Source: an uncultured Bacteroidota bacterium (GTDB lineage Bacteria; Bacteroidota; Ignavibacteria; UBA10030; UBA8401). From it: a stretch of 64,000 nt of DNA. A program made the position numbers and the translations under genes. The stretch is taken from positions 261,889 to 325,888 of the forward strand of contig CAWGZY010000002.1 in assembly GCA_963827085.1 (NCBI GenBank), in the 5' to 3' direction. Below, piece by piece: positions 1 through 64,000 of this stretch. Each line of letters begins with the position of its first letter. Positions within the stretch are counted from its first letter, which is position 1. The notes beneath the pieces were generated by a model that was not told where the DNA came from, searched no databases, and worked only from the letters and a program-made list of their open reading frames with translations.

Positions 1-879
1 GCACCGAGGACCGTGGGTTTGCCGCGGTGCCACCACTCGACAAAGAGCCACGAAAGTGTTGCGGCAGCGGCGGCAAGATGCGTGGCAACAAAAGCGGAAG
101 TTGCGAGTGCGCCGGAGCCGAGGGCGCTCCCCGCGTTAAATCCAAACCACCCGAACCAGAGGAGTGCCGCACCAAGAAGCGTCAGAGTCAGGTTATGCGG
201 AGGCATCAATTCTCCGCTGTGTCCTCTCCTCTTGCCGATGATAATCGCCGCGACAAGAGCGGAGACTCCCGAGCTGATGTGAACAACAAGCCCTCCTGCG
301 AAATCGAGAGCGCCCAAATTATGAATCCATCCGCCGACTCCCCAAACCCAGTGTGCGATTGGTGCGTACACGAACGTAGACCAAAGGACAATAAACACGA
401 GGTACGTCTTAAATTTAAACCGTTCGGCGAATGCGCCCGTGATGAGTGCGGGAGTTATAACCGCAAACATCATCTGAAAAATCATAAACAATTGATGAGG
501 GATTGTGGCCGCATAGTCGGGGTTCGGTTCCAGCCCGACGCCGCGCAACCCCGCCCACTGCAATCCGCCGATAACGTGTCCGATATCCGGCCCGAACGCA
601 AGGCTGTAGCCGAACAGGATCCACTGGACGGAGATAACGCCGAGAGCGACAAAGCTTTGCATAACTGTCCCCAGAACATTCTTTTTCCGCACCATGCCTC
701 CGTAAAAAAGAGCGAGACCGGGTGTCATGAGCATAACAAGTGCGGTGGAGACCAACATCCACGCCGTATCGCCGGCGTCAATTTTTTGAACAGGTACCGC
801 GGATTGATTTTGTGCCGGCACCATAGCCGGCGTTAAGAAAAGCAGTAAGAATAGAATTGAAGCAGGAAATCGTCTCATT
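1..879 (-). CDS. amt: Ammonium transporter (Amt family), partial. The C-terminus lies beyond the window start. Missed by the ORF track because no stop codon falls inside the window.
   Basis: Reverse-strand translation from the ATG at 877-879 gives MRRFPASILFLLLFLTPAMVPAQ...DTAWMLVSTALVMLMTPGLALFYGGMVRKKNVL...DFAGGLVVHISSGVSALVAAIIIGKRRG...GWFGFNAG. These are canonical Amt/MEP motifs and the frame stays open to position 1. Confidence 0.9.
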
Positions 880-1207
880 GCAGACCTCATCTTGTTCGTT
901 GGAATAGTGCAGCATCATTTTCCACTTCCTTAGTTTGAGCTCTATATTTGCGTGAACATCCGGAAGTGAACATCCTTTTGAACCGCCAATTAACTAGTTA
1001 GGAAATTTTCCGAACCAAGATAAGTATTTTAGGAATTATTTCAAATAGGCTTAATTAAATTACTTGCTTCTTTCGCTTGTCTTTCGGAAAGTGATTCCTT
1101 ATTTTCAATCCCGGGCTAACGATGCAAATCTCATAAACGTCTATTTCAACGTATAATGCGTTTTTTGAAATGGATATTCGCCCCTTTTTTATCTCTTTAT
1201 ATAGATA

Positions 1208-1306
1208 GAGACATCTGAAAAATTGCCTCTCGCCAAGCCGCTGGCGAAGCCATCCCCCTCGGGATTTGCGCGAGACGTATTTTTGGAATTATTCAGAAGT
1301 CTCAGA
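1208..1306. repeat. MITE-like intergenic repeat, family 1 (TIR gagacWtctgaaWaat), copy A
   Basis: Left end agagacatctgaaaaat, right end attcagaagtctcaga. Near-identical to the copy at 5075-5170. Confidence 0.7.
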
Positions 1307-1389
1307 TAATGAATAAGGAAGATTTGTTATATTAGAAACGGTTGAAATCCTTAAACGGAGATATATCACACAGCAATGGAACCGATTGA

Positions 1390-2655
1390 ATGGGAAATAC
1401 ATTCTATAATGACTTCGATACGCAGTGTTTGACCAAAAAACGGGCTGCAGACTATCGTTCGCCTTTCGAAATCGATCGCGACCGGATCATTCATACATCT
1501 GCATTCAGAAGATTACAGGCGAAGACCCAGGTTTTTCTTTCGGGGGAATACGACTTCTACAGAACTCGGCTGACTCATTCGCTGGAAGTCGCCCAAATTG
1601 GCCGGTCGATCTGCAAGTTCCTCCAGCACGAAAGCCCCCTGCTTTCGAAAGAATTCACTGTTGACTCGAACCTCGTCGAAGCAATCTGCCTCTCGCACGA
1701 CCTCGGCCATCCTCCGTTCGGGCATTCCGGAGAACGGACGCTTAATGAATTGATGAAACCATACGGCGGCTTCGAGGGGAACGCCCAGACCATGCGCCTG
1801 ATCACGGAGACCATCTATTCTTCCGGCGGAGAACGGCAAGGGATGAATCCAACGCGCGCATTTCTCGACGGCATTTTGAAATACAAGACACCACACGGAG
1901 AATTGGAAAATCCGGAGAACCACTTTATCTACGATGAACAGCGGAGCTATGTGGAATTCGCTTTCGGCGGTGCTTCGCTCCCGAAAGAACTAAGCGCCGG
2001 GAAAAGACTCAATTCGTTCCGCAGCATCGAATGCCAAATCATGGACTGGTCGGATGACGCGGCGTATTCACTCAACGACCTCGCAGACGGCATTCACTCC
2101 GGCATCATCAATAAAGAGAAGATTGAACGATGGGCCGGCGAACAGCCGCTATCCGGCGATGAGAACCGCTCGCTCGAAGATATTCTTGATGCGATGACGG
2201 CGGGACAATTGGAAAAAATCATTGCAGGGAAGATCGGACATTTCATCCAGGCGTGCAGCATCAGCGAATGGAAAAACTTTATGAGCGGGACGACGAATCG
2301 TTATCGTTTTCGATTGGGAATTGATCAATCGATTGAGCGGGAAGCGGAATTGTATAAAAAAATATCCATCGATCTGGTCTTTCATTCGCCCCAACTTCAC
2401 CAGCTTGAGCACAAGGGGGGATATATTCTGAAAAAAATTTTCAACGCTTTCGAAGAAAACTATCTCGGAAAAGAAAATTCAAAAACAAATCTGCTGCCCC
2501 GGGATGCCGAGGAGAGCGTGCGGACCACGGCAAACCCCCGCCAGCGCATGCGGTTGCTGTGCGACCATATTGCCGGCATGACCGACGGCTTTGCCGTCCG
2601 CACCTATAAACGGCTCTTCGATGCTGAGTTCGGCTCGCTGGCAGATCTGATTTGA
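1390..2655 (+). CDS. dgt: dGTP triphosphohydrolase-like HD-domain phosphohydrolase
   Basis: 421 aa with an HD motif (LTHSLEVAQIGR...SHDLGHPPFGHSGE), typical of the dGTPase family. Confidence 0.85.
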   Translation: MGNTFYNDFDTQCLTKKRAADYRSPFEIDRDRIIHTSAFRRLQAKTQVFLSGEYDFYRTRLTHSLEVAQIGRSICKFLQHESPLLSKEFTVDSNLVEAICLSHDLGHPPFGHSGERTLNELMKPYGGFEGNAQTMRLITETIYSSGGERQGMNPTRAFLDGILKYKTPHGELENPENHFIYDEQRSYVEFAFGGASLPKELSAGKRLNSFRSIECQIMDWSDDAAYSLNDLADGIHSGIINKEKIERWAGEQPLSGDENRSLEDILDAMTAGQLEKIIAGKIGHFIQACSISEWKNFMSGTTNRYRFRLGIDQSIEREAELYKKISIDLVFHSPQLHQLEHKGGYILKKIFNAFEENYLGKENSKTNLLPRDAEESVRTTANPRQRMRLLCDHIAGMTDGFAVRTYKRLFDAEFGSLADLI

Positions 2656-2659
2656 TTTT

Positions 2660-2911
2660 TCAATGCGCCGCTTTCAACATCTCCGGCGTAAACTTATTCA
2701 GCTTTACGACCCTCGCTTCTTTCCGGCTCATTGACGGAACAACCATCCTCGCCTGCATCTCGTTCTCCGCTTCGATGATGACGAAACCTGTGTGGTCGCC
2801 GGAGGCGCATCCCCATTCAAAATGTGTCAGGTATCCCGGCGCTTCAACTTGCTTGAGGACATGGGCACAATCATCTTTTGTATGGGGCGATTCTATTAAG
2901 TATCTATCCAT
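2660..2911 (-). CDS. Small conserved hypothetical protein (83 aa from the ATG at 2911, or 105 aa from 2977)
   Basis: ORF with an aagggag RBS 6 nt upstream of the ATG at 2911. No recognisable family. Confidence 0.4.
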   Translation of the reverse strand: MDRYLIESPHTKDDCAHVLKQVEAPGYLTHFEWGCASGDHTGFVIIEAENEMQARMVVPSMSRKEARVVKLNKFTPEMLKAAH

Positions 2912-3003
2912 GCTAACTCCCTTCTTCCTATAGAACCAACTGGCTTCTTTCAACCATTGAAAAAAATTCTCTCTCAAATCCCAAGGGGGATGGCCTCGCC
3001 AGA

Positions 3004-3058
3004 CGCAAAGTCGCTAAGATTTCTTGATGAAATCCATTTTGCGTCTTAGCGACTTTGC
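3004..3058. repeat. Long perfect hairpin (16-bp arms cgcaaagtcgctaaga / tcttagcgactttgcg), family 4. Related to the hairpin at 40320-40399 and to the interior of the element at 56224-56358.
   Basis: Inverted repeat read directly in the sequence. The core gcaaag..cgctaaga is shared with the other copies. Confidence 0.7.
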
Positions 3059-3091
3059 GCAAGGTGTTGAATCCCAGATTTTTCATACGTC

Positions 3092-3700
3092 TTACTTCTT
3101 CGCGTGTTCGGCGTAATCGTAGGGGTAAAAAAGATACAGTGCGTCCGAACTTTCCGGAGACCACTCCGGCACCTTATGTTTCACCGGCTTGATATGGCGA
3201 AGATAAACAACGAGTGCGTGGCGGTCTTCCTCGGTCATGTTGGAAAATCCCGGCCATGGCATGGTCGTCGGCGCGAAAAATCTCCCATCATGCGAAATAC
3301 CGCTGCGCAACACCAGCTTCACCTCGTCATCCGTACGCCGGGCAAGACCTGTTTCGGCGTCAGGAGTCAGATTTCGTGAAAAAGAAGTTCCGGCTTGTTT
3401 AAGTTCAAACTTGGCTCCGCCCGCGAGGAATTCATTCCAGTTCGGCCCCTGGTCTCCCTGCGGCGTGTGGCAATCGCTGCAATCCGAGTATGACATGATA
3501 TATTGTCCCCGCTGGGCAAGAAGTCGTTCAACGGGATCGTCGATTTTCTCCAGCGACGATGCGACCGCTTCTGCGTGAGGGTTGCTAAATGCCTCACGGG
3601 GAAGCAAATCAAAGGGCGGAATAAGATACAGGAACGCAAGAAATCCTATCACTATCAAACATGCCGCTACGATACCGACCCATTTCAATATCTTCTTCAT
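3092..3700 (-). CDS. Membrane-anchored mono-heme c-type cytochrome
   Basis: N-terminal TM helix and a single CxxCH (CSDCH). 4-bp ATGA overlap with the upstream cytochrome gene. Confidence 0.8.
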   Translation of the reverse strand: MKKILKWVGIVAACLIVIGFLAFLYLIPPFDLLPREAFSNPHAEAVASSLEKIDDPVERLLAQRGQYIMSYSDCSDCHTPQGDQGPNWNEFLAGGAKFELKQAGTSFSRNLTPDAETGLARRTDDEVKLVLRSGISHDGRFFAPTTMPWPGFSNMTEEDRHALVVYLRHIKPVKHKVPEWSPESSDALYLFYPYDYAEHAKK

Positions 3701-5049
3701 GGCCGCACCTCCTTTGCTCGGTCAACACGCATCGCAAAATTTTTCTCTGCACCGGAAGAATTCTGTGATACGGGTTTTTGCTGATCATCCGCTTCTTTCA
3801 TGGGATAGACCGGCGTCGGAATCTGTTCTTTCAGGATTAGCATTCTAAATTTACCCCACAAATACGAGAAGATGTTCGGCTTATCAGGATCGGGGATTTT
3901 GTGACTCACGGCAGGAACCGTCCGCAGGTAGGCGACAATGGCGTTTTGATCATCTTCTTTTAATGCAGCAAGCGCCGCCCACGGCATCGGGAAGGGGAGA
4001 AACTTCCTTCCATCGCGCGAGATTCCCTGAGTAAATGCTCTTTTGATTTCCTGATCGGTCCAGTCCCCCAATCCGGTTTCCTTGTCCGAAGTGAGGTTCC
4101 GCGCAACGTACTTTCCGAACGGATAGAGGTCAAACGTCAATCCTCCCGATAACTGCGACCCCTCGACAATATGGAGATCTTCGGTATATCTGGAATGACA
4201 TCCCCCGCATCCGATGGTCCGGACGAGGTATTTTCCCCGCTGGACAGGGTCAGCCTTTGCTTGAGCATCGAGCTTGCTATAAAATTCCTTGACTTCATTT
4301 TCATTCATCTTCCACACGGGTTTGCGTGCGATTGAAACGATGTAGTTTGCAAGGTTCCACATCTCTTTGTCGCTCGCTGTGCCGGCGTACGACGGCATCG
4401 GTGTTCCGTCAATGCCTGTGCTGAACCGCAGATAAATATCTCGCGCGGTCGCCCCTCCGCGGAAGGTCCATGGCTCCGTCAGGTTCACCGCATTGGTTTC
4501 AAAATTCCATTCATCCTGAAAATCTGTTGCCGCCGCGCCCGTTCCGGCGCCGTCGGTTCCATGACAATCAGCGCACTGCAATTTTGCGTAGACTTTTTTC
4601 CCGGCTGCAATGCTTGCGGGCGAATACGGAACTGGAGTTCCTACACGAATGGGACGGGGTTTATCTTTTTGAAAGCGGGGCGAGAATGTCTTCACATAAT
4701 CGACCACTTCTTTTAATGAATCGCCTTTGATGAACGGCGACCAATCCGGCATTGAGGTCCCATGCAAGCCGTTTTTTATCGTTGTTGTCAGGTCTTCATC
4801 CGTCGGAAGGCTTCCGGATTCCGTCGAGCGAAACTTGAACATGCCAGAAGTAAAATTCCGGGGTCGGGGATTGAGCAGCGCCGAAGCGACGCCATCCCCT
4901 TTTCCCGTTGTCCCATGACATTGAACGCAATGCATAGTATAGATGGATTTTCCCACGGCGGACCGGGAAACCGCTTGCGGAAAGGCGGTCGACGCGCTCC
5001 ACATCAATACCGCAAAAACCATACACGTGGTTTTGGAAAACGGTTTCAT
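3697..5049 (-). CDS. Tri-heme c-type cytochrome (three class-I cytochrome c domains)
   Basis: Signal peptide MKPFSKTTCMVFAVLMWSASTAFPQA. Three CxxCH motifs (CVQCH, CADCH, CGGCH), each in a GxxGxG context. Start chosen at the ATG at 5049 rather than 5103. Confidence 0.8.
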   Translation of the reverse strand: MKPFSKTTCMVFAVLMWSASTAFPQAVSRSAVGKSIYTMHCVQCHGTTGKGDGVASALLNPRPRNFTSGMFKFRSTESGSLPTDEDLTTTIKNGLHGTSMPDWSPFIKGDSLKEVVDYVKTFSPRFQKDKPRPIRVGTPVPYSPASIAAGKKVYAKLQCADCHGTDGAGTGAAATDFQDEWNFETNAVNLTEPWTFRGGATARDIYLRFSTGIDGTPMPSYAGTASDKEMWNLANYIVSIARKPVWKMNENEVKEFYSKLDAQAKADPVQRGKYLVRTIGCGGCHSRYTEDLHIVEGSQLSGGLTFDLYPFGKYVARNLTSDKETGLGDWTDQEIKRAFTQGISRDGRKFLPFPMPWAALAALKEDDQNAIVAYLRTVPAVSHKIPDPDKPNIFSYLWGKFRMLILKEQIPTPVYPMKEADDQQKPVSQNSSGAEKNFAMRVDRAKEVRP

Positions 5050-5074
5050 TATTCCTCCGTGAAATGAAAAAATT

Positions 5075-5170
5075 AAGACATCTGAAAAAATCCTGCACGC
5101 CAAGTCGCTGGCGAAGCCATCCCCGGGATTTGCGCGAGACGTACTTTCAGGAACATTCAGAAGTCTCAGA
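5075..5170. repeat. MITE-like repeat family 1, copy B. Directly abuts the family-2 element at 5171-5346, forming a composite.
   Basis: aagacatctgaaaaaatcc ... cattcagaagtctcaga. The interior matches copy A. Confidence 0.7.
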
Positions 5171-5346
5171 TTATTAACTTATGTTACGCAAAAGCTCAAT
5201 GTTATCGCCACGAAGTCACAAAGTCATTAAGAAAAATAACCTTTTTTATTAATGGACTTAACAGAATTGAGCTTTCCCTAAAAAGTTTTTGTGGCTTCGT
5301 GCCATCGTGGCAAAGCTTTTAAACTCTGCGTAACATCAGTTATTAA
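5171..5346. repeat. MITE-like repeat family 2 (TIR ttaacttatgttacgca / tgcgtaacatcagttattaa), copy H1
   Basis: Shares more than 80% of its length with 25961-26176. Internal inverted repeat gccacgaagtcacaaag / ctttgtggcttcgtg. Confidence 0.7.
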
Positions 5347-5352
5347 TTCAAT

Positions 5353-5652
5353 TCATTCAACCACTGTGTAAATTTCGCGCCTGCCTGAATCGACCAACGG
5401 CGTAAACTTAGCATGATACCACTCGCCGAACTCTTTCATTCCAAGCTCGCTCTTCAACGACTGCTCAAAGGCTGTCAGATTTTCGAACGTATTCTCCAGG
5501 ATGAATATGTAGAACGGACCGGTGCAATCAGTGAGAACACGGCTTTCCGGAAGATTGTATTTCTTGCGAAGCGCTGCGAATTCTTTCCACGCAGCCTTCG
5601 CTTCTTTGGCTTTTCCAAATTTCAATTGAAATACCTCGCGGACGACTATCAT
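5353..5652 (-). CDS. Small alpha+beta protein, NIPSNAP/Dabb-like (99 aa)
   Basis: MIVVREVFQLKFGKAKEAKAAWKEF... RBS aaggag 6 nt upstream of the ATG at 5652. Confidence 0.45.
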   Translation of the reverse strand: MIVVREVFQLKFGKAKEAKAAWKEFAALRKKYNLPESRVLTDCTGPFYIFILENTFENLTAFEQSLKSELGMKEFGEWYHAKFTPLVDSGRREIYTVVE

Positions 5653-5910
5653 AGAAATCTCCTTTTGTTTGTTTAATTGGAATAAAAAGCACGAGAGCAT
5701 TGTTGCTGAAAAAAAACAGCAATACCTTGTGCTTAATGAATTTCGCGTTGGAAGTGATTTATACTAGCACGACCGGCTTACGATATGAATTCAAGCCCTA
5801 CATGCATTGAATCTCCCCGGTCTTTTGCCTACATTTGTGCGGTAATGTATGTTTTCGTAAAGATTAAGTCAAGAATAATTTCTTGCCACCCCCTTGAATT
5901 TCGACAATCC

Positions 5911-7578
5911 ATGACAATGCAGCCGCTCGTAGATTTTTTTGCAGAAAACCAGCTTCTTCTTTTCTTTACCGTCATCGGGCTCGGCTACCTTGCCGGCCAG
6001 ATCAAAGTGTTCGGGTTCAGCCTTGGCGTCTCGGCTGTGCTCTTTGTCGGGATAGCGTTCGGCGCGCTTGATAAAAGGCTCAGTCTCCCCGAATACATCT
6101 ACATCATCGGGCTTGTTCTTTTCGTGTATGCCGTCGGGCTGCAATCGGGTCCGAGCTTCTTTGCTTCATTCCAGAAACGCGGATTGCACACAAACGGACT
6201 CGCTGCACTTCTGCTCATCGCCGGAGCGTTGATGACGGTTGTCATTTGGAAAGTTCTTGGCATCTCTCCGTCGAGTGCGGCCGGACTTTTTTGCGGCGCG
6301 TTGACGAGCACTCCGGCACTCGCCGCAACTGTTGAGACTGCAAAATCTCTTTCTATAAACCTTCCGCGCGATGTTGCCGACCTCAACGCCAATAGTCCGG
6401 TAGTAACATACGGCCTTGCGTATCCGTTCGGCGTGCTTGGAGTCCTCTTATGGTCCTTTGTTTTCATAAAGATTTTTAAAATAGACTTTGCAAAGGAAGA
6501 AGCAACGCGCATGAGGGAATCCGGTTCGGACATCATCGTCAGCCGGACGTTTCATATAACGAATCCTGCAATCAATGGAAAAAGCGCCGAGGAATCCCTA
6601 CAGCTTCTCGGCCAACCGGCATTCACACTCAGCCGGATCAAAAAGGGAGCGAGCATCGAAATCGTCAGACCGGACACGATACTCTCCACGGGCGATCGGA
6701 TAGTAGCGGTTGGAACGCAGGATGCACTTGAGCGGGCACGAATATTGTTCGGCGAAGAGGCGGCGGATCATCTCCCTCTCGACAACACCGGAATCGATTT
6801 TCGGCGCATCTTCGTTTCCAACACATCTGTTGTCGGCAAACGTATTCACGAGCTTAATCTAGAAAAAGAATTCGGTGCCACAATCACCCGCTTGCGCCGC
6901 GGCGATGTCGATTTTGTTCCATCGCCGGATACCATTCTTGAAATGGGGGACAGAATCCGCGTTGTCACTCGTCTCGAAAATCTGGACCGCATCACAAAAT
7001 ATTTCGGCGACTCGATGAAAGCGATCTCCGAAACGGATTTTCTTTCCATTTCGTTCGGCATCGTACTGGGAGTGATGGTTGGCATGATCCCTCTTCCGCT
7101 TCCGCACGGAATGGTGTTTAAACTCGGATTTGCCGGCGGACCGCTCGTCGTTGCCCTCATCCTCGGCCGGCTCGAACGCACCGGGCCTATCCTCTGGGCG
7201 CTTCCATTCAACGCAAATCTTGTACTGAGGCAAACAGGGCTTGTCTTTTTCCTCGCGGGAATCGGTACAAAAGCCGGTTTCGGCTTTGGGACAATATTTC
7301 AATCGGGAGGATGGGAATTGATCGCGGCGGGTGCGCTCATAACCACATGCGTTGTCGTGTTAACAATACTTGTCTCCTATAAATACCTGAAGCTACCGAT
7401 GTCCGCAGTCGTAGGAATCGTGGCCGGCATGTCTACACAATCGGCTTGCCTTGCCTATGCGAACCAACAGACGCAAAACGAACAGCCGAACATCTGGTAC
7501 GCCACCGTATATCCGGCCTCGATGATCGCTAAAATCATCCTTGCACAAATCATCGTTTCTGTGCTGTGGATGCTATAA
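5911..7578 (+). CDS. YidE/YbjL-family (AspT-like) transporter with two TrkA-C (RCK_C) domains
   Basis: Duplicated transmembrane halves flank two cytoplasmic RCK_C-like segments (SRIKKGASIEIVRPDT..., TRLRRGDVDFVPSPDT...). Start taken at the ATG at 5911 (MTMQPLVDFF). Confidence 0.75.
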   Translation: MTMQPLVDFFAENQLLLFFTVIGLGYLAGQIKVFGFSLGVSAVLFVGIAFGALDKRLSLPEYIYIIGLVLFVYAVGLQSGPSFFASFQKRGLHTNGLAALLLIAGALMTVVIWKVLGISPSSAAGLFCGALTSTPALAATVETAKSLSINLPRDVADLNANSPVVTYGLAYPFGVLGVLLWSFVFIKIFKIDFAKEEATRMRESGSDIIVSRTFHITNPAINGKSAEESLQLLGQPAFTLSRIKKGASIEIVRPDTILSTGDRIVAVGTQDALERARILFGEEAADHLPLDNTGIDFRRIFVSNTSVVGKRIHELNLEKEFGATITRLRRGDVDFVPSPDTILEMGDRIRVVTRLENLDRITKYFGDSMKAISETDFLSISFGIVLGVMVGMIPLPLPHGMVFKLGFAGGPLVVALILGRLERTGPILWALPFNANLVLRQTGLVFFLAGIGTKAGFGFGTIFQSGGWELIAAGALITTCVVVLTILVSYKYLKLPMSAVVGIVAGMSTQSACLAYANQQTQNEQPNIWYATVYPASMIAKIILAQIIVSVLWML

Positions 7579-7614
7579 GCAGATGTCGGACATCTGTTGA
7601 AATTGCGAGCATGT

Positions 7615-7927
7615 GACCTTCATCTCGTTCCCAATCTCTGATTGGGAACGGAGTAAAGCTGAAGCTCCGCTTCACGGGTGGGTCGAAGGGACATCATTGG
7701 CTGCAACATTCGTTCCCAAACGGAGTTTGGGAACGAGATAAACTAGATAAAATCTGCATTTTAATTATATACCGAACATGAATTTTTATCATAACTTTCC
7801 GTTGACTTTCATCTCGTTCCCAATCTCTGATTGGGAACGGAGTATGGCAGAAGCTCGGCTTCACAAATGGAACGAAGGGACGACATTGGCGGCACAATTC
7901 GTTCCCAAACGGAGTTTGGGAACGAGA
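7615..7927. repeat. Tandem pair of a ~125-bp structured repeat (family 3): copy 1 at 7615-7738 and copy 2 at 7805-7927. Each is flanked by ~31-bp inverted ends that are themselves hairpins (gttcccaat ctctg attgggaac, and gttcccaaa cggag tttgggaac).
   Basis: Copies are ~88% identical. Each is preceded by a tgacYttcatctcg motif. A family-1 TIR fragment (ggacatctgttgaaattgc) sits at 7589-7608. Confidence 0.7.
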
Positions 7928-8058
7928 CAATAACAGCCGATCCGTAGCAGCGGGAGAGTTTAGGAACCAGATAAAAACAAGATAAAAGCGGCCGGGCTCA
8001 CCCAAATTGCGGCATACACTACTCACTTTTCGCTTCAAATCTTTCTCGCAACTTTCCG

Positions 8059-8087
8059 TTGACTTTTTTCCATTTTTTTGCTATAAT
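8059..8087 (+). promoter_or_regulatory. Sigma70-type promoter for rplU-rpmA: TTGACT, 17-bp spacer, TATAAT
   Basis: ttgact (8059-8064), spacer tttttccatttttttgc, tataat (8082-8087), about 45 nt upstream of the rplU start. Confidence 0.55.
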
Positions 8088-8133
8088 AGTAGTCCAATTT
8101 GAAAGACCATTATTTTGAGGAAGGATGTATCCG

Positions 8134-8442
8134 ATGTATGCAGTCGTTGAGATCGCCGGGCAGCAATACAAAGTGAACCCCGAAGAAAAGCTTTACGTGC
8201 CGAGGCTGGAAAATGAAGTCGGCAGCAGCGTGAAATTCGAAAAAGTGCTCCTGCTTTCCAACGACAAAGAAGTCAAAGTCGGCGCGCCCGTCGTTTCAGG
8301 CGCTTCGGTGAATGCAAAAGTACTTGCGCATGTGAAGGACGAAAAGGTTATTGTCTTCAAAAAGAAGAAGCGTAAAGGCTACCGCGTGAAACGCGGCCAT
8401 CGGCAGCAATACACCCACATAGAAATTACATCGATAGCGTAA
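8134..8442 (+). CDS. rplU: 50S ribosomal protein L21
   Basis: MYAVVEIAGQQYKV...KKKKRKGYRVKRGHRQ. Start preferred at the ATG at 8134 (10 nt after ggaagg) over 8125. Confidence 0.9.
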   Translation: MYAVVEIAGQQYKVNPEEKLYVPRLENEVGSSVKFEKVLLLSNDKEVKVGAPVVSGASVNAKVLAHVKDEKVIVFKKKKRKGYRVKRGHRQQYTHIEITSIA

Positions 8443-8456
8443 GGGAGATTTGAAGT

Positions 8457-8710
8457 ATGGCTCATAAAAAAGGGGGCGGAAGCTCCCGTAACGGACGAGA
8501 CAGCAATGCCCAGCGGCTTGGCGTAAAGCGCTTCAGCGGCCAAAAAGTTCTCGCTGGAACAATCTTAGTGCGCCAGCGGGGAACAAAATTTCATCCCGGC
8601 TCTAATGTGGCAAAGGGGGGGACGATACGTTGTTCGCCCTGACTGACGGCATAGTGAAGTTTCAACGGGTCGGAAAAACACGACAGGCAATTTCAATCGT
8701 CACGGCATAA
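8457..8710 (+). CDS. rpmA: 50S ribosomal protein L27, with an apparent single-base frameshift near 8612-8623
   Basis: Frame 0 reads [51 protein letters not shown] and then hits a premature stop ([11 protein letters not shown]). The +2 frame continues [33 protein letters not shown], the canonical L27 C-terminus. One G is missing in gtgg(g)c or in the G7 run. Confidence 0.8.
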
Positions 8711-8745
8711 ACGGAGACAACTTCTTCGTCTTCAAAAAATACCTC

Positions 8746-8779
8746 ATGCGTAAGAGTTTCGCTCTTACGCATTTTTTTT
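8746..8779 (+). terminator. Rho-independent terminator of rplU-rpmA
   Basis: atgcgtaagag tttcg ctcttacgcat followed by TTTTTTTT. Confidence 0.7.
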
Positions 8780-8781
8780 AG

Positions 8782-9879
<1,098 letters not shown>

Positions 9880-9902
9880 AAACGGGAGCTGACCCCACCC
9901 TG

Positions 9903-9929
9903 CCCTCCCCTGTTAGGGGAGGGTTTATT
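9903..9929 (+). terminator. Terminator hairpin after mdh (ccctcccc tgtta ggggaggg + tttatt)
   Basis: 8-bp GC-rich stem followed by a T-rich tail. Confidence 0.55.
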
Positions 9930-9937
9930 AGAGTACC

Positions 9938-10315
9938 TCACATTTTCATCGTCATCGTTACTTCATTGCCGTTCGTGTTAAAACCGACTTTATCCATCAG
10001 TTGATGCATCAAAAAAACACCCCTGCCGCTTTCGCGCAATAAGTTATCCTCGTGGATCGGGTTCGGGATGACGCTGGGATTGAACCCTTTTCCCTCGTCT
10101 TTAACTTTGATCACCAGAACATTCCCCCGGCGTGTGCATGACACAACGACTTTCTTCGCCGGATTCCGTTTGTTCCCGTGGATGATCGCATTATTCACCG
10201 CTTCAGTGACGACGACGAGCAATGAGCCGAACTTCTCGTCATCGATCTTGAATGCCGAGTTCATTTTCAGCAAAAATTCTTCCACGCGATGAATGTTCTT
10301 CGGGTCGCTTCCCAT
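9938..10315 (-). CDS. Anti-sigma regulatory factor (RsbW/SpoIIAB-like Ser kinase, HATPase_c)
   Basis: 126 aa from MGSDPKNIHRVEEF, with the N-box EAVNNAIIHG and G-box DEGKGF of GHKL ATPases. Confidence 0.7.
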   Translation of the reverse strand: MGSDPKNIHRVEEFLLKMNSAFKIDDEKFGSLLVVVTEAVNNAIIHGNKRNPAKKVVVSCTRRGNVLVIKVKDEGKGFNPSVIPNPIHEDNLLRESGRGVFLMHQLMDKVGFNTNGNEVTMTMKM

Positions 10316-10377
10316 TGTGATCCGAAAAGTCTTCTGCGCCGTCCGCCGCCGAGAGTGTGCTGCCACTGCAGTCCTTT

Positions 10378-12303
10378 TCAAAAATTCGCTTTTGCCGACA
10401 TCATGATATTCGACACATCGCGTGTCGGCTGGTTTATCTCTTTTTGAAATTCCTTCCACCCCTGAATTTCGAGCCGCCACCCCGAGCGCAACGTAAGCAA
10501 AATCGACGTTGTCGGCCCATAGCTGAAATAATTCCCGTTCGGTACGCGCGTCGTGCCGCTATACAGATAGCTGTTCTGCACAAATGAACGGAACCCCGCG
10601 CTGCAGACGAGCCTTTCCTGAATGGTGTACCGAAGCGCCGGAGAAAAAGTTACTTCCTGAAAATACTGTTGAGGCCGCTCCGAAAATTGCTGCCAGTCCA
10701 ACTGAGCGCGTTCATACAACCGAACATGTAAAAGAAAATCAAGCCCTATGCTTGAAGACATATCATACGACGTCGAATCGAGAAATGCAAATTGCCTGTA
10801 TGAATAGCTCTCAACCGTAGGCACAAGTGTCTCAAAATCGAACACCGTGTAATTGGCAAGTACCTCGAACGTATTAACCATCCTCATGGCTGGGGAGGGT
10901 GTATAGGTCAATTCCGGGGCTAATCGAAATATACGGTTCCAGTTGTTGTTCGCGCTCCGGGCCGCAAGCAGGTAGACCATGTGGTTCAGCGTTGCCTCGG
11001 CGGTAACGCTGATCTCAAAATAGTCATTCCAACGATGGGATTCCCGGCCGGAGAACGTAATGTAAAGTTCGTCGTGGTCGTCGGTGTTCGTCGAATCGGG
11101 GGTAACATAGTGAAGAATGCTGGCCGAGCTTTCAAAAGAAACGAAGTCGCTTGCAGACACCGGCATAGAAAAAATGCCGCGCAATGATGTTTTGCGCGCA
11201 TCATTGTCTAACTGCGATTCCTGTTCCGAGGCGCTTTGTTGGATATCCGGGTCCACCCCATCGATTTTCTGCAGAATATGCGTTTCATCCCGGTCGCTGG
11301 TATGGATACCGACCGAAACAAAGATGTTATTGATGTCGCGGTAGTTGAGGTCGATTCCCCCCTCGAGCCGTTGTTCCACCACGGTAACGTCGTACGGAAT
11401 CAATGTCGGCTCCGACAACGCTTTGTAGCGAAATGCGTTGCTGATCGTCCGTGTTTCGACGAGAGTCTGGACAACTGCCGAAAGTTCCTTTCCGACCGCG
11501 TAGTGAAGCGTGTTCGATACATTATAGATCTCGTCCACCCTGCTTCGAATGTTGTACTTCACTCCAAACTCCTTTTGCATGACGCTATCGGCAGGTACAT
11601 AAAAGTCCCAACGATTGTTCGACCATTGGAATCGAAGGCTGTCAAACGACCCTTCGAGAAAATCCTTCCCCAAAAACAATTGCGAGCCGTTGCTGCGGAA
11701 ATACCGGGGCGACAAATTGCTCACGTTCAACCGCAATGATGCAAGCGTTTCGTACCCGTCGATATCGACCGAATCCAGCTGAGAAGACAACTTGTAATTC
11801 CATCCCTGATCTGTTTGATCCTGCTGGCGGTCGACACGAAAACCGACAAGCGGGGAGACGGAGATATACGGCAAAGGCCGTATCGAGACGCCGACAAGGC
11901 CGGTTTGAAGCGCGGCGTTGCTAACGTCGAGCGATTGGTTGTCCGAAAGGGTAAATGTTGACGCTTCAAGGTCCATGTCCAGCATTGAAGACACCCTTCG
12001 CGACGCATTCAGCCACAGCGTATGCTCATCGCGAAGGGAGTTTTGATTCTGCTCGATAAATGATGAGCTGTAGCGGTCATGAACGTCCATGGAGAAACCG
12101 CTGTCGCGTCCGCTGTAATCGGCTTTGAAATTCCACAGGTACGTGTTCAGATTTCGTTCGAAGCTGATGCCTGCGTCATTGGAATCCCGCGCAGCAACAG
12201 CATTGTATCGCAGTGTGTCGGCCTGAGCATGAGCAATTGCCGGGAGAACGACAAGCAAGAAAATGCCGGCTCCAAAAAACAAATGTGAAATTGTATTCTT
12301 CAT
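10378..12303 (-). CDS. Outer-membrane beta-barrel protein (641 aa)
   Basis: Signal peptide MKNTISHLFFGAGIFLLVVLPAIAHAQA. Alternating amphipathic beta-strand pattern. C-terminal ...SAKANF ends in Phe. Confidence 0.6.
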   Translation of the reverse strand: MKNTISHLFFGAGIFLLVVLPAIAHAQADTLRYNAVAARDSNDAGISFERNLNTYLWNFKADYSGRDSGFSMDVHDRYSSSFIEQNQNSLRDEHTLWLNASRRVSSMLDMDLEASTFTLSDNQSLDVSNAALQTGLVGVSIRPLPYISVSPLVGFRVDRQQDQTDQGWNYKLSSQLDSVDIDGYETLASLRLNVSNLSPRYFRSNGSQLFLGKDFLEGSFDSLRFQWSNNRWDFYVPADSVMQKEFGVKYNIRSRVDEIYNVSNTLHYAVGKELSAVVQTLVETRTISNAFRYKALSEPTLIPYDVTVVEQRLEGGIDLNYRDINNIFVSVGIHTSDRDETHILQKIDGVDPDIQQSASEQESQLDNDARKTSLRGIFSMPVSASDFVSFESSASILHYVTPDSTNTDDHDELYITFSGRESHRWNDYFEISVTAEATLNHMVYLLAARSANNNWNRIFRLAPELTYTPSPAMRMVNTFEVLANYTVFDFETLVPTVESYSYRQFAFLDSTSYDMSSSIGLDFLLHVRLYERAQLDWQQFSERPQQYFQEVTFSPALRYTIQERLVCSAGFRSFVQNSYLYSGTTRVPNGNYFSYGPTTSILLTLRSGWRLEIQGWKEFQKEINQPTRDVSNIMMSAKANF

Positions 12304-12427
12304 CCAAACGTTTCACGAGGACAAAAAAATTTTATTACCGGCAGAGTGATATGCGGTGCAGGGAGTTCAATAGCCGGCAGGTTATCGACGCCGGCTTCGA
12401 TGTCAACAAGATTCGGCGTTGGCTTCA

Positions 12428-13276
12428 TCAGAAAAGGATATCCCGCACGGTATGCCGCGGTTCGTAACCGAGCATTTCGTGTGCCTTACGGTACGACAGC
12501 AAGGAGGCTGCGCCGGTGAAATCCTGTACGAAGTTTTTGACTTCGGGAAAATAATTTTTCAGCAAACTTTTAGAATCAATGCCCGTCCAATTATCTTTCG
12601 CGGAGATAAAGAATACCTCGTGGAGAGAATCCAGGTCTTTTTCCACCGCCAGCCTGTGCGCCTGCGCTGCATCATACACATGCACAAACGACCAAAGGTT
12701 GTTGCACCATTTATGATGTTCCGAAACGAGCGCTTTATACTTTTCCCGTTCACTCCCTTCGGGGACCCAAATCCACGGCTGGCGGAGGCAGACTGTGCGA
12801 ATGCCGTACCGAGCAGAATACGTCCGGCAAATTTGTTCACCGATCACTTTGCTCAATCCGTACGGGTCTTGCGGCCGCAGCGGATGCTTCTCATCAATCG
12901 GTATATATTCCGGAGCCATGTACTTCGTCATAAACGCAAAGCCGAGCGTTGACTCGCTCGACGTAAACACAACTTTCTTGACATTGCTCCGCGCCGCCGC
13001 CTCAAGCACGTTAAACGTGCCGCTGACATTGGCCGTAAACACCTTGTCTGCCGGATGGTTTAACGGATGGGAAATGCCGGCCATGTGGACGACAACATCG
13101 TAGCCTTTAAGCGCTTTCACCATATTCTCAAGGTTCAGGATATTAATATCATGAAACCAGATACCGGCCCTTGGAGGAACGACGTCGAGGACGCCGACAG
13201 TATGTTTGTGCTGCAGCAGTTCGTCGACAACATATTTACCGACTAAGCCGCTCCCGCCTGTAACGAGGATTTTCAT
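12428..13276 (-). CDS. NAD-dependent epimerase/dehydratase family (extended SDR)
   Basis: MKILVTGGSGLVGKYVV (GxxGxxG), YxxxK context, 282 aa. Confidence 0.8.
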   Translation of the reverse strand: MKILVTGGSGLVGKYVVDELLQHKHTVGVLDVVPPRAGIWFHDINILNLENMVKALKGYDVVVHMAGISHPLNHPADKVFTANVSGTFNVLEAAARSNVKKVVFTSSESTLGFAFMTKYMAPEYIPIDEKHPLRPQDPYGLSKVIGEQICRTYSARYGIRTVCLRQPWIWVPEGSEREKYKALVSEHHKWCNNLWSFVHVYDAAQAHRLAVEKDLDSLHEVFFISAKDNWTGIDSKSLLKNYFPEVKNFVQDFTGAASLLSYRKAHEMLGYEPRHTVRDILF

Positions 13277-13315
13277 GCTTGGCTCCTCAATAAAAACGCA
13301 AACGATAAAAAATAG

Positions 13316-13806
13316 TTAGATGCAGTTGGGAAAAAACAGCTGTACTTCGAACTTTTGCAGATGGACAGGAATCTGAATATTCCTGAATCCTTGCTTTGTC
13401 AACCCGCCCGAAAATTTTTCTGCCTGGTCGGGGTCTCCGTGAACAAGAAAGATATTTTTCAATTTGTGTTTCTTGACGACAAATTCACCATCGCCTCCTG
13501 GATGTATGCACTGTCCTTCAGCATTATGCCGCAAAGGTCGCGCGTTGCGGGAGTGCAGTAAATCGGTCCGTCGTAGCCGTTCTTGACAAGATTAGGAAGA
13601 TTGCCTGCGTGGTCGATATGTGCGTGCGACAAAACCGGCGCATCGATCGATGAGGGGTCGAACGGAAAATTCTTGTTCCGTTCAAACGTATCCGCTCGTT
13701 TGCCCTGGAACAAGCCGCAATTAAGAAGAATATTCTTTCCGTTGATATGAAGAAGGTGCATCGAACCGGTAACCGTCCGCGTCGCACCGATAAATTCAAC
13801 TATCAT
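13316..13806 (-). pseudogene. Remnant of an MBL-fold/beta-CASP RNA-metabolising hydrolase. The N-terminal 115 aa (HAHIDHAG motif) and the C-terminal ~70 aa (FLVHGDPDQ) survive in different frames; about 290 aa in the middle are missing.
   Basis: ORF 13459-13806 reads [23 protein letters not shown]...[15 protein letters not shown] 13316-13534 reads ...NIFLVHGDPDQAEKFSGGL. Full-length family members are ~450 aa. Confidence 0.55.
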
Positions 13807-13901
13807 AAGATGTACACCGGAATAAGATCGTTATGCCACGGTACGATACGAAAAGACGGGGCGGTTTTCAAGGACAGAGTCGCAATGAAAATTCTAATCG
13901 C

Positions 13902-15557
<1,656 letters not shown>

Positions 15558-15566
15558 TTAAAAATT

Positions 15567-15700
15567 GAGACTTCTGAAAAATGCTGGAGTAATGTCATTC
15601 TGAGGAGCACAGCGACTTCCGAAGGAATGCCTTCGGCATTCTCCCGCCGCTTTTCGGCGTGATCAGAATGACATTCCATTACCAATTATTCAGAAGTTTC
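15567..15700. repeat. MITE-like repeat family 1, copy C, with a large internal hairpin (gtaatgtcattctga ... tcagaatgacattcc)
   Basis: Left end gagacttctgaaaaatg, right end attattcagaagtttc. Confidence 0.65.
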
Positions 15701-15749
15701 AAATTAAGAGTTAGGAATTTACAATAGACTTTCACTGATCTCGGTAAAT

Positions 15750-16505
15750 TTATTTTGGGTTTTGAATTTTTATTTTTGCCCTTACCCGGTCGAGGTCTTC
15801 CTGTGTGTCGACCGGGATTGAATCGAATTCGGTGACGGCTACTTTAATGCGAAAACCGTGTTCAAGAATGCGTAGCTGCTCAAGCTTTTCAGCGCGTTCG
15901 AGCGGCGTTGATGCCAATGACGTGTAGTGCTGCAAGAAAGAACTTCGATAAACATAAATTCCAAAGTGCTTGTAGAACACTGCGCGTTTCAGCCAGTCTG
16001 TCGCTTCCTTTGAATCGCGGACAAACGGAACAAGTGAGCGGGTAAAATAAAGAGCATAGTTGTGTTTGTCGATCACGACTTTTACGATGTTTGGGGTCAA
16101 CAGCTCGTCGAGTGATGTAATCTTTTTCACTGCCGTGCCAACGACAGCCGCGGCATCGTCAATCAACAATTGAATCGTCTGATCGATCATCTCGGGCTCG
16201 ATCAACGGCTCGTCTCCCTGCACATTGACAATGATATCCGCCTCGAGGCTGCGGGCGACGAACGCGACCCTGTCGCTCCCGCTTTGAATCGTTGACGGTG
16301 TCATCACTGACTTCCCGCCGAATTTCTTCACAGCCGATTCTATTCGCTCGTCGTCCGTTGCAATAATAACATCGGTGAGCAATCGAGATTGTTTCGCCCT
16401 CTCGTAGACGCGCTGCACCATCGGCTTTCCGTGAATATCAGCCAGCGACTTTGCCGGAAGCCGCTGCGATGCATAACGGGACGGTATGATGCCTAGTATT
16501 TTCAA
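15750..16505 (-). CDS. kdsB: 3-deoxy-manno-octulosonate cytidylyltransferase (CMP-KDO synthetase). Start is ambiguous: TTG at 16505 or ATG at 16601.
   Basis: (M)KILGIIPSRYASQRLPAKSL...VNVQGDEPLI. The 32-codon extension up to 16601 overlaps a perfect 13-bp inverted repeat and is atypical for KdsB. Confidence 0.8.
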   Translation of the reverse strand: MKILGIIPSRYASQRLPAKSLADIHGKPMVQRVYERAKQSRLLTDVIIATDDERIESAVKKFGGKSVMTPSTIQSGSDRVAFVARSLEADIIVNVQGDEPLIEPEMIDQTIQLLIDDAAAVVGTAVKKITSLDELLTPNIVKVVIDKHNYALYFTRSLVPFVRDSKEATDWLKRAVFYKHFGIYVYRSSFLQHYTSLASTPLERAEKLEQLRILEHGFRIKVAVTEFDSIPVDTQEDLDRVRAKIKIQNPK

Positions 16506-16602
16506 TTGCCGATTGCCGATTTTCGATTGAAAGAAGTACTCTGCGACGAACAGGTTCGGATTTCCAATCGGCAATCGGAATTCGCCATTCGTAAATTCCA
16601 AA

Positions 16603-16890
16603 TCATCCGATCACCTTCGGCACTTTGAAAAGCGTGTCTTTCTTCGCGGGTGCATTCTTCAACGCCTCCTCGGGTGAAATTGACGGCTTCACAACATCGT
16701 CGCGAAAGACATTGCTCAATTCGATCACATGGGACAACGGTTCCACGTTCGACGTATCGAGTTCGTTTAATTTTTCGATGTATTTCAGGATATCGTTGAG
16801 CTCGTGGGTCAGTTTTTCTTTTTCTTTCTCGTCGAATTCCAGCCGCGCAAGCTCGGCAATGTGCTCGACATCTTTTATGGTTACAGACAT
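16603..16890 (-). CDS. gatC: Asp/Glu-tRNA amidotransferase subunit C
   Basis: MSVTIKDVEHIAELARLEFDEKEKEKL... Confidence 0.85.
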   Translation of the reverse strand: MSVTIKDVEHIAELARLEFDEKEKEKLTHELNDILKYIEKLNELDTSNVEPLSHVIELSNVFRDDVVKPSISPEEALKNAPAKKDTLFKVPKVIG

Positions 16891-16985
16891 TGTGGTTTCT
16901 CCGGATTAACAATGAATTCAGAATACAGGAGACGGGAGGCAGGAGACAGAATGAAGATCATTCTGCATCCTTTATCCCTTTCCAT

Positions 16986-17702
16986 TTAAGAAATATCTTC
17001 CCTGTAGCTCCGTTCTATGATGTTCCTCACTCTATTCATCAATGCAATTTCCTCTTCCCGATTTGCGATGTGCGAGGTGTCGATCGGTTTATCCATCAAC
17101 AATTCAATCGGGCTCGGCCGGATATCCAATGAAGACTTCGGCAATATTTTATAGCTCCCGTTAATTGTGATCGGGACAATCGGAACGCCCGATTTTGCCG
17201 CGAGCGCAAAGGCGCCCCGTTTAAACGGAAGCAATTTTCCGTCGCGCGTCCGTGTCCCCTCTGCAAAAAGAATCACGGAACCGCCTGTTTTGATCGCTTC
17301 CGCCGCACGGTTGAGACTTTTCATCGCTTCACTTCCTTTCGCGCGATCGACCATAATGTGATGCCCCCACTTCAGCGCCCATCCCCAGAGCGGCACATAG
17401 GATAATTCCTTTTTGAACATGATGCGCACACGAGGCAGCACCGACATAATCGCAGGGATATCGAACATACTTGCATGGTTCGTTACAAAAATGTATGCCC
17501 CATCGGGCGAAATATTTTCCATGCCGCGCACGTACACTTTGATACCCCAGATGTTCAAGACGAATTTCGACCAAGAACTTCCCGCCCAAAAATACGTGCG
17601 TCCGTCTTTTTCGACGAGAAGACTGATAAGCGCGATGATCGACAAGCAGGCATTCGCCGCAACAACGATAACGATCCGGCCGATTGTCAGCAACGTACGC
17701 AT
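16986..17702 (-). CDS. plsC: 1-acyl-sn-glycerol-3-phosphate acyltransferase
   Basis: NHASMFD (HX4D) and FAEGTRT motifs. Confidence 0.85.
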   Translation of the reverse strand: MRTLLTIGRIVIVVAANACLSIIALISLLVEKDGRTYFWAGSSWSKFVLNIWGIKVYVRGMENISPDGAYIFVTNHASMFDIPAIMSVLPRVRIMFKKELSYVPLWGWALKWGHHIMVDRAKGSEAMKSLNRAAEAIKTGGSVILFAEGTRTRDGKLLPFKRGAFALAAKSGVPIVPITINGSYKILPKSSLDIRPSPIELLMDKPIDTSHIANREEEIALMNRVRNIIERSYREDIS

Positions 17703-18952
17703 TACGCTTTCTCCGCAGCGCGAATTCTCTTTTCGATCGACGGGTGGCTGTAAAAAAGAAATTCTACCACCGGATGGGGGGCCGTATCGGCAAGGTTCAT
17801 GTCGGCCAGTTTCCTCATCGTTGACATGAACGCCGGGGCATTTCCCGTTCTCTCAAGCGCATAACGGTCGGCTTCGAACTCATATTTCCTCGACAAAACA
17901 TTCGACAAGGGCGACGTCAACAGCGAATAGACTCCAAGCCAGAGAGCCAACAGCGGCAGTGCCGCAAGCTGATCGACAGAAGAGAAACCAAACCATCCGA
18001 GCGAGAAAAAATAAAGTTTCGAAGTAATAAAAAGCCCGGCATAGATGCTCAGCGTCCCCACCAGGATGTTTTTCCAAATGTGCCCGTGGACGTAATGGCC
18101 GAGCTCATGCGCAAAAACAGTTTCGACCTCGTCATCCGAAAAGTGCTGCATCAGCGTATCGCCTAAAATGATCCTCTTCGATTTTCCGATGCCCGTAAAT
18201 CCTGCATTCGCTTTCTTCGTTGTCTTGCTAAGGTTGAAGGTGAATATTCCCGTTACGTTCATGCGGGTGTTCTTGCACAGGGAGAGAATTCGTTCTTTCA
18301 GAGCGTCGTTCTCCAGAGGAGTGAATTTGTAGAAGAGCGGCATGATGAACACCGGAGCAATCTTAGAAAGAAGCATCGACACAACAAACATCGCCGTCGC
18401 GACCGGCAGCCACCATAATGCCTGGTACGTTCTCAAGAAAAAATAAAACAGAAGCACCAACGGCACCGCGATAGGAATGCTGACGAGAAATGCTTTGACC
18501 TGTTCCCACAGCCATTGAAAGAAACTCTGGTTCGACAAATTATACCGATGTTCGAGAACGAAGCCAGAGTAAAAACTCAGCGGGAAAGAAATGACGCCGC
18601 TCAGCACGCCGAGCAACGCTCCAAAAAGAAGCAGGGCAACATACGGCGACTGGGTGTATAAATGGACAAAATTCTCCATGCGGAGAGAAAAGCCTGTCAT
18701 GACAATAGCCAATGTAACAATAAACGAAAACGTTGTCCCGATAAGAGACAACGTCAGCTTGATGCGGCTATATTTTTTTGCTTGAGATGATGGTGCCGGC
18801 GTGTTTGTGGGGTCTGCTTCAACGGCACGAAAGATTTTCATGGACGAAACAACGCGAGGGTTGGTCTTCTGTGGTTTTTCAATAATACAAAAAGTGGAGA
18901 AGAAAAACAAGGAGAAGATTGAGGGGGACGTGAAACATGTTTCACGGAACAC
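17702..18952 (-). CDS. M48-family (Ste24/HtpX-like) zinc metalloprotease, polytopic membrane protein
   Basis: HELGHYVHGH zinc motif and multiple TM helices. Stop overlaps the plsC start (TAATG). The start may instead be the internal Met of MKIFRAVEAD. Confidence 0.75.
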   Translation of the reverse strand: MFRETCFTSPSIFSLFFFSTFCIIEKPQKTNPRVVSSMKIFRAVEADPTNTPAPSSQAKKYSRIKLTLSLIGTTFSFIVTLAIVMTGFSLRMENFVHLYTQSPYVALLLFGALLGVLSGVISFPLSFYSGFVLEHRYNLSNQSFFQWLWEQVKAFLVSIPIAVPLVLLFYFFLRTYQALWWLPVATAMFVVSMLLSKIAPVFIMPLFYKFTPLENDALKERILSLCKNTRMNVTGIFTFNLSKTTKKANAGFTGIGKSKRIILGDTLMQHFSDDEVETVFAHELGHYVHGHIWKNILVGTLSIYAGLFITSKLYFFSLGWFGFSSVDQLAALPLLALWLGVYSLLTSPLSNVLSRKYEFEADRYALERTGNAPAFMSTMRKLADMNLADTAPHPVVEFLFYSHPSIEKRIRAAEKA

Positions 18953-18981
18953 GGTGAAGAATCGTCTGGCTCGTCTTTATG

Positions 18982-19797
18982 TCAGGAGATTGCTTTTACC
19001 GCCACCACCAGCAATCCTGTTCCCCGCGTGTTGGTAAATTTGTAGTCGGCGTACATTAGAAGGAGTGTAAGCCACAGTGTGAGAATGTAATAGAACGGAA
19101 GAAGGATGAAATACAGCTTACTTTTGTTCAGCATCTGCATTGGGTACTTGATGCCAAGCCGCCATGCGGCACTCCCAATGGGTCCGTAGGTATACGTAAC
19201 TTTTTCCATCTGAAAACCGGCGCTTTTCAGCTTTCGTGTGATGTCGTCGACGGAGTATCCGTTGCGGGCGTGCTCTTCGATAAAACTCGGATCGTTCTCG
19301 TCGTGAGCGTCCGAGCCGCCGAGGTTGGATGGAGTGTTAATAAGAACCTTACCGCCGGGCTTCAAGGCTCCGTAAAAATTCTTGAAGACCTGAACATCCT
19401 CCTGAATATGTTCCATAACGTCGACGGACAAAATAAAATCAAATCGCCCGCTGTGCTTGGGAATTGTCAGGTCTTCGACTTCGAACGAAACATTCCGGAG
19501 TTTCTCCTTCGCGAAGAAGGAGCGGCAATCCGCAATCTGTTCTTCCTTCACATCTACTGCGTGGATGGCCGCAGAACGAAAATGCTTCGCACAGTAGTAG
19601 GAATACTGTCCAAAGCCGCTTCCGGCGTCGAACATTGTGAACGGCTCTTTCTTCCTGCCCAGCAATTCCCGGAGCGCGCGTTTGACATACCATTCACGCA
19701 AAAACATGATGCCGAGAATCGCGTAGAAGAACCTCCGCACGAGCGGGCTCGTCCGCGCAACATTGCCGATAACATTTTTTATAGGGTCGTACTGCAT
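18982..19797 (-). CDS. Class I SAM-dependent methyltransferase with a C-terminal TM segment
   Basis: DAGSGFGQYS (motif I), 272 aa from the ATG at 19797. Confidence 0.7.
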   Translation of the reverse strand: MQYDPIKNVIGNVARTSPLVRRFFYAILGIMFLREWYVKRALRELLGRKKEPFTMFDAGSGFGQYSYYCAKHFRSAAIHAVDVKEEQIADCRSFFAKEKLRNVSFEVEDLTIPKHSGRFDFILSVDVMEHIQEDVQVFKNFYGALKPGGKVLINTPSNLGGSDAHDENDPSFIEEHARNGYSVDDITRKLKSAGFQMEKVTYTYGPIGSAAWRLGIKYPMQMLNKSKLYFILLPFYYILTLWLTLLLMYADYKFTNTRGTGLLVVAVKAIS

Positions 19798-19803
19798 CTT
19801 CAA

Positions 19804-19861
19804 TTATCAATGATCAATAAACAATTATCATTATATCCTTTTCATTGATCATTGATAATTG
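19804..19861. promoter_or_regulatory. Perfect 18-bp inverted repeat (caattatcaatgatcaat ... attgatcattgataattg) that fills the entire GT4-stop to methyltransferase-start gap
   Basis: Read directly. One arm covers the GT4 stop codon; the other ends 6 nt from the methyltransferase ATG. The flanks carry more caattatca / aattgttca direct repeats. Confidence 0.5.
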
Positions 19862-20979
19862 TTCATTGTTAATTGTTCAATTGCGTTCACCATGTTCTCC
19901 CACGAATACTTTTTCTTTTCCCGCGCTGCGCCGGCAGAAAGCGTCTCTTCAAGATTTGCGGAATAAAACCGCAGTACCGCGTCTGCGAGTTTCGACGGGT
20001 TATTCGGCGGCACGATCAATCCCGATACCCCGTCAACGACAACTTCGGCAAGTCCGCCGACGTCGGTCGCGATGACCGGTTTATCGAAGTTGCAGGCTAT
20101 CTGAGCAATTCCGCTCTGAGTCGCGGAGAGGTACGGCAGGACAACGGCGTCCGCAGCAGAAAAATATTCTCCCACTTTTTCGTTCGGGACATAGTCGGAA
20201 ACGACATCGACAACGTCGCGGACCTGCGCGTCCGAGATGTGCCATCGGTACTGCTCTTCGTCATCGTAGAATTCGCCGACGACGAGCAGTTTGACGCGGA
20301 GAGATTTCTTAAGCTCTTTCATCGCGTCGATCATCACATGCAGTCCTTTGTACGGGCGGATGTAACCGAAAAAGAGAATCACTTTTTCATCACGGATGCC
20401 CAGCGCTGCACGCGCTTCTTTTTTATTTCTGCGCGGTCCAAAAATTTCATAGACCGGATGCGGGACTTTCCGGTAGCGGGGGTTCTCCACCGTTGCCAGC
20501 AAATCCTTTTCGACGGTATCCGATTGAACAATATATGCATCCACAAATTTGAATGCGTACCACGTAAACAGTCCGTCGCCGGGACGGTGCTCGTGGGGAA
20601 TCACGTTATCGCAGATGGCAACAACTTTCGTCTTCCTCCGATATTTCAACAGCGCGCAGATCGTTCCAAAACATGGTCCGAAGAACGGGAGCCAGTACTT
20701 AAAAATCACGGCATCGGGATTTCGTTTGCGAAGCGCTATTCCGACCCGAATCCAATTCAACGGGTTCACCGAGTCGATCAACGGCTCGCTTGTTACCGGC
20801 AGGCCGGGGTCTCCTTCTTCCTTCTGCGTCTTCCCCGGAAAAAACATTTTGGGATACTGTCTCTTGAAGGAAATTATCTCTACGTGGTGATTTTTCTTCA
20901 GATGGGTATACAGAAGAGCGTTGTAGTGTGCTATGCCGCCGCGAAGAGGATACGCCGTGCCGAGAATAAGGATGTTCAT
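19849..20979 (-). CDS. Glycosyltransferase family 4 (GT-B, group 1)
   Basis: 376 aa with a C-terminal EX7E-type GT4 region (GGLAEVVVDGVSGLIV). Confidence 0.85.
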   Translation of the reverse strand: MNILILGTAYPLRGGIAHYNALLYTHLKKNHHVEIISFKRQYPKMFFPGKTQKEEGDPGLPVTSEPLIDSVNPLNWIRVGIALRKRNPDAVIFKYWLPFFGPCFGTICALLKYRRKTKVVAICDNVIPHEHRPGDGLFTWYAFKFVDAYIVQSDTVEKDLLATVENPRYRKVPHPVYEIFGPRRNKKEARAALGIRDEKVILFFGYIRPYKGLHVMIDAMKELKKSLRVKLLVVGEFYDDEEQYRWHISDAQVRDVVDVVSDYVPNEKVGEYFSAADAVVLPYLSATQSGIAQIACNFDKPVIATDVGGLAEVVVDGVSGLIVPPNNPSKLADAVLRFYSANLEETLSAGAAREKKKYSWENMVNAIEQLTMNNYQ

Positions 20980-20989
20980 TGCCTGCGCA

Positions 20990-22057
20990 TCAACCGGATG
21001 CTCCCAGAAGTTGCTTGACTGATGTTATCACGCGTTCGGGGTAGAGATATTGCATACAATTATTGGGGCATGTCGGAGAATAATAGCATGTACACTCGAA
21101 CTCGGGTTCCAGGATTTCCCCGAGCCCGTACAACTCAAATTCATTTTTGTTAAAAATATTATTGAACAATACAATCTTCTTTTCCCGCCCGATCGTGATG
21201 TGCATCGCCATCGTTACTGCGGTCACGACGAGGTCGCACTGGTCGATGAGATTGATAAATTGCTTCAATGGATAGTGGCCGAAATATTTTGCCTTCGTCG
21301 CCTTCGCAATCTTCATGTTTTTCTTATGCTCTTGTTCCCCTCCGAGAAGGAATACTTCGTAGCCGGCTTTCCTGAGCCCAATTGCCGCTGCGATCCAATA
21401 TTTTTCAGGCCAGAGGCGCGACGTCCAGCGTCCGCCGCAGCCGGTATTAAGGCCGACGACTTTTTTCTTTCCGCTGACCTCCCATCGTTTGTCTTTCCAC
21501 GGCTCGAACGGAAGGATATATTTCTCTCCGTTGAATTTGAACCCGCACACTTCAAAAATTTCCTGCGGATAGCTTTTGGTGTTTGCCTTGTTCGTGTCGT
21601 CGAACACACCGGTGAGAAATTTCGCTTCGGCATCTTTGTCCACGGGAGCGCACGCCCCGTTTTTCAAAACGAATCCTTTTTTAACATCCGCGGCAATCTG
21701 GAGGGCAAGCGCGCACGCCTCGCTGTCTTTGTCCAGGTTGTAAAGGATGTCGAATTTCATGGAACGCAGCGCGACAACATTTTCCAGCGTAAATTTCATC
21801 CGGACATCGACGGACTCCGGCAGCATTTCCGGAGTCAGCGTAAGCCACCAGATTTTTGCGTGCGGAAATTCTTTTTGCAGGCGGTGAAGAAGCGGGGTCG
21901 TTCGGATAATGTCGCCGATAGCGCCGAGTTTGATGATCAGGATATTCTTGTCGATGCTGTCGTAATACGTACAGCTCTCGCAGTGAACGCCGTGCAGCTT
22001 ATGGGGTTTGCAAGGAACATCGCCGCGGAAGGAACGGCAGTCGGTCTTCAGAATCAT
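20990..22057 (-). CDS. Glycosyltransferase family 9 (heptosyltransferase-like)
   Basis: ...ILIIKLGAIGDIIRTTPLLHRL... typical of the GT9 N-terminus. 355 aa. Confidence 0.8.
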   Translation of the reverse strand: MILKTDCRSFRGDVPCKPHKLHGVHCESCTYYDSIDKNILIIKLGAIGDIIRTTPLLHRLQKEFPHAKIWWLTLTPEMLPESVDVRMKFTLENVVALRSMKFDILYNLDKDSEACALALQIAADVKKGFVLKNGACAPVDKDAEAKFLTGVFDDTNKANTKSYPQEIFEVCGFKFNGEKYILPFEPWKDKRWEVSGKKKVVGLNTGCGGRWTSRLWPEKYWIAAAIGLRKAGYEVFLLGGEQEHKKNMKIAKATKAKYFGHYPLKQFINLIDQCDLVVTAVTMAMHITIGREKKIVLFNNIFNKNEFELYGLGEILEPEFECTCYYSPTCPNNCMQYLYPERVITSVKQLLGASG

Positions 22058-22152
22058 GAGTTTAGATAATACCGTTAGCTATGGTTGGCTGTATTCCAGA
22101 AAAGAGACACTTGATTCCTGCGAAGTGCGCGTGTTCCATCTCTCTTCGCACA

Positions 22153-23310
22153 TCACTTTATGATTTCCCTGATCGAGTATTCCTTTTCAACGTGTTGTCC
22201 TTTCGTGATCATCTCACCGAGCAAACCGATCGACACGAACTGGATTCCGACGATAATAAGGATCAACCCGACAAGGAACAGCGGACGATTGCTCAGCGCC
22301 GTCCTGCCGGCAATCCACTCTGCGGCAAGGTACCCATCAATGCACAGGCCGGCAAAAGCAGATACCATTCCCCACACGCCGAACAAATGGAGCGGCCGCG
22401 CAATATAGCGGGTGGTAAAGAGGACGGTGAGCAAATCGAGAAATCCTTTAAGAAATCTCCCCGTACCAAATTTCGTCTTCCCGTATTTTCTGGCGCGATG
22501 CTGGACGACGACCTCGCCGATCCGGAATCCCTGCCAGTGTGCAAGCGCCGGAATGTAGCGGTGCAATTCGCCGTAGACGTTGACGCTTTTTACCACGTCG
22601 CGGCGGTAAGCTTTCAAACCGCAGTTTGAATCGTGAATTTTTACACCCGTCATCACGCTCGTGACAAAATTGAAAAACTTTGACGGAAGTGTTTTTGTGA
22701 TGGGGTCGTGGCGTTTTTTCTTCCATCCTGAGACAACATCGTAGCCGGCTTTTATTTGTCTGATCAGGTTTGGAATTTCTGCCGGGTCATCCTGCAAATC
22801 GGCATCCATCGTGACGACATAATCGCCCTGCGCCCGCTGGAAACCGACCATCAGAGCAGCGCTCTTGCCATAGTTCCTGCGGAAGCGGATGACTTTAATG
22901 CGGTTGTTTCGAAAGTGAAGGTCGCGCAGTACCCGGAACGAATTATCGGTACTGCCGTCGTCGACAAAAATCAGCTCGTAGCGTCCGCCGAAGCGAACGA
23001 GAGTATTTTTCAATTGGTCGGCGAGTTCTTTCAGCGATTGTTCTTCATTATAGAGAGGGATGACGACGGAAATTTCGATGTTCTGCTGACGATGTTGGTT
23101 TGCCTGTTGCGGTGCTTTGTTCTCCTGCGGGGCTGCCACGGCACCCGTTGCTTCGCTCAGCGGAACGGATGAGGCAGGCGATTCAACGGCCGGCATTCCC
23201 TCCGTTGAAGCAGGTTCCGGCGGTTTCCTGTTCGGCCGGCGGTAACGAGGGTACCGGGAACGCCGAAATGATTCATCGCGCGGCTTCTGTTCGTTCGTTT
23301 CTTCTGCCAT
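22153..23310 (-). CDS. Glycosyltransferase family 2 (polyprenyl-phosphate sugar transferase, GtrB/ArnC-like) with a ~75-aa disordered N-terminal extension and two C-terminal TM helices
   Basis: ISVVIPLYNEE...DDGSTD...VTMDADLQDDP (DxD). C-terminal TM pair. Confidence 0.8.
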   Translation of the reverse strand: MAEETNEQKPRDESFRRSRYPRYRRPNRKPPEPASTEGMPAVESPASSVPLSEATGAVAAPQENKAPQQANQHRQQNIEISVVIPLYNEEQSLKELADQLKNTLVRFGGRYELIFVDDGSTDNSFRVLRDLHFRNNRIKVIRFRRNYGKSAALMVGFQRAQGDYVVTMDADLQDDPAEIPNLIRQIKAGYDVVSGWKKKRHDPITKTLPSKFFNFVTSVMTGVKIHDSNCGLKAYRRDVVKSVNVYGELHRYIPALAHWQGFRIGEVVVQHRARKYGKTKFGTGRFLKGFLDLLTVLFTTRYIARPLHLFGVWGMVSAFAGLCIDGYLAAEWIAGRTALSNRPLFLVGLILIIVGIQFVSIGLLGEMITKGQHVEKEYSIREIIK

Positions 23311-23604
23311 ACATCGCCATTTTTAGTAAACGTTCAGTGACTGAACAAAAGTAACACAATTCGCTTAGAAATGCAACGTTCGCAGTAGTTGTCGGTCACC
23401 TGTAACGTTCAACCGGAATCGACGGCGGTAAAATACTTCTTGCCATTCACGTGAAACTCCAGTAAATTTTTCCATTGCTTCCTACCGAGCGACAACGCCG
23501 AACAGCCAGTTCTTTATACCGGTATCGAACACGCGCGGCTTGTATTACCTAAAGCTTCGCGAAGCAAAGCTCTGAACAATCAGCGACTATCGAAAGAGAG
23601 CCAG

Positions 23605-25125
23605 ATGCTCCTTCACCACCAATTTGTCCGGATTGCCAAACAATTCGAAAACAAAATTGCCATCGTCGACCGCACGACAAACAGGCGAATGACGTACGGG
23701 AAGGCGCTTATCGCTGCGTTGATTCTTTCGGAGAAACTCAAGAAGTACGATGAGGGGTTTATCGGGATCATGATCCCGACCTCCGCCGGATGTGCATTAG
23801 CCGTTCTCGGAGCGTTGATGAACGGACGGATACCGGTGATGATCAACTATTCAACCGGGGCGGCCGCCAATGCGGAATACGCACAAAAAAAATGCGGGTT
23901 TAAAACAATTATCACATCGAAAGCGCTGCTGGATAAAATCAACTGCCGCAAAGTCGACGGAATGGTATTTATCGAAGACATCATGGAAAGCGTATCGATG
24001 TTCGATAAAATCAAGACCGCCTTGAAATCGAAGCTCCCCGCGCAAAACATCCTAAAAAAAATTTACGGCGGCGATGAGAATGATACACTCTTCATTCTTT
24101 TCACCAGCGGCAGCGAGAAGGAGCCAAAAGCGGTCCAGCTCACACACCGCAATATCGCCTCCAATATCGATAGCCTTGAAAAAGTGTACGGCCTCGCATC
24201 GACCGATACGTTTCTTGCCAACCTTCCGTATTTTCACATCTTCGGCCAAACCGCCAACCTTTGGGCGCCTCTCTATTTCGGCATGACGATTGTGACGTAT
24301 GCAAACCCTTTGGATTCCAAAGCAATTTGTACAATTGCACGCGAGGAAAAAGTCACGTTGATGGTCGGAACGCCGACATTCTTCTGGGGTTATTTGAATA
24401 AATCGGAAAAGGGGGATTTTGCATCTGTGCGAATCATGATTACCGGTGCGGATAAATGCCCGGAAGGGCTGCGACAAGGGTTCCTCGAGAAGCACGGGAT
24501 TGCGCTCCTTGAGGCATACGGTGCAACGGAAACGAGTCCTGCGATTACGGTCAACACCCACAGCAACAACAGGCCGGGGAGCGTCGGCAAGGTGATCCCA
24601 AACGTCCAGGTAAGGATGGAGAATTACGAAACGGGTGAACAATGCGCAGTGAACGAGATCGGAAAAATTCTCGTGAGGGGGGACAATATTATGAAGGGAT
24701 ATTTCGACGATTTCGAGCAGACGTCGTTAAGCATTCGCCACGGCTGGTATGACACCGGCGACATGGGGTATATGGATGAAGACGGGTATCTCTGGCATGT
24801 GGGAAGGTTGAAACGTTTTATGAAAATCGGCGGCGAGATGGTCTCGCTCGTCAAAGTTGAGGATATCCTGGAAAGGTTTCTCGCGCGCGATGTCCAATGC
24901 TGCGTAGTGGAAGTTCCCGACCATTTACGGGGAGCAAAGATTGTTGCCGTCGTAACGCAAAAGCTCGATGAAAAAGCAATCCTAAAAAAAATGTCCGAAC
25001 ATCTTCCGAACATCGCTCTCCCAAAACAATTCGTCGTCCTTGACGATCTTCCGAAAATGGGAAGCGGCAAGGTCGATTTCAGAAAAATTACGGACATGGT
25101 CCGTGATATGGTTCAATCACGATAA
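23605..25125 (+). CDS. AMP-dependent synthetase/ligase (acyl-ACP or acyl-CoA synthetase, Aas-like)
   Basis: ILFTSGSEKEPKAV (AMP-binding motif), TGDMGYMDEDGYL, GGEMVS. 506 aa. Confidence 0.8.
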   Translation: MLLHHQFVRIAKQFENKIAIVDRTTNRRMTYGKALIAALILSEKLKKYDEGFIGIMIPTSAGCALAVLGALMNGRIPVMINYSTGAAANAEYAQKKCGFKTIITSKALLDKINCRKVDGMVFIEDIMESVSMFDKIKTALKSKLPAQNILKKIYGGDENDTLFILFTSGSEKEPKAVQLTHRNIASNIDSLEKVYGLASTDTFLANLPYFHIFGQTANLWAPLYFGMTIVTYANPLDSKAICTIAREEKVTLMVGTPTFFWGYLNKSEKGDFASVRIMITGADKCPEGLRQGFLEKHGIALLEAYGATETSPAITVNTHSNNRPGSVGKVIPNVQVRMENYETGEQCAVNEIGKILVRGDNIMKGYFDDFEQTSLSIRHGWYDTGDMGYMDEDGYLWHVGRLKRFMKIGGEMVSLVKVEDILERFLARDVQCCVVEVPDHLRGAKIVAVVTQKLDEKAILKKMSEHLPNIALPKQFVVLDDLPKMGSGKVDFRKITDMVRDMVQSR

Positions 25126-25170
25126 GATTTGTTCTCCCTTCGTTGAGGGGGGACTGCAAAAAGCCCGGCG

Positions 25171-25842
25171 TTAAGCTCCTTCTTTGTTGACAATGAACCC
25201 GTAATCCTTGGCGAACTGAACAAGGTTTACGATATCATAAATATCAAGTTTCTTTTTCAAAGCGGTAAAATGTTTGTCGACGGATGATTTGCTCATCGAG
25301 AGCCGTTCGCCGATTTTTTCGGTTTTAAGCCCTTGCGTCAGAAATGAAAGAATTTCCATCTCGAGGTCTGTTAAGGGCTCACGAATATGCGATAGCTTTT
25401 CCAGCTCGGCAGAATGTTTCTTGAGCAATCCCTCAACCATAATACGCGAGACGCTCGGGCTGAAGAATCGCTTCCCTTCCGCGACGATCCGAATAGCGTC
25501 CGCCAACTCATCCTTCCCGACGTTCTTCACAACATAGCCGCCTGCGCCTGACCTAAGAATTTGCGTAACGTACTTTTCATTCTCAAAGCCGCTCAGAATG
25601 AGTATTTTCGTTTTGGGATATTTGAGTTTAATGATCTTGGCGGCCTCAACCCCCGACATTTTCGGCATTTCAAGGTCGAGAATGACGACATCGGGAGTGT
25701 GTTTCTTCACTGCGGCAACCGCTGCTTCTCCGTCGGAAGCCTGGCCGACGACCTCAAAACCGTCGACGGTTGAAAGTAATGCTGATATTCCAAGGCGAAC
25801 AACATCGTGATCGTCCGCCATAACGATGCGAATCTTTTTCAT
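25171..25842 (-). CDS. NarL/FixJ-family response regulator (REC + LuxR-type HTH)
   Basis: IRIVMADDHDVVR...DVVILDLEMP...LTDLEMEILSFLTQGLKTEKIGERL. Confidence 0.85.
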   Translation of the reverse strand: MKKIRIVMADDHDVVRLGISALLSTVDGFEVVGQASDGEAAVAAVKKHTPDVVILDLEMPKMSGVEAAKIIKLKYPKTKILILSGFENEKYVTQILRSGAGGYVVKNVGKDELADAIRIVAEGKRFFSPSVSRIMVEGLLKKHSAELEKLSHIREPLTDLEMEILSFLTQGLKTEKIGERLSMSKSSVDKHFTALKKKLDIYDIVNLVQFAKDYGFIVNKEGA

Positions 25843-25960
25843 AATTCTTCCTTTTGTTTCATATGATAACTCTTTTCTATTAAAAAGTATTTAATAGAGA
25901 AGCCAATGTCAAGGTCGGAATCATTCAAAGTATGCCGCGTCGGATATAGCTGTCAGACAC

Positions 25961-26176
25961 CTTAACTTATGTTACGCAAAAGCCCAATGTTATCGCCACG
26001 AAGTCACAAAGTTACTAAGAAAAACAACCTTTTTTATTAATGCACTTAACAGAATTACGATTTCCTTAAAAGTCTTTGAACTTGGTGCCTTCTGCCAGCG
26101 GCATCTCCCAACGGGATCGCTTCGCGAACGTTGGGAGTGGCAAAGCTTTTAAACTCTGGCAACATCAGTGATTAAA
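25961..26176. repeat. MITE-like repeat family 2, copy H2
   Basis: ttaacttatgttacgcaaaag ... ggcaaagcttttaaactctggcaacatcagtgattaaa. The interior carries a tctcccaacgggatcgcttcgcgaacgttgggag hairpin that is shared with 58385-58565. Confidence 0.7.
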
Positions 26177-26322
26177 TAATCGTCGACGTTAATCGAGAAG
26201 GTGTCCAACAGCTCTCGAAACAGTGCCGCTGTCCCATCCTTTTCGTTGACAAACCAGAAACTGTTTGCTATATTTTTCCACAAATAAACGCCGATAAAAC
26301 AGATCCAACCAGTTGGCATTGA

Positions 26323-27141
26323 GTGAACCGGCCAAAAAAATCTCTCGGACAGAACTTTCTTATCGACCCGAACGTGGCGCGGAAAATTGTCCGGTCGCTG
26401 GAACTCCGGAGATCTGACCGTGTCCTCGAAATCGGCCCCGGAAAAGGCGCATTGACGGCACTTCTGCTGGCTGAATTACCCGCAATCACTGCCGTCGAAA
26501 TCGACGATCAGCTCGCCGCGGAATTACGGGCAACGCACGGAAACGCATTGACTCTTTATCACGACGATGTGCTGAATCTTGACCCGCGCTCCATCGCAAA
26601 AGGACAGAACGGAAAGCTACGCATCGTCGGGAATATCCCTTACAACATTACCAGCCCAATCCTTTTCTGGGCCATCGATTCTTCCGATGTCATCATGGAC
26701 TGCACGTTGATGATTCAGCACGAGGTAGCACGGCGGCTGGTGGCAAAGCCGCGTTCAAAGGAGTACGGAATTCTGTCGGTTTTTGCACAGTATTACTCTG
26801 CACCGGAATTGAAATTCACCGTTGCTCCCGGCTCATTTTATCCTGTACCTGAGGTAACGTCCGCAGTGGTATTGCTGGATTTCCAACGGCCGCATCTTTC
26901 ACGTGCTGCTGATGATGCGATGTTCCGCGCGGTAGTGCGGGGAACGTTCGGCCAGCGGCGCAAAATGCTGCGCAACGGTTTGCGGACGCTTAATGTGCCG
27001 TCAGATTTTTTTCAGAAATCCGCCGTGAATTTCAGCCGACGCCCCGAGGAGTTATCCGTCGAAGATTTTGTCAACCTTTCAAACGAACTATCGTTATTCA
27101 CCGGCGAGCGACCGCCAAAAACATTCCGCACTGCGCCATGA
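26323..27141 (+). CDS. ksgA: 16S rRNA (adenine1518/1519-N6)-dimethyltransferase
   Basis: SLGQNFLIDPNVARKIV...LEIGPGKGALT. Confidence 0.9.
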   Translation: MNRPKKSLGQNFLIDPNVARKIVRSLELRRSDRVLEIGPGKGALTALLLAELPAITAVEIDDQLAAELRATHGNALTLYHDDVLNLDPRSIAKGQNGKLRIVGNIPYNITSPILFWAIDSSDVIMDCTLMIQHEVARRLVAKPRSKEYGILSVFAQYYSAPELKFTVAPGSFYPVPEVTSAVVLLDFQRPHLSRAADDAMFRAVVRGTFGQRRKMLRNGLRTLNVPSDFFQKSAVNFSRRPEELSVEDFVNLSNELSLFTGERPPKTFRTAP

Positions 27142-28103
27142 CTTTCTCCTCCCGCCTTCGCATCACGTTGTTAACCACGGGCGATATAGCGACAATACTA
27201 TTTCTCTCCGTTCTTTCGTTGTTAAATATATTTTTTTTTAGTGTAATCCCGTATTGGTTTGTTCTTGTCGGATGCAACGTTCTTTTCATTTGCCTCATCC
27301 TCTTTTTCGCTCAGAAAGCAAAGGAGACCCGCTTCCGTCTCGTCGGGCATATCCGCGACTGGTATCCGGTCCCGATGATTTTTTTCGTTTTTAAAGAAAC
27401 ATATCTCATGGTCCATCCGATTCATCCTCAGGACTATGACTGGCTGCTCATCAACATCGACAGATGGATCTTCGGCGGCGACCCAACACGCTGGCTCTCA
27501 ACCTTTGCGCATCCATTCGTGACTGAAATCCTTCAGATCAGTTATGCAAGCTATTACCTCATTTTGTTGAGCGTGTTCTTCGAGTTGAGCATCGAGAGGC
27601 GCCACACGGAATATTTTTTGGGATCGTTTCTGGTTATTTATGGATTCTATCTGTCGTATATCGGCTATTTTTTGCTGCCGGCCGTCGGTCCTCGATTTAC
27701 GCTGTACGATTTTAATTCTTTGGACAGTTCATTGCCAGGAATCTGGGCGACGAATGCACTGCGCGATTTTGTGAACGCGGGTGAATCGATACCGAGAAAC
27801 GTACCGAACGCGATCGACTTCGCACAGCGTGATGCATTCCCGAGCGGACACACGCAGCTCACTCTCACCATTCTTTACATTGCATTTACGAATAACATTA
27901 AAAGCCGCTGGGTGTTGCTGGTCGCCGGTTCGCTGCTCATTATTTCAACCGTCTACCTTCGTTACCATTACGCCATAGATGTGATTGCAGGAGTTATCTT
28001 TTTCCTTTTTACAGTTTGGAGCGGGAAAAAAATCGATATGGGTTGGAGAAAGTTCAAAAAAAAATTGCGGACTGCCGAGGATGGAATTATACAGACGAAG
28101 TAA
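27138..28103 (+). CDS. PAP2-superfamily membrane phosphatase/transferase
   Basis: PSGHT and SRxxxxxHxxxD-like YLRYHYAIDV motifs, multiple TM helices, ATGA overlap with ksgA. Confidence 0.7.
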   Translation: MTFSSRLRITLLTTGDIATILFLSVLSLLNIFFFSVIPYWFVLVGCNVLFICLILFFAQKAKETRFRLVGHIRDWYPVPMIFFVFKETYLMVHPIHPQDYDWLLINIDRWIFGGDPTRWLSTFAHPFVTEILQISYASYYLILLSVFFELSIERRHTEYFLGSFLVIYGFYLSYIGYFLLPAVGPRFTLYDFNSLDSSLPGIWATNALRDFVNAGESIPRNVPNAIDFAQRDAFPSGHTQLTLTILYIAFTNNIKSRWVLLVAGSLLIISTVYLRYHYAIDVIAGVIFFLFTVWSGKKIDMGWRKFKKKLRTAEDGIIQTK

Positions 28104-28151
28104 ATACGCCTTGCCTTCCAGGGAGAATTTTCGTACTTTTGTGATGCTAAA

Positions 28152-28179
28152 AAGCCTGTCGTAACACGACGGGCTTTTT
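28152..28179 (+). terminator. Terminator hairpin after the PAP2 gene
   Basis: aagcctgtcg taaca cgacgggctt + ttt. Confidence 0.5.
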
Positions 28180-28187
28180 GAATCTAT

Positions 28188-28262
28188 GGTGGCCATAGTT
28201 CAGTTGGTTAGAACGCTAGGTTGTGGCCCTAGAGGTCGTGGGTTCAAGTCCCACTGGCCACC
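28188..28262 (+). tRNA. tRNA-His (GUG) with an encoded G-1
   Basis: Cloverleaf: acceptor GTGGCCA/TGGCCAC, D-arm GTTC..GAAC, anticodon stem CTAGG/CCTAG with loop TTGTGGC, T-arm GTGGG TTCAAGT CCCAC, discriminator C. Confidence 0.85.
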
Positions 28263-28396
28263 CGAGAGTAATTAAAAATTAATAATTAGGAATTATGAAT
28301 TGAAAGTTAAAAGTAGTTGAATTGAGCAGGATCCAATGACCGCGAGGTGTCGGTCCAATTTTTGATTTTTAATTCATAACTACTAATTGCTTTATC

Positions 28397-28469
28397 GTCC
28401 CCATCGTCTAGAGGCCTAGGACCGGAGCTTTTCAAGCTTCTAACACGAGTTCGAATCTCGTTGGGGACA
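28397..28469 (+). tRNA. tRNA-Glu (UUC)
   Basis: GTCCCCATCGTCTAGAGGCCTAGGAC C GGAGC TTTTCAA GCTTC ... ACGAG TTCGAAT CTCGT TGGGGAC A. Closely resembles bacterial tRNA-Glu. Confidence 0.9.
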
Positions 28470-28477
28470 CACAATCG

Positions 28478-28513
28478 CCACTTAATTCGAAAGTTTTAAG
28501 TGGTTTTGTTTTT
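28478..28513 (+). terminator. Terminator after tRNA-Glu (ccacttaa ... ttaagtgg + TTTTGTTTTT)
   Basis: 8-bp stem, 10-nt loop, T-run. Confidence 0.65.
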
Positions 28514-28692
28514 TCATCCCACACCACATTTTGTATAAAAATTAGCAACACTTTATACAAAAGTGATCTGCACCCCAAAAAGTATACACGTAGTTAAGCC
28601 ACAGTTTGCTTGAGCAGTTGATGTTCAAATTGCTCGGACGATAGGTATCCGAGCGCGGAATGCTTGGCATGTGCAAACGGATGGTTTCTATA

Positions 28693-29232
28693 TTATTCCT
28701 GATTATGCACCTTGGCCGAAGCCAGCCGGACAAACACTGGCACTATCATCCTATGGAGGAGAAATGCTATCGGGGGGCCGATGAGAGCCCATGCAACGAT
28801 CGCGTGCAGTGTTGCCCACCACAACGAACGGATTGCGCCAAGAGTATCTGTGTGCACCATCGCTAGTATTTGAAAAGCAGAGAGAGAGATGGGCGAGGCA
28901 CCGGAAAGAACCTCACCGAGTCGTATAAGCACCGGAAGAAGAAGCAACTGGAGCGGAAACGCAAAATAATTCACGAGTTGGACGGCGGGGAGGTTCAGGT
29001 CGAAGGCAATGCTCGCGGCTGTGCACAGGATGGTCGTTGATCCAATCACGGGAAATGTGCTGATCGTAGCCCCGGACACAACACTCAACGCCAGCTTCTC
29101 CGGAGAAAGTCCCTGAGTCAGAAGGGAGAGAAGCGGGCGGAGAAGCGTTCGCTGAAGGAAAAGTTTTATCTGCTGTATGACGAGCATTAGTTCATCGGAA
29201 AGGGGATGTTTGAAATTATGGACGAAGCTCAC
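28693..29232 (-). CDS. Small polytopic membrane protein (DUF2062-like)
   Basis: ...LTQGLSPEKLALSVVSGATISTFPVIGSTTILCTAASIAFDLNLPAVQLVNYFAFPLQ... Transcribed divergently from the CarH-like promoter. Confidence 0.5.
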   Translation of the reverse strand: MSFVHNFKHPLSDELMLVIQQIKLFLQRTLLRPLLSLLTQGLSPEKLALSVVSGATISTFPVIGSTTILCTAASIAFDLNLPAVQLVNYFAFPLQLLLLPVLIRLGEVLSGASPISLSAFQILAMVHTDTLGAIRSLWWATLHAIVAWALIGPPIAFLLHRMIVPVFVRLASAKVHNQE

Positions 29233-29346
29233 AATCTACGTGATTGAACATCAAGTTCTTTCCGCTGGTTCCGCAATGGTGGTCGAAGAGGCAGCGACCG
29301 TTCTCACCTGTCCGGCGGGAATCTGAGGGGGGTATGCAAAAAAAAC

Positions 29347-29398
29347 TTGACAAATCGAAATTTCTACATTATCTTAAACCGTGCATATCGTGCATATC
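29347..29398 (+). promoter_or_regulatory. Promoter of the CarH-like operon: TTGACA, 17 bp, TATCTT, immediately followed by the tandem direct repeat CGTGCATAT CGTGCATAT (candidate operator)
   Basis: ttgaca at 29347-29352, tatctt at 29370-29375, repeats at 29380-29397. Sits inside the N-terminal extension of the track ORF, so the true start is the GTG at 29419. Confidence 0.5.
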
Positions 29399-29418
29399 AT
29401 CTAAAACAGGTATTTGCG

Positions 29419-30312
29419 GTGAAAGCGACCTACTCAACGGCGGATCTCGCCAAGCTCTTCGACGTCAACGAATCGACCGTTAAACGGTGGTCGGACGCTG
29501 GTGATTTGCAGTGTGTTAAGACTCGGGGGGGACACCGGCGGTTTTCCGTGGGATCGGTCATGCAGTTCGTGCATCAACACAAACTCTCTGCACCCCTTCT
29601 TTCCGCTGAGGGCATCAAGGACGAAAATCTCCGAGTCCATGTAATCGCAGGCAATATTCAGAAGCTAGTACCGGAATTCAAAAAGGAAATACTCGCAGGA
29701 AATGTGAATGGGGCACTAAATGTTGTCCGAACTGCCTTCGCCGCGAAGCCAAGTTTTCTTGAAATCTGTTCAACGGTTGTCTTCCCTGCCCTCAGGGAAA
29801 TCGGCGAAGAATGGCATGCGAAAACAATTTCCATCGACCGGGAACACGTCGCCACCAACACCGTAAAGGAAGCGTTGACCCTCTTCCAGTCGGATATCCA
29901 CCACAAAGAACCGAACGGATTGAAAGCCCTGTGTGCCTGTATTGAAGGAGATTTGCACGATGTTGCAATCCGTTGCGTAGGATATTACCTCGAGACTGAA
30001 GGCTGGCACGTTACGTTTCTCGGGCAATCGTCTCCGTCGAAGTCGGTCGTCAATGCGATCAATGCAAACAAGCTGGACCTTATTGCACTCAGCGCAACGA
30101 TCGTAGAGAATGAACGAAAATTTCTTCATGCGATGAATAACGACATCCAACCTGCAGCCCGTCGCACGCGAGCAATGCTGGCTGTCGGCGGACATAATAT
30201 CAGGGCACGATTTGGCAAACGGATTAAGGCCGATCATCTTTGCGATTCAATCGCTGAGTTTGAATTAATCGCCCGCCCGGACAACTACAACCATCGAAAG
30301 AATGGCCGATGA
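29419..30312 (+). CDS. CarH/LitR-type light-sensing transcription regulator: MerR-type HTH fused to an adenosylcobalamin-binding domain
   Basis: HTH reads (M)KATYSTADLAKLFDVNESTVKRWSDAGDLQCVKTRGGHRRFS. Four-helix-bundle signature EEWHAKTISIDREH (W-x9-E-H). B12-binding core GDLHDVAIRCVGYYLETEGWHVTFLG...AVGG. Confidence 0.8.
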   Translation: MKATYSTADLAKLFDVNESTVKRWSDAGDLQCVKTRGGHRRFSVGSVMQFVHQHKLSAPLLSAEGIKDENLRVHVIAGNIQKLVPEFKKEILAGNVNGALNVVRTAFAAKPSFLEICSTVVFPALREIGEEWHAKTISIDREHVATNTVKEALTLFQSDIHHKEPNGLKALCACIEGDLHDVAIRCVGYYLETEGWHVTFLGQSSPSKSVVNAINANKLDLIALSATIVENERKFLHAMNNDIQPAARRTRAMLAVGGHNIRARFGKRIKADHLCDSIAEFELIARPDNYNHRKNGR

Positions 30313-30341
30313 AACAATCGGGCAGTCTCTATGAGGATTAG

Positions 30342-31366
30342 GTGATTACAGCTTTGCTCGAACATAATGTCCTCCCCGATTGGCTGATCCGGATCGGTAT
30401 TCGGAGGCTGCTGCATCGGCGGCTAAAGGAAGAGGCCAAAGCCGACTGCGAACTGCAGCAACAGCACTTCATGAATCTCGTCGAGGAATTGAGAAAGAGT
30501 CCGATCGCGATCCACACTGACGATGCGAACGAACAGCATTATGAGCTTCCCACAGAATTTTTCAAACTCATCCTCGGGAAGCACATGAAGTACAGTTCGG
30601 GGTACTGGAACGACGGCGTTAACAATTTGGACCGATCAGAAGCTGACATGCTTGCGCTCACCTGCCAACGAGCGCAGATCACCGACGGGATGAGCATTCT
30701 TGAATTAGGGTGCGGATGGGGATCCTTGTCGTTGTTTATGGCGGAGCAATTTCCAAAGGCGCATATTACGGCCGTCTCAAACTCGCGCACGCAGAAATCT
30801 TTTATCGACGGCGAATCTGCCCGGCGCGGCCTGAAGAACGTCGCTGTTATCACTGCGGACATCAACAACTTCCAACCGATGAACAATTCGACCGGGTCAT
30901 ATCGGTGGAAATGTTCGAGCACATGAGAAATTATGAAAGGTTGATGGCAAAGGTGGCCGGATTCTTACATCCCGCGGGGAAACTCTTCGTCCACATTTTC
31001 ACTCATAAAGATTTTGCCTATACATTTGAGGTCAGGGATAACTCCGACTGGATGTCACAATATTTCTTCACCGGCGGAATCATGCCCAGTGATCATTTGC
31101 TCCTCTATTTCTCGAAAAACCTGGCGGTCGAAGAACATTGGAGAGTCTCGGGCATCCACTACCACAAAACGAGTGAAGCCTGGCTTGCCAACATGGATGC
31201 CCACAAAGAAAAGATCTTCCCGATTCTTGCTCAAACCTATGGCAACGGCCAGGCTACAAAATGGTGGGTATCCTGGAGAGTATTTTTTATGTCATGTGCT
31301 GAATTGTGGGGTTTCAACGGCGGCGAAGAATGGTTTGTGAGTCACTACTTTTTCACGAAAAGGTAA
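30342..31366 (+). CDS. Cyclopropane-fatty-acyl-phospholipid-synthase-like SAM methyltransferase, interrupted by a 1-nt frameshift near 30896
   Basis: Frame 1 (30342-30926) reads ...LELGCGWGSLSLFMAEQFPKAHITAV...ITADINNFQP. Frame 2 continues DEQFDRVISVEMFEHM...GFLHPAGKLFVH, which is the canonical CMAS motif. GTG start with a gagga RBS. Confidence 0.75.
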
Positions 31367-31371
31367 CCTGC

Positions 31372-32681
31372 ATGAGTAAGAAACATTCAGCGAGGACAAG
31401 CATCGGAATTGTCGGCACCGGCATCGCGGGGATGGGTTGCGCATACTTTTTGCATACGACCCACGACATCACAATCTACGAGCAAAATAATTACATCGGG
31501 GGGCACACAAATACGGTGACGGTGGACGAGGACGGCACGGAGATACCTATCGATACCGGCTTCATGGTCTACAATGAGGTTACCTATCCGAACCTTGTAA
31601 GACTGTTTCATGAGTTGAATGTTGAAACAAAGAACACTTCCATGTCGTTCAGCGTTCAGCATCTGCCATCGGGTCTTGAGTATTCCGGATCAAGTCTGAA
31701 CCATTTATTCGCGCAACGCAAGAATATCCTCAGTCCGCGTTTTATCCGGATGATATGGCAGATCAACCGTTTCAATAACGAGTGTCCTGAAGTTCTGGCA
31801 GATAAGAAATTCGCATCCTATACACTGAAGAGTATGTGCGGGAACGAAGATTCGGCGACGATGTTTTGAAAAAATACCTTGTACCCATGAGCTCTGCGGT
31901 CTGGTCAACACCTCCGGACCAGATGCTCCGGTTTCCGGCTGTCACGCTCGTGCGGTTCTTTAAGAATCACGGGTTTCTTGGCCTGGACACGCAACACCAA
32001 TGGCGCACCGTTGTTAACGGCACAAGAAGTTACCGGGATAAGCTCATCGCTCCGTTTGCAAAAAGAATCCTTACCGGCAACCCGGTCGTGAATGTCATGC
32101 GCAAGAAAAGGAAGGTCGAACTGCGGCTCAAAGATGGCGGGAGAGCGCTGCACGATCGCGTAATCCTTGCTTGCCATGCGGACGAGGCTCTGAACATGCT
32201 GGACAAGCCCACGACGCTCGAAAAGCGATTGCTCGGAGAATTCAAATACCAGCACAACAGGGCCACACTTCACACTGATGCGAGTCTTATGCCGAAGACA
32301 AAGCTCGCGTGGTCATCATGGAATTACCGCCTCGACACCAATGCCGACGGAACCTCAAAATCTTCCACGATCTACTACATGAACAGTCTTCAGAACGTGT
32401 CGAAAAAGAGGGATTATTTTATTTCCATCGATGATCCCGGGACTGTTAATCCCGGTTCGATATTAAAAGAAATTGATTACACGCATCCGGTCTTTTCCCT
32501 GGGAGCGATCACGGCGCAGAGAGAGCTGTCCCTTATCAATAAGGAAGGTCCGTTATATTTCTGCGGCAGTTATTTCAAATATGGGTTTCATGAAGATGCG
32601 TTCACTTCAGCCCTCGAACTTTGCAGGTCATTGATGGACGTGCCGATTTGGCCACCCCGGGAGGAGTTGCGTCAGCCATGA
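31372..32681 (+). CDS. NAD/FAD-binding amine-oxidase-like oxidoreductase (fatty-acid desaturase-like, UfaD-type), interrupted by a 1-nt frameshift near 31840
   Basis: IGIVGTGIAGMGCAYFL (dinucleotide-binding fold) ...; second frame ERRFGDDVLKKYLVPMSSAVWSTP... One G is missing in cggg(g)aacg. ATGA overlap with the next gene. Confidence 0.75.
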
Positions 32682-33451
32682 ATTCACGCATGTTCGACTG
32701 CACTGTGATGCATCACCGTCTTGAACCTCTCAGGCACAGATTTGTGTACAAAGTTTTTATGTTCTATCTCGATCTCGATGAGTTGGACGCCATCGATGCC
32801 GGCCTTACGTTCTTCAGCAGGAATCGGTTTAATCTCTTTACCCTCCGCGACCGGGACCATTTGACCTTTCATAAGTCGTCCATCAAGGAGAATATCAGGG
32901 AATACTTGAAATCCGCGGGGATCGATATCGGCAGCGGCAAGATCTATCTACTGACCAATCTCCGCACGGCGGGATACGTTTTCAATCCCGTATCGTTCTA
33001 CTTTTGCTTCGATGAAAAGGGCGATCCTGTGTGTGCCATTCCCGAAGTTGGAAACACATTCAGCGAGCTAAAACCATATCTGCTCACCCGCGATAGCTTT
33101 CGGAAGGGTACGTTCCGGGAGCGGATAGTGAAATACTTTTACGTGTCGCCATTTTTTGATCTCGACACAACATTCGATTTTCAGCTCCGGGTACCCGGCG
33201 AGACACTCCGTATCCAGATCGATGATTACAAGGAAGGGAGAAAAGCATTTCTCAGCTCTCTTGTCGGAAGAGAAAAGCCCCTGACCGATTTCAATCTTCT
33301 CCGTTCCTTTTTCCGCATTCCCTTTGTTACGCTGAAGGTGATTGCGCTCATCCACATTCAAGCAGGATTGCTCTATCTGAAGAAGCTCCCTTATCACAAA
33401 AAATCTGAAAACCCGGACCTACAAAAGGAAGTTTACATATGGAACAAGTGA
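32678..33451 (+). CDS. DUF1365-family protein
   Basis: MNSRMFDCTVMHHRLEPLRHRFVYKVFMFYLDLDEL... is typical of DUF1365, always found beside CFA-synthase-like genes. Confidence 0.75.
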   Translation: MNSRMFDCTVMHHRLEPLRHRFVYKVFMFYLDLDELDAIDAGLTFFSRNRFNLFTLRDRDHLTFHKSSIKENIREYLKSAGIDIGSGKIYLLTNLRTAGYVFNPVSFYFCFDEKGDPVCAIPEVGNTFSELKPYLLTRDSFRKGTFRERIVKYFYVSPFFDLDTTFDFQLRVPGETLRIQIDDYKEGRKAFLSSLVGREKPLTDFNLLRSFFRIPFVTLKVIALIHIQAGLLYLKKLPYHKKSENPDLQKEVYIWNK

Positions 33452-34701
33452 CACGACAGCCAATGGCGCTCCCCCGCTTGCTCGGCAGGCTTACCTCTCT
33501 CTACCAACGGATTGTTTTGGGCCTTCTGTCAGAAATGACGCAGGGCTTCATGAGGATTGTGCTGCCGGACGGCAAGGTTTTCGAGTTTGGCGACAAGAAT
33601 TCTCCGGACAAAGCAACGATCCGCATCATTTGCGAATCCTTTTTCCGGAAGTGTGTTCTCTACGGCGATGTCGGATTCGGAGAAGCATATGTGGACGGAG
33701 ACTGGGACACTGACAGCGTCGCAGCCGTTATCAAGTGGTTTTTGCTCAATGTCGAAAATGCTCCCACCGTATCGGGTTCCAGGAAAAAATTCATTCCGGG
33801 GAATTTCCTCAAGGTGCTTAACAGGATCTATCACAAACTCCGGGCAAACAGCATCCGGGGAAGCCAGAAGAACATTGCCGAGCACTACAACCTGAGCAAC
33901 GATTTCTTCAAACTATTTCTGGATAAAACGATGACGTACTCCAGCGCGTTCTTTTCGAGAGGTGACGAGACGCTGGAAAGTGCCCAGGAAGAAAAATATG
34001 ACCGGCTTTGCCGCAAATTAAGGCTTCAGCCTTCCGACCGTCTCCTCGAGATTGGCAGCGGATGGGGTGCTTTCGCACTCTATGCAGCCAGGAATTATGG
34101 CTGCAGAATTACGACAACGACAATTTCGGAAGAGCAGTACACGTATGCTAAGGAGCTGTTTCAGCGCGAGCATCTCGACAAGCGGATCGAAATCAAGCTT
34201 GCTGATTATCGGACGCTCAATGGATCTTACGACAAGATCGTCTCTATCGAGATGCTCGAAGCAGTGGGACACGAGTACCTCGAAACGTATTTTGCGAAAT
34301 GCCACGAGCTTCTGAAGAAGAACGGTATTCTTGCGTTTCAGGTCATTACCTGCGCTGATTCACGATACGAGTCGTTGCGAAAGAGCATCGATTGGATTCA
34401 AAAACACATTTTCCCCGGCTCTCTGCTTCCGTCGATCGGTGTTCTGAACAAGGCCATCAACAGAACTGGGGACCTGGTGATGCAGCATATGGAGGAGTTC
34501 GGCCTTAGCTACGCACGAACACTGGCACAATGGAGAGAAAATTTCAATAGCCGGGTCGGTCAGGTTCGCCTGCTGGGGTTTGATGAGAGATTCATTCGTA
34601 CGTGGAACTATTATCTCTCCTATTGCGAAAGTGCGTTTGCGATGCGCAACATCAGCGTTGTGCAGATGGTCTATACAAGACCAAATAACCTTTCGCTCTA
34701 A
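33439..34701 (+). CDS. Cyclopropane-fatty-acyl-phospholipid synthase family methyltransferase (intact, 420 aa)
   Basis: LEIGSGWGAFALYAA...DYRTLNGSYDKIVSIEMLEAVGHEY. Confidence 0.85.
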   Translation: MEQVTRQPMALPRLLGRLTSLYQRIVLGLLSEMTQGFMRIVLPDGKVFEFGDKNSPDKATIRIICESFFRKCVLYGDVGFGEAYVDGDWDTDSVAAVIKWFLLNVENAPTVSGSRKKFIPGNFLKVLNRIYHKLRANSIRGSQKNIAEHYNLSNDFFKLFLDKTMTYSSAFFSRGDETLESAQEEKYDRLCRKLRLQPSDRLLEIGSGWGAFALYAARNYGCRITTTTISEEQYTYAKELFQREHLDKRIEIKLADYRTLNGSYDKIVSIEMLEAVGHEYLETYFAKCHELLKKNGILAFQVITCADSRYESLRKSIDWIQKHIFPGSLLPSIGVLNKAINRTGDLVMQHMEEFGLSYARTLAQWRENFNSRVGQVRLLGFDERFIRTWNYYLSYCESAFAMRNISVVQMVYTRPNNLSL

Positions 34702-34736
34702 GACTGATCACCTACAACTTAGAACACCATCATACA

Positions 34737-35360
34737 ATGAAATATTTTGTCTCTTCATTATTTACGTTACTTTTTGCAGGAGCAACATGCATGGCCACCA
34801 AAGAACCAGCATACAAGGTGATCAAGGCGGATGGAGATTTCGAAATCCGGGAATACGTATCGTACTGTGTCGCAGAAACCTTTACAGACACCTCCGACTT
34901 CGATGAAGCATCGAACCAAGCATTCAGAAAGCTGTTCCGGTATATCTCGGGAGACAACCGTTCAAAGACAGAAATTGAGATGACGGCCCCCGTAACGACA
35001 TCGAAGTCTGAGAAGATAGAAATGACAGCGCCGGTGACATCGACAAAAACGGCCGGCGGGTATCTAACTGCCTTTGTTATGCCGGCGCAATTATCCCTCG
35101 GTACGACGCCTATACCCAATGATTCATCCATACAGATCCGAGAAATTCCTTCGCGCAGAGTTGCAGTAATAAAGTTTTCAGGCCGTTGGACTTCTTCGTC
35201 GATGGACGAACATGGAGGGCGACTGATGGAGTGGATCTCAAAAAACGGACTCGTCCCGACGGGTGAACCTGTTATTGCCCGATATGATCCTCCGTTTATG
35301 CCATGGTTTCTACGGAGAAATGAGATACAGATTCAGATAAGACCGTCGCAAGAACCGTAG
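34737..35360 (+). CDS. SOUL/HBP heme-binding family protein with a signal peptide. Contains the tandem peptide repeat EIEMTAPVT(T/S).
   Basis: Signal MKYFVSSLFTLLFAGATC, then ...YxVIK..DFEIREY... and a C-terminal RYDPPFMPWFLRRNEIQIQI. Confidence 0.65.
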   Translation: MKYFVSSLFTLLFAGATCMATKEPAYKVIKADGDFEIREYVSYCVAETFTDTSDFDEASNQAFRKLFRYISGDNRSKTEIEMTAPVTTSKSEKIEMTAPVTSTKTAGGYLTAFVMPAQLSLGTTPIPNDSSIQIREIPSRRVAVIKFSGRWTSSSMDEHGGRLMEWISKNGLVPTGEPVIARYDPPFMPWFLRRNEIQIQIRPSQEP

Positions 35361-35446
35361 TTGTTACCCGGAAACGATCTCATGGCGGCGCTCGTTGAGC
35401 AACGAGCCGTATTGCATTCAACTTACACTTAACCACACGGTGACTT

Positions 35447-35845
35447 ATGTTCATAAAACTCTATCTCATCACGCTCCCTGTGTTTTTTGCAATTGATATG
35501 ATTTGGCTTGGGGTTGTCGCCAAGAACTTCTATCGCGAACAAATTGGCTTCTTGATGACACCGGATATTAACTGGCCCGCAGCCATCATCTTCTATCTGC
35601 TTTTCATTGCCGGATTAATTCTCTTTGTTATTTCTCCGGCCGTGGAAAAACGGATGTGGCTTGATGCGCTGCTGATGGGTGCGCTGTTTGGTCTCATAAC
35701 ATACGCCACTTACGACCTCACAAACCTCGCAACAGTGAAGAACTGGCCGGTACTGGTCACAATAGTGGATTTAGCGTGGGGAGCAACATTGTCAGCGTCG
35801 GTCTCACTGATAAGCTATCTCATCGTCACAAAATTTGTATTATGA
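35447..35845 (+). CDS. DUF2177-family small membrane protein
   Basis: Four TM segments, 132 aa, ATGA overlap with the next gene. Confidence 0.55.
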
Positions 35846-36606
35846 ACTACTACCTTATCCTAGCTTCAGCGCTCTTTTCGTACATGACATTGTGCTTCAT
35901 TGTTTCTCTCATAAAAAAAAGAAATGATGTCGCCGACATCGCATGGGGGCTTGGCTTTGTTCTGCTTGCTTGGCTGGCTGAGTATTTTTCCAGATTTGCG
36001 GTTCGATCGTTGCTTGCCAATCTGCTGGTTACTCTTTGGGGATGCCGGCTGGCGTGGCATATATACCGTCGCAATCGGAATAAGGCTGAAGATTATCGTT
36101 ATCAGGCATGGCGAAAGGAATGGAAAAACTTTGCGCTTCGAAGCTTTCTCCAAGTCTATATGTTGCAGGGCATTCTCCTGTACGTCACCGCCCTTCCTGT
36201 GCTTTTCATCAATCACGCTCCGGCATCGCCGTTGGGATGGACGGATCTTGTCGGAATGGTGATTTGGTTGATCGGCTTTTCTTTTGAAAGCATCGGCGAC
36301 CGTCAACTGCGAGAATTCATCCGGCATCCGGCTAACAAAGGAAGAATCATGGATAAAGGCCTTTGGCGGTACAGCCGTCATCCCAACTATTTTGGTGAGG
36401 TCACTCAATGGTGGGGAATATTCATCGTTGCCCGATCACTGCCCGAGAGCTGGTGGACTGTCATTGGCCCGCTGACCATAACCGTCCTCATACTTTTTGT
36501 TTCTGGGGTCCCGCTTCTCGAGAAAAAGTACGTGGGGAGAGATGATTTTGAGGAGTATAAGAACCGTACGAGTATCTTCTTTCCACTGCCGCCAAAAGCG
36601 TCATGA
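35842..36606 (+). CDS. DUF1295-family membrane protein (steroid-5alpha-reductase / ICMT-like fold)
   Basis: ...[14 protein letters not shown]... motif, multi-TM. Confidence 0.7.
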
Positions 36607-36857
36607 AACCGCTTGAGGACCACGTCTTTTATTAATGGTTCAAAATCGTCTACATAGAGATTCTAGGATTTTTTCGAGTCAGAGTTAATAAGGAGTTCTT
36701 CAAAACAAATTAGCTTCGCTCACTTGATGTTTCCATCTTTAATTACTACGTTTTCCCGTGTTAGTTTTTGGAACGGAATTGCTAACAGACTGCTAACACG
36801 GTTCCCGAAAATCACCACGATTTTTGGCGAATCCAGACGAAATTCGATACCGAACCA

Positions 36858-36992
36858 GCTTTTCAAGCTTCTAACACGAGTTTGAATCTCGTTGGGGACA
36901 CACGATAACCACTTAGTTCGAGAGTTCTAAGTGGTTTTGTTTTTCTATCCCACGCCACATTTTGTATAAAATTGGGGACAATTTATACAAAA
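36858..36992 (+). repeat. Diverged duplicate (~87% identity) of the 3' half of tRNA-Glu plus its terminator and downstream ttgtataaa..tttatacaa palindrome. The original is at 28426-28562.
   Basis: agcttttcaagcttctaacacgagtttgaatctcgttggggacac ... ccacttagttcgagagttctaagtgg + ttttgttttt. The stem carries a compensatory a->g / t->c pair. Confidence 0.75.
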
Positions 36993-37199
36993 ATTATACT
37001 CCTCGTTATACACTCTCCTCAATGAACTTTTCTCAGCAACATATTCACTTACTGTAGGGGTGAATTGTATTTTGCCGGGAGGAGCGTTGAATGTAAAGGC
37101 AATAATGACTACTTTTGATTTACGATCAAAAACTGCAGTGCACTTGCATGAAAGACCTCACCTTTACACCTATTTATCAACCCGTCGGAGAATATTGAT

Positions 37200-38045
37200 A
37201 TGAATCTTCAGAACAAGACCGCCGTTGTCACCGGCGGAGCAATGGGAATCGGACTGGCGACTGCCCGCCGTCTTGTGGCAGAGGGATGCATTGTGACGCT
37301 CTGGGATCTAAACGAAAAAGCGCTTAACGAAGCGCAGAACGAACTCGCTTCCCAAGGGACCGCGTATGCCCATCGGTGCGATGTCACCGATAAGAACCTC
37401 GTCTATCAGCTCGCGAAGAAAGCCGAAGAGGAAATGGGAAGGGTCGACATCCTTATCAACAATGCCGGGTACGTCTCCGGCGGGGATCTCCTCGACCGCC
37501 CGGATGATGAATGGGAGCGTACGATCGACGTGAACCTGACCGCTCTCATCTATACGACGCGTGCGTTTCTGCCGGGAATGTACAAACGAGACTGCGGTCA
37601 TGTCGTCAACATCTCTTCTGCCGCCGGCACCATCGGGGTACCCGGACTTGCCGTCTACGCTGCGACAAAATGGGGCGTATGGGGATTGACCGAGTCGCTC
37701 CGGATGGAGGCCTACAACAACAAGAAATACGGAGTGAAGTTTTCGACAATCCATCCGAGCTACATCGCGAGGGGAATGTTCGAAGGGGCGCGGCTCGGTT
37801 TTCCGGGGCGGCTGATTGTTCCGTTGGTGAAAAGCCACGACGTGATTGCCGGTGCGATTGTCGACTCTGCTTTGAAGAAAGGGCGTTATTCCCCCAAGCG
37901 GCCGAGGACAGTCAACATGAACATCCGATTTCGTGCGCTCATGCCGGACAGCTGGTTTCAGCACTTCCTCATACTGATGGGCGTCGGCGGAAGCATGAAG
38001 TCGTGGTATGGACGAACCAAAGAAGAAACCGCGGTGAAGCCATGA
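37200..38045 (+). CDS. Short-chain dehydrogenase/reductase (SDR)
   Basis: TAVVTGGAMGIGLA...NNAG...YAATK. Confidence 0.85.
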   Translation: MNLQNKTAVVTGGAMGIGLATARRLVAEGCIVTLWDLNEKALNEAQNELASQGTAYAHRCDVTDKNLVYQLAKKAEEEMGRVDILINNAGYVSGGDLLDRPDDEWERTIDVNLTALIYTTRAFLPGMYKRDCGHVVNISSAAGTIGVPGLAVYAATKWGVWGLTESLRMEAYNNKKYGVKFSTIHPSYIARGMFEGARLGFPGRLIVPLVKSHDVIAGAIVDSALKKGRYSPKRPRTVNMNIRFRALMPDSWFQHFLILMGVGGSMKSWYGRTKEETAVKP

Positions 38046-39625
38046 CGACAACATCGACATCGATCAGGGAAAGTGTTCCGTCCGTGAATCCCGCGACAGG
38101 GGAAACCATCGGGATGACGGAAGTGAATACCGTTGCCGATCTCAACGATGCAGTCGCTGGGGCCCGGAAGGTCCAGCCTGCCTGGGAGGCGGCCGGTTAT
38201 AGAGAACGTCGACGGCATCTCCTCCTCGTTCGCGACTATATCGTGACGAACGCGGAATTGCTCGCAGACATTATCTCCCGCGACACCGGAAAGACGAAAA
38301 TCGATGCGCTCAGTACCGAAGTGATGTCGGCAGCGATGGCGGTCAGCTACTATGCCGCGCACGCAGAAAAGATACTAAGGCGTAAGCGACTGAGCGGCGG
38401 GAGCCTTCTCACCTTCAACAAGCGCTCGTACGTCGACCGGGTGCCAATGGGTGTCGTGGGCATTATCAGTCCGTGGAATTATCCGTTCGCGATTCCAATC
38501 CACGAAGTTGCGATGGCGCTCATTACAGGAAACGCGGTCATTCTGAAGGTTGCCTCTCAGACACTCCTAGTCGGAAAGGCAATCCAGGATGCCGTGGCGG
38601 CGGGGAATTTTCCCCCCGGCATTTTCACGCTCATAAATTTGCCCGGGACGGTCGCGGGGAAAGGATTCCTCGAGTCGGACATCAACAAACTTTTCTTCAC
38701 CGGCTCCGTTGCCGTCGGCAAGCAGCTGATGGCGAAAGCGGCCGAGCGGCTGATTCCCGTCTCGCTCGAGCTTGGCGGAAACGATGCAATGATCGTCTGC
38801 CGGGATGCGAACGTGCACCGCGCTGTGAACGGAGCGCTTTGGGCAGGAATATCGAACGCCGGACAATCGTGCGCCGCAGTGGAGAGAATTTATGTCGAAG
38901 ATCCTCTCTATGAAGCGTTCGTCGCTCTTCTCAAGGAAAAGATGCATGGGCTGAAACAAGGACCGGATCAGAACTGTGACTTCGATGTGGGGGCGATGAC
39001 AACGAAAGAACAGATGAAGAAAGTGCAGGATCAGCTCCGCGACGCCAGATCGAAGGGGGGAAAAATATTTGAGAACCCTCCCTCCAACGGTGCGAATCTT
39101 ACGGGCATGTTCATCTCGCCGACAATAGTCGAAGACGCCACCGACGACATGATGCTGATGAAAGAGGAAATCTTCGGTCCGGTCCTTGGTGTCGCCAGGG
39201 TGAAGGACGTGGATGAAGCAGTACCAAAGGCAAATGCCTCAAGACTGGGGCTGACGGCTTCTGTCTGGTCCCGCAACAAGAAAAAGGCCCGCAGCATCGC
39301 CGCCCGGCTCGAAGTAGGATCGGTGATGATCAACGACCACCTCATGAGCCACGGACTTGCCGAGACACCGTGGGGCGGCTTCAAGGAATCCGGGATCGGC
39401 CGCACGCACGGTTATCTCGGACTGGAAGAGATGACGCAGCCCCGTGTCGTCATCGATGACATCCTGCCGGGCATGCAGAAAAATATGTGGTGGTATCCGC
39501 ACAACAGAAGGGTCTTCGATGGACTCCTTGGCGGACTACACGTCCTCTATTCAAAGAGTCTGACGAAGCGTCTGGCCGGCGTCTTTAAGCTTGTTCCGGT
39601 CTTCTTACGGAGTTTTCAAAAATAG
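38042..39625 (+). CDS. Aldehyde dehydrogenase family protein (ATG at 38042, ATGA-coupled to the SDR). The 704-aa track ORF beginning at 37511 is an artefact of an open upstream frame.
   Basis: ...ELGGNDAMIV...GQSCAAVERIYV... catalytic Glu and Cys motifs. Confidence 0.9.
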   Translation: MTTTSTSIRESVPSVNPATGETIGMTEVNTVADLNDAVAGARKVQPAWEAAGYRERRRHLLLVRDYIVTNAELLADIISRDTGKTKIDALSTEVMSAAMAVSYYAAHAEKILRRKRLSGGSLLTFNKRSYVDRVPMGVVGIISPWNYPFAIPIHEVAMALITGNAVILKVASQTLLVGKAIQDAVAAGNFPPGIFTLINLPGTVAGKGFLESDINKLFFTGSVAVGKQLMAKAAERLIPVSLELGGNDAMIVCRDANVHRAVNGALWAGISNAGQSCAAVERIYVEDPLYEAFVALLKEKMHGLKQGPDQNCDFDVGAMTTKEQMKKVQDQLRDARSKGGKIFENPPSNGANLTGMFISPTIVEDATDDMMLMKEEIFGPVLGVARVKDVDEAVPKANASRLGLTASVWSRNKKKARSIAARLEVGSVMINDHLMSHGLAETPWGGFKESGIGRTHGYLGLEEMTQPRVVIDDILPGMQKNMWWYPHNRRVFDGLLGGLHVLYSKSLTKRLAGVFKLVPVFLRSFQK

Positions 39626-39647
39626 AGGGAACTTCAGCCAGCGCATA

Positions 39648-39677
39648 ATGCCCAATAATTTATTGGGCATTTTTTTA
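39648..39677 (+). terminator. Strong Rho-independent terminator after the ALDH gene
   Basis: atgcccaataat|ttattgggcat is a perfect palindrome, followed by TTTTTTT. Confidence 0.75.
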
Positions 39678-39844
39678 TAAGGGATTTTTCCTCCTCACAA
39701 TAGGATGGAAATGACTGATTGCGCATACTTTACACGCGGACTCTCCTGCCCCGCAGCTCTCCTCTCGACAAGTTGCATGATATCGGCATTACGTCTTTCA
39801 CGAATCCCGGGGACACAATATATGACAGCTGTTTAGGTCCTTGC

Positions 39845-40204
39845 TCATCCAGACGACCTCTGCGCGTCATTATTCTTAATGACCGCGTATTTCTCAAGTA
39901 CTGTGATCAAATCATGAACAGGTTTGCTGCCGCTTCCTACGATAATGCCGCTCAATAAAACACTAAGGTACGGATGTCGAACCGAAGCCGTTAGCATTTG
40001 GACAAAATTTACAGAAAATACAGAACATACGGCGATACCGAACGCTGATGCAAGAATCCAGAGCCAAATGGTGCGATGCCGTTTTATTGAAGGGTCAGTT
40101 GAATCTGGGTCCCCCAAAATTTTGAATTCGCTTAGCAATTCCACAATTCGCTCAACTGCTTGCGCTAAGACGTAAAGTAATGCCAACACCGGGCTGTTAA
40201 GCAT
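39845..40204 (-). CDS. Hypothetical small membrane protein (low-GC segment)
   Basis: 119-aa ORF with two predicted TM helices and no recognisable family. Confidence 0.35.
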   Translation of the reverse strand: MLNSPVLALLYVLAQAVERIVELLSEFKILGDPDSTDPSIKRHRTIWLWILASAFGIAVCSVFSVNFVQMLTASVRHPYLSVLLSGIIVGSGSKPVHDLITVLEKYAVIKNNDAQRSSG

Positions 40205-40319
40205 ACTACCTCCTTATGGACTTATTACATCATGTTCATGTGTTGTTGTATCTATGAGTGTTTTCGTTCTCAATGTTCGTCGAGCTAGTGCTGTTTCCGA
40301 TATTAAATCTTGTATTAGA

Positions 40320-40399
40320 ACCGCAAAGGACGCTAAGATCGCAAAGAAGTTTTTGTAGAAAAAACTACAAAAATCCTCGCGTCCTTAGCGACCTTTGCG
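40320..40399. repeat. 80-nt hairpin of family 4 (arms ccgcaaaggacgctaag / cttagcgacctttgcgg) with a nested palindromic loop tttttgtagaaaaaactacaaaaa
   Basis: Read directly. The core gcaaag..cgctaaga is shared with 3004-3058. Confidence 0.65.
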
Positions 40400-40445
40400 G
40401 TGAATTAGTAATAGGAAAACACAATATTTGTTTTGAGAAACAGCA

Positions 40446-40841
40446 TTAGTATCTGATTTCGTTCAATTCTCTTTGCGAGACTTTTCTTAAAAATTCAACC
40501 AGCTCGTTGTCTCCTATTATTTTCCCATCGTACATTCTCTTTCCATCTTCCAATAACGCTTTAATTTGAAAATTCAAATTTGATCTCTCCCTAAATTTAT
40601 ATATTGAGTTTATTACCGTAAGAACCATTGAAAGAAGCGAAGACCATATAATCAATGAGTCAAACGTATTTTGAATGTCAAGAGCGTAGTGTTGTTTGAG
40701 GAGCAACATAGATGGTATCGCCAGAACTATCATGATGCTAATAGCTCCGCACCAATTCCCGACTAGTCTGTTCATTGTGCCCCGTTTGTGTTGAAAATCT
40801 ATTTTTCTTAATAAGTCTTCATACGTTGGATTAATTTCCAT
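40446..40841 (-). CDS. Hypothetical membrane protein
   Basis: 131-aa ORF with two TM helices and low GC. Confidence 0.4.
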   Translation of the reverse strand: MEINPTYEDLLRKIDFQHKRGTMNRLVGNWCGAISIMIVLAIPSMLLLKQHYALDIQNTFDSLIIWSSLLSMVLTVINSIYKFRERSNLNFQIKALLEDGKRMYDGKIIGDNELVEFLRKVSQRELNEIRY

Positions 40842-41165
40842 AATAGCCCGTTAGCTTGATTTATTGTATCCTTGACGGCAATTCGTATTAAAACTCTTTC
40901 ACACTGATTTCTTCAATTGCCTTCACAGTGGTTTCCCCCGCCGATGATAACTGCGCGCTCAACCGACTTTTTTTCCGTCATACGTTTCATGTCATACCTT
41001 CAAACGAAGCCCCCTATTATATGTATCCTCCAAATAGGGCTGAATGAAGTTTCCTGTGCTATTTGCCGTGAACAAATTCTCCTTAAAATCGGGTGGTTTT
41101 CTGCATTCCCGTGCATTTTTCGCGAGAAGTTGATTGTCAATGATTCATGTTGCATATTCCGATAC

Positions 41166-41222
41166 AAAAAATGCCGCACGGAACGCGCTTGGTTGAGCTA
41201 TGCTCGCGTGCGGCATTTTTTA
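41166..41222. terminator. Bidirectional terminator-like hairpin (aaaaaatgccgcac ... gtgcggcatttttt)
   Basis: 14-bp arms with an A-run and a T-run on either side. Confidence 0.5.
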
Positions 41223-41246
41223 AGGACATGCGGCGACTCCCGCAGT

Positions 41247-41426
41247 TTAGCAGGCCCTCGGAGGTGGAGGGGAAGGGAGTGGAGGCTGCACCCCTCCATC
41301 TTCAACAAGTAGTCTCTGTGAGCTTGTTGCTGCGGTACTAGAAGTAACGGGAAATTTGTGGTTTGAGGCTGTCAATAAGATCAGTGCCACAACGGTTGTG
41401 ATGATAAAACGATCCAAGTTTCTCAT
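41247..41426 (-). CDS. 59-aa predicted membrane/secreted peptide with a Pro-rich C-terminus. Below the ORF-track length cut-off.
   Basis: MRNLDRFIITTVVALILLTASNHKFPVTSSTAATSSQRLLVEDGGVQPPLPSPPPPRAC. Strong aaggag RBS 8 nt upstream and the terminator hairpin just downstream. Confidence 0.3.
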   Translation of the reverse strand: MRNLDRFIITTVVALILLTASNHKFPVTSSTAATSSQRLLVEDGGVQPPLPSPPPPRAC

Positions 41427-41552
41427 GGCTAAATCTCCTTTTCTTGATGAGTTGAATTGTAGATGGTTAGTCCACCTACTTCATTGCTTATATACTCTTG
41501 CGGACCCAACCGTTGAAGTTTTAGCCGCACTGCACAACGCTTTTTCTAACTC

Positions 41553-44500
41553 ATGGAACCTACTGTGATTGGGTCCTCACATAGCAGCGTTATGCCTTCC
41601 TCCTACAGATATACACGACCAAGACCAACCAAGAATCTTCTTATCTCCTTTCTTTGTTCTCTCGTGTTCACAATCGGTGCGAGCGCCCAATCGGTCGGAT
41701 CGAAACTCACAGATGCTGATCAACTCGAAATACGCGCTTACGAATTCTTTGTATCCGCCTGTTATGACAGCTCCCTTGCTTGTTACGAGAAGGCAGAGAA
41801 CCTGTATGCCAATGTTGGCAACTGGGCAGAAGTTCTTGAGTGCCTCAACCGGGAAGCAGACGTGCTTGCAAGATTAGCGCAGTATGAAAAAGCAGTGATG
41901 TGTTTGGAAAAGGCAAGAGAGATCGCTGCTGACAAGCTCCCACCGGACGACCCAATACTAGGAACAACATATAGCCTTCTGGGGTATATCTACCACCACG
42001 AGCAGGCATACAGCGAGGCTGTTCGCTATCTCCAAGAAGGATTGAGAATCAGATTAAAGGCATATGGTCCGATGAATATTGAGGTCGGCCGCTCTTACTA
42101 CTTGCTTGCGACGACTTACAGAACAATGGGAAAATATGATGAAGCTCAATTAGCTATTACACAAGCCTTGGACTTAAGCGGAAAAGTGGGAAATCAAGAA
42201 GACATGGCAATGAATATGCTCGCATTGGCAAACATACTATCTGACAAAGGTGAGTACGCAGGTTCGATAAATATTGAGAGGATCATAGAAGACACTCTCG
42301 TCAAGGCTGGGAAAAAGTCGAGTGCTCTGCTCGCAACGTGCTATTTCTATCATGGGAGAGACCTCCTCCATGAGAACCAATACAAAAGCGCAGTTTCCTA
42401 TCTATCAAGATCACTTTCTCTTTTTACCGGACTCTATGGGGAGAATCATCCTGATGTTTCAGGGTGCTTAATGAAACTAGGCGAGGCCTATTCACTTCAG
42501 GGAGATTTTACGCAGGCACAGTCATATTTCACTAAAAGCCAAGAAGTCCTGCTCAAAATAAACGGCCCAAATCATTCCAGCATGGCAGAATTATACGCTT
42601 ATCTCAGCGACTTGTATTTGAGAAAACACGATTTGGATAGTGCGCTTTCCTTTGGACAGAAGTCAACGCAAATACAACGGATCTACTACGGGGGATCACA
42701 TATCTCTACAGCAAATAGTCTCGAGAAGCTTTCTCGTGTATTTGAACGAAAGGGTGATTATAACGCTGCACTCGCCACCCTGGACAGTTCTCTTGTGATA
42801 AAGCTGGCAATCAACCCCAGCTCCGTGGAGGTGGCCAGGCTATATTTGTCAATCGGGGTTGTTCATTCGAAATCAGACCGCGCAGACAAGGCGGATTTCT
42901 ATTTTCGGCTAGCTCGAGAGGTTTTTGATAGTTCGCATTCTACCGACACTACTTTTCTAGTATTACTGCAAAATTCTTACGGCGATATGTTTCTTAGAAA
43001 GAAAAACTTTCACTCGGCCCTCGATCACTATAAGGAAGCTGCATTACTCTTGCAGGGAGGATCGGGCGAAAGAATGTTCACCTCCTCCGTACGCAACGAG
43101 CTTTCAAGCTCGGACGAGCTCAGACTCCACTACTTGTTGTCGGCTTCAAGGGCGTACGAATCGCTTGACTCAGTTTCCGGCAACTTTCATTATCTCGATA
43201 GTGCCTATTGCGACCTTGAGAATGCGATGTCCATTCAAACAATGATTCGAAGGGGATACAAGGCAGAGGGATCGAAGATCTATTTTGACGAAGAATCCTA
43301 TGATGTCAACAAAAATGCTGTGGAGGACGCGTTGGCACTGTATTCCAAAACAAAGGATAAGAAGTATCTCCAGAAGGCATTCCAGTGTTCCGAAAAATCG
43401 AAAGCGAATCTCTTGTTTGATAAGATGATTCAGTCTGAAGCACTGCATTCTTCCGGAGCGCCCGATAGTATGCTGCAAAGAGAAGAACTTCTGAGGACCA
43501 ACATTGCAAGTTCAAATTATAAAGTGGGAGAGACAAATCTACAGAGCGACCCCAAAGGACAACATTCCGACTACTTTGCTAATCTTGTTGCCTATGACAG
43601 GTTAATGGATTCCCTCGAGAACTATTTTCCTAATTACTATGATCTGAAGTACCGGGTGGAAGAAATCGCGCTCCCTCCGATCCAAAAACGTCTTCCTTCC
43701 ACCTCTGTGATTCTTGAATACTTCTTTGCAAAAGACAGGCTTTGTATTTTCACCATATCGAAAGACAAATTTGATCTCACGGTCGTACGGAGAACGTCGG
43801 AGATCAAAGAAGCCGCGTTGGCCATGAGGAAATCTTTGAGGACCGTCGACAGGCGTGAATACTTAAAACAAGCTTCCGATCTCTACAGAATGATCGTGCA
43901 GCCGGTGGAGAAATTTTTAAAAGGAAAACAACTGATCGTAATCCCTGACGGAGAATTGTACTACATACCGTTTGAATCTCTTCTCACCGCGCCGCAGTCA
44001 AACGAGACTTTTTCTAATTATTCAAGTCTTCCGTTTCTTATTAAGACACACACAGTATCGTACGCTTATTCCACCTCCTTGTTCATGGAACGGCGGCTGA
44101 GTCCGCCGCACACCGAGAAGAGCTTTGTCGGTTTCGCTCCAGTGTTCGACGATTCCACAAACAAGAATCTTGGGGAAACATCAAAAAAGGATTTCGCGGA
44201 GCTTCGCTCATTTTCTTTAGATGGAAAAAAATACGGCGACTTGGAATATAGTCAGGAGGAGGTGGAGGATATTGCCGCGCTCTTTGAAAACAAGAATTTG
44301 AAATCGAAAATATTCTTACATGATGAGGCCAGTGAAAGCAACTTCAAACAGGCTGTTCATGATTACAGCTTCGTGCATATTGCCAGCCATGGATTTGCCG
44401 ACGAAATTCATCCGGATTTATCGGCGCTCTTATTTTCAGAAGCCGGCGGACATCAAACGAGAGAAGATGGAATTTTGAACGCAAGTGAGACGTATGACCT

Positions 44501-44807
44501 TAAATTGAACGCAGACCTTGTTGTTCTGAGCAGCTGTGAGAGCGGGATTGGAAGGCTCGTGAAGGGTGAAGGCCTGATGGCGATTACCAGAGGATTCTTT
44601 TATTCAGGCGCCAGAAATGTGCTTTTCTCGTTGTGGAAAATTTCAGATAAGAGTACCAGCAAACTCATGGTCGATTTTTATCGGTCTATTCTCGCCGGTG
44701 ATAGTTTCCCCCGAGCACTGCAGGAGACAAAGTTGAATGTGATCCGTAATAATCCGTACGACTTCCCCAGCGAATGGGCGGGATTTCTTCTCATTGCCTC
44801 GAATTAA
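41553..44807 (+). CDS. Secreted TPR-repeat protein with a C-terminal CHAT (caspase-like) protease domain
   Basis: Signal peptide (KNLLISFLCSLVFTIGASAQ), about 12 TPR-like repeats, and a CHAT His/Cys dyad (FVHIASHGF ... LVVLSSCESG). Confidence 0.85.
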   Translation: MEPTVIGSSHSSVMPSSYRYTRPRPTKNLLISFLCSLVFTIGASAQSVGSKLTDADQLEIRAYEFFVSACYDSSLACYEKAENLYANVGNWAEVLECLNREADVLARLAQYEKAVMCLEKAREIAADKLPPDDPILGTTYSLLGYIYHHEQAYSEAVRYLQEGLRIRLKAYGPMNIEVGRSYYLLATTYRTMGKYDEAQLAITQALDLSGKVGNQEDMAMNMLALANILSDKGEYAGSINIERIIEDTLVKAGKKSSALLATCYFYHGRDLLHENQYKSAVSYLSRSLSLFTGLYGENHPDVSGCLMKLGEAYSLQGDFTQAQSYFTKSQEVLLKINGPNHSSMAELYAYLSDLYLRKHDLDSALSFGQKSTQIQRIYYGGSHISTANSLEKLSRVFERKGDYNAALATLDSSLVIKLAINPSSVEVARLYLSIGVVHSKSDRADKADFYFRLAREVFDSSHSTDTTFLVLLQNSYGDMFLRKKNFHSALDHYKEAALLLQGGSGERMFTSSVRNELSSSDELRLHYLLSASRAYESLDSVSGNFHYLDSAYCDLENAMSIQTMIRRGYKAEGSKIYFDEESYDVNKNAVEDALALYSKTKDKKYLQKAFQCSEKSKANLLFDKMIQSEALHSSGAPDSMLQREELLRTNIASSNYKVGETNLQSDPKGQHSDYFANLVAYDRLMDSLENYFPNYYDLKYRVEEIALPPIQKRLPSTSVILEYFFAKDRLCIFTISKDKFDLTVVRRTSEIKEAALAMRKSLRTVDRREYLKQASDLYRMIVQPVEKFLKGKQLIVIPDGELYYIPFESLLTAPQSNETFSNYSSLPFLIKTHTVSYAYSTSLFMERRLSPPHTEKSFVGFAPVFDDSTNKNLGETSKKDFAELRSFSLDGKKYGDLEYSQEEVEDIAALFENKNLKSKIFLHDEASESNFKQAVHDYSFVHIASHGFADEIHPDLSALLFSEAGGHQTREDGILNASETYDLKLNADLVVLSSCESGIGRLVKGEGLMAITRGFFYSGARNVLFSLWKISDKSTSKLMVDFYRSILAGDSFPRALQETKLNVIRNNPYDFPSEWAGFLLIASN

Positions 44808-44814
44808 TCGGCTG

Positions 44815-45537
44815 CTATTCGACAAAAAACTTCCCGACATACAGAAGCTCGTCTGCCGTTTCCAGCCTCCAATAGTAAAGCCCCCGCTCCAAAGTTCCGG
44901 AGAACTGGTATCCATTTTCATTTGTCCGTGCAACAACGACTTCTTTCCCCTTGTTGTTGACTATTTTAAGAATAACTTTCTCCTCCTCACCACGGGCCCA
45001 TTTGAAAGTAACCTTGCCATGAATTCTCTCACCGAGAGTTGGGGACTCTACTTCAATGTCGTTTGATCGATAATGAACGCCGATCAGTCCCTCAAGCTCG
45101 GGCGATACGGCATAATTATCGGATAGGAGACCCTTGCCTGTCCCCTTTGACGAGCTATCAATCCCCGCGGTTAACGGAGGAATACTCTGTGTTGAACCTT
45201 CTATCTTGCTCCGGCCATGTCCCGGTAAACCTAGCCTAGTGATTCCGTAAAGTCCAAAACCGATGAGTACAACGGCCGCAATTCTATAGAAAATAGTACG
45301 ATTCAAATTTTCCAGCTTCTGCCTTGGCCCGAAAAAGAAAAGTCGTTTCTCAGGCTTCCCAACCTCTTCTTCAAGCAGCTGAAATAGCTCTTCTATATTG
45401 AGCTTGCACGCGGCACATTCTGAAACATGTTCCAGAACCGGTTCCGGGAGTTGTTCAAGTGTATTAAGCTTCAATGCATCAACATAGAGGGCTATGCCTT
45501 CCTCGTTCAGATGCAAGTTTTCGTCGAAAAGCTTCAT
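44815..45537 (-). CDS. Membrane-spanning anti-sigma factor (zinc-finger HxxxCxxC N-terminus, one TM, periplasmic C-terminal domain)
   Basis: LEHVSECAACK motif, TM IAAVVLIGFGLYGI, directly downstream of an ECF sigma gene. Confidence 0.55.
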   Translation of the reverse strand: MKLFDENLHLNEEGIALYVDALKLNTLEQLPEPVLEHVSECAACKLNIEELFQLLEEEVGKPEKRLFFFGPRQKLENLNRTIFYRIAAVVLIGFGLYGITRLGLPGHGRSKIEGSTQSIPPLTAGIDSSSKGTGKGLLSDNYAVSPELEGLIGVHYRSNDIEVESPTLGERIHGKVTFKWARGEEEKVILKIVNNKGKEVVVARTNENGYQFSGTLERGLYYWRLETADELLYVGKFFVE

Positions 45538-45586
45538 TAGCTCACCTAAGTCATATTATATGTACTTATATATCTTCAAACTATGC

Positions 45587-46333
45587 TTAAATGGAGAAAT
45601 ATTTTTCAGCCAATATTTTCAGGGTTTCTTTATCATAGGATGATTCGCTCTTGCTGCCATTCAGAAGCTGGATTATTTCGCGAACCCTCACCTCCGACCA
45701 ATTTCTTACTGCATCGACGGTGTTGCTTTTGCCTTCGTATTTATTCAGGAGAGGGGTAACAATCCGATAGACATCTTTTGACTCAATTTCATCATAGTGA
45801 GTCCCAAAATTACTTAAGAAAACGAGAATGTCCTCTTCAGAGCAAGTCGGAAAACAGGCTATTACATCTTCCTTGTTTATCCTCAGGCGAAAATAAAGCT
45901 TGACACACAGGATGACCTTTTCCCTTTTTTTGTGAAAATATTTGAATATCCTCTTTAGCCGCTCCAGGTCGATTTCTATCGCAAGGTTCCTGGTGGCGGT
46001 TTCTTCGATGATCGGATCCTCGACATTCAGGGGAATTACCCTGATTTCCCTCTTTTTTTTATCATAAATCTTTAAACAGGAGTTCCTAACGATGGCCGAA
46101 AAGTACGTTTTGAGCAGTGCCATGCCATTATATTGGTCGCGGATCCTTTCCGATTTGCCGAGCAAGTCCTCGTTAACAGCCTGGACGACATCCTCAAAAT
46201 CGGAGGGCGAGAACATTCTGCCGGCAATATATTTTTTAACGATTATTTGTATGATCTCTTGATACTTAATAATGAGCTCGCGAGGCTGCTCTCTAAGCAA
46301 CTTCACATCCTGCTGATTCCTATTACGAAACAT
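45587..46333 (-). CDS. ECF-type sigma-70 family sigma factor with a C-terminal extension
   Basis: Region-2-like ELIIKYQEIIQIIVKKYIAG...SDFEDVVQAVNEDLLGK...YFSAIVRNSCLKIYDKKKRE. Region-4-like segment ...KVILCVKLYFRLRINKEDVIA. Confidence 0.55.
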   Translation of the reverse strand: MFRNRNQQDVKLLREQPRELIIKYQEIIQIIVKKYIAGRMFSPSDFEDVVQAVNEDLLGKSERIRDQYNGMALLKTYFSAIVRNSCLKIYDKKKREIRVIPLNVEDPIIEETATRNLAIEIDLERLKRIFKYFHKKREKVILCVKLYFRLRINKEDVIACFPTCSEEDILVFLSNFGTHYDEIESKDVYRIVTPLLNKYEGKSNTVDAVRNWSEVRVREIIQLLNGSKSESSYDKETLKILAEKYFSI

Positions 46334-47126
46334 AGCTCTCCGGCGAAATACAAAACCAAGTTACTTCTTATTATGGAGTGTATCAAGTTTGCCGAAGTAT
46401 GTCCCGGTCTTTGAAACGGGAATCAATTCATCTTTTTCGATCGTTGGTGGAGCCCTTCCTGATGAAGGATCAATTAGTAGATAATGTTCCCATCACTGTG
46501 ACTCGTCAGCTAAGCGAAAACACCGACTCTTTTTTCTGCAACTTGATGGAGCAAGCAAAAGAAGACTGGTGTCTCCTCATCCTCGCGGCAATTCATTACA
46601 ATTTATGCCATTACTTCATGAGCAGCCGTGCATCATAAGATAAAAGAAGTGCCAGCGATGATCTGTTAAGGATTGGGTCGGAAACGCCGCACTCCTTTTC
46701 GTGCAGAAAATGCCCGAGCCTTCGGTCGCCTGAAAAAAGGCCGGCAATGCCTTTTTTTAGCCTGATTTCCTATTGTTCAATGCCGAATCACATCCTGTCG
46801 TTGAAACAGGATTAATCCTTTTTTCATCCTTTCGGGCTATTACTTTTCAATGCCATCATTAGTACAATTTTTCATGATTCCGGTGAAAAATTGCTGCGTC
46901 CTTTTTGGTCGCATCAAAACTGCGGCACTATTGTAATAATGGCTCATCAATGGAAAAAACGATTTCATTTTTCTCTTTTCATTATCCGAACTTTGTTCAT
47001 GGCTGATCTTCAAAGTTAAAAAAAAGTGCGAGGAAATAACCTAATTGAGATTGTGTATTAATTCTTCTTTGATTCAAAACTGACTTTTAAAAAAGCGTTT
47101 GCGAGGTTTTGCCCTTGAATATATTA

Positions 47127-48590
47127 ATGGTGTATCCGATGTACCCCGATACATTTTGGAGTTTCAAACATGCGTTAAAATTTGTATCGAAAAAAGCAAG
47201 CTTCCCTCCTTTGGGACTATTAACTGTTGCTGCATTGCTGCCGAGAGAATGGAACAAAAAACTTATCGATACGAACGTCAGGGATCTCGCCGATGAAGAC
47301 ATCCTGTGGGCGGATTATGTTTTTATCAGCGCCATGTCCATTCAGAGTGAATCGGCACATCAAATAATCGATCAATGTAAAAAACTGCATGCAAAAATCG
47401 TAGCCGGCGGACCGCTTTTTACGAGCAGCTCTGAATACTACGAACACATCGATTATCTCGTGCTTGATGAAGCCGAAATCACTCTCCCGCAATTTTTACA
47501 CGACCTGAGCGAGGGAAAAGCGAAACATCTATACACGACGGACGAATGGGCGAATATTACCACCACTCCGCTCCCTCTTTGGGATCTTATATCGAGTAAT
47601 GATTATACTTCAATGAATGTGCAGTACTCACGCGGCTGTCCCTTCGATTGCGATTTCTGCGATATTACCGTTCTCTACGGAAGAATACCCAGAACCAAAA
47701 CCCAACCGCAGGTGATGGCCGAATTGGACGCATTGTCCCGCAGCGGCTGGAGAGGTCCGGTTTTTTTTGTCGATGATAATTTTATCGGGAACAAAGGGAA
47801 ATTGAAAAAAGATATTCTCCCTGCAATTATTGAGTGGAACGAGAGAAACAATACTCCATTTTACTTTAGCACGGAAGTCTCAATCAATCTTGCCGACGAT
47901 GATACCCTGATGCAGCTTATGGTGAAAGCAGAATTTGAAGCCGTGTTCATCGGCATCGAGTCTCCGAACGAAGAGAGTCTGATCGAATGCAATAAGATCC
48001 AGAACAGAAACCGCGATCTGATTGCAAGTGTGAAAAAGATTCAACGCGCGGGTCTGGAAGTTCAAGGAGGGTTCATCGTCGGGTTTGATAACGATCCTCA
48101 TACAATCTTCGATACGCTGACAAACTTCATCCAGGAAAGCGGTATTGTAACGGCGATGGTCGGATTATTAAACGCACCGAGAGGAACGAAACTCCACAAA
48201 AGACTTCTTAACGAAGGAAGATTGTTAAACGATTTTACCGGAAACAATACCGATTTTTCTATGAACTTCGTTCCGCAGATGAATTCCCAGAAACTCATCG
48301 ATGGATATAAGACGATCCTGGACACTATCTATTCTCCCAAATACTATTATCAACGCGTCACTCTTTTTTTGAAAGATTTCAAACCGAAGAAGAAGGTGTT
48401 TCATCTTAATCCAAATTACATCCTCGCGCTGCTGCGATCGATGTTTAAACTAGGCGTAATAGGCGAAGAAAGAATTTATTACTGGAAGTTATTCCTGTGG
48501 TCGTTGTTTTGTAAACCCCAGCTTTTCTCGTTGGCAATATTGTATACGATTTACGGATTCCATTTCAGAAGGATCTCCACGAGTATTTAA
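47127..48590 (+). CDS. B12-binding radical SAM protein with a C-terminal DUF4070
   Basis: N-terminal B12-binding domain (KILMVYPMYPDTFWSF...), the CPFDCDFC CxxxCxxC cluster, and DUF4070-like ...LFCKPQLFS...YGFHFRR. ATG at 47127 preferred over TTG at 47109. Confidence 0.85.
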   Translation: MVYPMYPDTFWSFKHALKFVSKKASFPPLGLLTVAALLPREWNKKLIDTNVRDLADEDILWADYVFISAMSIQSESAHQIIDQCKKLHAKIVAGGPLFTSSSEYYEHIDYLVLDEAEITLPQFLHDLSEGKAKHLYTTDEWANITTTPLPLWDLISSNDYTSMNVQYSRGCPFDCDFCDITVLYGRIPRTKTQPQVMAELDALSRSGWRGPVFFVDDNFIGNKGKLKKDILPAIIEWNERNNTPFYFSTEVSINLADDDTLMQLMVKAEFEAVFIGIESPNEESLIECNKIQNRNRDLIASVKKIQRAGLEVQGGFIVGFDNDPHTIFDTLTNFIQESGIVTAMVGLLNAPRGTKLHKRLLNEGRLLNDFTGNNTDFSMNFVPQMNSQKLIDGYKTILDTIYSPKYYYQRVTLFLKDFKPKKKVFHLNPNYILALLRSMFKLGVIGEERIYYWKLFLWSLFCKPQLFSLAILYTIYGFHFRRISTSI

Positions 48591-48607
48591 CAATACGGTT
48601 AAACGTC

Positions 48608-49012
48608 ATGGATCCATCTTCTCAGCGCTACTCGGCTCTTATAATCGATGACTCCCCGCACATGCGAATCCTCATGTCAAAGCTGCTGCTCCGCAGCGGG
48701 TTCACGCTCGTCGACGTTGCCGTCAACGGTGCCGACGGACTGCAGCACTTCACCGCATCCAATCCCGATATTGTTTTTCTTGATGCAGTGATGCCCGAGA
48801 TCGACGGACTGGATGTATTGCGAAAAATTAAGTCCCTCAAACCCGACACCATCGTCGCCATGACGACCTCGCTGTCGGAAAAGGAAAAAGTATTGAGGTT
48901 CAAGGAAGCGGGAGCCGATTACTACCTGCTTAAACCATTTGAAGAGGGAAAATTCATGGAGACCCTGCAAAAAATGGTCGCGATTCTCGACCGACGTTCG
49001 AAAAAGGAATAA
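48608..49012 (+). CDS. Single-domain response regulator (CheY-like receiver)
   Basis: ALIIDDSPHMR...DIVFLDAVMPEIDG...YLLKPF. Confidence 0.85.
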   Translation: MDPSSQRYSALIIDDSPHMRILMSKLLLRSGFTLVDVAVNGADGLQHFTASNPDIVFLDAVMPEIDGLDVLRKIKSLKPDTIVAMTTSLSEKEKVLRFKEAGADYYLLKPFEEGKFMETLQKMVAILDRRSKKE

Positions 49013-49016
49013 GGCG

Positions 49017-49352
49017 ATGGAATGCCCGAAATGCAATCTGGTCAATGACGATACCCAGCGCTTTTGCTCATCATGCGGCACTGCGCTCGGCAATGTGTGC
49101 AAACGGTGCGGAACCGCCGGCAAGCACGAAGCCAAATTTTGCGGTATGTGCGGAGCTGCGTTTCCTGTTTCAGGCGAGCAGCAGCGACTCTTTACACACG
49201 CGGCCATCACTCCGTCGCACACACCTCGACAATACACGGCTGAAGAAATTGAGGACCTTCTTTCTCTGCAAAAGCTCGCCCGCCAAGAAGCGCTGAATTC
49301 GGAGCAGTTGTCGCAAAAAGACCTCGACACTCTCTTCCAAAAATCAGAATAG
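49017..49352 (+). CDS. Double zinc-ribbon domain protein
   Basis: MECPKCNLVNDDTQRFCSSCG...CKRCGTAGKHEAKFCGMCG. Four CxxC pairs. Confidence 0.55.
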   Translation: MECPKCNLVNDDTQRFCSSCGTALGNVCKRCGTAGKHEAKFCGMCGAAFPVSGEQQRLFTHAAITPSHTPRQYTAEEIEDLLSLQKLARQEALNSEQLSQKDLDTLFQKSE

Positions 49353-49355
49353 ACC

Positions 49356-51056
49356 ATGACAACCGAAGACCAGAAATTTCTCACGGCACTTGTAGAACAG
49401 GGAACGCTTGATCGTGATTTGCTGAAAGCAAGGGGAGGTGTTCTTGAAACTTCCATGCGAGAAAAAGGAATGGCTCGCGCCCTTCTGTCGACTTTCAATC
49501 TCACCGAGGAAATTATTGCCGATACCCTGAGCAGAACATTTGCTCTGGGAAAGATGACCATTGCCGCCGAGATCGAGACGGCTCCGGAACAGCTCTTCAC
49601 GGAGGATGAGATACGGTCATTCAGGACAATACCGGTGTTCCGGATTGGATTGGAATTGACCATGGCGTTTATCGATCCACCGGTCAAACAATTGCTCCTC
49701 CGATTGCAGCAATTGACCGGGTATAGAGTTCTTCCTGTCTTCACGACGGCTTCCGATTTTGACGCAGCGTTGAAAAAATACCGAGGGTCAATCGACCGCA
49801 TTCAATCTCTGAAGTCATCTATCGTCCTGGAGAAGTACGATATCCGTAACGTGAAGGGGAAAGAGGGCCCGTTCCCTGCCGACGGCAAGATCGAAGCAAC
49901 AATGGCACAGGTGATGGACGAGATCATGCTGCGGGCAGCTAAGGCGGGTGCGAGCGACATCCATATTGAGCCTTCAGACACGGAGTTGATGATACGCTTC
50001 CGCGTCGACGGCGTGCTTCAACGAGTCGTCTCCTTCCCCCTTTCATATCACCCCGGAATGATTTCTGTGATCAAGTCCAAGGCGAAAATGGACATTTTCG
50101 AACACGCCATCCCGCAAGACGGAAGAATGGAGTTGACGTTTGCCGACCGCGTCTTCGACGTTCGGGTCAGCAGCCTCCCTCTCCTGAAAGGTGAAAAGGT
50201 CGTGATGCGCCTCCTCGGGAAATCGGCGATGATGATTGATCTCGCAAATCTCGGCTTTTCACCGCGGAATCTCAGCCTCTTTCGTATGCTCTTGAAACTC
50301 CCGAATGGGGTTGTCCTCGTCACGGGCCCAACGGGAAGCGGAAAAACAACGACTCTCTATTCGGCGTTGAACGAGAAGAAAAATATTACAACAAATATAA
50401 CGACCGTAGAGAATCCGGTAGAGTACACGCTACCGCTCATCAATCAAGTTCAAGTAGCTTCAGAACGCGGGTTGACGTTTGCAACTTCTCTGCGCGCCAT
50501 TCTCCGCCAGGACCCCGATGTAATTCTGATTGGAGAAATCCGCGACGCCGAAACGGGTATGATTGCAACGGAAGCTGCATTGACCGGACATCTCGTACTG
50601 AGCACACTCCATACCAATGACGCCATCGGCGCAATTTCCCGGATGGTAAACCTCGGTATTGCCTCCTTTTGGGTGAGCGCTTCGGTTATTGGAGTAGTCT
50701 CGCAGCGCCTCGTCAGAAAAATTTGTGTGCGGTGCAAACAAGAGTACACGCCCGACGACGAATCCCTATCGTTGCTCGGCCTTTCAGGTGTGCCCCGCGG
50801 TACCACGCTTTTCAGGGGAAAGGGGTGCGCTTTCTGCAGCGGCACAGGATACAAAGGGAGAATCGCAATCCACGAGGTCTTTATCATCACCGAAGAAATG
50901 CGGGATATCATCGTTGGCGAAGTAACAACGAGCAAACTCCGACAGCTTGCCATCGAAAACAATTTCCGCGACATGTTTTATGACGGAATACAGAAAGCCC
51001 TTGCGGGTATTACATCCGTCGAAGAGGTGCAACGGGTCACTCGTCGTCTTTCCTGA
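49356..51056 (+). CDS. GspE/PilB-family secretion ATPase with an N-terminal MshEN/T2SSE_N-like domain
   Basis: Walker A LVTGPTGSGKTTTL, Asp box, His box, and a C-terminal tetracysteine CVRC...CAFC. Confidence 0.85.
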   Translation: MTTEDQKFLTALVEQGTLDRDLLKARGGVLETSMREKGMARALLSTFNLTEEIIADTLSRTFALGKMTIAAEIETAPEQLFTEDEIRSFRTIPVFRIGLELTMAFIDPPVKQLLLRLQQLTGYRVLPVFTTASDFDAALKKYRGSIDRIQSLKSSIVLEKYDIRNVKGKEGPFPADGKIEATMAQVMDEIMLRAAKAGASDIHIEPSDTELMIRFRVDGVLQRVVSFPLSYHPGMISVIKSKAKMDIFEHAIPQDGRMELTFADRVFDVRVSSLPLLKGEKVVMRLLGKSAMMIDLANLGFSPRNLSLFRMLLKLPNGVVLVTGPTGSGKTTTLYSALNEKKNITTNITTVENPVEYTLPLINQVQVASERGLTFATSLRAILRQDPDVILIGEIRDAETGMIATEAALTGHLVLSTLHTNDAIGAISRMVNLGIASFWVSASVIGVVSQRLVRKICVRCKQEYTPDDESLSLLGLSGVPRGTTLFRGKGCAFCSGTGYKGRIAIHEVFIITEEMRDIIVGEVTTSKLRQLAIENNFRDMFYDGIQKALAGITSVEEVQRVTRRLS

Positions 51057-51177
51057 TGTATCTGAGGCGTGGAATTCGCCGAAAGCCCGCCGACTCCCCC
51101 CCTTCCGCGGCACAGGAAGTTTTTCTTCAAGTCGGCTTAGACGCGATCTCAAATGCAGCATGACAATATTCATTGTC

Positions 51178-51237
51178 AGAGGCATCTGAAAAATCATCTC
51201 TCGCCAAGCCGCACTTTTGGGATTATCCTGAAGTCTC
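51178..51237. repeat. Degenerate short copy of MITE family 1
   Basis: agaggcatctgaaaaatcatctctcgccaagccgc ... cctgaagtctctg. Confidence 0.5.
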
Positions 51238-51335
51238 TGTTAAGATTTCTCCTTGTCCGTTTTTGCATCCTCAATAAGAAAAGGTTCCATTATTGAGGAT
51301 TCTCGCTTCGTACATTAATCGCCTAATGTGCATTT

Positions 51336-54300
51336 ATGGATGACACAAGACCACAATCGCACCGTCAGTATTTACCATTGTGGAATTTCTGGCTTGCAGC
51401 GGCAGTCTGGACAGCCCTCATCGGTTTCTCCTTTGTGTACAATGTACATTCGACACGCTCCATGATGTCGCAAATGGCTCTCTTCGAAGCACGCAGGATT
51501 TTTGAGAGAAACATCGCAAGCAGTCATTGGGAGGCTGGTTCGCTCGGCCTTCAGCTCAACTTCGGATCGAACGCACTCACGCAAGGCCGCATCACGAGTT
51601 TAAAACTCGTCGACGAGAAAAACGCCCCCGATGTCTGGGAACGCACTTCCGTCGAGCGGCTTTCGCACGGAGAAGTTGAAATAGCCGATGTCATGACGGT
51701 CGATGGGTTTCCGTATCTTCGCGTGATGAAACCGCTCGTCGTTACCAGGCGCTGCCTGGATTGCCACTCGGCGCAAGGCTACTCCGAGGGAGAAATAAGG
51801 GGCGGGATAAGCGTTGCCGTACCGCTCAAATCTTCGCAGGAAATCGAAGCAAGAGATCAGAAGGCTTCCCTTCTGTGGCATTTCATTATCTATCTTGTCG
51901 GGCTCGGCGGAATCATAGGGGGAACGATAAGCGTTCAGAAGAAAAGGCGGGCTCACGAATTTGCCCGTGAGGCTCAAGTCTCCGCAGAAAGGAAGCTGGC
52001 ATCTCAGGAGCAATATCTTAAAGCGATCGTTCAGGGCTCGCCGATTGCTGTGGTCGTTTTGGATTTACATCAGATCATCGAGTCATGCAACGAAGCATTC
52101 GAGAACATTTTCGGATACTCCATAACGGAAGCGGTCGGCAAGAACCTGGATGATTTGATCGTTCCGGCTGACCGCAGAACTGAAGCGGAACAATTGACGC
52201 GATCGTCCAACAGCGACGGAAGGGTTCACAAGGAATTGACGTGCCGCCGGAAGGACGGATCACTTGTCGCTGTCAAGGTTTTCGCCAAGTCGATTTCCAT
52301 TAATGGACTCGAAGTGGGAGTCGTAGCGCAGTACGTCGATATCAGCGAGCAGAAGCAATCTAAGGAGAACCTGCAGAGAGAGAGAACGCTCCTTCGGACA
52401 CTCATCGACAACCTGCCAGACGCAATCTACGCCAAAGACACTTCCTGCCGTAAGACCATTGCCAATCCTGCAGACGTGCATAATATGGGGTTGCAGTCAG
52501 AAGCTGACGTCTTAGGCAAAGACGACTTTGACCTTTTCCCAAAAGATGTCGCGGAGGGATTCTTTGCTGACGACCAATCGGTTATTCAAACCGGCATACC
52601 CGTGCTCAATAGAGAAGAATATTTCATTGACGCAGAAGGCCGAAAGCGCTGGCTGGAAACTTCTAAACTTCCTTTGAAGGATGAGCGGGACAAAATTATT
52701 GGCATCATCGGCATCGGTCGCGAAATTACGAAAAGAAAAAATGCCGAAGAAGCACTCAAGCATGAAAAAAGTGTTATGGAAGCCCTGATGGACAACGTCC
52801 CGGACAGCATCTACTTTAAAGACCGCCAATGCCGGCTGACGAAAATCAGCCGAAAGATGTTGAATGATTTGAAAATGAATGATATGAGCCAGGTCATCGG
52901 AAAAACGGACGTGGATTTGTTCGGCGAGGAATTTGGCCGGAAAACACTGGAGAACGACGAGCGCCTGATGGCAATAGGTAAACCAATCGTGGGGTTAACC
53001 GAGAGCAGGAAGTTGGAGGACGGGAGTTTCTATTGGACGTCAACCACGAAGGTACCGCTTCGGGACAACAGCGGCCAAATCGTCGGGCTGGTCGGCATCA
53101 CACGCGAAATCAATGAGTTCATGAAGGCGCAGGAGGAGCGCGAACGTGAACGTAACCTCCTCCGCACGCTTATTGATAACATACCTGACTACATCTATGT
53201 GAAAGACCGGGACGGCCGTTTTATTGTATCCAATACAGCCGTCGTGCATCAAATGGGGCTTGCTTCCGAGAACGAGCTTTTAGGAAAAACTGATTTCGAC
53301 TTTTTCCCCCACGATCTGGCTGCAAAATACTACGCAGAAGAACAAGCGATTATCCAGGCTGATAAGGGAATCTACAATCATGAAGGTCCCTCCGTCGATG
53401 CCAGCAAAGAAGAGAAAGATCGATGGGTTACGACGAACAAAGTCATTCTTCGGGATGGTCAAGGCAGCATCACCGGGTTCGTCGGTATCGGCCGCGACAT
53501 CACTGAGCGAAAACGGGCGGAAGAACAAATTCGTTCCCAATTATCGATTATCGAGGAACAGAATCTCGCGCTCACAACTGCAAATGAGAAAGCACTGGAA
53601 GCCACTAAAGCAAAAAGTGCATTTCTCGCCAGCATGTCGCATGAGCTGCGAACTCCTCTGAATGCCATCATCGGCTACAGCGAAATGCTGGACGAAGAAA
53701 TGGGCGACAATGGCGACGACCGGTATCGCGCAGATGTTGAGAAGGTACGTTCGGCCGGCAAACATCTTTTAGGATTGATCAACGATATTCTCGATCTCTC
53801 GAAGATCGAATCCGGCAAGATGGAGTTGTATCTCGAAGAGTTCGACCTGAAAAACGTGATCGGGGAAGTGGCTTCGATGGTTCAGCCCCTGATCGCTCAG
53901 AATGAGAATACTTTTGTGTTGACGGGGAACGAGGAGTCTCGGCTTGTGCGGCTCGATCTCACGAAGGTCCGACAGATCCTCTTTAATCTTATCAGTAATG
54001 CGTCGAAGTTTACGCAGAATGGCACCGTGTCGCTCGAGGTCGCTTCCGTTCCCGGCGACGCCGCTCCACGGCCGGCAATTCGCTTCAGGGTTTCCGATAC
54101 CGGAATAGGAATTACGAAAGAACAAGAAGAACGGCTTTTTAAAGAGTTTGCTCAAGCGGACGGCTCCACGACTCGCAGGTACGGCGGCACCGGCCTTGGC
54201 CTTGCGATCTCGAAACGATTTTGTGAAATGATGGGAGGTTCGATAGGCATAGAAAGTTCCTCAAGTAAAGGAACTACATTTGTCGCTACTTTACCGCAGC

Positions 54301-55118
54301 GAATTGAGGAACCCCACGAAGGGACGATCCCTATAACAGTACCGTCGATTATCGCAGACAGAGTCTTCCCGAAAAAATCGTGTATCCTTATTATCGATGA
54401 CGATCCCGGTGTGCTGGATTTGTTGACCCGTTATCTTACGAAAGAGGGCTATCTCACTGTAGCCGTCTCGAGCGGCGACGAAGGCCTGCAGCGCGCAAGA
54501 GAAATCATACCTCTCGCAATTATTCTCGATGTTGTGATGCCGTCAAAAGATGGGTGGGCTGTCTTGCAGGAAATAAAGAGCGATCCGGCCTTGGAAGACG
54601 TCCCCGTCGTCATGCATACGATGGTGGACGACAAGAATTTCGGGCTTGCGGTCGGGGCTTCGGAATACCTGACCAAGCCGGTCGATAAAGAAAAGATCCT
54701 GCACGTCATCCAACGGCTCACACCCAAGGTCAAACGCAGCTACGTCCTTGTTGTCGATGACGATTCGGACGCTCGCACTACCATCTGCCGTCCAATCGAG
54801 AAAGCAGGGTGGGAAGTGCGGACTGCCGACAACGGAAAATCAGCCATCGCAATTCTCGAGAAAGAAATCCCCGGCATCATCTTCCTGGATCTCATGATGC
54901 CCGTCATGGATGGATTTGAGTTTCTTGCCATTCTCCAAAACAAAAAAGAGTGGACTCAAATTCCCGTGGTCATCGTCACATCGAAGGACCTCACGATCGA
55001 CGAACGTCAACGATTGAATCGATCCGTCATGAACGTCATCCAGAAGGGGGACCTGACGCCGGACAAACTCCTCAAACAGTTGACGATGCTTGTTCCCCGC
55101 ATGTCGCAGAAACCATAA
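51336..55118 (+). CDS. Hybrid sensor histidine kinase: DUF3365-type heme-c sensor domain (CLDCH), TM, about five PAS/PAC domains, HisKA, HATPase_c, two REC domains
   Basis: RRCLDCHSAQGY (CxxCH). H-box SHELRTPLNAIIGY. G-boxes DTGIGI and GGTGLGL. Receiver Asp contexts IIDDDPG and VVDDDSD. Confidence 0.9.
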   Translation: MDDTRPQSHRQYLPLWNFWLAAAVWTALIGFSFVYNVHSTRSMMSQMALFEARRIFERNIASSHWEAGSLGLQLNFGSNALTQGRITSLKLVDEKNAPDVWERTSVERLSHGEVEIADVMTVDGFPYLRVMKPLVVTRRCLDCHSAQGYSEGEIRGGISVAVPLKSSQEIEARDQKASLLWHFIIYLVGLGGIIGGTISVQKKRRAHEFAREAQVSAERKLASQEQYLKAIVQGSPIAVVVLDLHQIIESCNEAFENIFGYSITEAVGKNLDDLIVPADRRTEAEQLTRSSNSDGRVHKELTCRRKDGSLVAVKVFAKSISINGLEVGVVAQYVDISEQKQSKENLQRERTLLRTLIDNLPDAIYAKDTSCRKTIANPADVHNMGLQSEADVLGKDDFDLFPKDVAEGFFADDQSVIQTGIPVLNREEYFIDAEGRKRWLETSKLPLKDERDKIIGIIGIGREITKRKNAEEALKHEKSVMEALMDNVPDSIYFKDRQCRLTKISRKMLNDLKMNDMSQVIGKTDVDLFGEEFGRKTLENDERLMAIGKPIVGLTESRKLEDGSFYWTSTTKVPLRDNSGQIVGLVGITREINEFMKAQEERERERNLLRTLIDNIPDYIYVKDRDGRFIVSNTAVVHQMGLASENELLGKTDFDFFPHDLAAKYYAEEQAIIQADKGIYNHEGPSVDASKEEKDRWVTTNKVILRDGQGSITGFVGIGRDITERKRAEEQIRSQLSIIEEQNLALTTANEKALEATKAKSAFLASMSHELRTPLNAIIGYSEMLDEEMGDNGDDRYRADVEKVRSAGKHLLGLINDILDLSKIESGKMELYLEEFDLKNVIGEVASMVQPLIAQNENTFVLTGNEESRLVRLDLTKVRQILFNLISNASKFTQNGTVSLEVASVPGDAAPRPAIRFRVSDTGIGITKEQEERLFKEFAQADGSTTRRYGGTGLGLAISKRFCEMMGGSIGIESSSSKGTTFVATLPQRIEEPHEGTIPITVPSIIADRVFPKKSCILIIDDDPGVLDLLTRYLTKEGYLTVAVSSGDEGLQRAREIIPLAIILDVVMPSKDGWAVLQEIKSDPALEDVPVVMHTMVDDKNFGLAVGASEYLTKPVDKEKILHVIQRLTPKVKRSYVLVVDDDSDARTTICRPIEKAGWEVRTADNGKSAIAILEKEIPGIIFLDLMMPVMDGFEFLAILQNKKEWTQIPVVIVTSKDLTIDERQRLNRSVMNVIQKGDLTPDKLLKQLTMLVPRMSQKP

Positions 55119-55137
55119 CATTGAGAATCGGCAGCCA

Positions 55138-55506
55138 ATGGCCCAAATACTTCTCGTCGAAGACAATGATGCAAACCGTGAAATGCTCTCCCGCCGCCTC
55201 AAAAGACGCGGGTTTACAATCATCGAGGCCGTGGATGGCCAGCGTGCAATCGAGACTGCACAATCTGCAAGACCTGACCTCATCCTCATGGACATGAGTC
55301 TCCCCGTGATTGACGGATGGGAAGCGACAAAGCGGATCAAGGGAGATCCGGAGCTCAAGCACATACCCATTGTCGGATTGACGGCGCACGCTATGGTTGG
55401 AGATCGTGAAATGGCATTACAGGCTGGATGTGACGAGTATGCAACGAAACCGGTGGACTTTGAACGGTTGGTAGAGACGATCAATCGGCTTCTTGCAAAT
55501 CCCTAA
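55138..55506 (+). CDS. Single-domain response regulator (CheY-like)
   Basis: MAQILLVEDNDANREML...LILMDMSLPVIDGWE...KPVD. Confidence 0.85.
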   Translation: MAQILLVEDNDANREMLSRRLKRRGFTIIEAVDGQRAIETAQSARPDLILMDMSLPVIDGWEATKRIKGDPELKHIPIVGLTAHAMVGDREMALQAGCDEYATKPVDFERLVETINRLLANP

Positions 55507-55569
55507 CGGCACTATGAGTTGTCGACCGGATTCCTTACCGTAAACTCCAACCCTTTTCCTTTCTTAGCC

Positions 55570-56022
55570 TCACCGAAGCACCACGCCCGATTCCCCGGAT
55601 GTTGCGAGAACTGCGCCCGTATTCGAACCTTTGACTCTAATCCCCGAATGTCCCGCAGCTTGAACATTCGCATAATACGAATCCAACAGAAGAGCGACAG
55701 CTTTCTTGTCATCTTCGCTGTAACTGTTCCATCGCTCTTCGTTAAATACGCATGTCGATGACGGTGTATGGTACTCGATCACGAATCCTACTTGGATCCA
55801 GCTTTCAACGATGTGGCGCCTCACTTCCGGATCGTTGGTATAGATATCGTCGGCGTTCCGGCTTCCAAGATAACCTTTGATCACGAAAACGGCGCCACCA
55901 AGGACAAACAACAAGAGAACAAATACGATTTTTCTGTTCTTCCGATTGCGCTTCAAAATAAGTTCGGAGTTGGCCTTCATACCCTCCGTAAACATCTTTT
56001 CTTCATCTTCTGCAAATCCCAT
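55570..56022 (-). CDS. Hypothetical membrane-anchored protein
   Basis: 150-aa ORF with one TM helix (IVFVLLLFVLGGAVFVI). Confidence 0.4.
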   Translation of the reverse strand: MGFAEDEEKMFTEGMKANSELILKRNRKNRKIVFVLLLFVLGGAVFVIKGYLGSRNADDIYTNDPEVRRHIVESWIQVGFVIEYHTPSSTCVFNEERWNSYSEDDKKAVALLLDSYYANVQAAGHSGIRVKGSNTGAVLATSGESGVVLR

Positions 56023-56074
56023 GAGAGCATCTCCTTTTTAGGGTGCAACAGAAACTATTCCGTTGAATGGTCGA

Positions 56075-56220
56075 CTGATGTTACGCAAAAATCCTTTTTG
56101 ACACACCCCCAACCCCTCTCTCTTTCGCCGCACGCTCACACACAGAGGGGAGCGGCGGGGTGTGTCCTTTGTTTAGTGGAGCACTTCCTTCATAAATTTT
56201 TCAGAATGCGTAACATCAAT
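56075..56220. repeat. MITE family 2, copy H4, in inverted orientation. Abuts the family-1 element at 56224-56358, giving a composite that mirrors 5075-5346.
   Basis: ctgatgttacgcaaaaatcc ... cagaatgcgtaacatcaat. Confidence 0.65.
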
Positions 56221-56223
56221 AAT

Positions 56224-56358
56224 TAGAGACTTCTGAATAATTCCAAAAGTCTGCTCACGCAAAGGTATAGCTTCGCCAGACGCAAAGTCGCAAAATGATT
56301 TAAAAATAGGCTCCTTGCGCCTTGGCGGCTTGGCGCGAGACGATTTTTCAGATGTCTC
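56224..56358. repeat. MITE family 1, copy E, in inverted orientation. Its interior contains the family-4 motif cgccagacgcaaagtcgc.
   Basis: agagacttctgaataattcc ... atttttcagatgtctc. Confidence 0.7.
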
Positions 56359-56473
56359 AATTAACTCTGAATTCCGCGTCAAGCGCGGAATGACATGCTT
56401 TTTCTCTTCATCGACCTCGATCTTTGATGATGGACTTTCACTCTACCTTCCTTTTTGCACCGCAAACATCATT

Positions 56474-57388
56474 CTATAGATAAATCCCGTACCAAATGAC
56501 GGAGGGGCTGAGTCTAACTGCCGGCATCGGCAGGTGTATATAGTTAAGAAACTTCCACACTTTTCGGAGTAACGGCGAATCGCCGGGAAGCTTCCGCAAA
56601 TCGAGGTCGAGCGCCAGATACAGCCCGGCGGATGGGTTGCCGCTCTGCAGTCCTTGTACCGTTCGCCCGACAGCAAGTCCGATAATCGGAGGCCAATAAC
56701 CCCGGAGATTTTCCGGCAGCAGATCGTGGACGGTGATTCCGATCCAGAATTTTTGCCCTTCATTGTCTTCAAGAAAACCTGGCTGCATCTGGCCTGGTGC
56801 AAGAACGTTATTCTTGGACGCAACGTACGAAAATTTTGGCGTGAAACTGTTCAGCAATGGGACATAATACTGCGCGACCGGGTACCCGGCCCCCAATACA
56901 TTGGCCAACTCTTTGACAGGGTCGAATCCAATGTAATTAACATGCCCGTCTTCTATCTTCATGAAAGTGAAAAAAGCGAGGGAAGTTGCCGCTCCGTAAA
57001 GAACCGCATCCCGGTCATCATAGCCTGCCCATGAAAATCCCATTGTGGAAATTACGTTTCCCATTGCGCTTCCGTAAAAATGAAGAAGCTTATCCTGATT
57101 TCGAGCAGCAAAATCTTGGCGAAAAAAAAACGACGTGTAATGCTCCTTCCACAGCGGCTCGTACCGGGCGAAGTAGACTGCAGCCCCGCTCGCTAAAACA
57201 GTGCTGCCAAAAACGGAAAGCCGTGTTATGCTGATTTGAGATGAATCTGCAGGCATTGTATTTATTCTTTGGGGTTGTGGTACGACAAGACCGGTGGGCA
57301 GAAAGCAGCAGATTATCAAAAAAAAATGCTGAAACAATGCATCTCCTCGCCGCCTTTTAGAGAGAAACCTTCTTGTCAGGATTGTCAT
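56474..57388 (-). CDS. Hypothetical exported/membrane protein. Start may be the internal Met corresponding to coordinate 57256.
   Basis: 304-aa ORF with N-terminal hydrophobic segments and no recognisable family. Confidence 0.45.
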   Translation of the reverse strand: MTILTRRFLSKRRRGDALFQHFFLIICCFLPTGLVVPQPQRINTMPADSSQISITRLSVFGSTVLASGAAVYFARYEPLWKEHYTSFFFRQDFAARNQDKLLHFYGSAMGNVISTMGFSWAGYDDRDAVLYGAATSLAFFTFMKIEDGHVNYIGFDPVKELANVLGAGYPVAQYYVPLLNSFTPKFSYVASKNNVLAPGQMQPGFLEDNEGQKFWIGITVHDLLPENLRGYWPPIIGLAVGRTVQGLQSGNPSAGLYLALDLDLRKLPGDSPLLRKVWKFLNYIHLPMPAVRLSPSVIWYGIYL

Positions 57389-57529
57389 TTCTTTGCCTTA
57401 TTGTCCACATTCGCAATAAGGAATCCTCGCTGCAAGCAGCGATGTATTTTTGTCATGCCCACCTAGGCGGACATCCAGATTCCGGATTCTCGGCAAATCT
57501 TAGATTCGTGGAACGACCCTGCGGTCTTT

Positions 57530-58090
57530 TTAGGTCAATTCAACTTTTTCAGGAACGGCCATCGCACCGATCGTATTGCATACCTGCTCGACTTCATACT
57601 TCCGTGTTTCACTGAAACTTTTCAACACTTGTGCAATTCGTTTCGATTCTTTTTCTATCGAATTGATATCCATCGTCAGTTCCTGCGACAGCTGAACCGA
57701 CCGTCTGACTTTGCCGAGTGTAAGGGCTATAACGGCAAGCGGATTATTGACTTGATGCTGTAAACCTAATACCACTTCCCGCATTGTGGAAAGTTGGGTT
57801 TCTTTTGTCTGCAATTCCTGCTCTTTTATTAATCTTTGAGTTTCACTTTCGTGAAGTCTTGCGCGGATGTTCAATACTTTTACCCACGTCATTGCCAACA
57901 GCCACATGAAAGGAAGGGCGTTGAACAATTCCAGAACATCATAAACAGTTACTGCCGCGTGCCTTGCAATGATAAAAAGCCTGATCATCACCATGAATAA
58001 ATACAAATAGATAATATAACCGGAAATGACAGCCGGATATTTTGTCGGCAATTCTCTGATCGAGCGGAAAAGATTGACAAGTGTTTTCAT
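57530..58090 (-). CDS. Membrane protein with a HisKA-like phosphoacceptor/dimerisation domain but no ATPase domain
   Basis: Two TM helices, then an H-box-like LGLQHQVNNPLAVI. 186 aa in total. Confidence 0.5.
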   Translation of the reverse strand: MKTLVNLFRSIRELPTKYPAVISGYIIYLYLFMVMIRLFIIARHAAVTVYDVLELFNALPFMWLLAMTWVKVLNIRARLHESETQRLIKEQELQTKETQLSTMREVVLGLQHQVNNPLAVIALTLGKVRRSVQLSQELTMDINSIEKESKRIAQVLKSFSETRKYEVEQVCNTIGAMAVPEKVELT

Positions 58091-58384
58091 AACAAGTGAA
58101 GGCTCCTTTTGGTGTCTCAGTTTGTCGGAGAAACGATTTCGTGCCTTAGTAACTCAGTGGCTCATGAAAGTTTTTTCCAGCAACCTGCTGGAAATGCGGC
58201 CGATAAGTTCGACTCTGGGTTTTTCTCCGTGGTTCCCTGAGCCGCTTTTGTGTTTCTCTATGAAACAGTCTTTTGCGACACTGAGTGGCACCGAGATTCA
58301 CAGAGCTCCACAGAGAAAATGGGTTTCCGACCCGATCTTTAGTGCTGTTTCTCAAAAATAATCTTGTATTTTTTTAACCGCGAA

Positions 58385-58565
58385 GACGCCAAGCACGCCA
58401 AGAAGCGATGAGTATAAAGAATTACAATACTCTTGGCGTTCTCCGCGCCTTGTGCCGACCCGAAGGTCCAAAGGACTCCATTGGAGGTTCCCTTGGAAAG
58501 GCATCTCCCAACGGGATCGCTTCGCGAACTTCGTGAGCGGTAAAACACAAGATTATGTATTGGAA
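58385..58565. repeat. Family-2-related repeat fragment. Shares the 30-bp core ggcatctcccaacgggatcgcttcgcgaac with 25961-26176.
   Basis: Exact 30-mer match plus the flanking cgccaag / cttggcg inverted repeats. Confidence 0.55.
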
Positions 58566-59701
58566 ATGTCACTTATTTCTTTCAACAACCTTATCCTTAC
58601 GGTTGTACCTATCTTCTCTGCATTTTCAATCGTGAGGCTCCCGCCGTAGAGTTCTGCAAGGGTTTTTGCGATAACCAGACCAAGACCTGCCCCTTGCTGC
58701 TCATAATGACGGCGTTCAAATTGCTGGAATGCGGCGACGTTACGTATTTGCTCCTTAGACATACCGCGGCCTTCATCCCGCACTGTGATCGTTACCTCGT
58801 CGTTAATTTCCTCGCTCGAAATATATATCTTTGTTCCGGGTTCCGAGAATTTTAACGCGTTGTTAATAACCTCCTCAACGATTTTTGTCAGATGCTCCGA
58901 CGTTATTTTTACTGAAAGTTCATTGACTGCAATGAGAATTGAATCCGGGCGCTTCTGGGCCACTGCTTCCTGCTCCGCGGCCGACCGGACGACCTCACGC
59001 AATAATGCCGCTGATTCCCGGCGCATTGTCGCGATGCTGTTTTGATCGTTCATCCAAAACTGTAATTCTCCGAAAAGAATCATGTTTTCCAACAAATGAT
59101 GGAGCCGCCGTCCCGATTTGTGAATGAATGCACCGATCTCTTTTATTTCCTCAGCGGGCAGATCGCTTTCTTCTTGCAGAATCTGAGCATACCCGAGTAT
59201 GGCATGCAGGGGAGTGCGAAATTCATGCGGCAGAGACTGTACAATACTTGTTTTAATGTCGTCAAAGTGTGATTCGTAATATTTCTGCAATCCTTTTTTT
59301 TGAATGAGCCGCGCCTTTATTGCACTGATAAGGTCACCGGAGGTAAATGGTTTTGTGAGATAGTCATCTGCACCAAGCTGCATCCCTTGCCGCAAATCGC
59401 TCTTTTCCGCATTGCCTGTCAAAAAAATAAACGGGATGGCGGCACATTCGGGATCCTCTTTCAACATGCCGAGCAATGTGTGGCCATCCATCTTCGGCAT
59501 CTTAATGTCGCAAAGGACAAGGTCCGGGTGGTGTATTTTTACAGCCGTCAAACCATCCAGGCCGTTGATTGCCTCGATAGTGTCATAGCCTATCGTGTTG
59601 AGTGTCGCCGATATCATCGCACGGTAGTCGTCATCATCGTCAATGACAAGGATCTTCTGCTGCGGAACGTGAGACAGTGTATTCGTCGCTGCATGTTTCA
59701 T
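58553..59701 (-). CDS. Response-regulator / histidine-kinase hybrid (REC-HisKA-HATPase_c)
   Basis: ILVIDDDDDYR...LCDIKMPKMDG (REC). HEFRTPLHAILGY (H-box). GAGLGL (G2). Confidence 0.85.
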   Translation of the reverse strand: MKHAATNTLSHVPQQKILVIDDDDDYRAMISATLNTIGYDTIEAINGLDGLTAVKIHHPDLVLCDIKMPKMDGHTLLGMLKEDPECAAIPFIFLTGNAEKSDLRQGMQLGADDYLTKPFTSGDLISAIKARLIQKKGLQKYYESHFDDIKTSIVQSLPHEFRTPLHAILGYAQILQEESDLPAEEIKEIGAFIHKSGRRLHHLLENMILFGELQFWMNDQNSIATMRRESAALLREVVRSAAEQEAVAQKRPDSILIAVNELSVKITSEHLTKIVEEVINNALKFSEPGTKIYISSEEINDEVTITVRDEGRGMSKEQIRNVAAFQQFERRHYEQQGAGLGLVIAKTLAELYGGSLTIENAEKIGTTVRIRLLKEISDISNT

Positions 59702-59725
59702 GTCGATGGATTCCTCTCCATCCCC

Positions 59726-62700
59726 TCATTGTACGTCAATCGCTTTACGGATCTTCTGTAAAACTTCATCCTGCATATACGGCTTCTGAATAAAATCCTT
59801 CAGCCCGGCCTTGAACATCTCGGACTTCGTTTCCGGATCGAAAAATCCGCTTGCGAAGATTACTTTTGCTTCCGGGTTGATTGCTCGAATTTTCCTGAAT
59901 ACGTCATGACCGCCAAGGGCAGGAAGCCCGATGTCGGAGAGAATAACGGCTATTTCTTTTTGATGGCTCCGGTACATTTCCACTCCTTGCAGGCCGTCTT
60001 CTGCGGTCAATACCGCGTAACCCTTCAAAACAAGAATGCTCTTTGCAAGAGTCCTCAGGACCTCTTCGTCCTCGATCAACAAAATTGTCTCCGTCCCGCC
60101 CGGTATTCCCTCAAGGTTTTTTTTTGCTGCTGCCATTTCTACGCCTGCTCGCTCCGGTATCGGAAGATACACGGTGAAACTCGTTCCTTCGCCGAGTACG
60201 CTCCGAACATCAATAAAGCCGTGGTGGTGTTCCACGATGCCAAACACCACAGCAAGACCTAAGCCGGTTCCTTTTCCGGGACCTTTTGTTGTAAAGAAGG
60301 GTTCAAAGATTCTCTGACGCGTTGATTCGTCCATTCCAATTCCCGTATCGGCGACTTCAACCTTGACATACTGCCTGGCAGTTGCGTTTGTGAATCGCGA
60401 GCTAATAGTTTCACCTTTGACGGCCCTGGTTGTAATTGAAAGCATTCCGCTGCTTGGCATTGCGTCCCGTGCATTCACGAGGAGGTTCAACAACAGTTGA
60501 TGAATCTGGCTCGAATCGGCAACGATCGCGGGTAAATCTTGCTGGAGAGATGTAGAGATGGTGATGGTCTTGGAAAATGTCTCTTGCAGAAGTTTGGTGA
60601 TTTCCCTTATGGTGTCGTTGATTTTAACCGATTCTAAAACTGGTTCAGTTTTCCGTGCAAAGAGCATGAGCTGTTTGACCAACGAAGCGCCGCGCTGCGA
60701 TGCCTTCATAATTGCAGCGACGCTCTCTGCATACATTTTCGAATCTTCCCGCAGGCGTTCCAGGAGGCTTGTATGGCCCATAATGATGCCGAGAATGTTA
60801 TTGAAATCGTGGGCGATCCCACTGGCGAGTGTTCCGATGCTTTCAAGTTTTTGAGCTTGAATTAGCTGTGATTCTAAGGAAAGCTCTGAGGTAATGTCGC
60901 GTTTCACTCCGACATAATTGATGATTTTTCCCTTCTCGTTGAAAACGGGTGAGATGGACGTCTCATCGGTGAACAATGTTCCATCCTTCTTTTTGTTGAT
61001 GAATCTGCCGCTCCATTTTCCCCCCGTGGAGATCGTTTCCCAAAGGTTCTCATAAAACTCGGTGTTTTGCCGTCCGCTTTTCAAGATGCGTGGATTCTGA
61101 CCAATCACCTCCGAACGCCGATGGCCGGTGATTCGTTCAAATGCCGGGTTGACATATTGAACGATGCCTTGGGGATCAGTGACAAGAATGGCTTCTGCAG
61201 TCTGCTCAAAAGCAGTTATCAAGCGCTGCCGTTCTTCTTCAGCTCGCTTGCGCTCGGTGATGTCGCGATCGATGCTGATGGAGTGCAGCTTTCCTCTCCA
61301 AATGATCGGCATGCCCGTGTACTCAATAATATTATCTTTTCCATCAGGCCGAATCCACGAGAAGGAACCCACATATCCCGATCCCGGGGTACGGGATTCC
61401 GAACTCTTGTCTTTTGCTGTGTCTGTAAGGGGTATCTGGAGTCCCAGCGTATTTCCCAGCGTGAGCAGTTCTTCGCGAGTCCGGCCTGCCATGCCGGCAT
61501 ATTGATTATTACACTCGACCAGTCTTCGTTTGGCAGGGTTAGGGTCTTCAATGTAAATACTGATGCCGTCAAAGATATTCTCGAACACCATCCGAAACCT
61601 TTCTTCAGACTCCCGAACTGCATCGTCCACCCGTTTCCGCTCGGTGATATCGGTGATCATCGCAAAGCTGCCGATGAACACTTCTTGACTGTCCATAATT
61701 ACTTTGGCGGAAAACAAGAACCATTTTTCGCTGCCATCTTTGCACCGGAGTCTTCGGTCATACTGTCCGCTTATTCCGCGTTTACGCCGCTGGAATTCTT
61801 CTGCCTGCATGGAACGCTCATCGTCGACCACGAGGTCGATGAACGGTTTGCCGATCAACTCCTCGGGAGCATACCCCAGCATACGCACAACCGCATCGTT
61901 CACCTCGGTTGTTCTAAATTCGCTGTCGAGAAACCATACTCCTTCGAGCGCCGTTTCAATAACGCGCCGGAATTTTTCCTCACTTTTCTGCAGCGCCTGT
62001 TCCGCTTGCTTGCGCTCGCTAACATCGGAGGCAACGCCGACGAGCGCGACGGCACATCCCTTATCATCACGCACAATGGATGTGGAAAGAGACGCGAAAA
62101 ATTCGCGACCGTCTTTTGCCCGGTTCAAAAGTTCTCCGTGCCAGCCATCATCCCGCGCCGCGTTGTAAATTGCGGCGGCAAGATTTGGAGGATTGTTCGG
62201 CGAGTGAAGGATGTTGACATTCTTTCCCAGTATTTCATGCTCGGCGTACCCGTATGTGGTCAGAAACGCATCGTTGACAAAGAGGATGGTGTCATCCATG
62301 TCAGTGATGCTCACACATTCGCCGATGCATTTTACCGTGTGGGCAAGCAAGTTGATCTGTTTCTCTGCCCGCTTGCGCTCGGTGATATCCTCCATGATGA
62401 TATGCACCAGGGTCACCTGATTGTGATCGTCAAGTATAGGGACATACCGCAAATAGGTATAAATGGTTTTTTCCCATTTGGAGGTATACGGATACTCGCC
62501 GAAGCTGGCCCGACCCTTTTCAATACAGGATTTGAGCGCAGCCGAGATGCCGGACTTGATGAGCGGTTGAAATGTCAACAGGTTTATTTTCTTTGTCTCC
62601 TCGACAGATGGGGACCCTAGAATTTGGAGTGCTGCGGGGTTCACCTCAAGGATTTGTCCTGATCCATTCGCAAGCAGGATCCCAAGCGGCGCATGTTCGT

Positions 62701-64000
62701 ACAGCAATTTGAAGCGTTCCTCGCTTTGGCTCAGTGCCTTTTCCGCCTGCTTGCGTTCGGTAATCTCAATATGATTGGCCTGATGATACAGTATCTTGTC
62801 CGATGTATCTCTAATTTCCTTTACAGACACGAGAACGAAGATTCGACTCCCATCACGTCGTAGCACTTCGATCTCTCTCGGTTCCATAACACCATTTTTG
62901 GCAAGTATCCGCAGTACTTCCTTTCTATCGTCTGGGTTCGCGTACAGTTGACCAACGTTAGCCACTTCAGCCATCATCTCGCCCGGGTTACCGTAGCCGT
63001 ACATCTGCGCATAGGCCATGTTGCAATGAAGCAGATGCCCGTCGGTTGCGGCCGTTGAAATTCCCATGATGGAATTCTCGAACAGAGATCGGTATTGCGA
63101 TTCAGAATCCCGTAACGCTTCTTCCGCGCGCTTGCGCTCGGTGATGTCCTGATATATTCCCGTCCACTTGACCACTTTACCCTTGGCATCCAACACTGCT
63201 TCGCCGCGGCCATGCACGTAGCTGACGCTGCCATCGGGCTTGAGTATCCGGCCTTCAATAGGCTGTGGCTTGAGGTTGTTCAACGTCTTGCGGGCGGCTT
63301 CCACAACCATGGCGCGGTCTTCGGGATGGAACGCCTGTATAGTCATCTCCGCGGTGAGGGGGACAGTCCCCGGCGCGATGCCAAAAATGGCGTACATTTC
63401 GGGAGACCAGATTACCTTGTCTTCAGCGGGTATCCATTCCCAGCTGCCAATCCTGCCGATGCGCTGAGCTTCGGTCAAGCGGCGCTCGCTCACCTTCAGC
63501 GTATCCTCGGCCTGCTTGCGCTTTGTGATATCTGTCGCGATTCCTAATCTGCCGACTGCTCTCCCGGACGCATCCCGCAAAATAGAACCTGAAAGGAGCA
63601 TAGGGAGGGTGCTCCCGTCTTTCCGTTGGAACTCTATTTCGGCCTCCGCTGAACCTACCCGATCTACGCGATTCCTTAACTCATCCAACAATGCCACAGA
63701 GTGTTTGGGAATAATAATGTCCAACGTTTTCTTTCCCAATACTTCTTCGGATTTCCAGCCATAGACCGTTTCTGCAAATTTGTTCCAATAGAAGATGACA
63801 TCGGCGAGGTCGGTCGCAACCGCCGCGCTGGTAAACTGGTCCAGAAGCGTAGCCTGGAATTTAATCTTATCCTCTGCCCGTACGTGCTCTTTCCGAATTT
63901 TTGCTTCACGCAGCTCACGTCGAATGGCGGGAGTCAACCGCTCAAGGTTCCCTTTCATCACATAATCATGGGCGCCGGCTTTCATCGCTTCGACTGCTGT
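59726..64000 (-). CDS. Very large multi-PAS hybrid sensor histidine kinase (more than 1419 aa). The N-terminus lies beyond the window end: partial N-terminal REC, about 9 PAS/PAC domains, HisKA, HATPase_c, C-terminal REC.
   Basis: The ORF is open to the window edge and the first residues GAHDYVMKG are the end of a REC domain. Repeated ITERK(R/Q)AE PAS-PAC linkers. H-box SGIAHDFNN. G-boxes DTGIGM and GTGLGL. C-terminal REC ILLIEDEE...LSDIGLP. Confidence 0.9.
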   Translation of the reverse strand, partial: TAVEAMKAGAHDYVMKGNLERLTPAIRRELREAKIRKEHVRAEDKIKFQATLLDQFTSAAVATDLADVIFYWNKFAETVYGWKSEEVLGKKTLDIIIPKHSVALLDELRNRVDRVGSAEAEIEFQRKDGSTLPMLLSGSILRDASGRAVGRLGIATDITKRKQAEDTLKVSERRLTEAQRIGRIGSWEWIPAEDKVIWSPEMYAIFGIAPGTVPLTAEMTIQAFHPEDRAMVVEAARKTLNNLKPQPIEGRILKPDGSVSYVHGRGEAVLDAKGKVVKWTGIYQDITERKRAEEALRDSESQYRSLFENSIMGISTAATDGHLLHCNMAYAQMYGYGNPGEMMAEVANVGQLYANPDDRKEVLRILAKNGVMEPREIEVLRRDGSRIFVLVSVKEIRDTSDKILYHQANHIEITERKQAEKALSQSEERFKLLYEHAPLGILLANGSGQILEVNPAALQILGSPSVEETKKINLLTFQPLIKSGISAALKSCIEKGRASFGEYPYTSKWEKTIYTYLRYVPILDDHNQVTLVHIIMEDITERKRAEKQINLLAHTVKCIGECVSITDMDDTILFVNDAFLTTYGYAEHEILGKNVNILHSPNNPPNLAAAIYNAARDDGWHGELLNRAKDGREFFASLSTSIVRDDKGCAVALVGVASDVSERKQAEQALQKSEEKFRRVIETALEGVWFLDSEFRTTEVNDAVVRMLGYAPEELIGKPFIDLVVDDERSMQAEEFQRRKRGISGQYDRRLRCKDGSEKWFLFSAKVIMDSQEVFIGSFAMITDITERKRVDDAVRESEERFRMVFENIFDGISIYIEDPNPAKRRLVECNNQYAGMAGRTREELLTLGNTLGLQIPLTDTAKDKSSESRTPGSGYVGSFSWIRPDGKDNIIEYTGMPIIWRGKLHSISIDRDITERKRAEEERQRLITAFEQTAEAILVTDPQGIVQYVNPAFERITGHRRSEVIGQNPRILKSGRQNTEFYENLWETISTGGKWSGRFINKKKDGTLFTDETSISPVFNEKGKIINYVGVKRDITSELSLESQLIQAQKLESIGTLASGIAHDFNNILGIIMGHTSLLERLREDSKMYAESVAAIMKASQRGASLVKQLMLFARKTEPVLESVKINDTIREITKLLQETFSKTITISTSLQQDLPAIVADSSQIHQLLLNLLVNARDAMPSSGMLSITTRAVKGETISSRFTNATARQYVKVEVADTGIGMDESTRQRIFEPFFTTKGPGKGTGLGLAVVFGIVEHHHGFIDVRSVLGEGTSFTVYLPIPERAGVEMAAAKKNLEGIPGGTETILLIEDEEVLRTLAKSILVLKGYAVLTAEDGLQGVEMYRSHQKEIAVILSDIGLPALGGHDVFRKIRAINPEAKVIFASGFFDPETKSEMFKAGLKDFIQKPYMQDEVLQKIRKAIDVQ

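Follow-up and report, generated by a model that had tools for sequence, protein, structure and literature searches.

Prokaryotic MITEs (miniature inverted-repeat transposable elements) are non-coding sequences of less than 500 bp with terminal inverted repeats (TIRs) of approximately 4-30 bp and flanking direct repeats, the copies of which lie in AT-rich intergenic regions (PMC10969869). Type I MITEs resemble their autonomous insertion sequence (IS) over the full length, while type II MITEs, which are defined by a conservation confined to the TIRs, resemble it by their ends only; Chunjie of Geobacter uraniireducens and QMITE1/2 of Coxiella are examples of the second type (PMC10969869). The Correia elements of Neisseria and the ERIC sequences of enterobacteria are named in the same work, which also describes BOX, RUP and SPRITE of Streptococcus pneumoniae as small repeats that insert into one another (PMC10969869, section 3.3). 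In the 64-kb stretch of DNA analysed here (hereafter, the window), we identified six copies of a short repeat that very probably is a non-autonomous DNA transposon and represents a type II MITE family spread across Ignavibacteria. A first-pass annotation of the window had already read these repeats as MITE-like, and this reading is supported by the existence of further copies, by the alignment of their ends, by 5-bp duplications and by empty orthologous sites.

The consensus sequence of the 16-bp TIR is GAGACWTCTGAAWAAT, or 5′-GAGAC(A/T)TCTGAA(A/T)AAT-3′ when the family ends are written in degenerate form. With up to three mismatches allowed, GAGACWTCTGAAWAAT was matched 12 times in the window versus 2.8 ± 1.8 times in shuffled sequences, and none of 100 shuffles reached 12 or more matches. 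Ten of the 12 matches form five convergent pairs, which are copies 1 to 5 of Table 1; this paired-end pattern had no match in shuffled sequence. Thus, the earlier proposal of at least five copies sharing TIRs of approximately 16 bp was borne out: the ends do align when mismatches are counted properly, the coordinates given for the five copies were right to within 1-3 nt, and both interior strings quoted at that time are present in the sequence. Profile HMMs built on copies from other genomes recovered these five copies and a sixth, degraded copy in the window, matched over 2977-3092, and nothing else. The ends are conserved among 107 elements over only 16-18 bp or so, beginning with GAGAC, although the pattern used to pick the loci of other genomes demands matching ends, which makes the conservation at positions 2-15 partly circular. 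A "TIR fragment" that had been placed at 7589-7608 (+) lies outside the family. It matches the consensus at 10 of 16 positions, which is chance level, and has neither a partner end nor a duplication; the orthologous spacer of locus L127 is merely diverged, and about two chance occurrences in the window are to be expected for the 8-mer that the fragment has in common with the ends.

Table 1. Copies of the repeat family in the window, in order of position
Copy	Position	Strand	Length (nt)	Type and modules	Profile HMM	Ends or interior	Duplication	Site
1	1208-1303	+	96	subfamily (b), module Q without module P	E = 7e-21	left GAGACATCTGAAAAAT, right ATTATTCAGAAGTCTC	AGATA at 1203-1207 and 1304-1308	divergent ammonium-transporter (-) / HD-hydrolase (+) genes
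6 (new)	2977-3093	-		degraded subfamily (b), P and Q recognisable	E = 4e-8	left AAGACGTATGAAAAAT at 3093-3078, right lost
2	5075-5167	+	93	subfamily (b), Q only	match	AAGACATCTGAAAAAA and GAACATTCAGAAGTCTC	AAATT/AGATT (4/5)	AT-rich end of unrelated small repeat, upstream of 450-aa cytochrome c gene
3	15567-15700	.	134	type (a)	E = 2e-12 with type (a) profile	interior: long hairpin GTCATTCTGA...TCAGAATGAC	AAATT at 15562-15566 and 15701-15705	kdsB-pyrG spacer, both genes minus strand
4	51179-51237	+	59	subfamily (b), internal-deletion form, neither P nor Q	match		TGTCA/TGTTA (4/5)	type II/IV secretion ATPase (+) / PAS histidine kinase (+) genes
5	56226-56358	-	133	subfamily (b), near full length, P and degraded Q	E = 6e-34		AATTA at 56221-56225 and 56359-56363	end of unrelated small repeat (56077-56225), DUF2279 gene (-) / 150-aa gene (-)

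Target-site duplications, for which a check at the copy edges had been proposed, were found and are sharply 5 bp in length. The flanks of the five paired window copies match at 23 of 25 positions, at k=5 only. In other genomes, the 5-bp duplication is perfect in 54 of 105 elements, and the positional identity of the flanks is 78% at k=5 versus 34-44% at k=3, 4 and 6-8. Additionally, 21 subfamily (b) copies are complete in the metagenome loci, and a perfect duplication flanks 15 of them, several of these loci being one site sampled from different metagenomes. The target has a palindromic, AT-rich consensus sequence that is symmetric about the duplication, 5′-AwTwAT-N5-ATwAwT-3′, with A in 83-84% of cases at position -6, T in 73-74% at -4, T in 74-75% at +3, A in 70% at +8 and T in 77-79% at +10; the signal is absent outside positions -7 to +11. 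This consensus holds in 70 mutually unrelated targets, and we rejected the idea that it is an artefact of insertion into the ends of other repeats, since just 3 out of the 73 targets fit that description. The GC content is 31% in the flanks, 40% in the elements and 49% in the window. Since the target is AT-rich and palindromic, AT-rich spacers and AT-rich repeat ends are favoured, and the copies therefore stay intergenic. All copies had indeed been described as intergenic, which stands apart from a two-base overlap of the outer edge of copy 6 with the TAA stop codon (3092-3094) of a 202-aa cytochrome c gene. Their supposed location between convergent or divergent genes does not: based on the gene calls, only copy 1 has divergent neighbours, and the genes on either side of copies 2, 3, 4, 5 and 6 are co-directional.

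Copies 1, 2, 3 and 5 are missing from the orthologous sites of close relatives. The site of copy 1 is empty in L091, if imperfectly clean, as the AT-rich spacer has diverged and includes a 12-nt indel. The spacer of copy 2 is approximately 30 nt long and empty in L125, L126 and L127; in L091, a copy in the reverse orientation occupies the site. L127 and L126 lack copy 3, and the kdsB-pyrG spacer of L125 contains an independent subfamily (b) copy at another position; two independent insertions of different subfamilies are thus found in one 200-nt spacer of relatives with a 96-97% identical CTP synthase. For copy 5, L157 lacks a 287-nt block (56077-56363), in a comparison that lies at a recombination boundary where the identity drops from 99.5% to 92%. 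The remnant of copy 6 is common to the window, L091 and L125 and is therefore an old insertion. Six copies are present in the 64-kb window, whereas three relatives, compared over one syntenic segment of 22 kb, have 2, 0 and 0; the "hundreds genome-wide" implied in the first-pass annotation are only an extrapolation from the window.

The further copies that were to be sought do exist outside the window. A scan of a genome collection identified at least 113 loci in approximately 55 assemblies, nearly all of which are Ignavibacteria-type MAGs, with Stygiobacter electus as an isolate containing family loci, and a metagenome scan identified 28 loci. Seven matches of the paired-end pattern in viral contigs were all attributed to chance, being located inside one conserved phage gene. 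A literature search retrieved nothing linking Ignavibacteria with MITEs, and the terminus strings matched human primers only. The family is common in Ignavibacteria and has apparently not been described before.

Beyond the ends, conservation ceases, and the interiors belong to unrelated, mostly hairpin-forming types. Copy 3 represents the commoner, double-hairpin type (a), while the other five window copies belong to one modular subfamily, (b), with a length of 51-141 nt, of which L094 3657-3707 is a 51-nt form comparable to copy 4. Copies of 51-59 nt, which are hardly more than two ends, still have duplications. Over the whole family, element length ranges from 51 to 149 nt, with nested composites of 252 nt (L132), 348 nt (L149), 720 nt (L098) and 1,450 nt (L137) as exceptions, and the longest ATG-initiated ORF has 37 codons (median, 16). 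Some copies have hairpin modules or an IS110-type element nested within them. Tiny hairpin modules containing GCGAAGC were also observed, as was a 22-nt module whose insertion is precise and leaves no duplication, even where the target is a coding gene. An association of hairpin modules with GIY-YIG genes was considered, but the sequence analysed contains a single such gene.

A search for a cognate transposase, as had been recommended, gave none: in approximately 1.2 Mb of sequence, no transposase gene was enclosed by relaxed pairs of these ends (at least 12 of 16 matches, 400-5000 bp apart), a sample too small to exclude a low-copy partner, of which approximately one copy would be expected at about three copies per genome. 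The candidates for an autonomous partner were all rejected. The pair in L113 is an ordinary copy of 130 nt with three mismatches in its right end, that in L061 encloses a response regulator, and the 720-bp pair in L098 consists of weak ends around the GIY-YIG gene. The 1,450-bp unit of L137 is an ordinary copy with a nested IS110-family element, the outer duplication being AAGTT and the inner junction having a CT core. A single family end lies at the edge of a contig and also belongs to an ordinary copy, and a 1.44-kb strain-specific insertion in L124 lacks the family ends. No multi-copy transposase-like ORF was found among the loci, and with the tools used, the termini of the family gave no match to a known IS family.

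If the repeats are read as type II MITEs, the two inverted ends of 16 bp would be the only part that is both inherited and recognised, most likely by a transposase that is supplied in trans and binds both ends. This enzyme would be of the DDE type and act as a symmetric dimer. Insertion would occur at a 5-bp staggered cut centred in the AT-rich palindromic target, and repair of the stagger would generate the 5-bp duplication. The interior is dispensable, as the duplications of the 51-59-nt copies indicate, and is rebuilt lineage by lineage from hairpin-forming cassettes and reshaped, in addition, by internal deletion and by the nested insertion of other small repeats. The family may still be active at present.

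It is less probable, although worth weighing, that the copies are fossils left by an IS that spread the family and then disappeared, that their movement has ceased, and that the relatives differ by old insertions, deletions and recombination. The lack of a partner element in approximately 1.2 Mb and the imperfect state of about half of the duplications would agree with such a history, as would the degraded copy 6 common to three genomes and the recombination boundary at the copy 5 difference. Nevertheless, the other half of the duplications are still perfect, and relatives that are close by their CTP synthase differ at several sites, including the spacer with two independent insertions. Moreover, the conservation across many genera of the ends, but not of the interiors, suggests continued selection by an enzyme. 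Somewhat more doubtful is the proposal that the family does not derive by deletion from an ordinary IS but is a "chassis" element, with ends kept class-wide by a transposase not carried between them and interiors rebuilt from independently moving micro-modules. The enzyme could then be single-copy or domesticated, or belong to an undescribed IS family, and the micro-modules could be the hairpin cassettes and the precisely inserting 22-nt unit.

The folding of the elements might suggest that they are structured RNA genes or signals, such as a small RNA, a terminator or an mRNA stabiliser, with the ends as a selected terminal stem. Whole copies fold well in four of the five window copies tested (z = -3.3 to -6.4; copy 3, z = -6.3), and the interiors are structured family-wide, with a median z of -3.7 and z < -2 in 83 of 109 elements versus 3 of 97 controls. 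We consider this explanation very improbable, as an RNA gene leaves the 5-bp duplications and the palindromic target unexplained. Different long hairpins had been ascribed to the interiors of the window copies. Once the 16-nt ends are taken off, clear structure is left in copy 3 alone (z = -3.9), copy 5 is a borderline case (z = -1.9), copies 1 (z = -0.6) and 2 (z = +0.2) are unstructured, and copy 4 has almost no interior to fold. The ends are not maintained as a stem: in subfamily (b), end positions 6 and 13 are kept as A on the left and T on the right, which are non-complementary, and the changes at positions 1 and 16, to which the compensation test was limited by a scan pattern forcing one end to be exact elsewhere, were one-sided in 27 cases, matching in 6 and different in 5. 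Promoters, terminators and small RNAs had been suggested as functions of the repeats; promoter and terminator scans gave shuffle-level signals only, and Rfam gave no match at the gathering score, nor at E ≤ 1 over the copies. Additionally, the orientation of the elements to neighbouring genes is inconsistent, one site being occupied both ways round. An RNA role at the host level may exist on top of transposition.

Integron attC sites form same-orientation arrays separated by cassette ORFs, beside an integrase gene, and to our knowledge, neither REP/REPIN nor attC insertions create variable 5-bp duplications. Conserved inverted ends around a variable hairpin-forming centre of 60-140 nt, together with the GCGAAGC modules and the 22-nt module described above, recall palindromes of the REP/REPIN kind, mobilised by a single-copy HUH (RAYT) enzyme, or attC-like sites. 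This is the most improbable of the explanations considered, as the family copies carry such duplications, are dispersed singly and not in cassette arrays (2-35 kb apart in the window, in both orientations, among housekeeping genes and without an integrase), and have no integrase or RAYT gene among their Pfam-annotated neighbours.

With the type II MITE family described here, Ignavibacteria, a little-studied and mostly uncultured class, gain a defined, easily recognised mobile-element family with known ends, duplication length and target motif. Its recognition aids genome annotation, where such repeats interrupt assemblies and give rise to spurious small ORFs, and its copies are markers to tell strains apart and a handle on the responsible transposase. 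The palindromic target and the conservation of the ends only also make it a clean case in which to study how a transposase sustains a non-autonomous family over long evolutionary distances. As a bacterial mobile element, the family is of an ordinary kind, and it leaves the understanding of the MITE mechanism unchanged.

Among known systems, Tn3-family transposons have ends of approximately 38 bp that start with GGGG, and TIMEs are Tn3-derived MITEs with a 5-bp duplication and an AT-rich target. The family resembles TIMEs in these last two features; however, its ends are conserved over approximately 16-18 bp only and start with GAGAC, which speaks against a Tn3 derivation. A derivation from IS630/Tc1-mariner elements, which duplicate TA, was also rejected: the duplication of the family is 5 bp long and variable, and the IS630-type element of L125, considered as a source, has ends (TA followed by CTAGTGCTGTTTC...) unrelated to GAGAC.... 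Correia elements and ERIC are palindromic, intergenic sequences of approximately 100-150 nt with TIRs, tens to hundreds of copies, and insertion and deletion variants; Correia elements duplicate TA and have TIRs of approximately 26 bp. The family shares their intergenic location, palindromic TIR-bearing structure, size of approximately 100-150 nt, and insertion and deletion variants, but no sequence similarity, and in neither Correia elements nor ERIC do we know of a 5-bp duplication combined with a palindromic target of 17 bp. As in the clusters of BOX, RUP and SPRITE, copies 2 and 5 lie at the ends of another small repeat and modules are nested in copies, although the organisms and the repeat families are different. 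The likeness is closest to type II MITEs, with which the family shares a length of less than 500 bp and non-coding character, short TIRs, direct repeats in younger copies, dispersed copies in AT-rich intergenic targets, occupied versus empty sites, stem-loops predicted to be stable, copies that vary in size or are truncated, and a multitude of copies per genome. Unlike Chunjie and QMITE1/2, however, it has another end sequence and no known parent IS; its interiors are discrete, unrelated cassette types and not a decay gradient from one parent, and it spans many genera of a class instead of one species.

Allowing up to three mismatches to the end consensus GAGACWTCTGAAWAAT, we identified 12 matches in the window, compared with 2.8 ± 1.8 in dinucleotide shuffles, none of which reached 12. 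Ten of these matches form the five convergent pairs that delimit copies 1 to 5 (see the table), and the paired-end pattern never occurred in the shuffles. Inspection of the sequence confirmed that the five intervals hold the elements described in the first-pass annotation. An additional, degraded copy (copy 6) lies on the minus strand, and profile HMMs built solely from the copies of other genomes recovered exactly these six window copies and nothing more. All occur as scattered single elements, and both orientations are represented. Their placement, previously given as between convergent or divergent genes, had to be corrected, as five of the six have co-directional neighbours, copies 2, 3 and 4 being located within operons, and copy 1 alone has divergent flanks. 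The TIR fragment formerly proposed at 7589-7608 agrees with 10 of the 16 consensus positions, has neither a partner end nor a duplication and corresponds to a diverged spacer in one relative; it was therefore discarded.

Coordinates of the family copies, their duplications and associated repeats (window positions unless a locus is named)
Feature	Location	Type or content	Duplication
Copy 1	1208-1303	(b), Q only	AGATA
Copy 2	5075-5167	(b), Q only	AAATT/AGATT
Copy 3	15567-15700	(a)	AAATT
Copy 4	51179-51237	(b), neither P nor Q	TGTCA/TGTTA
Copy 5	56226-56358	(b)	AATTA
Copy 6	2977-3093 (-)	(b)	
22-nt unit (module Q)	1242-1264; 5109-5128; 3001-2980 (-); L124 4215-4236; also L130, L131, L098	TGGCGAAGCCATCCC(N3)GGGA	
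Second small repeat family	5174-5346; 8828-8936; 25962-26071; 56077-56225	ends TTAATAACTGATGTTACGCA / TGCGTAACATMAGTTAWTAA	
IS630-type element	L125 16516-17649 (OY970334.1)	DDE_3 and HTH ORFs	
Repeats matching the IS630-type ends	40416-40448; 58340-58372; 58542-58573	inverted repeats TAGTGCTGTTTCTCAAAAA...	
Subfamily (b) copy with nested IS110-family element	L137 483-1932 (metagenome contig Ga0182022_1286470)	Pfam Transposase_20, apparently frameshifted	AAGTT (outer)

The 5 nt on either side of the window copies agree at 23 of 25 positions, and no other length gives a signal. In other genomes, among the matches listed, perfect 5-bp duplications flank 54 of 105 scorable elements, and the positional identity of the flanks is 78% at k=5 versus 34-44% at k=3, 4 and 6-8. 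Reconstruction of the targets revealed a symmetric preference for AT-rich sequence, A-w-T-w-A-T-[5 bp]-A-T-w-A-w-T, with information peaks at -6, -4, +3, +8 and +10 and a flat profile past -7 and +11; the consensus was unchanged in 70 mutually unrelated targets after three adjoining another repeat family were dropped. The elements have a GC content of 40% and their flanks one of 31%. A fixed stagger together with a palindromic target would be expected of a dimeric DDE-type transposase. REP/REPIN and attC models were rejected, since they leave the variable 5-bp duplications unexplained.

Conservation is limited to the ends, and the interiors fall into unrelated types, one of which predominates in each genome. 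The majority type, (a), forms a hairpin, either long or double (GTCAYYC...GRRTGAC). The interior of type (b) reads CTCGCCAAGCCGC...GCGYGAG, and types (c) and (d) occur less often. Based on the window copies and 28 metagenome loci, subfamily (b) is modular: the full form of 141 nt carries a palindromic module, P, and the 22-nt module Q, while P-only copies measure 111-119 nt, Q-only copies 93-96 nt and copies with neither module 51-59 nt. With the ends removed, interiors across the family fold with a median z of -3.7, and z is below -2 in 83 of 109 elements versus 3 of 97 control segments. Within the window, a structured interior is clear for copy 3 only, and the interiors of copies 1 and 2, previously described as hairpins, are not significantly structured once the ends are removed. 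In subfamily (b), the left end has A at positions 6 and 13, where the right end has T. Only two positions are free of ascertainment bias, and of the end changes there 27 are one-sided, 6 matching and 5 different; by these comparisons, the ends are not kept as a base-paired stem. The longest ORF in the elements has 37 codons. Rfam gave no match to the window copies, either at the gathering score or at E ≤ 1, and matches to promoter and terminator consensus sequences were at shuffle level only.

With the paired-end pattern, a search of one genome per species returned at least 113 loci. About 10 of those listed lie in unrelated phyla and match a single end by chance; the remainder belong to some 55 assemblies that carry the labels Ignavibacteria, Ignavibacteriales, Bacteroidota, 'Chlorobiaceae' or 'Calditrichia', MAG labels being unreliable, and include a single cultured isolate, Stygiobacter electus (Ignavibacteria, Melioribacteraceae). 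The listed loci carry 107 elements, mostly of 111, 119, 129 or 138 nt. A metagenome scan with the left end of subfamily (b) added 28 further loci. Within one 22-kb syntenic segment, three copies are present in the window, two in OY970334.1 and none in the relatives L126 and L127. Given these counts and the density in the window (about one copy per 11 kb), the extrapolation to hundreds of copies genome-wide is plausible for this lineage.

Comparison with relatives revealed insertion polymorphism. In L091, a MAG about 90% identical to the window and syntenic with positions 1-5670, copy 1 is absent, the remnant of copy 6 is shared, and the site of copy 2 holds a 111-nt copy inserted in reverse orientation and flanked by a perfect AAAAT duplication. 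Three further relatives (L126, L127 and OY970334.1) were located through their CTP synthase homologs (92-97% identity). With copy 3, the kdsB-pyrG spacer of the window is 220 nt long; the spacers of L127 (91 nt) and L126 (61 nt) have no element, and that of OY970334.1 (186 nt) has an independent copy of another subfamily at a different position. In each of these relatives the spacer corresponding to copy 2 measures about 30 nt. Strain L157 is 99.5% identical through window position 56076, after which a 287-nt block comprising another small repeat and copy 5 is missing; identity then falls abruptly to about 92% (window 56364 onwards, L157 16720 onwards), so the copy 5 comparison sits on a recombination boundary. 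This boundary coincides with the repeat cluster at copy 5, and gene content differs further on.

The stop codon of a 202-aa cytochrome c gene (window 3092-3094; L125 19970-19972) combines one flanking T with the outermost two bases of the old copy 6, and reads TAA in the window and TGA in OY970334.1. The insertion thus defined the present 3' end of this gene.

The 22-nt unit is optional in subfamily (b) copies, where it occurs at three or more different positions and in both orientations. In strain L124, which is 99.95-100% identical to the window, its precise insertion, without duplication, has frameshifted an ORF6N gene that is intact in L126 (6152-6772). The same strain has a 1.44-kb AT-rich insertion (L124 3875-5314) relative to window ~18919-18923, with junction ATGAG/TTGAG and the ORF6N gene broken, and, after tRNA-Glu (window 28471), a different island from L124 14828 onwards that starts with a large serine recombinase. 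A 45-nt repeat containing CGCGAAGCGATCCCGTTGGGAG (window 26100-26144 and 58500-58544) is built like the 22-nt module, with a GCGAAGC mini-hairpin and, after it, an ATCCC/GGGAG stem. Type (a) hairpins are nested in (b) copies at L132 and L149, and copies 2 and 5 adjoin the AT-rich ends of two second-family repeats. Palindromic repeats of the GTTCCCAATCTCTGATTGGGAAC type cluster downstream of the transporter gene (7614-7930), and all sub-threshold Rfam matches of the region fall in this cluster; these matches are to plant miRNA hairpin models only and are not meaningful. Elsewhere in the window, the intervals 30342-30926 and 31306-32681 hold a fragment resembling cyclopropane fatty acid synthase and an amine oxidase that is split between two overlapping ORFs; these may be frameshifts or pseudogenes within a cluster of lipid-modification genes.

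No pair of family ends surrounds a transposase in the approximately 1.2 Mb examined, a sample that a low-copy IS could escape, and the 64-kb window contains no transposase or integrase gene. The IS110-type element of L137 was rejected as the autonomous partner because it is a secondary invader nested inside a subfamily (b) copy. Its junctions are GCGT-CT / CT-TTGCGCGAG, with the CT core duplicated, and a related junction occurs in L147; the conserved MITE interior seems to be a target for a site-specific IS110-family element. The IS630-type element, which replaces the Asp-Al_Ex transporter gene in OY970334.1, was also rejected, as its ends are unrelated to the family; judging from the matching repeats, a third MITE family, derived from IS630, probably originated from it. 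In addition, two weak family ends in OY970334.1 (L098 2974-3693) enclose the gene of a small GIY-YIG nuclease (92 aa, Pfam E = 6e-15), the single such gene in the sequence examined, with several hairpin modules of the GTCATCCTGAG type on its flanks.

Four features merit follow-up, although they would not surprise a specialist: class-wide conservation of the ends with cassette-like interiors, a clean palindromic target of 17 bp, the lack of a partner so far, and the 22-nt module with its precise insertion also into a coding gene. In the review PMC10969869, 'type II' prokaryotic MITEs are those with conservation confined to the TIRs, and the present elements have all the structural characteristics by which that review defines prokaryotic MITEs. 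The review lists none from this group, and the searchable literature contains nothing on MITEs in Ignavibacteria; we thus consider the elements a new family of a known kind.

Follow-up and report, generated by a model that had tools for sequence, protein, structure and literature searches.

Two families of short repeats with inverted ends, termed family 1 and family 2, abut each other at 5075-5339 and again at 56075-56358 of the window, the whole 64,000-nucleotide stretch of DNA from an uncultured Bacteroidota bacterium that was analyzed. What brought them together, twice, is the question raised by this locus. A preliminary description of the DNA had reported both abutting pairs, which were confirmed in the sequence, and had proposed that either the true mobile unit is the composite (~280 bp) or family 2 inserts preferentially beside family-1 termini. 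It rightly regarded both families as mobile elements bounded by inverted repeats, and the adjacency that it considered nonrandom is probably not due to pure chance. The answer favored here, with a probability of roughly 0.85, is that two MITE families were juxtaposed by independent insertions, through a shared preference for AT-rich targets and a small number of short spacers.

The two families and their copies

Family 1 has 16-nt ends (GAGACATCTGAAAAAT / ATTATTCAGAAGTCTC) that differ from each other at 2 fixed positions, is 59 to 141 nt long, and generates 5-bp target duplications. For its end motif, 9 occurrences were counted in the window (1.24 expected), and five copies and a relic are present there (Table 1). 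The size classes (59, 93 to 96, 103, 112, 119, and 133 to 141 nt) are internal-deletion derivatives of one sequence; the copy at 15567 stands apart, with a different interior. A pattern scan of metagenome contigs identified 29 loci, representing ~17 distinct sites in related organisms. Perfect 5-bp direct repeats flank the element at 13 of 22 sites (among the metagenome loci, L124, L127, L128, L132, L134, L138, L139, L145, and L148), and most of the others match at four of five positions. The target consensus of 17 independent sites, ATTTAT-AAWTT-ATAAAT, is an AT-rich palindrome. With its inverted ends, target duplications of fixed length, and many copies, family 1 is a MITE, and it is specific to the lineage of the window. 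A plasmid search for its parent insertion sequence gave no match. The longest copy (L134:483-1932; 1,450 bp, perfect duplication AAGTT) was ruled out as a parent, as it holds a nested, frameshifted transposase gene of the IS110 family.

Family 2 has the ends CTGATGTTACGCAAAA / TTTTGCGTAACATCAG, which read CTKATGTTACGCA...TGCGTAACATCAG in the window, and 7- to 8-bp duplications at TTANTAA. The terminal inverted repeats, CTGATGTTACGCA(AAA) / (TTT)TGCGTAACATCAG, contain 0 to 2 mismatches in most copies. The family-2 12-mer occurs 13 times in the window (4.8 expected), and its exact or one-mismatch matches all fall within the four family-2 elements of Table 1. Copies are 131 to 203 nt long in the window and 63 to 294 nt elsewhere, with no coding capacity. 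The solo copies placed at 25961-26176 and 8786-8930 by the preliminary description exist, with boundaries at 25966-26168 and, for the degraded one, at 8799-8929. The outer bases (TTAAC.../...TTATTAA) then read as part of the inverted repeat are target-site duplication instead; the copy at 5178 has TTATTAA on both sides. Similarly, the interior hairpin (gccacgaag...) ascribed to the family characterizes one subfamily (5178, 25966, and 8799), and the interior of the 56075 copy is unrelated to it.

Table 1. Coordinates of MITE copies and target duplications in the window
Feature	Position	Strand	Remarks
Solo family-1 MITE, 96 nt	1208..1303	+	AGATA duplication on both sides
Degenerate family-1 relic	~2975..3093	-	One end recognizable with 3 mismatches
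Left family-1 5-bp target duplication copy (AAATT)	5070..5074		4/5 match to AGATT at 5168-5172
Family-1 MITE, short 93-nt deletion subfamily	5075..5167	+	Internal deletion as in the 1208 and L132 copies
Right family-1 target duplication copy (AGATT)	5168..5172		2-nt overlap with the family-2 duplication
Left family-2 7-bp target duplication copy (TTATTAA)	5171..5177		7/7 match to 5340-5346
Family-2 MITE, 162 nt, interior hairpin	5178..5339	+	Ends CTTATGTTACGCAAAA / TGCGTAACATCAG; fold z = -6.0
Right family-2 target duplication copy (TTATTAA)	5340..5346		
Degraded family-2 MITE	8799..8929	+	Right end intact, left end decayed; just upstream of malate/lactate dehydrogenase gene
Solo family-1-type MITE, different interior	15567..15700	+	AAATT duplication on both sides
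Solo family-2 MITE, 5178 subfamily	25966..26168	+	Extra nested ~35-nt palindrome; flanks ACCTTAA / TGATTAA
Solo family-1 MITE, strongly deleted, 59 nt	51179..51237	+	Duplication TGTCA/TGTTA
Family-2-type MITE, 145 nt, unrelated interior	56075..56219	+	Flanking heptamers TGGTCGA / TAATTAA unmatched
Family-1 target duplication copy (AATTA)	56221..56225		Within family-2-flanking heptamer TAATTAA
Family-1 MITE, long 133-nt subfamily	56226..56358	-	
Second family-1 target duplication copy (AATTA)	56359..56363		

Scanning of a genome collection with a 15-nt end pattern, which is short and gives many chance matches, found a partner end 60 to 440 nt away in at least 26 of the 119 loci listed. Looser matching gave 46 family-2 end pairs among the matches listed, a handful of which are chance pairings. 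Perfect 7-bp duplications flank 16 of these 46 pairs, a further 10 match at six of seven positions, and some duplications are 8 bp long; the mean flank match over the 46 pairs was 4.96, versus 1.98 in an offset control. The ends are present in at least seven bacterial phyla (hosts include Bacteroidota, Ignavibacteriales and Melioribacter, Acidobacteriota, Verrucomicrobiota, Cyanobacteriota, Methylococcaceae, and Anaerolineales) and on an Acinetobacter plasmid, and interiors are unrelated between genomes. Verrucomicrobial contigs (L010:5507-5841, L101:541-6907, and L027) carry many 81- to 84-nt family-2-type elements with GTGATGTTACGCA ends, several of them only a few kilobases apart. A pattern scan of viral contigs for family-2 ends returned coding matches only, lacking partner ends, and a literature search with the end sequences found no relevant match. 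Family 2 is likewise a MITE, being short, with inverted ends and duplications of fixed length, and the copy at 56075 is exceptional in its flanks.

Other interpretations of the repeats were rejected. The motifs GTTACGC and GCGTAAC prompted consideration of integron attC sites; these have the order RYYYAAC ... GTTRRRY and form arrays between cassettes, whereas family 2 has the order GTTACGC ... GCGTAAC on both strands and copies scattered among housekeeping genes. REP/REPIN repeats produce no target duplication, and both families have clear ones. Structured RNAs were likewise rejected: an Rfam scan of the window returned two tRNAs only, and neither family matches a described RNA family at its gathering score. 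Both elements can nevertheless fold into long hairpins (z of about -6 for family-2 copies and -2.0 and -2.5 for family-1 copies). Both resemble bacterial MITEs in that they are small and noncoding, with inverted ends, target-site duplications, many intergenic copies, size subfamilies formed by internal deletion, strong hairpins, and insertion into or beside other repeats. Family 2 differs from the usual bacterial MITEs in having near-identical ends in at least seven phyla with unrelated interiors.

Further repeats were observed in the window and its relatives. A palindromic repeat of ~35 to 45 nt (CTCCCAACGGGATCGCTTCGCGAACGTTGGGAG) is nested in the 25966 family-2 copy (26100-26144) and stands alone at 58500-58544. 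Direct repeats of 128 nt (7614-7741 and 7803-7930; 88% identical), each with inverted repeats of TCTCGTTCCCAATCTCTGATTGGGAACG, belong to another repeat family. Yet another family, of ~150 nt, occurs at 58188-58372 and 40286-40448 of the window and in metagenome contigs (L131:25-174 and L142:299-595), with 92 to 93% identity to the metagenome copies; it forms a tandem double in L142 and adjoins family-1 copies in both contigs. The best predicted family-1 targets of the window are at 28268-28380, an unoccupied AT-rich spacer between the two tRNA genes, and at 15547-15561, beside the 15567 copy. Direct repeats with 91% identity (28426-28540 and 36857-36971), the first overlapping the 3' part of a tRNA gene, surround an 8.4-kb segment with genes for a B12-binding MerR-type regulator and for cyclopropane-fatty-acid-synthase-like, amine-oxidase-like, DUF1365, and DUF1295 proteins, two of which look split. 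Sister contigs L120 and L121 diverge exactly at window position 28471 and have a serine recombinase at that point, and the segment looks like a tRNA-linked variable island. Contig L121, otherwise 100% identical, contains a very AT-rich 1.44-kb insertion (L121:16925-18364) at window position 18919-18923; it lacks a transposase gene and is unrelated to the composites.

Junctions of the composites and related sites

In the 5-kb composite, the elements are separated by 10 nt consisting of their overlapping target duplications, AGATT and TTATTAA, and in the 56-kb composite by 6 nt (TAATTA). Both composites have one and the same end of family 1 (the GAGACTTCTGAATAAT side) turned toward family 2, in agreement with the earlier description; family 2 itself, judged from the A-run next to its end, has opposite orientations at the two sites, which corrects that description. 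The pre-insertion spacer at 5 kb was ~27 nt, between a stop codon at 5353 and a ribosome-binding site at 5054-5058, and the composite now lies just upstream of the gene for a cytochrome c, whose ribosome-binding site is 16 nt away. The 56-kb composite lies just upstream of a gene of unknown function (150 amino acids). Genes around the elements are ordinary chromosomal ones (cytochrome c, permease, malate/lactate dehydrogenase, 16S rRNA dimethylase, and sensor kinases). Simple scans for promoters and for terminators gave nothing beyond chance.

If the ~280-bp composite itself transposed, with solo copies as its derivatives, the two composites should be alike, and the shared family-1 end facing family 2 is consistent with this. 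Little else in them is common. The family-1 part is the short form at 5 kb, with the deletion boundaries of the 1208 and L132 copies, and the long form at 56 kb, and the family-2 copies (5178 and 56075) align at their ends only. Junction offsets also differ: the family-1 duplication lies outside the family-2 heptamer, with a 2-nt overlap, at 5 kb (AGATT) and inside it at 56 kb (AATTA). The two outer termini of the composite do not form an inverted repeat. Inspection of the junctions, as the preliminary description had advised, revealed a target duplication for each element, with mismatched family-2 heptamers at 56075, and neither composite as a whole is flanked by a 5- or 7-bp duplication. Solo copies of both families have perfect duplications of their own. 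A family-2 end adjoins family 1 at none of the 17 other distinct sites from metagenome contigs; at one of these 17 (L148), family 1, with a perfect duplication (ATGCT), lies within the interior of a family-2 element flanked by TTACTTA. The composite as a mobile unit is thus already contradicted, and we regard it as extremely improbable, even though the whole 56-kb block is present or absent as one difference relative to a 98%-identical relative.

That relative (L180) has 98.0% nucleotide identity to the window on one flank of the 56-kb site and 92.4% on the other and lacks both elements. The missing block (window 56075-56364) is 290 nt long, exactly the sum of two canonical insertions (145 + 7 + 133 + 5). 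Three relatives of the flanking gene have a different gene order. At the other end of the window, positions 1-7200 are 100% identical to contig_14193 of ENA ERZ25039529 and to L190, which gave no polymorphism. At the 5-kb site, two relatives (L179, with 95% protein identity of the flanking permease, and L139, with 83% nucleotide identity) carry a solitary long-form family-1 copy that is inverted relative to that of the window, with no family 2. Their duplication, AAAAT, is 1 nt off the insertion point in the window. The L- and R-type ends are fully swapped and the subfamily of the window copy itself transposes, which indicates independent hits on one hotspot. The 5-kb spot was therefore hit independently, and in these relatives without family 2.

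These sites also bear on the second proposal of the preliminary description, that family 2 inserts beside family-1 termini. The order is reversed at 56 kb, with the family-1 duplication AATTA inside the family-2 heptamer, and relatives without family 2 show the 5-kb spot to be a hotspot for family 1; the proposal is not supported in that form.

The flanks of the 56075 family-2 copy are anomalous. The left heptamer, TGGTCGA (56068-56074), is present once in the empty site of L180 (L180:2880-2895), and the right one, TAATTAA (56220-56226), has the usual form of a family-2 target and does not occur in the empty allele. The two differ at four of seven positions, all G:C to A:T, which is far too many changes for ordinary mutation given the 98%-identical flanks, and a simple recent canonical insertion does not predict such mismatched heptamers. 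They might reflect a noncanonical event, e.g., donor-flank carry-over. The edges of the block (including 56359-56364) have 3 nt (ACT) in common, so that L180 may equally well have lost the block by slippage. Under either reading, insertion or deletion, the composite is left without a flanking duplication.

A full-length element with family-2 ends

A BLASTN search of the family-2 end consensus against plasmids found a match on plasmid1 of Stanieria sp. NIES-3757 (AP017376.1). The element (60036-61130; 1,095 bp) is bounded by CTGATGTTACGCAAAAG / GAGTGCGTAACATCAG, is flanked by the duplication TTAATTA(A), contains a single reading frame of 361 amino acids, and is apparently a complete insertion sequence. 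The transposase ATG lies inside the left end (CTG-ATG-TTA-CGC-AAA) and the TAA stop codon inside the right end (TGCG-TAA-CATCAG). The protein matches the NCBIfam model for IS701 family transposases (NF049921) with 338.8 bits (cutoff, 250; E = 3.5e-101) and Pfam DDE_5 with 7.4e-17. A second copy of the full-length element with family-2 ends is present in L187. The coding overlap could help to explain why the ends (16 to 19 nt), unlike the interiors, are near-invariant across at least seven phyla.

Two related elements place this lineage. An element on Piscirickettsia plasmids is 48% identical, with the ends CTCACCTTACGCAC/GTGCGTAAGGTGAG and the duplication TTAAATGA, and lacks the overlap of start and stop codons with its ends. 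ISAba11 of Acinetobacter, reported as an IS701-family element (PMC9771954), is a remote homologue (23% identity) with the ends GGACTTACGCA.../...TGCGTAAGTCC; it is reported to generate 5-bp AT-rich duplications, and inserted copies are ~1.1 kb long (bioRxiv 10.1101/2020.10.08.331108). It shares with family 2 the end core TTACGCA...TGCGTAA, compact size, and AT-rich targets, and TTACGCA is therefore a core common to the branch. The Stanieria element is unlike the ISAba11-like branch in having the transposase ATG and TAA inside its ends. In addition, family-2 ends begin with CTGATG, and the 7- to 8-bp duplications differ from the 5 bp of ISAba11 and from the 4 bp of classical IS701 (PMC2266710, Table 1), and therefore the family-2 lineage is a distinct branch of IS701.

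Several other parents were considered. The ISPepr1 subgroup of IS4 has YT-AA-YTT---A ends, 7- to 8-bp repeats, and AT-rich targets (PMC2266710, Table 1), and family 2 resembles it in its 5'-CT ends, duplication length, AT-rich targets, and six of eight conserved end positions. The Stanieria element is, however, 1.1 kb long rather than 1.5 to 1.6 kb, and all IS4 models scored below the cutoff (best, NF049925 with 94.9 bits versus 250), so that IS4 was rejected. Pairs of family-2 ends 1.9 to 4.9 kb apart (L048, L090, L091, and L021) enclose host genes rather than transposases. The IS1249/IS256-like transposase gene that follows a family-2 end in L087 belongs to an element with its own ends, GGGCATAATAGTCAAAAAGTGTTGCT, nested in a family-2 MITE.

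This IS256/IS1249-like insertion sequence occurs at L087:6923-8000 and, around 1425-2495, in L153, L154, and L156. In three different loci it interrupts a hairpin repeat (GTCATTTCGA...TCGAAATGAC), the 5-bp duplication being GAAAT/ATTTC, and in L087 it is located within the family-2-type MITE; it seems to target palindromic repeats.

Family 2 is best explained as a deletion derivative of a compact (~1.1-kb) insertion sequence of the IS701 family, to judge from its ends and duplications. Neither the window nor ~0.9 Mb of retrieved loci yielded a transposase gene for family 1 or family 2, so that their mobilization in this genome, in trans, is an inference. Tentatively, family 2 may belong to a MITE/insertion sequence lineage, compact and IS701-like with the transposase start and stop codons in its ends, that was found in none of the papers searched, although the odds are somewhat against this.

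Target choice and the juxtaposition of the families

In the preferred reading, that of independent insertions, two different DDE-type transposases would move family 1 and family 2 in trans, and each composite would represent two separate insertions in a presumed order. Both families favor AT-rich, roughly palindromic targets, which are rare in this genome of 49% G+C, and few short spacers would tolerate insertions. Every insertion would duplicate its own AT-rich target, so that a target would stay available; at 56 kb, the AT-rich heptamer attached to family 2 would have supplied the family-1 target. A choice of AT-rich palindromes common to unrelated MITE families would build "MITE nests" at few spacers.

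Suitable targets are scarce. The window contains only 13 islands of very AT-rich 15-mers in ~9 kb of intergenic DNA, and the pre-insertion window had only 14 TTANTAA heptamers, among them the 5-kb site. A family-1 weight matrix built without the composite sites was used to rank 63,440 window positions, with the 5-kb site ranked 16th and the 56-kb site 904th. Any two insertions at 5 kb had to adjoin because the pre-insertion spacer was so short. Scarce shared AT-rich targets and tiny permissive spacers therefore explain the 5-kb composite well and the 56-kb composite in part only. By a rough calculation of our own, based on only two composites, the chance of adjacency is ~1e-3 under uniform insertion and ~0.01 to 0.3 when AT-rich targets are allowed for.

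Selection could in principle suffice: insertions would survive only in a few neutral spacers, and adjacency would be pure coincidence with no target preference. The small intergenic fraction of the window and a 5-kb spacer that forces adjacency would fit such a scheme, but it leaves the clear target consensus of both families unaccounted for, as well as the high matrix rank of the 5-kb site, its status as one of 14 TTANTAA heptamers, and two independent family-1 hits within 1 nt in different lineages. It is therefore considered unlikely.

Directional attraction is another explanation to which we give little probability. Here, the transposase of one family would recognize the end or hairpin of the other, as some insertion sequences do with REP/BIME repeats, and family 1 would occur in or at family 2 more often than target sequence predicts. 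In its favor, the AATTA duplicated by family 1 at 56 kb falls within the heptamer attached to family 2, a heptamer that the empty allele lacks, and with a matrix rank of 904 sequence preference alone is insufficient there. The nested family 1 of L148 points the same way, family 2 being rare in those contigs, and other elements nest too: the IS256/IS1249-like element in a family-2 MITE (L087) and the IS110-like gene in family 1 (L134). Against attraction, the 5-kb spot was hit by family 1 in relatives without family 2, family 2 is not found near 16 of the 17 other family-1 sites, and the window itself has three solo family-1 and two solo family-2 copies. Nor is the insertion position relative to family 2 constant, as it falls beyond the heptamer, within it, or in the interior of the element. 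Two cases leave room for a weak attraction of family 1 to family-2 elements.

Some insertion sequences insert into repeated palindromes, e.g., REP/BIME sequences. The present case is similar in that a mobile element is found repeatedly in or at the edge of a small palindromic repeat (56 kb in the window, L148, L087, L134, and L153/L156) and differs in that at least the 5-kb composite is accounted for by a sequence preference for AT-rich palindromes, with no need to invoke recognition of the other element.

Two MITEs side by side are an ordinary phenomenon, and the repeats should be masked and named in annotation as two MITE families rather than as a single composite element. Located upstream of genes, the composites may affect expression. 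The most useful by-products of the analysis are the wide spread of family-2 ends and the IS701-like full-length element with the same ends, and these ends provide a convenient marker of a widely spread IS701-like lineage. Independent insertion, as favored here, would make the locus a worked example of how a shared target preference piles unrelated MITEs on the same spots.

Follow-up and report, generated by a model that had tools for sequence, protein, structure and literature searches.

REPs are usually pictured as lineage-specific repeats that are inherited vertically together with their own RAYT (REP-associated tyrosine transposase). To our knowledge, REP/RAYT studies to date have dealt almost exclusively with Proteobacteria and with GTAG-type REPs. 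Correia elements (Neisseria), ERIC and RUP are intergenic repeats of 100-150 bp with inverted ends, which sometimes affect neighbouring promoters or transcripts. Their mobilisation is ascribed to IS enzymes of the DDE type, which leave target duplications, and some of them carry outward promoters.

REPIN/BIME and RAYT/TnpAREP systems have been described by Nunvar 2010, Bertels and Rainey 2011 and Ton-Hoang 2012 (as cited in PMC6006769 and PMC3733652). The canonical GT[AG]G foot belongs to RAYT subclasses 2.2, 2.4, 2.5, 2.7 and 2.8 (PMC6006769). Quentin et al. 2018 located REPtrons in five RAYT subclasses; the structures of subclass 2.6 and class 3 are atypical and lack GT[AG]G (PMC6006769). 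The signature of subclass 2.6 consists of a length of 179 aa and the motifs NH[LIV]H, WQ, YIH[QN]NP and SS (PMC6006769). In the account of Di Nocera et al. 2013, REPs are sorted into GTAG- and CGTC-tagged superfamilies (PMC3733652). The same source presents tyrosine-transposase genes that lie within long, partly self-complementary inverted repeats, named TIRtrons or TIRYTs and characterised by 'double palindromic TIRs' (PMC3733652).

This work describes a repeat cluster in a stretch of 64,000 nucleotides from an uncultured member of the Ignavibacteria (hereafter the window, to which position numbers refer unless a locus is named). The cluster is located between a transporter gene and the promoter of rplU-rpmA, a site that carries no unit in most close relatives. 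It is very probably a REP/REPIN cluster, composed of two complete REPINs and a decayed REP, that sits beside the rplU promoter together with a duplicated fragment of that promoter. The units would be selfish palindromic repeats, mobilised by a RAYT tyrosine transposase.

A repeat search returned two direct repeats of 128 nt each (7614-7741 and 7803-7930) with 88% identity and a spacing of 189 nt. An earlier sequence-only reading of the locus had proposed two ~88%-identical units whose inverted ends are themselves stem-loops; both points are borne out, with coordinates shifted by one to three bases. The inverted ends measure 32-35 nt per unit (arms 7619-7650/7711-7742 and 7812-7846/7893-7927, 83-88% complementary), and the arms of a unit lie 46-60 nt apart. 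Each arm holds a perfect 9-5-9 palindrome, which is GTTCCCAAT-CTCTG-ATTGGGAAC on the 5' side (7627-7649 and 7816-7838) and GTTCCCAAA-CGGAG-TTTGGGAAC on the 3' side (7712-7734 and 7901-7923). Four such palindromes are found within 300 nt, adjoining the rplU promoter, and the 23-mer palindrome had no match in 100 shuffles of the window. Within the 64-kb window the repeat is confined to this one locus. A half-site, ATTCGTTCCCAA, at 53529 is a chance match within a coding region.

Folding of the units, which the sequence-only reading had suggested, gives a single long hairpin for each as the minimum-energy structure (energies, -62.2 and -53.1 kcal/mol; z-scores, -7.1 and -6.6). Folds of the - strand are slightly less stable than these + strand folds, at -54.7 and -49.4 kcal/mol. 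Each unit is a doublet, built from two inverted copies of one REP hairpin, CTC-GTTCCCA..TGGGAAC-GAG. The design of this hairpin comprises a CTC foot, the stem GTTCCCAAN with one or two extra pairs, and a loop of 3-5 nt. The two REP copies of each unit are separated by about 60 nt, which contain a small second hairpin, GAAGC-TCY-GCTTC. In unit 1 (7623-7738, + strand), the 5' REP spans 7623-7653 (hairpin 7627-7649), the inner hairpin GAAGC-TCC-GCTTC spans 7661-7673, and the 3' REP, in inverted orientation, spans 7709-7738 (hairpin 7712-7734). Unit 2 (7812-7927, + strand, 88% identical to unit 1) has its 5' REP at 7812-7842, its inner hairpin GAAGC-TCG-GCTTC at 7850-7862 and its 3' REP at 7898-7927.

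A decayed third REP of the 3' type, AACAGCC..GCAGCGGGAGAGTTTAGGAACCAGATAAAA, lies at 7932-7976 (+ strand), with an expanded loop and a lost left stem. It is identified by the half-site TTAGGAACCAGA at 7960 and matches the 3' REP variant of the expanded-loop type in loci L164 and L145 (..CCCAAACAGCC..GCAGCGGGAGAGTTTGGGAA..). In relatives it corresponds to the decayed unit of L122 and, in L135, to 'cggcggggctcaccc' together with the 3' end of unit A. On the other side of the cluster, a perfect hairpin CAGATGT-CGG-ACATCTG (7580-7596, + strand) starts 2 nt past the stop codon (7576-7578) of the upstream gene, which is an Asp-Al_Ex-family transporter according to the Pfam tags on its orthologues. 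This hairpin is flanking sequence and lies outside the repeat; a related motif, AGATGTCCTACATCT, is present between unit B and the promoter in L135.

For the genome scan, one genome per species was searched with the pattern CGTTCCCAA-N7-TTGGGAACG. It was found at 120 or more genome loci in about a dozen phyla; the chance expectation is ~9 sites in 596 Gb, based on 18 fixed self-complementary bases and assuming equal base frequencies. According to their record titles, the matches listed include Planctomycetota, Verrucomicrobiota, Desulfobacterota, sulfur-oxidising Gammaproteobacteria, Ignavibacteria and Calditrichota, as well as Hydrogenedentota, Nitrospirales, Caldilineaceae, Cytophagia, Cloacimonadota and Peribacteria, and several MAGs hold 3-5 loci each among these matches. 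The exact 23-mer of the window was found at 86 metagenome loci; many distinct low-GC loci among them belong to one metagenome sample series, with ten from Ga0265338, for example. An ORF clustering within 1.5 kb of the palindromes at the 120 genome loci listed yielded, as recurrent neighbour protein families, only spurious translations of the repeat and housekeeping genes.

The flanks that were left free by the pattern are nevertheless conserved, as CT..CACTTG in one type and CAAGTG..AG in the other, which identifies the two types as the two arms of one inverted repeat. When a few mismatches are allowed, most palindromes among the matches listed are accompanied by another one at a distance of 60-150 nt, the 5'-type preceding the 3'-type, so the usual form is a doublet as in the window. 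Solo hairpins that have both outer feet occur as well (L027 and L137). At the 10th stem position, 135 of the 142 family members have a Watson-Crick pair (mostly G-C or A-T; 54% expected from base frequencies), and the next position inward is paired too. This pairing of free positions implies that the true stem is 11-12 bp long, closes a 3-nt loop and evolves by compensatory change. A foot (T/C)CTC before GTTCCC and GAG after GGGAAC is present in nearly all copies. The GT[AG]G tetranucleotide foot of canonical REPs is absent from the hairpin family, which excludes the canonical GTAG type, while atypical REPtrons without GT[AG]G remain compatible. A few bases inside the 5' palindrome, a companion hairpin takes the form GAAG-CTCYG-CTTC in low-GC contigs and TTCGAAT-CTCYG-ATTCGAA in high-GC contigs.

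The association with a transposase derives from short metagenome contigs in which an ORF follows the 5' arm. The ORF at 284-898 of L177 reaches 112 bits against the NCBIfam model NF047646 (REP-associated tyrosine transposase, cut-off 80), also matches Pfam Y1_Tnp, and is flanked by inverted exact copies of the window 23-mer (plus strand, 307-329; minus strand, 952-974). Inverted REP copies surround a RAYT gene at five loci, namely L177 and, with homologues identified by tBLASTn, L190, L201, L020 and L108. In L020, a Chthoniobacteraceae MAG, the palindromes are located at 4691 and 5320 and the RAYT gene at 4793-5284. In L108, an Ignavibacteria MAG, the RAYT gene (6048-6584, minus strand) is flanked by CTCGTTCCCAAACTCTGTTTGGGAACG and CTCGTTCCCAACGTCCCGTTGGGAACG (..AACTCTGTT.. 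and ..AACGTCCCGTT..), the same variants that pair with the window 5' REP in low-GC metagenome doublets. At E < 1e-10, 709 homologues of the L108 protein were retrieved, mostly of 176-178 aa; several of them, from Cyanobacteria, Desulfobacterales, Nealsonbacteria and Fimbriiglobus, carry the name REP-associated tyrosine transposase. The only relative of the L108 protein in the PDB is E. coli TnpAREP (4ER8). The closest RAYT to the L108 protein is P0002.

Variant hairpins lie around further RAYTs (L237 and L241-L243), four more homologues showing the same flank design with altered upper stems: GTTCCCACG.., GTTCCCATG.., GTTCCCAGC.. (Kamptonema) and GTTCCCACG.. (Desulfobacterales). They retain the CTC/GAG feet, and Kamptonema also retains a companion hairpin, GAGGC-TCT-GCCTC. 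The stems beside RAYT genes show compensatory differences (AT, CG, TG/CA, GC), and the two-hairpin arm of the window units also flanks RAYT genes in other genomes. The RAYTs share the motifs (N/D)H(F/L)H, WQ, Y(I/L)H(A/N)NP and YSS at a length of 176-178 aa. The inverted REPs around RAYT genes elsewhere identify the window units as REPINs. tBLASTn with two RAYT queries returned no RAYT in the 64-kb window or in low-GC contigs of the same sample series, which makes a cognate enzyme in the window's genome putative.

Downstream of the cluster, rplU (8125-8442, + strand; Pfam Ribosomal_L21p) encodes ribosomal protein L21, starting at 8125 (105 aa) or 8134 (102 aa). The native rplU-rpmA promoter (8038-8087, + strand) has its -35 box TTGACT at 8059-8064 and its -10 box TATAAT at 8082-8087. 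The TTGACT-17-TATAAT promoter announced for this gene pair was right: it occupies 8059-8087, matches 11/12 consensus positions, carries a TG extension and stands 38-47 nt ahead of the rplU ATG (8125 or 8134). The 17-mer AACTTTCCGTTGACTTT, whose recurrence upstream of rplU had likewise been noticed, occurs exactly at 7793-7809 and at 8050-8066, the latter one base off the 8051-8067 given before. The similarity around it reaches 29 nt (7781-7809 versus 8038-8066, 86%). The first of these copies, P' (7781-7809, + strand), is a partial promoter that contains the upstream half and the -35 box TTGACT (7802-7807) and abuts the 5' end of unit 2. No -10 partner was found for it, the hexamer 17 nt past TTGACT being CTCTGA. 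Of the leader that had been placed before each unit, the exact 17-mer abuts unit 2, and unit 1 is preceded by gTGACCtt only, with ~5 nt in common with the 17-mer outside the element itself. A promoter scan of 7400-8300 detected only the rplU promoter and one minus-strand site in the spacer, with P' not among them and with no outward sigma-70-type -35/-10 pair in or at the edge of the units. No intrinsic-terminator-like site was found on the plus strand at the locus.

Orthologous loci were retrieved using rplU or the exact L21 protein as anchor. The rplU promoter block is invariant across L121, L122, L123, L130 and L244-L253. From AACTTTCCGTTGACTTTTTT through the -10 box and beyond, the sequence is invariant in five upstream contexts (the same transporter gene, a type III restriction-modification system, a type I system, a transposase and another gene), and the upstream similarity among rplU loci ends about 10-15 nt 5' of the 17-mer. 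Among the 253 loci analysed, the 17-mer occurs at rplU loci only, and beside none of roughly 95 other repeat copies. Being invariant at these promoters and restricted to rplU loci, the 17-mer is the native -35 region of rplU and not a part of the repeat. The earlier idea that the units carry a promoter-like leader therefore finds no support: relatives keep the 17-mer in their rplU promoters whatever is upstream, the other copies of the repeat do without it, and P' has no -10-like hexamer. The extra 17-mer copy is a promoter fragment duplicated in a local rearrangement.

In the commonest allele among the relatives with an identical L21, the same transporter gene is followed by a ~200-nt spacer without any unit (L123, L126, L244, L247, L248 and L250-L253). 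Identity between these empty-site relatives and the window is 88% over the transporter gene and 92% over rplU-rpmA. A single unit, decayed and with an internal deletion, is present in L122. L135/L205, a more distant relative with about 80-85% identity over 16 kb of synteny, has two units that are 88% identical to each other, as well as a half-promoter copy of 35 nt, which ends at TTGACTTTTT only a few bases ahead of the second unit. The junctions of the window and of L135/L205 are a 9-12-nt indel apart, and the unique spacers X and Y are reordered, as the window reads X-U1-P'-U2-remnant-Y-P and L135 reads UA-Y-P'-UB-X-P. No single duplication or deletion was found that accounts for both arrangements. 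In other relatives, restriction-modification or transposase genes abut the same rplU promoter.

The proposal that the rplU promoter region is a hotspot for repeat insertion fits these observations well, as empty, decayed and two-unit alleles occupy one place among relatives and restriction-modification or transposase genes stand directly against the promoter in further ones. The units are missing from the closer relatives but present in L135, which is more distant, so that either gain or loss may have produced these alleles. The site is unstable in both cases, and synteny breaks immediately upstream of the promoter. Tandem clusters, including a duplicated unique flank, are found elsewhere in the lineage: L161 has a tandem of unit plus unique flank (258-nt period, 97% identity) and L139 has two adjacent units.

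Under the REP/REPIN reading, single-stranded DNA hairpins would be the substrate that is bound and cut by a RAYT encoded elsewhere in the genome. By analogy with E. coli TnpAREP and IS200/IS605 (PMC6006769), the RAYT would recognise the folded single-stranded hairpin together with its short foot, and would cut and rejoin single-stranded DNA, acting in trans on doublets. Non-autonomous doublets would thereby be copied or moved, probably at the replication fork. A single insertion or duplication across the promoter could have left the -10-less half-promoter beside a unit, probably before the split from L135, and recombination between the direct repeats would then have reshuffled the cluster. The intact downstream promoter would have been retained because rplU-rpmA needs a promoter. 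A local effect is possible by analogy with E. coli REPs, for instance on the stability or termination of the transporter transcript, or as insulation of the promoter.

Several other explanations of the locus can be weighed against the REP/REPIN reading. The units could be structured small-RNA genes or could form a cis-regulatory leader for rplU-rpmA, with the TTGACT box of the 17-mer driving their transcription. Their very stable folds (z about -7), the slightly better folding of the + strand, a CUCUG/CGGAG loop pairing that needs a G-U pair present on the + strand only, and the 17 nt of half-promoter that are exact in two diverged lineages all speak for such a role. The family search that had been suggested for the unit was negative, as no Rfam family was matched at the gathering score: Rfam 15 over the window gave two tRNAs only, and a permissive search over 7500-8200 gave only plant microRNA hairpin models, with 20-35 bits against cut-offs of 90-139. 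The extra TTGACT comes without a -10 hexamer, and the units are located upstream of the rplU promoter, outside the leader. They are absent from most identical-L21 relatives, and the same hairpins recur in intergenic regions of unrelated context across a dozen phyla, and around a transposase gene, which makes a small RNA or leader very unlikely. An addition to the REPIN reading, in which P' (7781-7809) is itself functional, for example as a decoy for RNA polymerase or for a AACTTTCCGTTGACTTT-binding factor, or in which the REPIN modulates rplU transcription, is unlikely too. It would explain why 17 nt are exact in both window copies, why ~20 nt are exact in both L135 copies while the adjoining spacer has diverged, and why the block upstream of the -35 box is unchanged in all relatives. 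Gene conversion between copies 190-260 nt apart accounts for the identity equally well, however, a single copy suffices in most relatives, and P' has no -10 box. Since the 17 nt of P' are exact in two lineages whose spacer is otherwise 15-25% diverged, neutral decay does not account for this exactness, and either gene conversion or function may be involved.

With their length of 116-128 nt, inverted ends of ~31 nt, dispersed distribution and presence/absence polymorphism, the units also resemble classical MITEs, i.e. deletion derivatives of a DDE-transposase IS that are recognised via their terminal inverted repeats. We consider this origin highly improbable. Target-site duplications are absent at both units, every end is itself palindromic, and solo hairpins with both outer feet exist (e.g. 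L027 and L137). The only protein identified within a pair of inverted copies is a RAYT of the Y1/HUH type and not a DDE enzyme, and no DDE transposase recurs near the repeats at the 120 loci listed. The compensatory change in the stems moreover suits recognition of a hairpin better than recognition of duplex ends. The same stem positions bear on the idea that a dimeric DNA-binding regulator of the transporter gene or of rplU uses the palindromes as operators: the positions co-vary instead of holding their sequence. Four perfect 9-5-9 palindromes in 300 nt by a promoter would suit an operator array, but the same palindromes occur near unrelated genes in many phyla with no recurrent neighbour, and close relatives retain the promoter and the gene without the palindromes, so that a regulatory operator is scarcely credible.

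Some further candidates were tried and rejected. A sigma-54 promoter (TGGC..TTCG in the units, seen by eye) has a misfit in its spacing and its GC dinucleotide, and the bases concerned differ between the units. An integron attC site lacks the R/L core GTTRRRY. CsrA-type GGA loops apply to only some of the loops, and these are found on both strands.

Reading the locus as a REP/REPIN cluster explains away an apparent regulatory curiosity: the tandem repeats are then REP doublets of a selfish kind, and what looked like a 'reused leader' is a promoter fragment that was duplicated. The reading also implies that the 42-114-aa ORFs running through the units should stay unannotated. Beyond the locus, we tentatively suggest that the CTC-GTTCCCA..TGGGAAC-GAG hairpin, its companion hairpin and the ~177-aa RAYT might together form one largely undescribed REP/RAYT lineage across a dozen phyla, although we hold this unity to be doubtful. 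Such a lineage may comprise Cyanobacteria, Planctomycetota, Verrucomicrobiota, Desulfobacterota, Ignavibacteria/Bacteroidota, Hydrogenedentota, large sulfur Gammaproteobacteria and candidate-phyla-radiation (CPR) bacteria. The basal stem is almost unchanged across phyla, and the identical 23-mer is present both in high-GC contigs, with a RAYT like that of the Chthoniobacteraceae, and in the low-GC, Bacteroidota-like lineage of the window. If a single lineage were involved, either the recognition code between protein and hairpin would be unusually rigid, or RAYT-REPIN pairs would have been transferred recently between phyla, and either option would contradict the picture of lineage-specific, vertically inherited REPs.

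The hairpin family constitutes a natural series on how a RAYT reads its hairpin, with the basal stem and foot fixed and the upper stem and loop changing in a compensatory manner, and offers a test of RAYT-REP movement between phyla. The interest that remains lies in a cross-phyla REP without GT[AG]G and with a two-hairpin arm, in a 23-mer shared across base compositions, and in the conservation of a half-promoter in two lineages. A full-text literature search with the repeat sequence returned primer coincidences only. We found no literature description of this hairpin family or of its breadth, which, given incomplete coverage, is no proof of novelty. REP, BIME/REPIN and RAYT systems as such are known; what is barely described is a REP type without GT[AG]G combined with a clade of 177-aa RAYTs. 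In the searched literature the hairpin type makes one appearance, as an unclassified entry, and here it is found with a transposase in many environmental phyla. That entry is GTATGCATTCCCACGCAAAGCATGGGAACGAG, given in Table S1 of PMC6006769 beside Desulfatibacillum alkenivorans ACL04004.1 with subclass '0/?' and left unclassified; it is of the same hairpin type as GCGTTCCCACGCAAAGCGTGGGAACGAG in L243.

Compared with the described systems, the units differ from Correia elements, ERIC and RUP in that neither target duplications nor outward promoters are seen at them. TIRtrons, compared here by description, share a motif GGGGWSAS in the account of PMC3733652 that is absent here. The RAYTs found here appear closest to subclass 2.6 by length and motifs, which is a matter of resemblance only; subclass 2.6 is mostly known from Bacteroidetes and has weak secondary structures (PMC6006769), whereas the hairpins here are strong. 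The likeness to REPIN/RAYT systems extends to intergenic hairpins that occur singly, as inverted doublets folding into a long hairpin and in tandem clusters, and to inverted copies around a single HUH/Y1 transposase gene (a REPtron) whose protein matches the NCBIfam RAYT equivalog. Classical REPs have a GT[AG]G foot, whereas the hairpins here have a CTC outer foot (GAG on the other arm) and, unlike classical REPs, a second small hairpin per arm with a related loop. Finally, whereas classical REPs are genus- or species-specific, the basal stem GTTCCCA is common to many phyla here.

At approximately position 8040 of the window, 10–15 nt ahead of the −35 block of rplU, comparison with the rplU loci of relatives L121, L124–L130, L245, L246 and L249 shows a synteny breakpoint. 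In these relatives, whose L21 protein is identical, the transporter gene before the promoter is replaced by a type III restriction-modification system (ResIII and N6_N4_Mtase), by an HsdR/YgjP pair of type I or by a Transposase_mut insertion sequence. Within the spacer between the two REPIN units, a candidate minus-strand promoter (ATGATA-17-TATAAT, 7792–7764) was picked out by its consensus match alone (10/12); it would be directed leftwards, into unit 1 and on to the transporter gene's 3' end.

A small hairpin, CAGATGTCGGACATCTG followed by TTGAA, is located after the transporter stop codon at 7580–7596. Its counterpart in L135, the locus of a more distant relative with two units, is AGATGTCCTACATCTGTTGAA at 6001–6020; instead of following the transporter gene, it lies in the interval that separates the second unit from the promoter.

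Downstream of the promoter, the rpmA gene (starting at 8457) reads AAGGGGGGGAC at 8610–8622 versus AAAGGCGGCGAC in both L135 and L122, the latter from a relative with a decayed unit. The window is thus one base short, and the L27 frame is therefore shifted past codon 54, leaving an ORF of 61 aa where 84 aa are expected. A sequencing or assembly error in a homopolymer seems a likelier cause here than genuine decay of an essential gene into a pseudogene.

Translation of the window yields ORFs of 41–114 aa that run through the repeats on the plus strand (7613–7741 and 7778–7933) as well as on the minus strand (7694–8038 and 7550–7675), encoding peptides such as ..FPISDWER.. and ..VPKRSLGTR... The same repeat-derived peptides (FPNSVWER, VPKLRLGT, RSQTEFGNE) made up the 'protein cluster' of greatest size when 20 unrelated genome loci were compared. 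Gene callers will probably annotate such repeat-spanning ORFs as hypothetical proteins.

Elsewhere in the window, at 53529–53540, ATTCGTTCCCAA reproduces the left half of the 3' REP exactly, inside a sensor-kinase-like coding region. No palindrome partner is present for this half-site, which makes it a chance match.

The palindrome was also detected in 20 stretches of IMG/VR contigs classed as viral (L217–L236), some of which hold two to three copies; a tBLASTn search for a RAYT homologue was negative in all 20 of these palindrome-bearing stretches. On a metagenome contig (L241, region 2053–3034), a RAYT gene starts 2 nt past a gene for bAvd, the accessory protein of diversity-generating retroelements. 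TIR/NACHT and FGE-sulfatase genes are located upstream of this RAYT gene, which is followed by three REP copies in a tandem array whose period is 74 nt.

The 23-mer that forms the palindrome of the 5' REP in the window units, GTTCCCAATCTCTGATTGGGAAC, is identical in contigs of high GC content (L133, L143, L155, L177 and similar) and of low GC content (the window, L135, L139 and L161). In the high-GC set, the RAYT adjoining this 23-mer shares 70% identity with that of L020, from a Chthoniobacteraceae MAG, and just 46% with that of L108, from an Ignavibacteria MAG.

Follow-up and report, generated by a model that had tools for sequence, protein, structure and literature searches.

The stretch of DNA analysed here, referred to below as the window, comprises 64,000 nucleotides of an 871,951-bp contig from an uncultured Bacteroidota bacterium and contains three plus-strand genes whose reading frames are each interrupted by a change of a single base (Table 1). 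The first is rpmA, which encodes ribosomal protein L27 and follows rplU, the gene for ribosomal protein L21, in an order that is common to all related loci. The other two are adjacent accessory genes, namely a SAM methyltransferase of the CMAS family (CFA-synthase-like) and an FAD/NAD-binding oxidoreductase that resembles amine oxidases, and both are located in an 8.4-kb segment next to a tRNA gene. A sequence-only reading of the window had proposed that each of the three genes is split by a one-base frame change, and the reading frames and the matches of the fragments to Pfam profiles agree with that proposal.

Table 1. Positions of the genes and sequence features discussed in the text, in window coordinates.
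Feature	Position	Strand	Remarks
rplU (L21)	8125..8442	+	Intact in the window; contig_14193 (L011/L098) has an extra G at ~8182, CCCC[G]GAAGAAAAG, and its L21 call is 81 aa long
rpmA (L27)	8457..8710	+	61-aa product, with the rest of the C-terminus out of frame; G8 gives a full-length L27 of 84 aa
G7 homopolymer, site of the rpmA lesion	8615..8621	+	G8 in the same-strain loci L096 and L097
Segment apparently variable between strains, 8.4 kb	28472..36889		Holds both broken accessory genes; begins directly after tRNA-Glu (28397-28470)
CMAS-family (CFA-synthase-like) SAM methyltransferase	30342..31366	+	Split into 30342..30926 and a second frame to 31366; 341 aa when intact
FAD/NAD-binding amine-oxidase-like oxidoreductase	31372..32681	+	Split into 31372..31869 and a second frame to 32681 (split at 31869 and 31836); 436 aa when intact

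The first frame of rpmA begins with MAHKK and reaches a stop codon at 8642, and the C-terminus of L27 resumes in frame 3 and continues to the end of the gene. At the lesion the window reads GTG GCA AAG GG- GGG GAC, i.e., seven G are present where eight are required. The 61-aa product of the window covers positions 1-53 of the 79 positions of the Pfam profile Ribosomal_L27 (PF01016) and the repaired protein covers all of them (1-79); on the TIGR00062 model, the repaired 84-aa protein scores 126.7 bits (cut-off 90.35) over profile positions 1-83 of 83, which qualifies it as an equivalog.

Two types of comparison bear on this lesion. Ten related contigs (L001-L010) encode an identical L21 together with an intact 84-aa L27, and they spell the site GTT GCA AAA GGC GGC GAC, that is, VAKGGD. 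Because their flanks are just 84-87% identical to the window, these loci represent other species and are unsuitable as same-strain controls, and we used them for codon comparison only. All ten read VAKGGDD and none reads VGKGGDD. Relative to their AAA GGC GGC GAC, three synonymous changes made a run of eight G in the rpmA gene of the window's lineage. On the 3' side of the shift, the differences from the relatives in the ten-relative alignment are mostly synonymous, and selection still acts on the shifted frame.

The second comparison involves contigs of the same strain. An 84-aa L27 identical to the repaired one is recorded from ERZ25039480 contig_29285 (1.51 Mb; locus L096) and from ERZ25039535 contig_8545 (locus L097), both of which read AAAGGGGGGGGAC at the lesion. 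The alignment of L097 with the window extends over 4353 nt with 0 mismatches and one gap, the rpmA G, and that of L096 extends over 6255 nt with 3 substitutions in addition to the same gap. The G7 allele and the truncated 61-aa L27 are found on three contigs, namely the window's own contig, ERZ25039529 contig_14193 and ERZ25039486 contig_111701; assemblies of one strain alternate between G7 and G8. Of the two repairs that had been suggested from the sequence, an additional G in the G7 run is the one that the same-strain contigs contain, and the alternative insertion in gtgg(g)c is rejected because the ten relatives as well as the same-strain G8 contigs read VAKGG, not VGKGG.

The segment that holds the two accessory genes encodes a DUF2062 protein, a CarH-like regulator, the CMAS methyltransferase, the amine oxidase, a DUF1365 protein, a CFA synthase, and SOUL, DUF2177 and DUF1295 proteins. 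Homology of the window to contig_29285 and to contig_14193 ends exactly at the 3' end of the tRNA-Glu gene; it resumes at 36890 in contig_29285, and no resumption was seen in contig_14193. The window's cluster is replaced in contig_29285 by ~27 kb of other DNA, inspected at its ends only, with a large serine recombinase, Fic and a UvrD-like helicase at the tRNA-Glu end and PrimPol/VapE, a deaminase and a LexA-like protein at the end near an SDR gene. The tRNA-Glu side of contig_14193 carries the same recombinase as contig_29285. Judging from these assemblies, the segment is a tRNA-adjacent locus that varies between strains.

The regulator shares with CarH, the B12-dependent photoreceptor repressor, only the architecture HTH_17 + B12-binding_2 + B12-binding, and its score of 54.5 bits against the NCBIfam CarH model NF052513 (cut-off 400) does not qualify it as a CarH equivalog, so that "CarH-like" is the defensible name. 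The operon that includes the methyltransferase and the oxidase is intact both in a Logan contig (L013, run ERR11571142, 8.2 kb) and in a 91%-identical relative (L014/L114), and the earlier fallback suggestion of a decaying CarH operon finds no support there. The closest relative of the oxidase in genome collections is likewise intact (91% amino-acid identity; contig_136938 of the MAG MFD01476.bin.1.210).

The Logan contig L013 also locates the two lesions precisely. It aligns with positions 28680-36799 of the window at 99.926% identity over 8122 nt, with 4 substitutions and 2 gaps, and the two gaps are exactly the lesions of the methyltransferase and of the oxidase, both of which are intact in L013 (1663..2688, 341 aa, and 2694..4004, 436 aa, respectively). 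In this alignment, the methyltransferase gene of the window lacks an A between 30872 and 30873, AACTTC[A]CAACCGATGAA (TTC[A]CAACC), and the oxidase gene lacks a C between 31826 and 31827, ACACT[C]GAAGAGTATG (ACACT[C]GAAGAG). Neither lesion is part of a homopolymer. Restoring the A yields the peptide DINNFTTDEQFDRV, and 71 relatives of the methyltransferase cross the site in a single HSP and read F-T/S-x-D..FDRVVSVEM, not FQPD. Restoring the C yields SYTLEEYVRERRFG, and all 80 of 80 relatives of the oxidase cross the site in one HSP and read TL.EYV.

The two fragments of the methyltransferase match positions 9-120 and 113-245 of the 273 positions of Pfam CMAS, and the intact protein scores 136 bits over positions 9-244; the pieces of the oxidase match positions 1-81 and 138-268 of the 443 positions of Pfam Amino_oxidase. 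When intact, the two proteins are full-length members of the CMAS and Amino_oxidase families, respectively. Copies of the same methyltransferase and oxidase that are truncated in different ways occur on other contigs (P0020, P0024, P0025), and no additional stop codons or indels indicative of further decay were found in the window's copies of the two genes. The sequence-only reading had placed the repairs at ccg(g)atgaa (~30896) for the methyltransferase and at cggg(g)aacg (~31840) for the oxidase; the L013 alignment and the 71 and 80 relatives put the true sites 23 nt and 13 nt away, and the repaired peptides that it had derived, FQP-DEQ and KSMCGERRFG, are wrong. Its generalization that all three genes have lost one G from a G run applies to rpmA only, the other two having lost an A and a C outside homopolymers.

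To place the three lesions in context, we compiled a census of differences between the window and same-strain loci that cover ~99% of it. The census comprises 88 unique differences, 23 of which are indels. Over this ~99% of the window, the same-strain comparison revealed no ORF-breaking lesions in the window beyond the three already described; all other ORF-breaking indels lie in the sister assembly, and the ORF of the window is whole at each such site. A Pfam scan of ten overlapping same-strand ORF pairs or unassigned ORFs returned, apart from the two known splits, separate genes or no match. In contig_14193, the ORF-breaking indels (at 8182, 12922, 20247, 23746/8, 24241, 24313 and 26763) disrupt rplU, an epimerase, a GT1 glycosyltransferase, an AMP-binding enzyme that is left in three pieces, and KsgA. 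Those in contig_29285 (at 39221, 43961, 46107, 51440 and 62699) disrupt an aldehyde dehydrogenase, a TPR/CHAT protein, a 248-aa protein and two large sensor kinases. The broken rplU of contig_14193 serves as a control, in that it demonstrates that private indels hit essential genes in sister assemblies. Each sister assembly carries several private ORF-breaking indels per ~28-36 kb and nearly no substitutions across most of the compared sequence, and this combination of private frameshifts in essential genes with an almost complete lack of substitutions argues for consensus indel error and against gene decay. Another G7 run (29525) and a C7 run (51096) are without discrepancy among the assemblies.

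The discrepancies are associated with a particular tetranucleotide. Sixteen of the 41 discrepancy clusters have a GTAC at a distance of 5 nt or less, compared to 1.9% expected (p = 1.4e-17; ~20-fold), and GTAC itself is depleted in the window, with 149 sites against ~250 expected. The GTAC-linked differences are found window-wide, for example at 29669, 39221-39225, 43961, 46107, 51440-51446, 55770 and 62699, and at 39221-39225 each of four assemblies has a version of its own. Methylation of GTAC is known from bacteria (PMC12679398), and systematic Nanopore errors linked to sequence motifs and methylation, including SNP-like artefacts, have been documented (bioRxiv 10.64898/2026.01.14.699587). 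The clustering is likely to reflect methylation of GTAC in this organism and would then constitute a Nanopore error signature. The concentration of discrepancies at one palindromic 4-mer resembles basecalling errors at methylation motifs, whereas the preponderance of A/G substitutions stressed in the literature differs from the many single-base indels seen here. None of the three lesions of the window is located at GTAC. Five indels lie outside both GTAC and homopolymers, and three of them (8182, 24241 and 31827) adjoin the hexamer CGAAGA/TCTTCG, which occupies 0.73% of positions. This hexamer may represent another modified motif, of the GAAGA type; the events are few and it was chosen after seeing the data, so we treat it as a lead only.

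The sequencing platform can be traced through a shared contig. Contig_136938 of the NCBI MAG MFD01476.bin.1.210 and contig_136938 of ERZ25039480 are the same contig of 22,407 bp, which identifies the "contig_N" assemblies of the ERZ2503xxxx series as products of the Microflora Danica long-read study. The data of that project are Nanopore only and were assembled with Flye and polished with one round of Medaka, and the study names low coverage and homopolymers longer than 6 as correlates of a reduced coding density (PMC12313526). From the contig naming, the accession series and the shared identical contigs, we infer that the window's own contig originated in the same project and on the same platform. 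The earlier suspicion of ONT data is thus substantiated for the contig family, and by this inferred membership it extends to the window. We had considered L013 as a short-read check and dropped it, because its own GTAC-to-GGAC difference at 29669 disqualifies it as an orthogonal-platform control; L107 also contains GTAC-to-GGAC differences, and both contigs may, on account of these differences, be Nanopore-derived as well.

Since same-strain assemblies carry all three genes intact, the breaks are most likely consensus errors. We consider it highly probable (about 0.93), on the strength of these sequence comparisons, that the three frameshifts are absent from the organism itself and arose in the consensus of a metagenome assembled from Nanopore reads only. 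This agrees with the preference for sequencing or assembly error over true pseudogenes that had been expressed from the sequence alone. Each of the three genes has an intact allele in another, independent assembly of the same strain whose flanks are identical or nearly so (99.9-100% identity), and the sister assemblies contig_14193 and contig_29285 contain different ORF-breaking indels that are not shared. The errors would be of two kinds. In rpmA, a homopolymer of eight G would have been called as seven, and in the methyltransferase and the oxidase a single base outside homopolymers, A and C, respectively, would have been dropped. Low local coverage or strain mixture over the 28472-36889 segment is a plausible contributor to the A and C deletions, and part of the overall error load could stem from modified bases at GTAC and perhaps also at CGAAGA. 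The rpmA lesion, a G8 read as G7 that flips between assemblies of the same strain, is similar to the homopolymer-length errors known from Nanopore-only Flye/Medaka assemblies, but just one of the three lesions fits that pattern.

The strongest alternative, which we nevertheless regard as improbable, is that the lesions are real, the methyltransferase and the oxidase having recently become pseudogenes within an accessory operon that varies between strains, and G7 being a true allele of rpmA. The recurrence of G7 in three contigs from three assemblies agrees with a true allele, although a systematic undercall of the homopolymer predicts the same recurrence; the presence of G8 in assemblies that differ from the window by 0-3 substitutions over 4-6 kb argues against it, as does the nature of rpmA, a core ribosomal gene whose shifted C-terminus remains conserved. 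With regard to the accessory genes, for which this alternative carries the most weight, their loss should be tolerable given that sister strains lack the whole accessory segment, and L013 is another assembly with 4 substitutions relative to the window, so that the A and C deletions could be differences between strains. Against this, neither of the broken accessory genes has acquired further stops or indels, and the private indels of the sister assemblies in rplU, ksgA and other genes constitute a background that easily covers 3 lesions in 64 kb. True pseudogenes would be expected to show a lesion fixed in the lineage accompanied by further decay; what we find instead are intact same-strain alleles and, in rpmA, a conserved shifted frame.

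It is far less probable still that rpmA is recoded and that exactly the canonical L27 arises from a programmed -1 ribosomal frameshift on G_GGG_GGG or from slippage during transcription of the G7 run. The one-base frame change in a conserved ORF is a feature that the gene has in common with frameshift pseudogenes and with the programmed frameshifts of dnaX (-1) and prfB (+1), and its heptamer is a formally perfect X_XXY_YYZ: the codons are AAG GGG GGG ACG, and a -1 slip of both tRNAs would re-pair perfectly and restore the frame with unchanged residues. The predicted fold of 8605-8700 is moderately stable (-28.3 kcal/mol, z = -2.0, 7/200 shuffles as good), but the z-score is weak and the hairpin pairs the G run itself instead of lying 5-9 nt downstream of it, as a stimulatory element would. 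Moreover, the relatives encode the same peptide as AAA GGC GGC GAC in a single frame and without a slippery site. In contrast to programmed frameshifting, where a heptamer conserved among relatives and a downstream stimulatory structure are expected, rpmA thus has no conserved slippery site and no convincing stimulatory element, and unlike both frameshifting genes and pseudogenes it has intact same-strain alleles; the G8 of the identical-strain assemblies makes recoding unnecessary. Reliance of an abundant ribosomal protein on inefficient frameshifting is implausible as well. Equally doubtful is the related notion that the G7/G8 tract is a real variable or slippery site and that G7 cells still make full-length L27 by either route. 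If this were true, an uncultured Bacteroidota lineage would possess a ribosomal protein gene, rpmA, that is recoded or phase-variable.

If the three lesions are consensus errors, as we prefer to read them, the organism most likely has an intact L27 and an intact CarH-like/CFA-type lipid-modification operon, and the frameshifts, as an artefact of the data, are of low biological interest. They are nevertheless of practical relevance: public protein collections (sources NCBI and ENA) already contain the 61-aa truncation of L27 as well as the methyltransferase and oxidase fragments. Nanopore-only soil MAGs of the window's lineage contain about one ORF-breaking indel per 4-20 kb, which calls for caution in counting pseudogenes, in reading "gene decay" and in calling strain SNPs from such MAGs. 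With many of the discrepancies located at GTAC, polishing that takes motifs or methylation into account would probably eliminate a large part of them.

The census also revealed differences other than ORF-breaking indels. At 55770, immediately 5' of a GTAC and within a 150-aa ORF (55570-56022, minus strand), the window has G and the same-strain loci L111 and L113 have C; the protein variant of the window is on record solely from its own contig (P0102 vs P0103), and the G is probably a substitution error in the window. Most of the substitutions relative to contig_14193 fall in 12376-15117, along with a messy patch of indels at 13480-13692, and the flanks of this block are nearly identical. Recombination or a mixture of strains could have produced this block, or one of the assemblies may be of low quality here. 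At ~18920, contig_29285 carries a 1.44-kb insertion (L100 16924-18365) that is absent from the window; neither of the two small ORFs in it, 68 and 73 aa long, has a Pfam match.

An Rfam scan of the whole window detected two tRNAs and nothing else. Next to rplU, the spacer that separates it from the Asp-Al_Ex transporter gene contains two 125-nt direct repeats (7614-7738 and 7803-7927), which have no Rfam match and in which short spurious ORFs occur on both strands; the two copies are 88% identical.

Follow-up and report, generated by a model that had tools for sequence, protein, structure and literature searches.

A probable integrase-less cargo island with a predicted CarH-controlled lipid operon at the tRNA-Glu gene of an uncultured Bacteroidota species

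The window analysed here, a stretch of 64,000 nucleotides from an uncultured Bacteroidota bacterium, contains a tRNA-Glu gene followed by an 8.4 kb segment (28472-36902) that holds a DUF2062 gene and a predicted CarH-controlled lipid operon (Table 1). The order of the left flank, consisting of a response regulator, KsgA, PAP2, tRNA-His, and tRNA-Glu, is conserved in the near-identical contigs L001 and L026 and in the more distant relatives L011 and L016. Pfam searches assign the operon a CarH-like regulator, a CMAS, an amine oxidase, DUF1365, a second CMAS, SOUL, DUF2177, and DUF1295, with the frameshifting 1-bp deletions in the first two enzyme genes called against L012, a stand-alone copy of the island from a sister sample. 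By analogy with furan fatty acid synthesis, the DUF1365 protein may correspond to UfaO and the FAD enzyme to UfaD (PMC7380195), and the operon is probably of the furan/methylated fatty acid type. The Pfam searches, which covered all major ORFs in 28693-36606, returned no recombinase or integrase and no integration or transfer genes. This agrees with an earlier sequence-only reading of the locus, which had placed the genes from DUF2062 through DUF1295 inside the bracketed segment and the SDR and ALDH genes outside it, and had seen no integrase. The same reading had proposed comparing the GC content of the segment with that of its surroundings, and this gave no signal, with 0.488 for the island and 0.486 for the window. 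The GC outlier is the SDR-ALDH pair, not the island. This pair lies outside the CarH operon in every relative compared, and the block recurs at 83% identity in an unrelated context (L019-L021).

Table 1. Positions of features at the tRNA-Glu locus, numbered from the first nucleotide of the window
Feature	Position	Strand	Basis or remark
tRNA-His(GUG)	28189..28263	+	ARAGORN; member of conserved left flank
tRNA-Glu(UUC), intact; putative integration target, attL side	28397..28470	+	ARAGORN
Copy A core: tRNA-Glu 3' half, anticodon stem to tRNA end plus 'AC'	28426..28472	+	46/47 identical to 36857-36903
CGTTGGGGACACA, 13-bp sequence flanking the S element in sister strains	28459..28471	+	Second copy 36890-36902; L001/L005 junctions
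Terminator A: hairpin CCACTTAA...TTAAGTGG plus T-run	28478..28516	+	Stems 28478-28485 / 28496-28503; L016-like variant
Palindrome A: TTGTATAAA N13 TTTATACAA	28531..28561	+	Weak similarity to B up to 28589
Left spacer, island-specific	28590..28692	.	Native tRNA-Glu downstream homology ends; 74-nt native flank absent (four-way alignment)
DUF2062 membrane protein gene, first of conserved module M	28693..29232	-	Pfam; with operon in L014, L015, L016, L027
CarH-like regulator (MerR HTH + B12-binding) and lipid operon	29347..36606	+	Pfam
CMAS-like methyltransferase	30342-31366	+	Pfam; split by 1-bp deletion
Amine-oxidase-like FAD enzyme	31306-32681	+	Pfam; split by 1-bp deletion
Spacer after DUF1295	36607..36756	.	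Common only to L014 and L015 module copies
Arm, conserved non-coding right end	36757..36856	+	Six-sequence alignment; JGI contigs L022-L025
Copy B core: displaced tRNA-Glu 3' half, putative attR side	36857..36903	+	T-loop C56->T at 36883
Terminator B: hairpin CCACTTAG...CTAAGTGG plus T-run	36909..36945	+	Stems 36909-36916 / 36927-36934
Palindrome B and native 74-nt flank (36993-37066)	36962..37081	+	Flank follows tRNA-Glu in outgroups L011, L016
SDR + ALDH pair, separate 2.55 kb module outside island	37082..39631	+	Pfam; GC 0.553

The segment is bracketed by two copies of the tRNA-Glu 3' half, each with a terminator hairpin and a palindrome, which lie on the same strand 8431 bp apart. In a BLAST comparison of the window with itself, 28426-28562 (copy A) and 36857-36992 (copy B) are identical at 122 of 137 positions (89%) with one 1-nt gap (E = 1.8e-46), and no third copy is present. 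A pattern search of the window found no other tRNA-Glu end fragments above chance. The duplication reported from sequence alone is therefore real by pairwise alignment, and its extent holds apart from a copy B start that was one base off (36858) and an identity of 87% that was slightly low. Within the 47-nt core the only mismatch is in the T loop, with C at 28452 and T at 36883 (TTCGAAT to TTTGAAT). The tail, comprising the terminator and palindrome, is more diverged (~75-82% identical between A and B), and weak similarity runs on to a common TATACAC at 28589 and 37013. Copy B draws no ARAGORN call and scores 17.9 bits with the Rfam tRNA model, below the gathering score of 29, and on these predictions it is not a tRNA gene. 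As at the boundaries of tRNA-type islands, the tRNA gene is complete on one side of the locus while a direct repeat of its 3' portion marks the other side, and the attL/attR-like geometry noticed earlier, with an insertion junction at the tRNA gene, is backed by relatives and by near-identical strains.

Both terminator hairpins are predicted to be stable (-13.8 kcal/mol, z -4.6 for A; -15.9 kcal/mol, z -5.0 for B), contain GC pairs, and lead into a U-run (TTTTGTTTTT), as in Rho-independent terminators; a simple terminator scanner misses both because the loop exceeds its 8-nt limit. Since both versions fold as stable hairpins with T-runs, the A-T versus G-C double change between their stems, which had been described as compensatory, is real.

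The origin of the two copies can be read from L011, an outgroup with 72-76% nucleotide identity in the flanking genes and the one contig returned by a scan of a genome collection for the terminator hairpin pattern, and from L016, with ~80%. In both, tRNA-Glu, terminator, palindrome, and 74-nt flank are contiguous, and in the window this native flank is kept by copy B only and is missing after copy A. Because the outgroup tRNA-Glu runs straight into a terminator, palindrome, and flank of the copy B type, copy B is the displaced native 3' end. The comparison with relatives suggested in the sequence-only reading thus comes out in favor of an insertion, as the sequence after copy B directly follows an intact tRNA-Glu in L011 and L016. 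Across 118 nt downstream of the tRNA, six parsimony-informative sites group copy A with L016 and copy B with L011, and none groups A with B, which excludes duplication in situ: copy A is foreign to this locus, or at least not a sister of copy B. Local duplication of tRNA-Glu 3' half and terminator, segmental or tandem and with later divergence, which was offered earlier as the alternative, would account for two direct copies on one strand 8.4 kb apart. It can hardly be the explanation given the 6:0:0 site pattern, the 99.8-100% identity of flanks with and without the island against a difference of about 20-25% between the A and B tails, and a junction of arm and half that is common to other loci. 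The two terminators are instead orthologous variants of different lineages (A with L016, B with L011), the covariation predates the insertion, and the idea that compensation after duplication kept the hairpin functional while the tRNA part decayed is not supported. The predicted terminator A now serves tRNA-Glu, and terminator B is the native tRNA-Glu terminator of the species.

Strains almost identical to the window hold other sequences at the same site. The left flank is 99.8-100% identical in L001 and L002 (from 18919 or later) and in L026 (from 17142), and these contigs and L003 follow the window as far as 28471/28472 and differ from it beyond that point. The first three carry, instead of the island, an element with a large serine recombinase (S), and L003 carries a third, different element (T) after tRNA-Glu. 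In the L001/L005 contig, S spans ~27 kb between the break points 28471 and 36890 and is bounded by CGTTGGGGACACA; the right flank (L005), on the same 1.5 Mb contig as the left break, resumes at 36890 inside copy B and is 99.96% identical over 11 kb. S encodes a 594-aa Resolvase/Recombinase/Zn-ribbon protein, Fic, UvrD, GmrSD, Nmad2, a deaminase, and PrimPol/VapE. Taking S out in silico joins tRNA-Glu directly to terminator B, which lies directly 3' of the S attR in L005-L009. A literally empty tRNA-Glu site was not found in the same species, where other occupants were seen instead, and the presence of other mobile elements at this site in near-identical strains again supports insertion. These alignments indicate that tRNA-Glu is an integration hotspot filled alternatively by S, T, or the island within the species.

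The island also assembles as stand-alone contigs in sister samples (L013, equal to window 28471-36892; L012, equal to 28591-36799), as is expected of a variable segment, and L013 could stem from a circle or from a graph bubble. An old, now immobile acquisition, as first proposed, is not supported for an island whose presence varies among strains with 99.8-100% identical flanks, that forms separate contigs in sister samples, and whose right end recurs elsewhere, also with other cargo. It is highly improbable that a strain-variable contig was mis-assembled into the tRNA-Glu locus and that the bracketing exists in no single cell. The sources are metagenomes with coexisting variants, L013 ends in sequence common to all variants, and the window has two frameshifts relative to L012. 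However, the stand-alone contig has tRNA-Glu-end sequence at either end and must therefore join a tRNA-Glu or a half on each side, for which the arrangement in the window is the simple solution, and L015 and L023 independently show the same kind of arrangement. Only the assembly that contains the window shows the junctions from tRNA to terminator A and from half to terminator B.

At the right end of the island, the arm contains GTGTTAG, two copies of TGCTAACA, and the inverted repeats CCGAAAATC/GATTTTTGG and CGAAT/ATTCG. In a six-sequence alignment it always adjoins a tRNA-Glu half, unrelated cargo included, and arm and half together measure ~146 nt. This unit also closes the operon in L014 and L015, two further contexts in which the module copies are at 87% nucleotide identity, spacer, arm, and tRNA half are common to all, and homology to the window ends precisely where the tRNA 3' end is reached. 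In L015 a remnant of the S left end comes after the half, and the module is preceded by GGTTGGGGACACA and a remnant of T. In the JGI metagenome contig L023, two copies of arm and half lie on either side of 10 kb of unrelated signalling genes, among which there is no recombinase. S comes after arm and half in L015 (as the remnant), in L022, and at the second copy of L023, a tandem pattern of relatives only and not of the window. Searches of IMG/VR, GenBank phages, and PLSDB plasmids gave no match to the arm, and Rfam contained nothing for it. These three collections and the JGI scan likewise yielded no full-length relative that carries this arm, and neither a recombinase recognising it nor an attP or excised circle was detected. 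A GTCCCC motif 49 nt upstream matches the tRNA 5' acceptor strand and had prompted the idea of a tRNA-like RNA. This idea was set aside, as the copies gather uncompensated changes in the T stem, T loop, and anticodon loop and the fold z-score is only -2.45.

In L016 and L017, KsgA, PAP2, tRNA-His, tRNA-Glu, DUF2062, and the CarH operon stand in the same order as in the window, and the L016 module is ~81% identical (78-83% nt) to that of the window, about equal to the host flanks at ~80%. Given this equal divergence, the module could be a long-standing occupant of this locus that the S- and T-bearing strains have lost. It is possible, if rather doubtful, that the structure described here has another history and the island has been at tRNA-Glu since before the split from the L016 lineage, in which case the window would show the ancestral state and not a recent gain. 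Loss might have proceeded, for example, by integration of S into the right-hand half (as in L015) followed by recombination between tRNA and half that deleted the island; integration of S into copies of arm and half is indeed seen in L015, L022, and L023, and the 47-nt near-identical core could support such a deletion. Against this, in L016 the 74-nt native flank separates the neighboring tRNA-Glu from the module, which has neither arm nor right-hand half, so the junctions are not those of the same event. In addition, two steps would be required for each S- or T-bearing strain, and the occurrence of module, arm, and half in unrelated contexts (L014, L015) would be left unexplained.

We consider it likely that the segment is a CIME-like cargo island without an integrase that entered a tRNA-Glu hotspot through a Campbell-type crossover. 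Its putative circular form would have read arm, tRNA-Glu 3' half, terminator A, palindrome A, and DUF2062 through DUF1295 back to the arm, and a single reciprocal exchange between the tRNA 3' half and the homologous stretch on the circle would have rebuilt a complete tRNA-Glu, now using the island's terminator A. The resident 3' half and the native sequence behind it (terminator B, palindrome B, and the 74-nt flank) would thereby have been displaced 8431 bp downstream, where terminator B probably ends the operon transcript. Movement would proceed only via a co-resident recombinase specific for tRNA-Glu or via homologous recombination across the repeat. The alignments show the repeat structure, the native character of copy B, the foreign or non-sister character of copy A, the polymorphism in the population, and the recurrence of arm and half, and we infer the circle, the enzyme, the direction and date of these events, and the role of the terminator.

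Besides the missing recombinase, attP, and excised circle, the equal divergence of module and flanks in L016, and the junctions seen in a single assembly, two further observations run counter to this island model. The absence of GC deviation gives no sign of foreign origin, and the repeat (~137-160 nt) extends 90-120 nt past the tRNA and is much longer than typical att cores, which may point to homologous recombination or capture of chromosomal DNA and not to classical integrase chemistry. In that case the operon would have come from a related bacterium on a circularised or transformed fragment, next to ~160 nt of the donor's own tRNA-Glu 3' half and downstream region, and the fragment would have recombined with the resident tRNA-Glu via RecA, with the arm as a passenger remnant of an older element. 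Consistent with this are the unusual length of the repeat, its inclusion of an L016-type orthologous terminator and palindrome, and the absence of an integrase from the island. Moreover, an arm-bearing L016-like donor would have arm, half, terminator A, palindrome A, and module contiguous, an order that would explain the proposed circle. We nevertheless regard this route as unlikely, as the near-perfect tract is only 47 nt, which is short for RecA-dependent recombination, and the unit of arm and half, conserved across unrelated cargo and always bounded by the very 3' end of the tRNA, resembles the substrate of a recombinase. It is tempting to go beyond the island model and speculate, though we think it improbable, that arm and half form the portable attachment module of a family of recombinase-less cassettes within these Bacteroidota, stacked at tRNA-Glu and shuffled in trans by co-resident recombinases. 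The CarH lipid operon and the 10 kb signalling cassette of L023 would be examples, and such a tRNA-anchored array would be reminiscent of integrons but unrelated to them.

The locus is a further example of an already known class of tRNA-associated islands, and it documents the tRNA-Glu gene of an uncultured Bacteroidota species as a hotspot for at least three elements among otherwise 99.8-100% identical strains. The exchangeable inserts include a complete photoreceptor-controlled lipid-modification operon, so that protection against photo-oxidative stress would be a variable trait at the strain level. If the cassette family exists, a light-regulated membrane-lipid pathway would itself be a strain-variable, exchangeable trait. 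Arm and half together also provide a handle for finding more integrase-less cargo islands and their helper recombinase in metagenomes. For annotation, the locus cautions that a seemingly compensatory change between paralogous hairpins can be two orthologous versions joined by an insertion.

Genomic islands that integrate at the 3' part of tRNA and tmRNA genes, with the tRNA 3' end directly repeated on both sides, are a known class. The window island resembles them in pairing an intact tRNA with a partial 3' copy at the opposite end, in an element that would supply the replacement 3' half, in its variable occupancy among strains, and in its cargo of an accessory metabolic or stress operon. It is unlike them in having no integrase, no GC deviation, and a repeat that continues for ~90-120 nt beyond the tRNA and takes in an orthologous terminator and palindrome. 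As in CIMEs, defined together with the accretion model in PMC5704250, integration and transfer genes are absent, and the repeat and conserved arm may represent retained attL- and attR-like ends; a full-length ICE or IME carrying this arm, from which a CIME would derive by decay, was not found. The neighboring autonomous element S uses a serine recombinase with a 13-bp repeat at a different sub-site, and it would be only a putative helper. CIMEs form tandem arrays with ICEs and IMEs that integrate into their attR, as in Streptococcus thermophilus relatives of ICESt1/3, a pattern matched only in the relatives L015, L022, and L023. The ssrA-specific islands of Dehalococcoides, of which 16 of 31 have an integration module (PMC3146451), are alike in their large number and diverse cargo at one small-RNA target gene, in being a major source of differences between strains, and in the phylogenetic separability of integration module and cargo, with about half lacking the module. 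The window island differs in target gene and phylum, in its putatively photoprotective lipid cargo, and in a conserved end that is a non-coding arm and not a gene module. The Rhodobacter sphaeroides RSP1091-1087 (UfaD-UfaO) furan fatty acid operon belongs to a gene set that is linked to protection against singlet oxygen through methylated and furan fatty acids (PMC7380195). It resembles the operon described here at the level of Pfam families only (FAD amine-oxidase-like enzyme, DUF1365, CMAS, DUF1295), and control is predicted to be by a CarH-type B12 photoreceptor here, as opposed to sigmaE/ChrR there.

The 3′ half of tRNA-Glu and the sequence following it occur twice in the window, as the sequence-only reading had claimed. 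Positions 28426-28562 (copy A, beside the intact tRNA gene) are repeated once, in direct orientation, at 36857-36992 (copy B), with 122/137 identical positions and one 1-nt gap (E 1.8e-46, BLAST within the window), and no third similar copy was found elsewhere in the window by the same search. The repeat begins at the tRNA-Glu anticodon stem and takes in a terminator hairpin, its T-run and a TTGTATAAA/TTTATACAA palindrome. Its 47-nt core (28426-28472 = 36857-36903) has a T-loop C->T change at 36883 as its sole mismatch, the tail beyond is ~75-82% identical, and weak similarity extends to a common TATACAC at 28589 and 37013. Terminators A and B both fold stably (-13.8 and -15.9 kcal/mol, z about -5) with a T-run after each, and the eighth pair of the stem differs genuinely between them, A-T versus G-C. 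Copy B is not called as a tRNA gene by ARAGORN, and its Rfam score of 17.9 bits lies below the gathering score of 29. A terminator-like hairpin (GACCGCGAGGTGTCGGTC plus T-run) also lies at 28338-28365 between the two tRNAs, which may therefore be separate transcription units.

Features of the island and of the tRNA-Glu site (window coordinates unless a locus is named)
Feature	Position	Details	Basis
tRNA-His(GUG)	28189-28263		ARAGORN
tRNA-Glu(UUC)	28397-28470	with tRNA-His, the only tRNA genes called in the window	ARAGORN
DUF2062	28693-29232	minus strand	Pfam
CarH-type regulator	between copies	MerR/HTH_17 and two B12-binding domains	
First CMAS-like methyltransferase	30342-31366	between copies	
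Amine-oxidase-like FAD enzyme	31306-32681	between copies	
DUF1365, second CMAS, SOUL, DUF2177, DUF1295	last ends 36606	between copies	
Arm	equivalent 36757-36856	conserved, joined directly to the tRNA-Glu 3′ half	alignment of arm copies
SDR	37200-38045	after copy B	
ALDH	ends 39625	after SDR	
Serine-recombinase element, recombinase	L001:11295-13079	minus strand	
Serine-recombinase element, tRNA-Glu	L001:11260-11333		
Serine-recombinase element, right end	L005:~9560-9703		

Near-identical strains carry other sequences at this site. The sequence on either side of the island is matched by a 1.5 Mb ENA contig. Identity is 100% over 18919-28471 at its left-flank locus (L001), up to a divergence point at the 3′ end of tRNA-Glu, and 99.96% from 36890 on, starting within copy B, at its right-flank locus (L005). 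These points lie ~27 kb apart there, versus 8.4 kb in the window. The insert, flanked by the 13-bp repeat CGTTGGGGACACA, encodes a 594-aa large serine recombinase that abuts the tRNA, and defence-type cargo (Fic, UvrD, GmrSD, Nmad2, deaminase-ATPase, a LexA-like repressor and PrimPol/VapE). The called recombinase ORF overlaps tRNA-Glu by 39 nt on the opposite strand, so that integration and excision would give it different C-terminal codons. At the right junction the insert runs into terminator B, palindrome B and SDR; minus the insert, tRNA-Glu therefore directly abuts B-type sequence. Another strain (L026, flank 99.8% identical) has a serine-recombinase element that is related to this one but differs in its distal cargo, and a third (L003) has yet another sequence 3′ of tRNA-Glu, with a 180-aa minus-strand ORF (L003:2550-3328) lacking a Pfam hit. 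Four more contigs (L006-L009) have a right junction of the L005 type. In sister samples the island assembles as its own contig, equivalent to 28471-36892 in L013 and 28591-36799 in L012, which is the behaviour of a strain-variable segment. Such variation among near-identical strains does not support the earlier description of the segment as old and immobile.

More distant relatives indicate which copy retains the resident context. One of them (L011, labelled 'Bacteroidetes bacterium DeMMO3_9'), 72-76% identical in nucleotides to the window in the response regulator, KsgA and PAP2 genes, has the order tRNA-His, tRNA-Glu, terminator, palindrome and then 74 nt 90% identical to 36993-37066, which is the flank after copy B, not copy A. 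In L016 and L017 (~80% nucleotide identity in the flanks) the tRNA, terminator, palindrome and 74-nt flank are also contiguous; next come DUF2062 and the CarH operon, and DUF1295 has no tRNA fragment behind it. Terminator, palindrome and flank thus constitute the native tRNA-Glu downstream region of the clade. That region is whole only at copy B; homology at copy A is gone after TATACAC. The sequence-only reading had proposed that an empty site would have tRNA-Glu directly followed by the SDR/ALDH region, and this holds in the sister contig after subtraction of its insert. In L011 the B-type flank is followed by other genes. Those genes (L011:412-938, minus strand) include overlapping 85-aa and 89-aa ORFs that, judged by eye, look like a RelB/DinJ-YafQ toxin-antitoxin module. 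The sequence downstream of tRNA-Glu differs in every lineage examined.

The alternative of a segmental duplication in situ is ruled out by site patterns. Across 118 aligned columns downstream of the tRNA, 6/6 parsimony-informative sites group copy A with L016 and copy B with L011, and none groups A with B; the corresponding identities are 82% (A-L016), 86.5% (B-L011) and 75% (A-B). The two copies are not sisters, and neither derives from the other in place. The A-T/G-C change, previously taken as compensation that maintained the hairpin after duplication, is a difference between orthologous terminators that predates their meeting in the window.

The right end of the island recurs with other cargo. 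Two module copies at 87% nucleotide identity (L014, contig_136938, and L015, contig_99914) derive from the L001 metagenome; they sit in unrelated contexts, with no tRNA gene within the fetched loci. Their alignment with the window runs from just past the DUF2062 stop through DUF1295, a 250-nt spacer and the tRNA-Glu half, and the 3′ end of the tRNA is exactly where homology stops. After the half, L015 carries ~110 nt of homology to the serine-recombinase element's left end, and its module is preceded by GGTTGGGGACACA and a decayed remnant of the L003-type element (L015:4985-5160); the locus is a mosaic of a tandem array. A search with a spacer-derived pattern returned four JGI contigs that share only ~125-160 nt with the window, equivalent to 36741/36778-36902. 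The arm contains GTGTTAG, CCCGAAAATCACNCCGATTTTTGGCGAATCCA, two direct TGCTAACA repeats and the inverted repeats CCGAAAATC/GATTTTTGG and CGAAT/ATTCG. One JGI contig (L023) has two units of arm plus half, 10.2 kb apart; the genes between them (histidine-kinase, cNMP/STAS, SpoIIE-phosphatase and Ser/Thr-kinase) include no recombinase. The serine-recombinase element follows the second of these units and also the unit in L022. A more distant module copy (L027, 76% nucleotide identity) has neither tRNA nor arm. The arm motif GGTTCCCG (36801-36808, ~49 nt upstream of the half) is identical or near-identical to the tRNA-Glu 5′ acceptor strand GTCCCCA, with an equivalent GTCCCC(G/A) in L014, L015, L022 and L023. 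Arm and half may have originated as one complete tRNA-Glu gene in which other sequence took the place of the D-arm region; a functional tRNA-like RNA seems unlikely because the copies show uncompensated changes.

The absence of an integrase gene was borne out, with no recombinase among the island genes between the copies (Pfam). The operon resembles in Pfam content a Rhodobacter gene set tied to methylated/furan fatty acid synthesis and singlet-oxygen protection, in which UfaD is the FAD enzyme and UfaO is DUF1365 (PMC7380195), and by analogy it may serve the same type of pathway and protection. The first CMAS and amine-oxidase genes are two ORFs apiece in the window, which has 1-bp deletions near 30872 and 31826, neither within a homopolymer, relative to the short-read contig L012, which is 99.93% identical and carries both genes intact. 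These frameshifts may reflect either faulty assembly or a genuine inactivation of this strain's lipid pathway. The ENA assemblies contain many frameshifts, which is relevant to this reading: a TPR-CHAT gene intact in the window (41553-44807, 1084 aa) is in 807- and 240-aa pieces in the sister long contig (L005:14355-17610), where ALDH is also called shorter.

The suggested GC comparison revealed no shift for the island (0.488 versus 0.486 for the window); the sole compositional outlier is the SDR+ALDH pair (0.553). The pair forms a sharply bounded 2.55-kb block (37082-39631) with an 83% identical copy in an unrelated context without any tRNA (L019-L021), and it follows the lipid operon in none of the relatives examined. 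The pair is therefore not an operon member; it resembles an independent two-gene module that spreads horizontally and sits directly after the native tRNA-Glu flank. Other repeats in the window include several families of short intergenic repeats (5174-5283/25962-26071, 92%, with 8828-8869; 1209-1313/5076-5177/51180-51228; 26100-26144/58500-58544), also found in sister-strain contigs; one copy lies in the conserved left flank, a short way upstream of KsgA. A conserved 36-nt motif occurs six times at 61234-63153 (spacing ~363-387 nt), probably marking repeated sensor (PAS-like) domains in one long gene.

The proposal that the repeats are attL/attR scars is supported by the B-type junction in the sister strain and by the flank shared with L011 and L016. 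In the simplest account, a circular form of the island carrying arm, half, terminator A, palindrome A and module would have recombined once with the resident tRNA-Glu within the 47-nt core. The crossover would have rebuilt tRNA-Glu, now with terminator A, and moved the native 3′ half, along with terminator B, palindrome B and the flank, to the opposite end of the island, where the first strong terminator beyond DUF1295 is terminator B. The agent could be either a recombinase supplied by a helper or RecA using the unusually long homology. That long repeat would plausibly stem from chromosomal DNA captured beside an arm-bearing element in a genome of the L016 type, in which arm, half, terminator A, palindrome A and module would have formed one contiguous stretch. 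A possible alternative to recent gain is that the island is older at the locus and was lost in strains now bearing other elements; in L016 the module lies beside tRNA-Glu with a divergence about equal to that of the host flanks.

With att-like ends and no integration genes, the island would fit the CIME definition, and L015, L022 and L023 hold arrays of the 'accretion' type that has been described for these elements (PMC5704250). Genomic islands that lack an integrase and occupy a tRNA integration hotspot are a known kind of structure, well documented here; mildly unusual are the long orthologous repeat and the conserved arm plus half common to unrelated cargo. The ssrA islands of Dehalococcoides (PMC3146451) offer a close parallel to this tRNA-Glu island.
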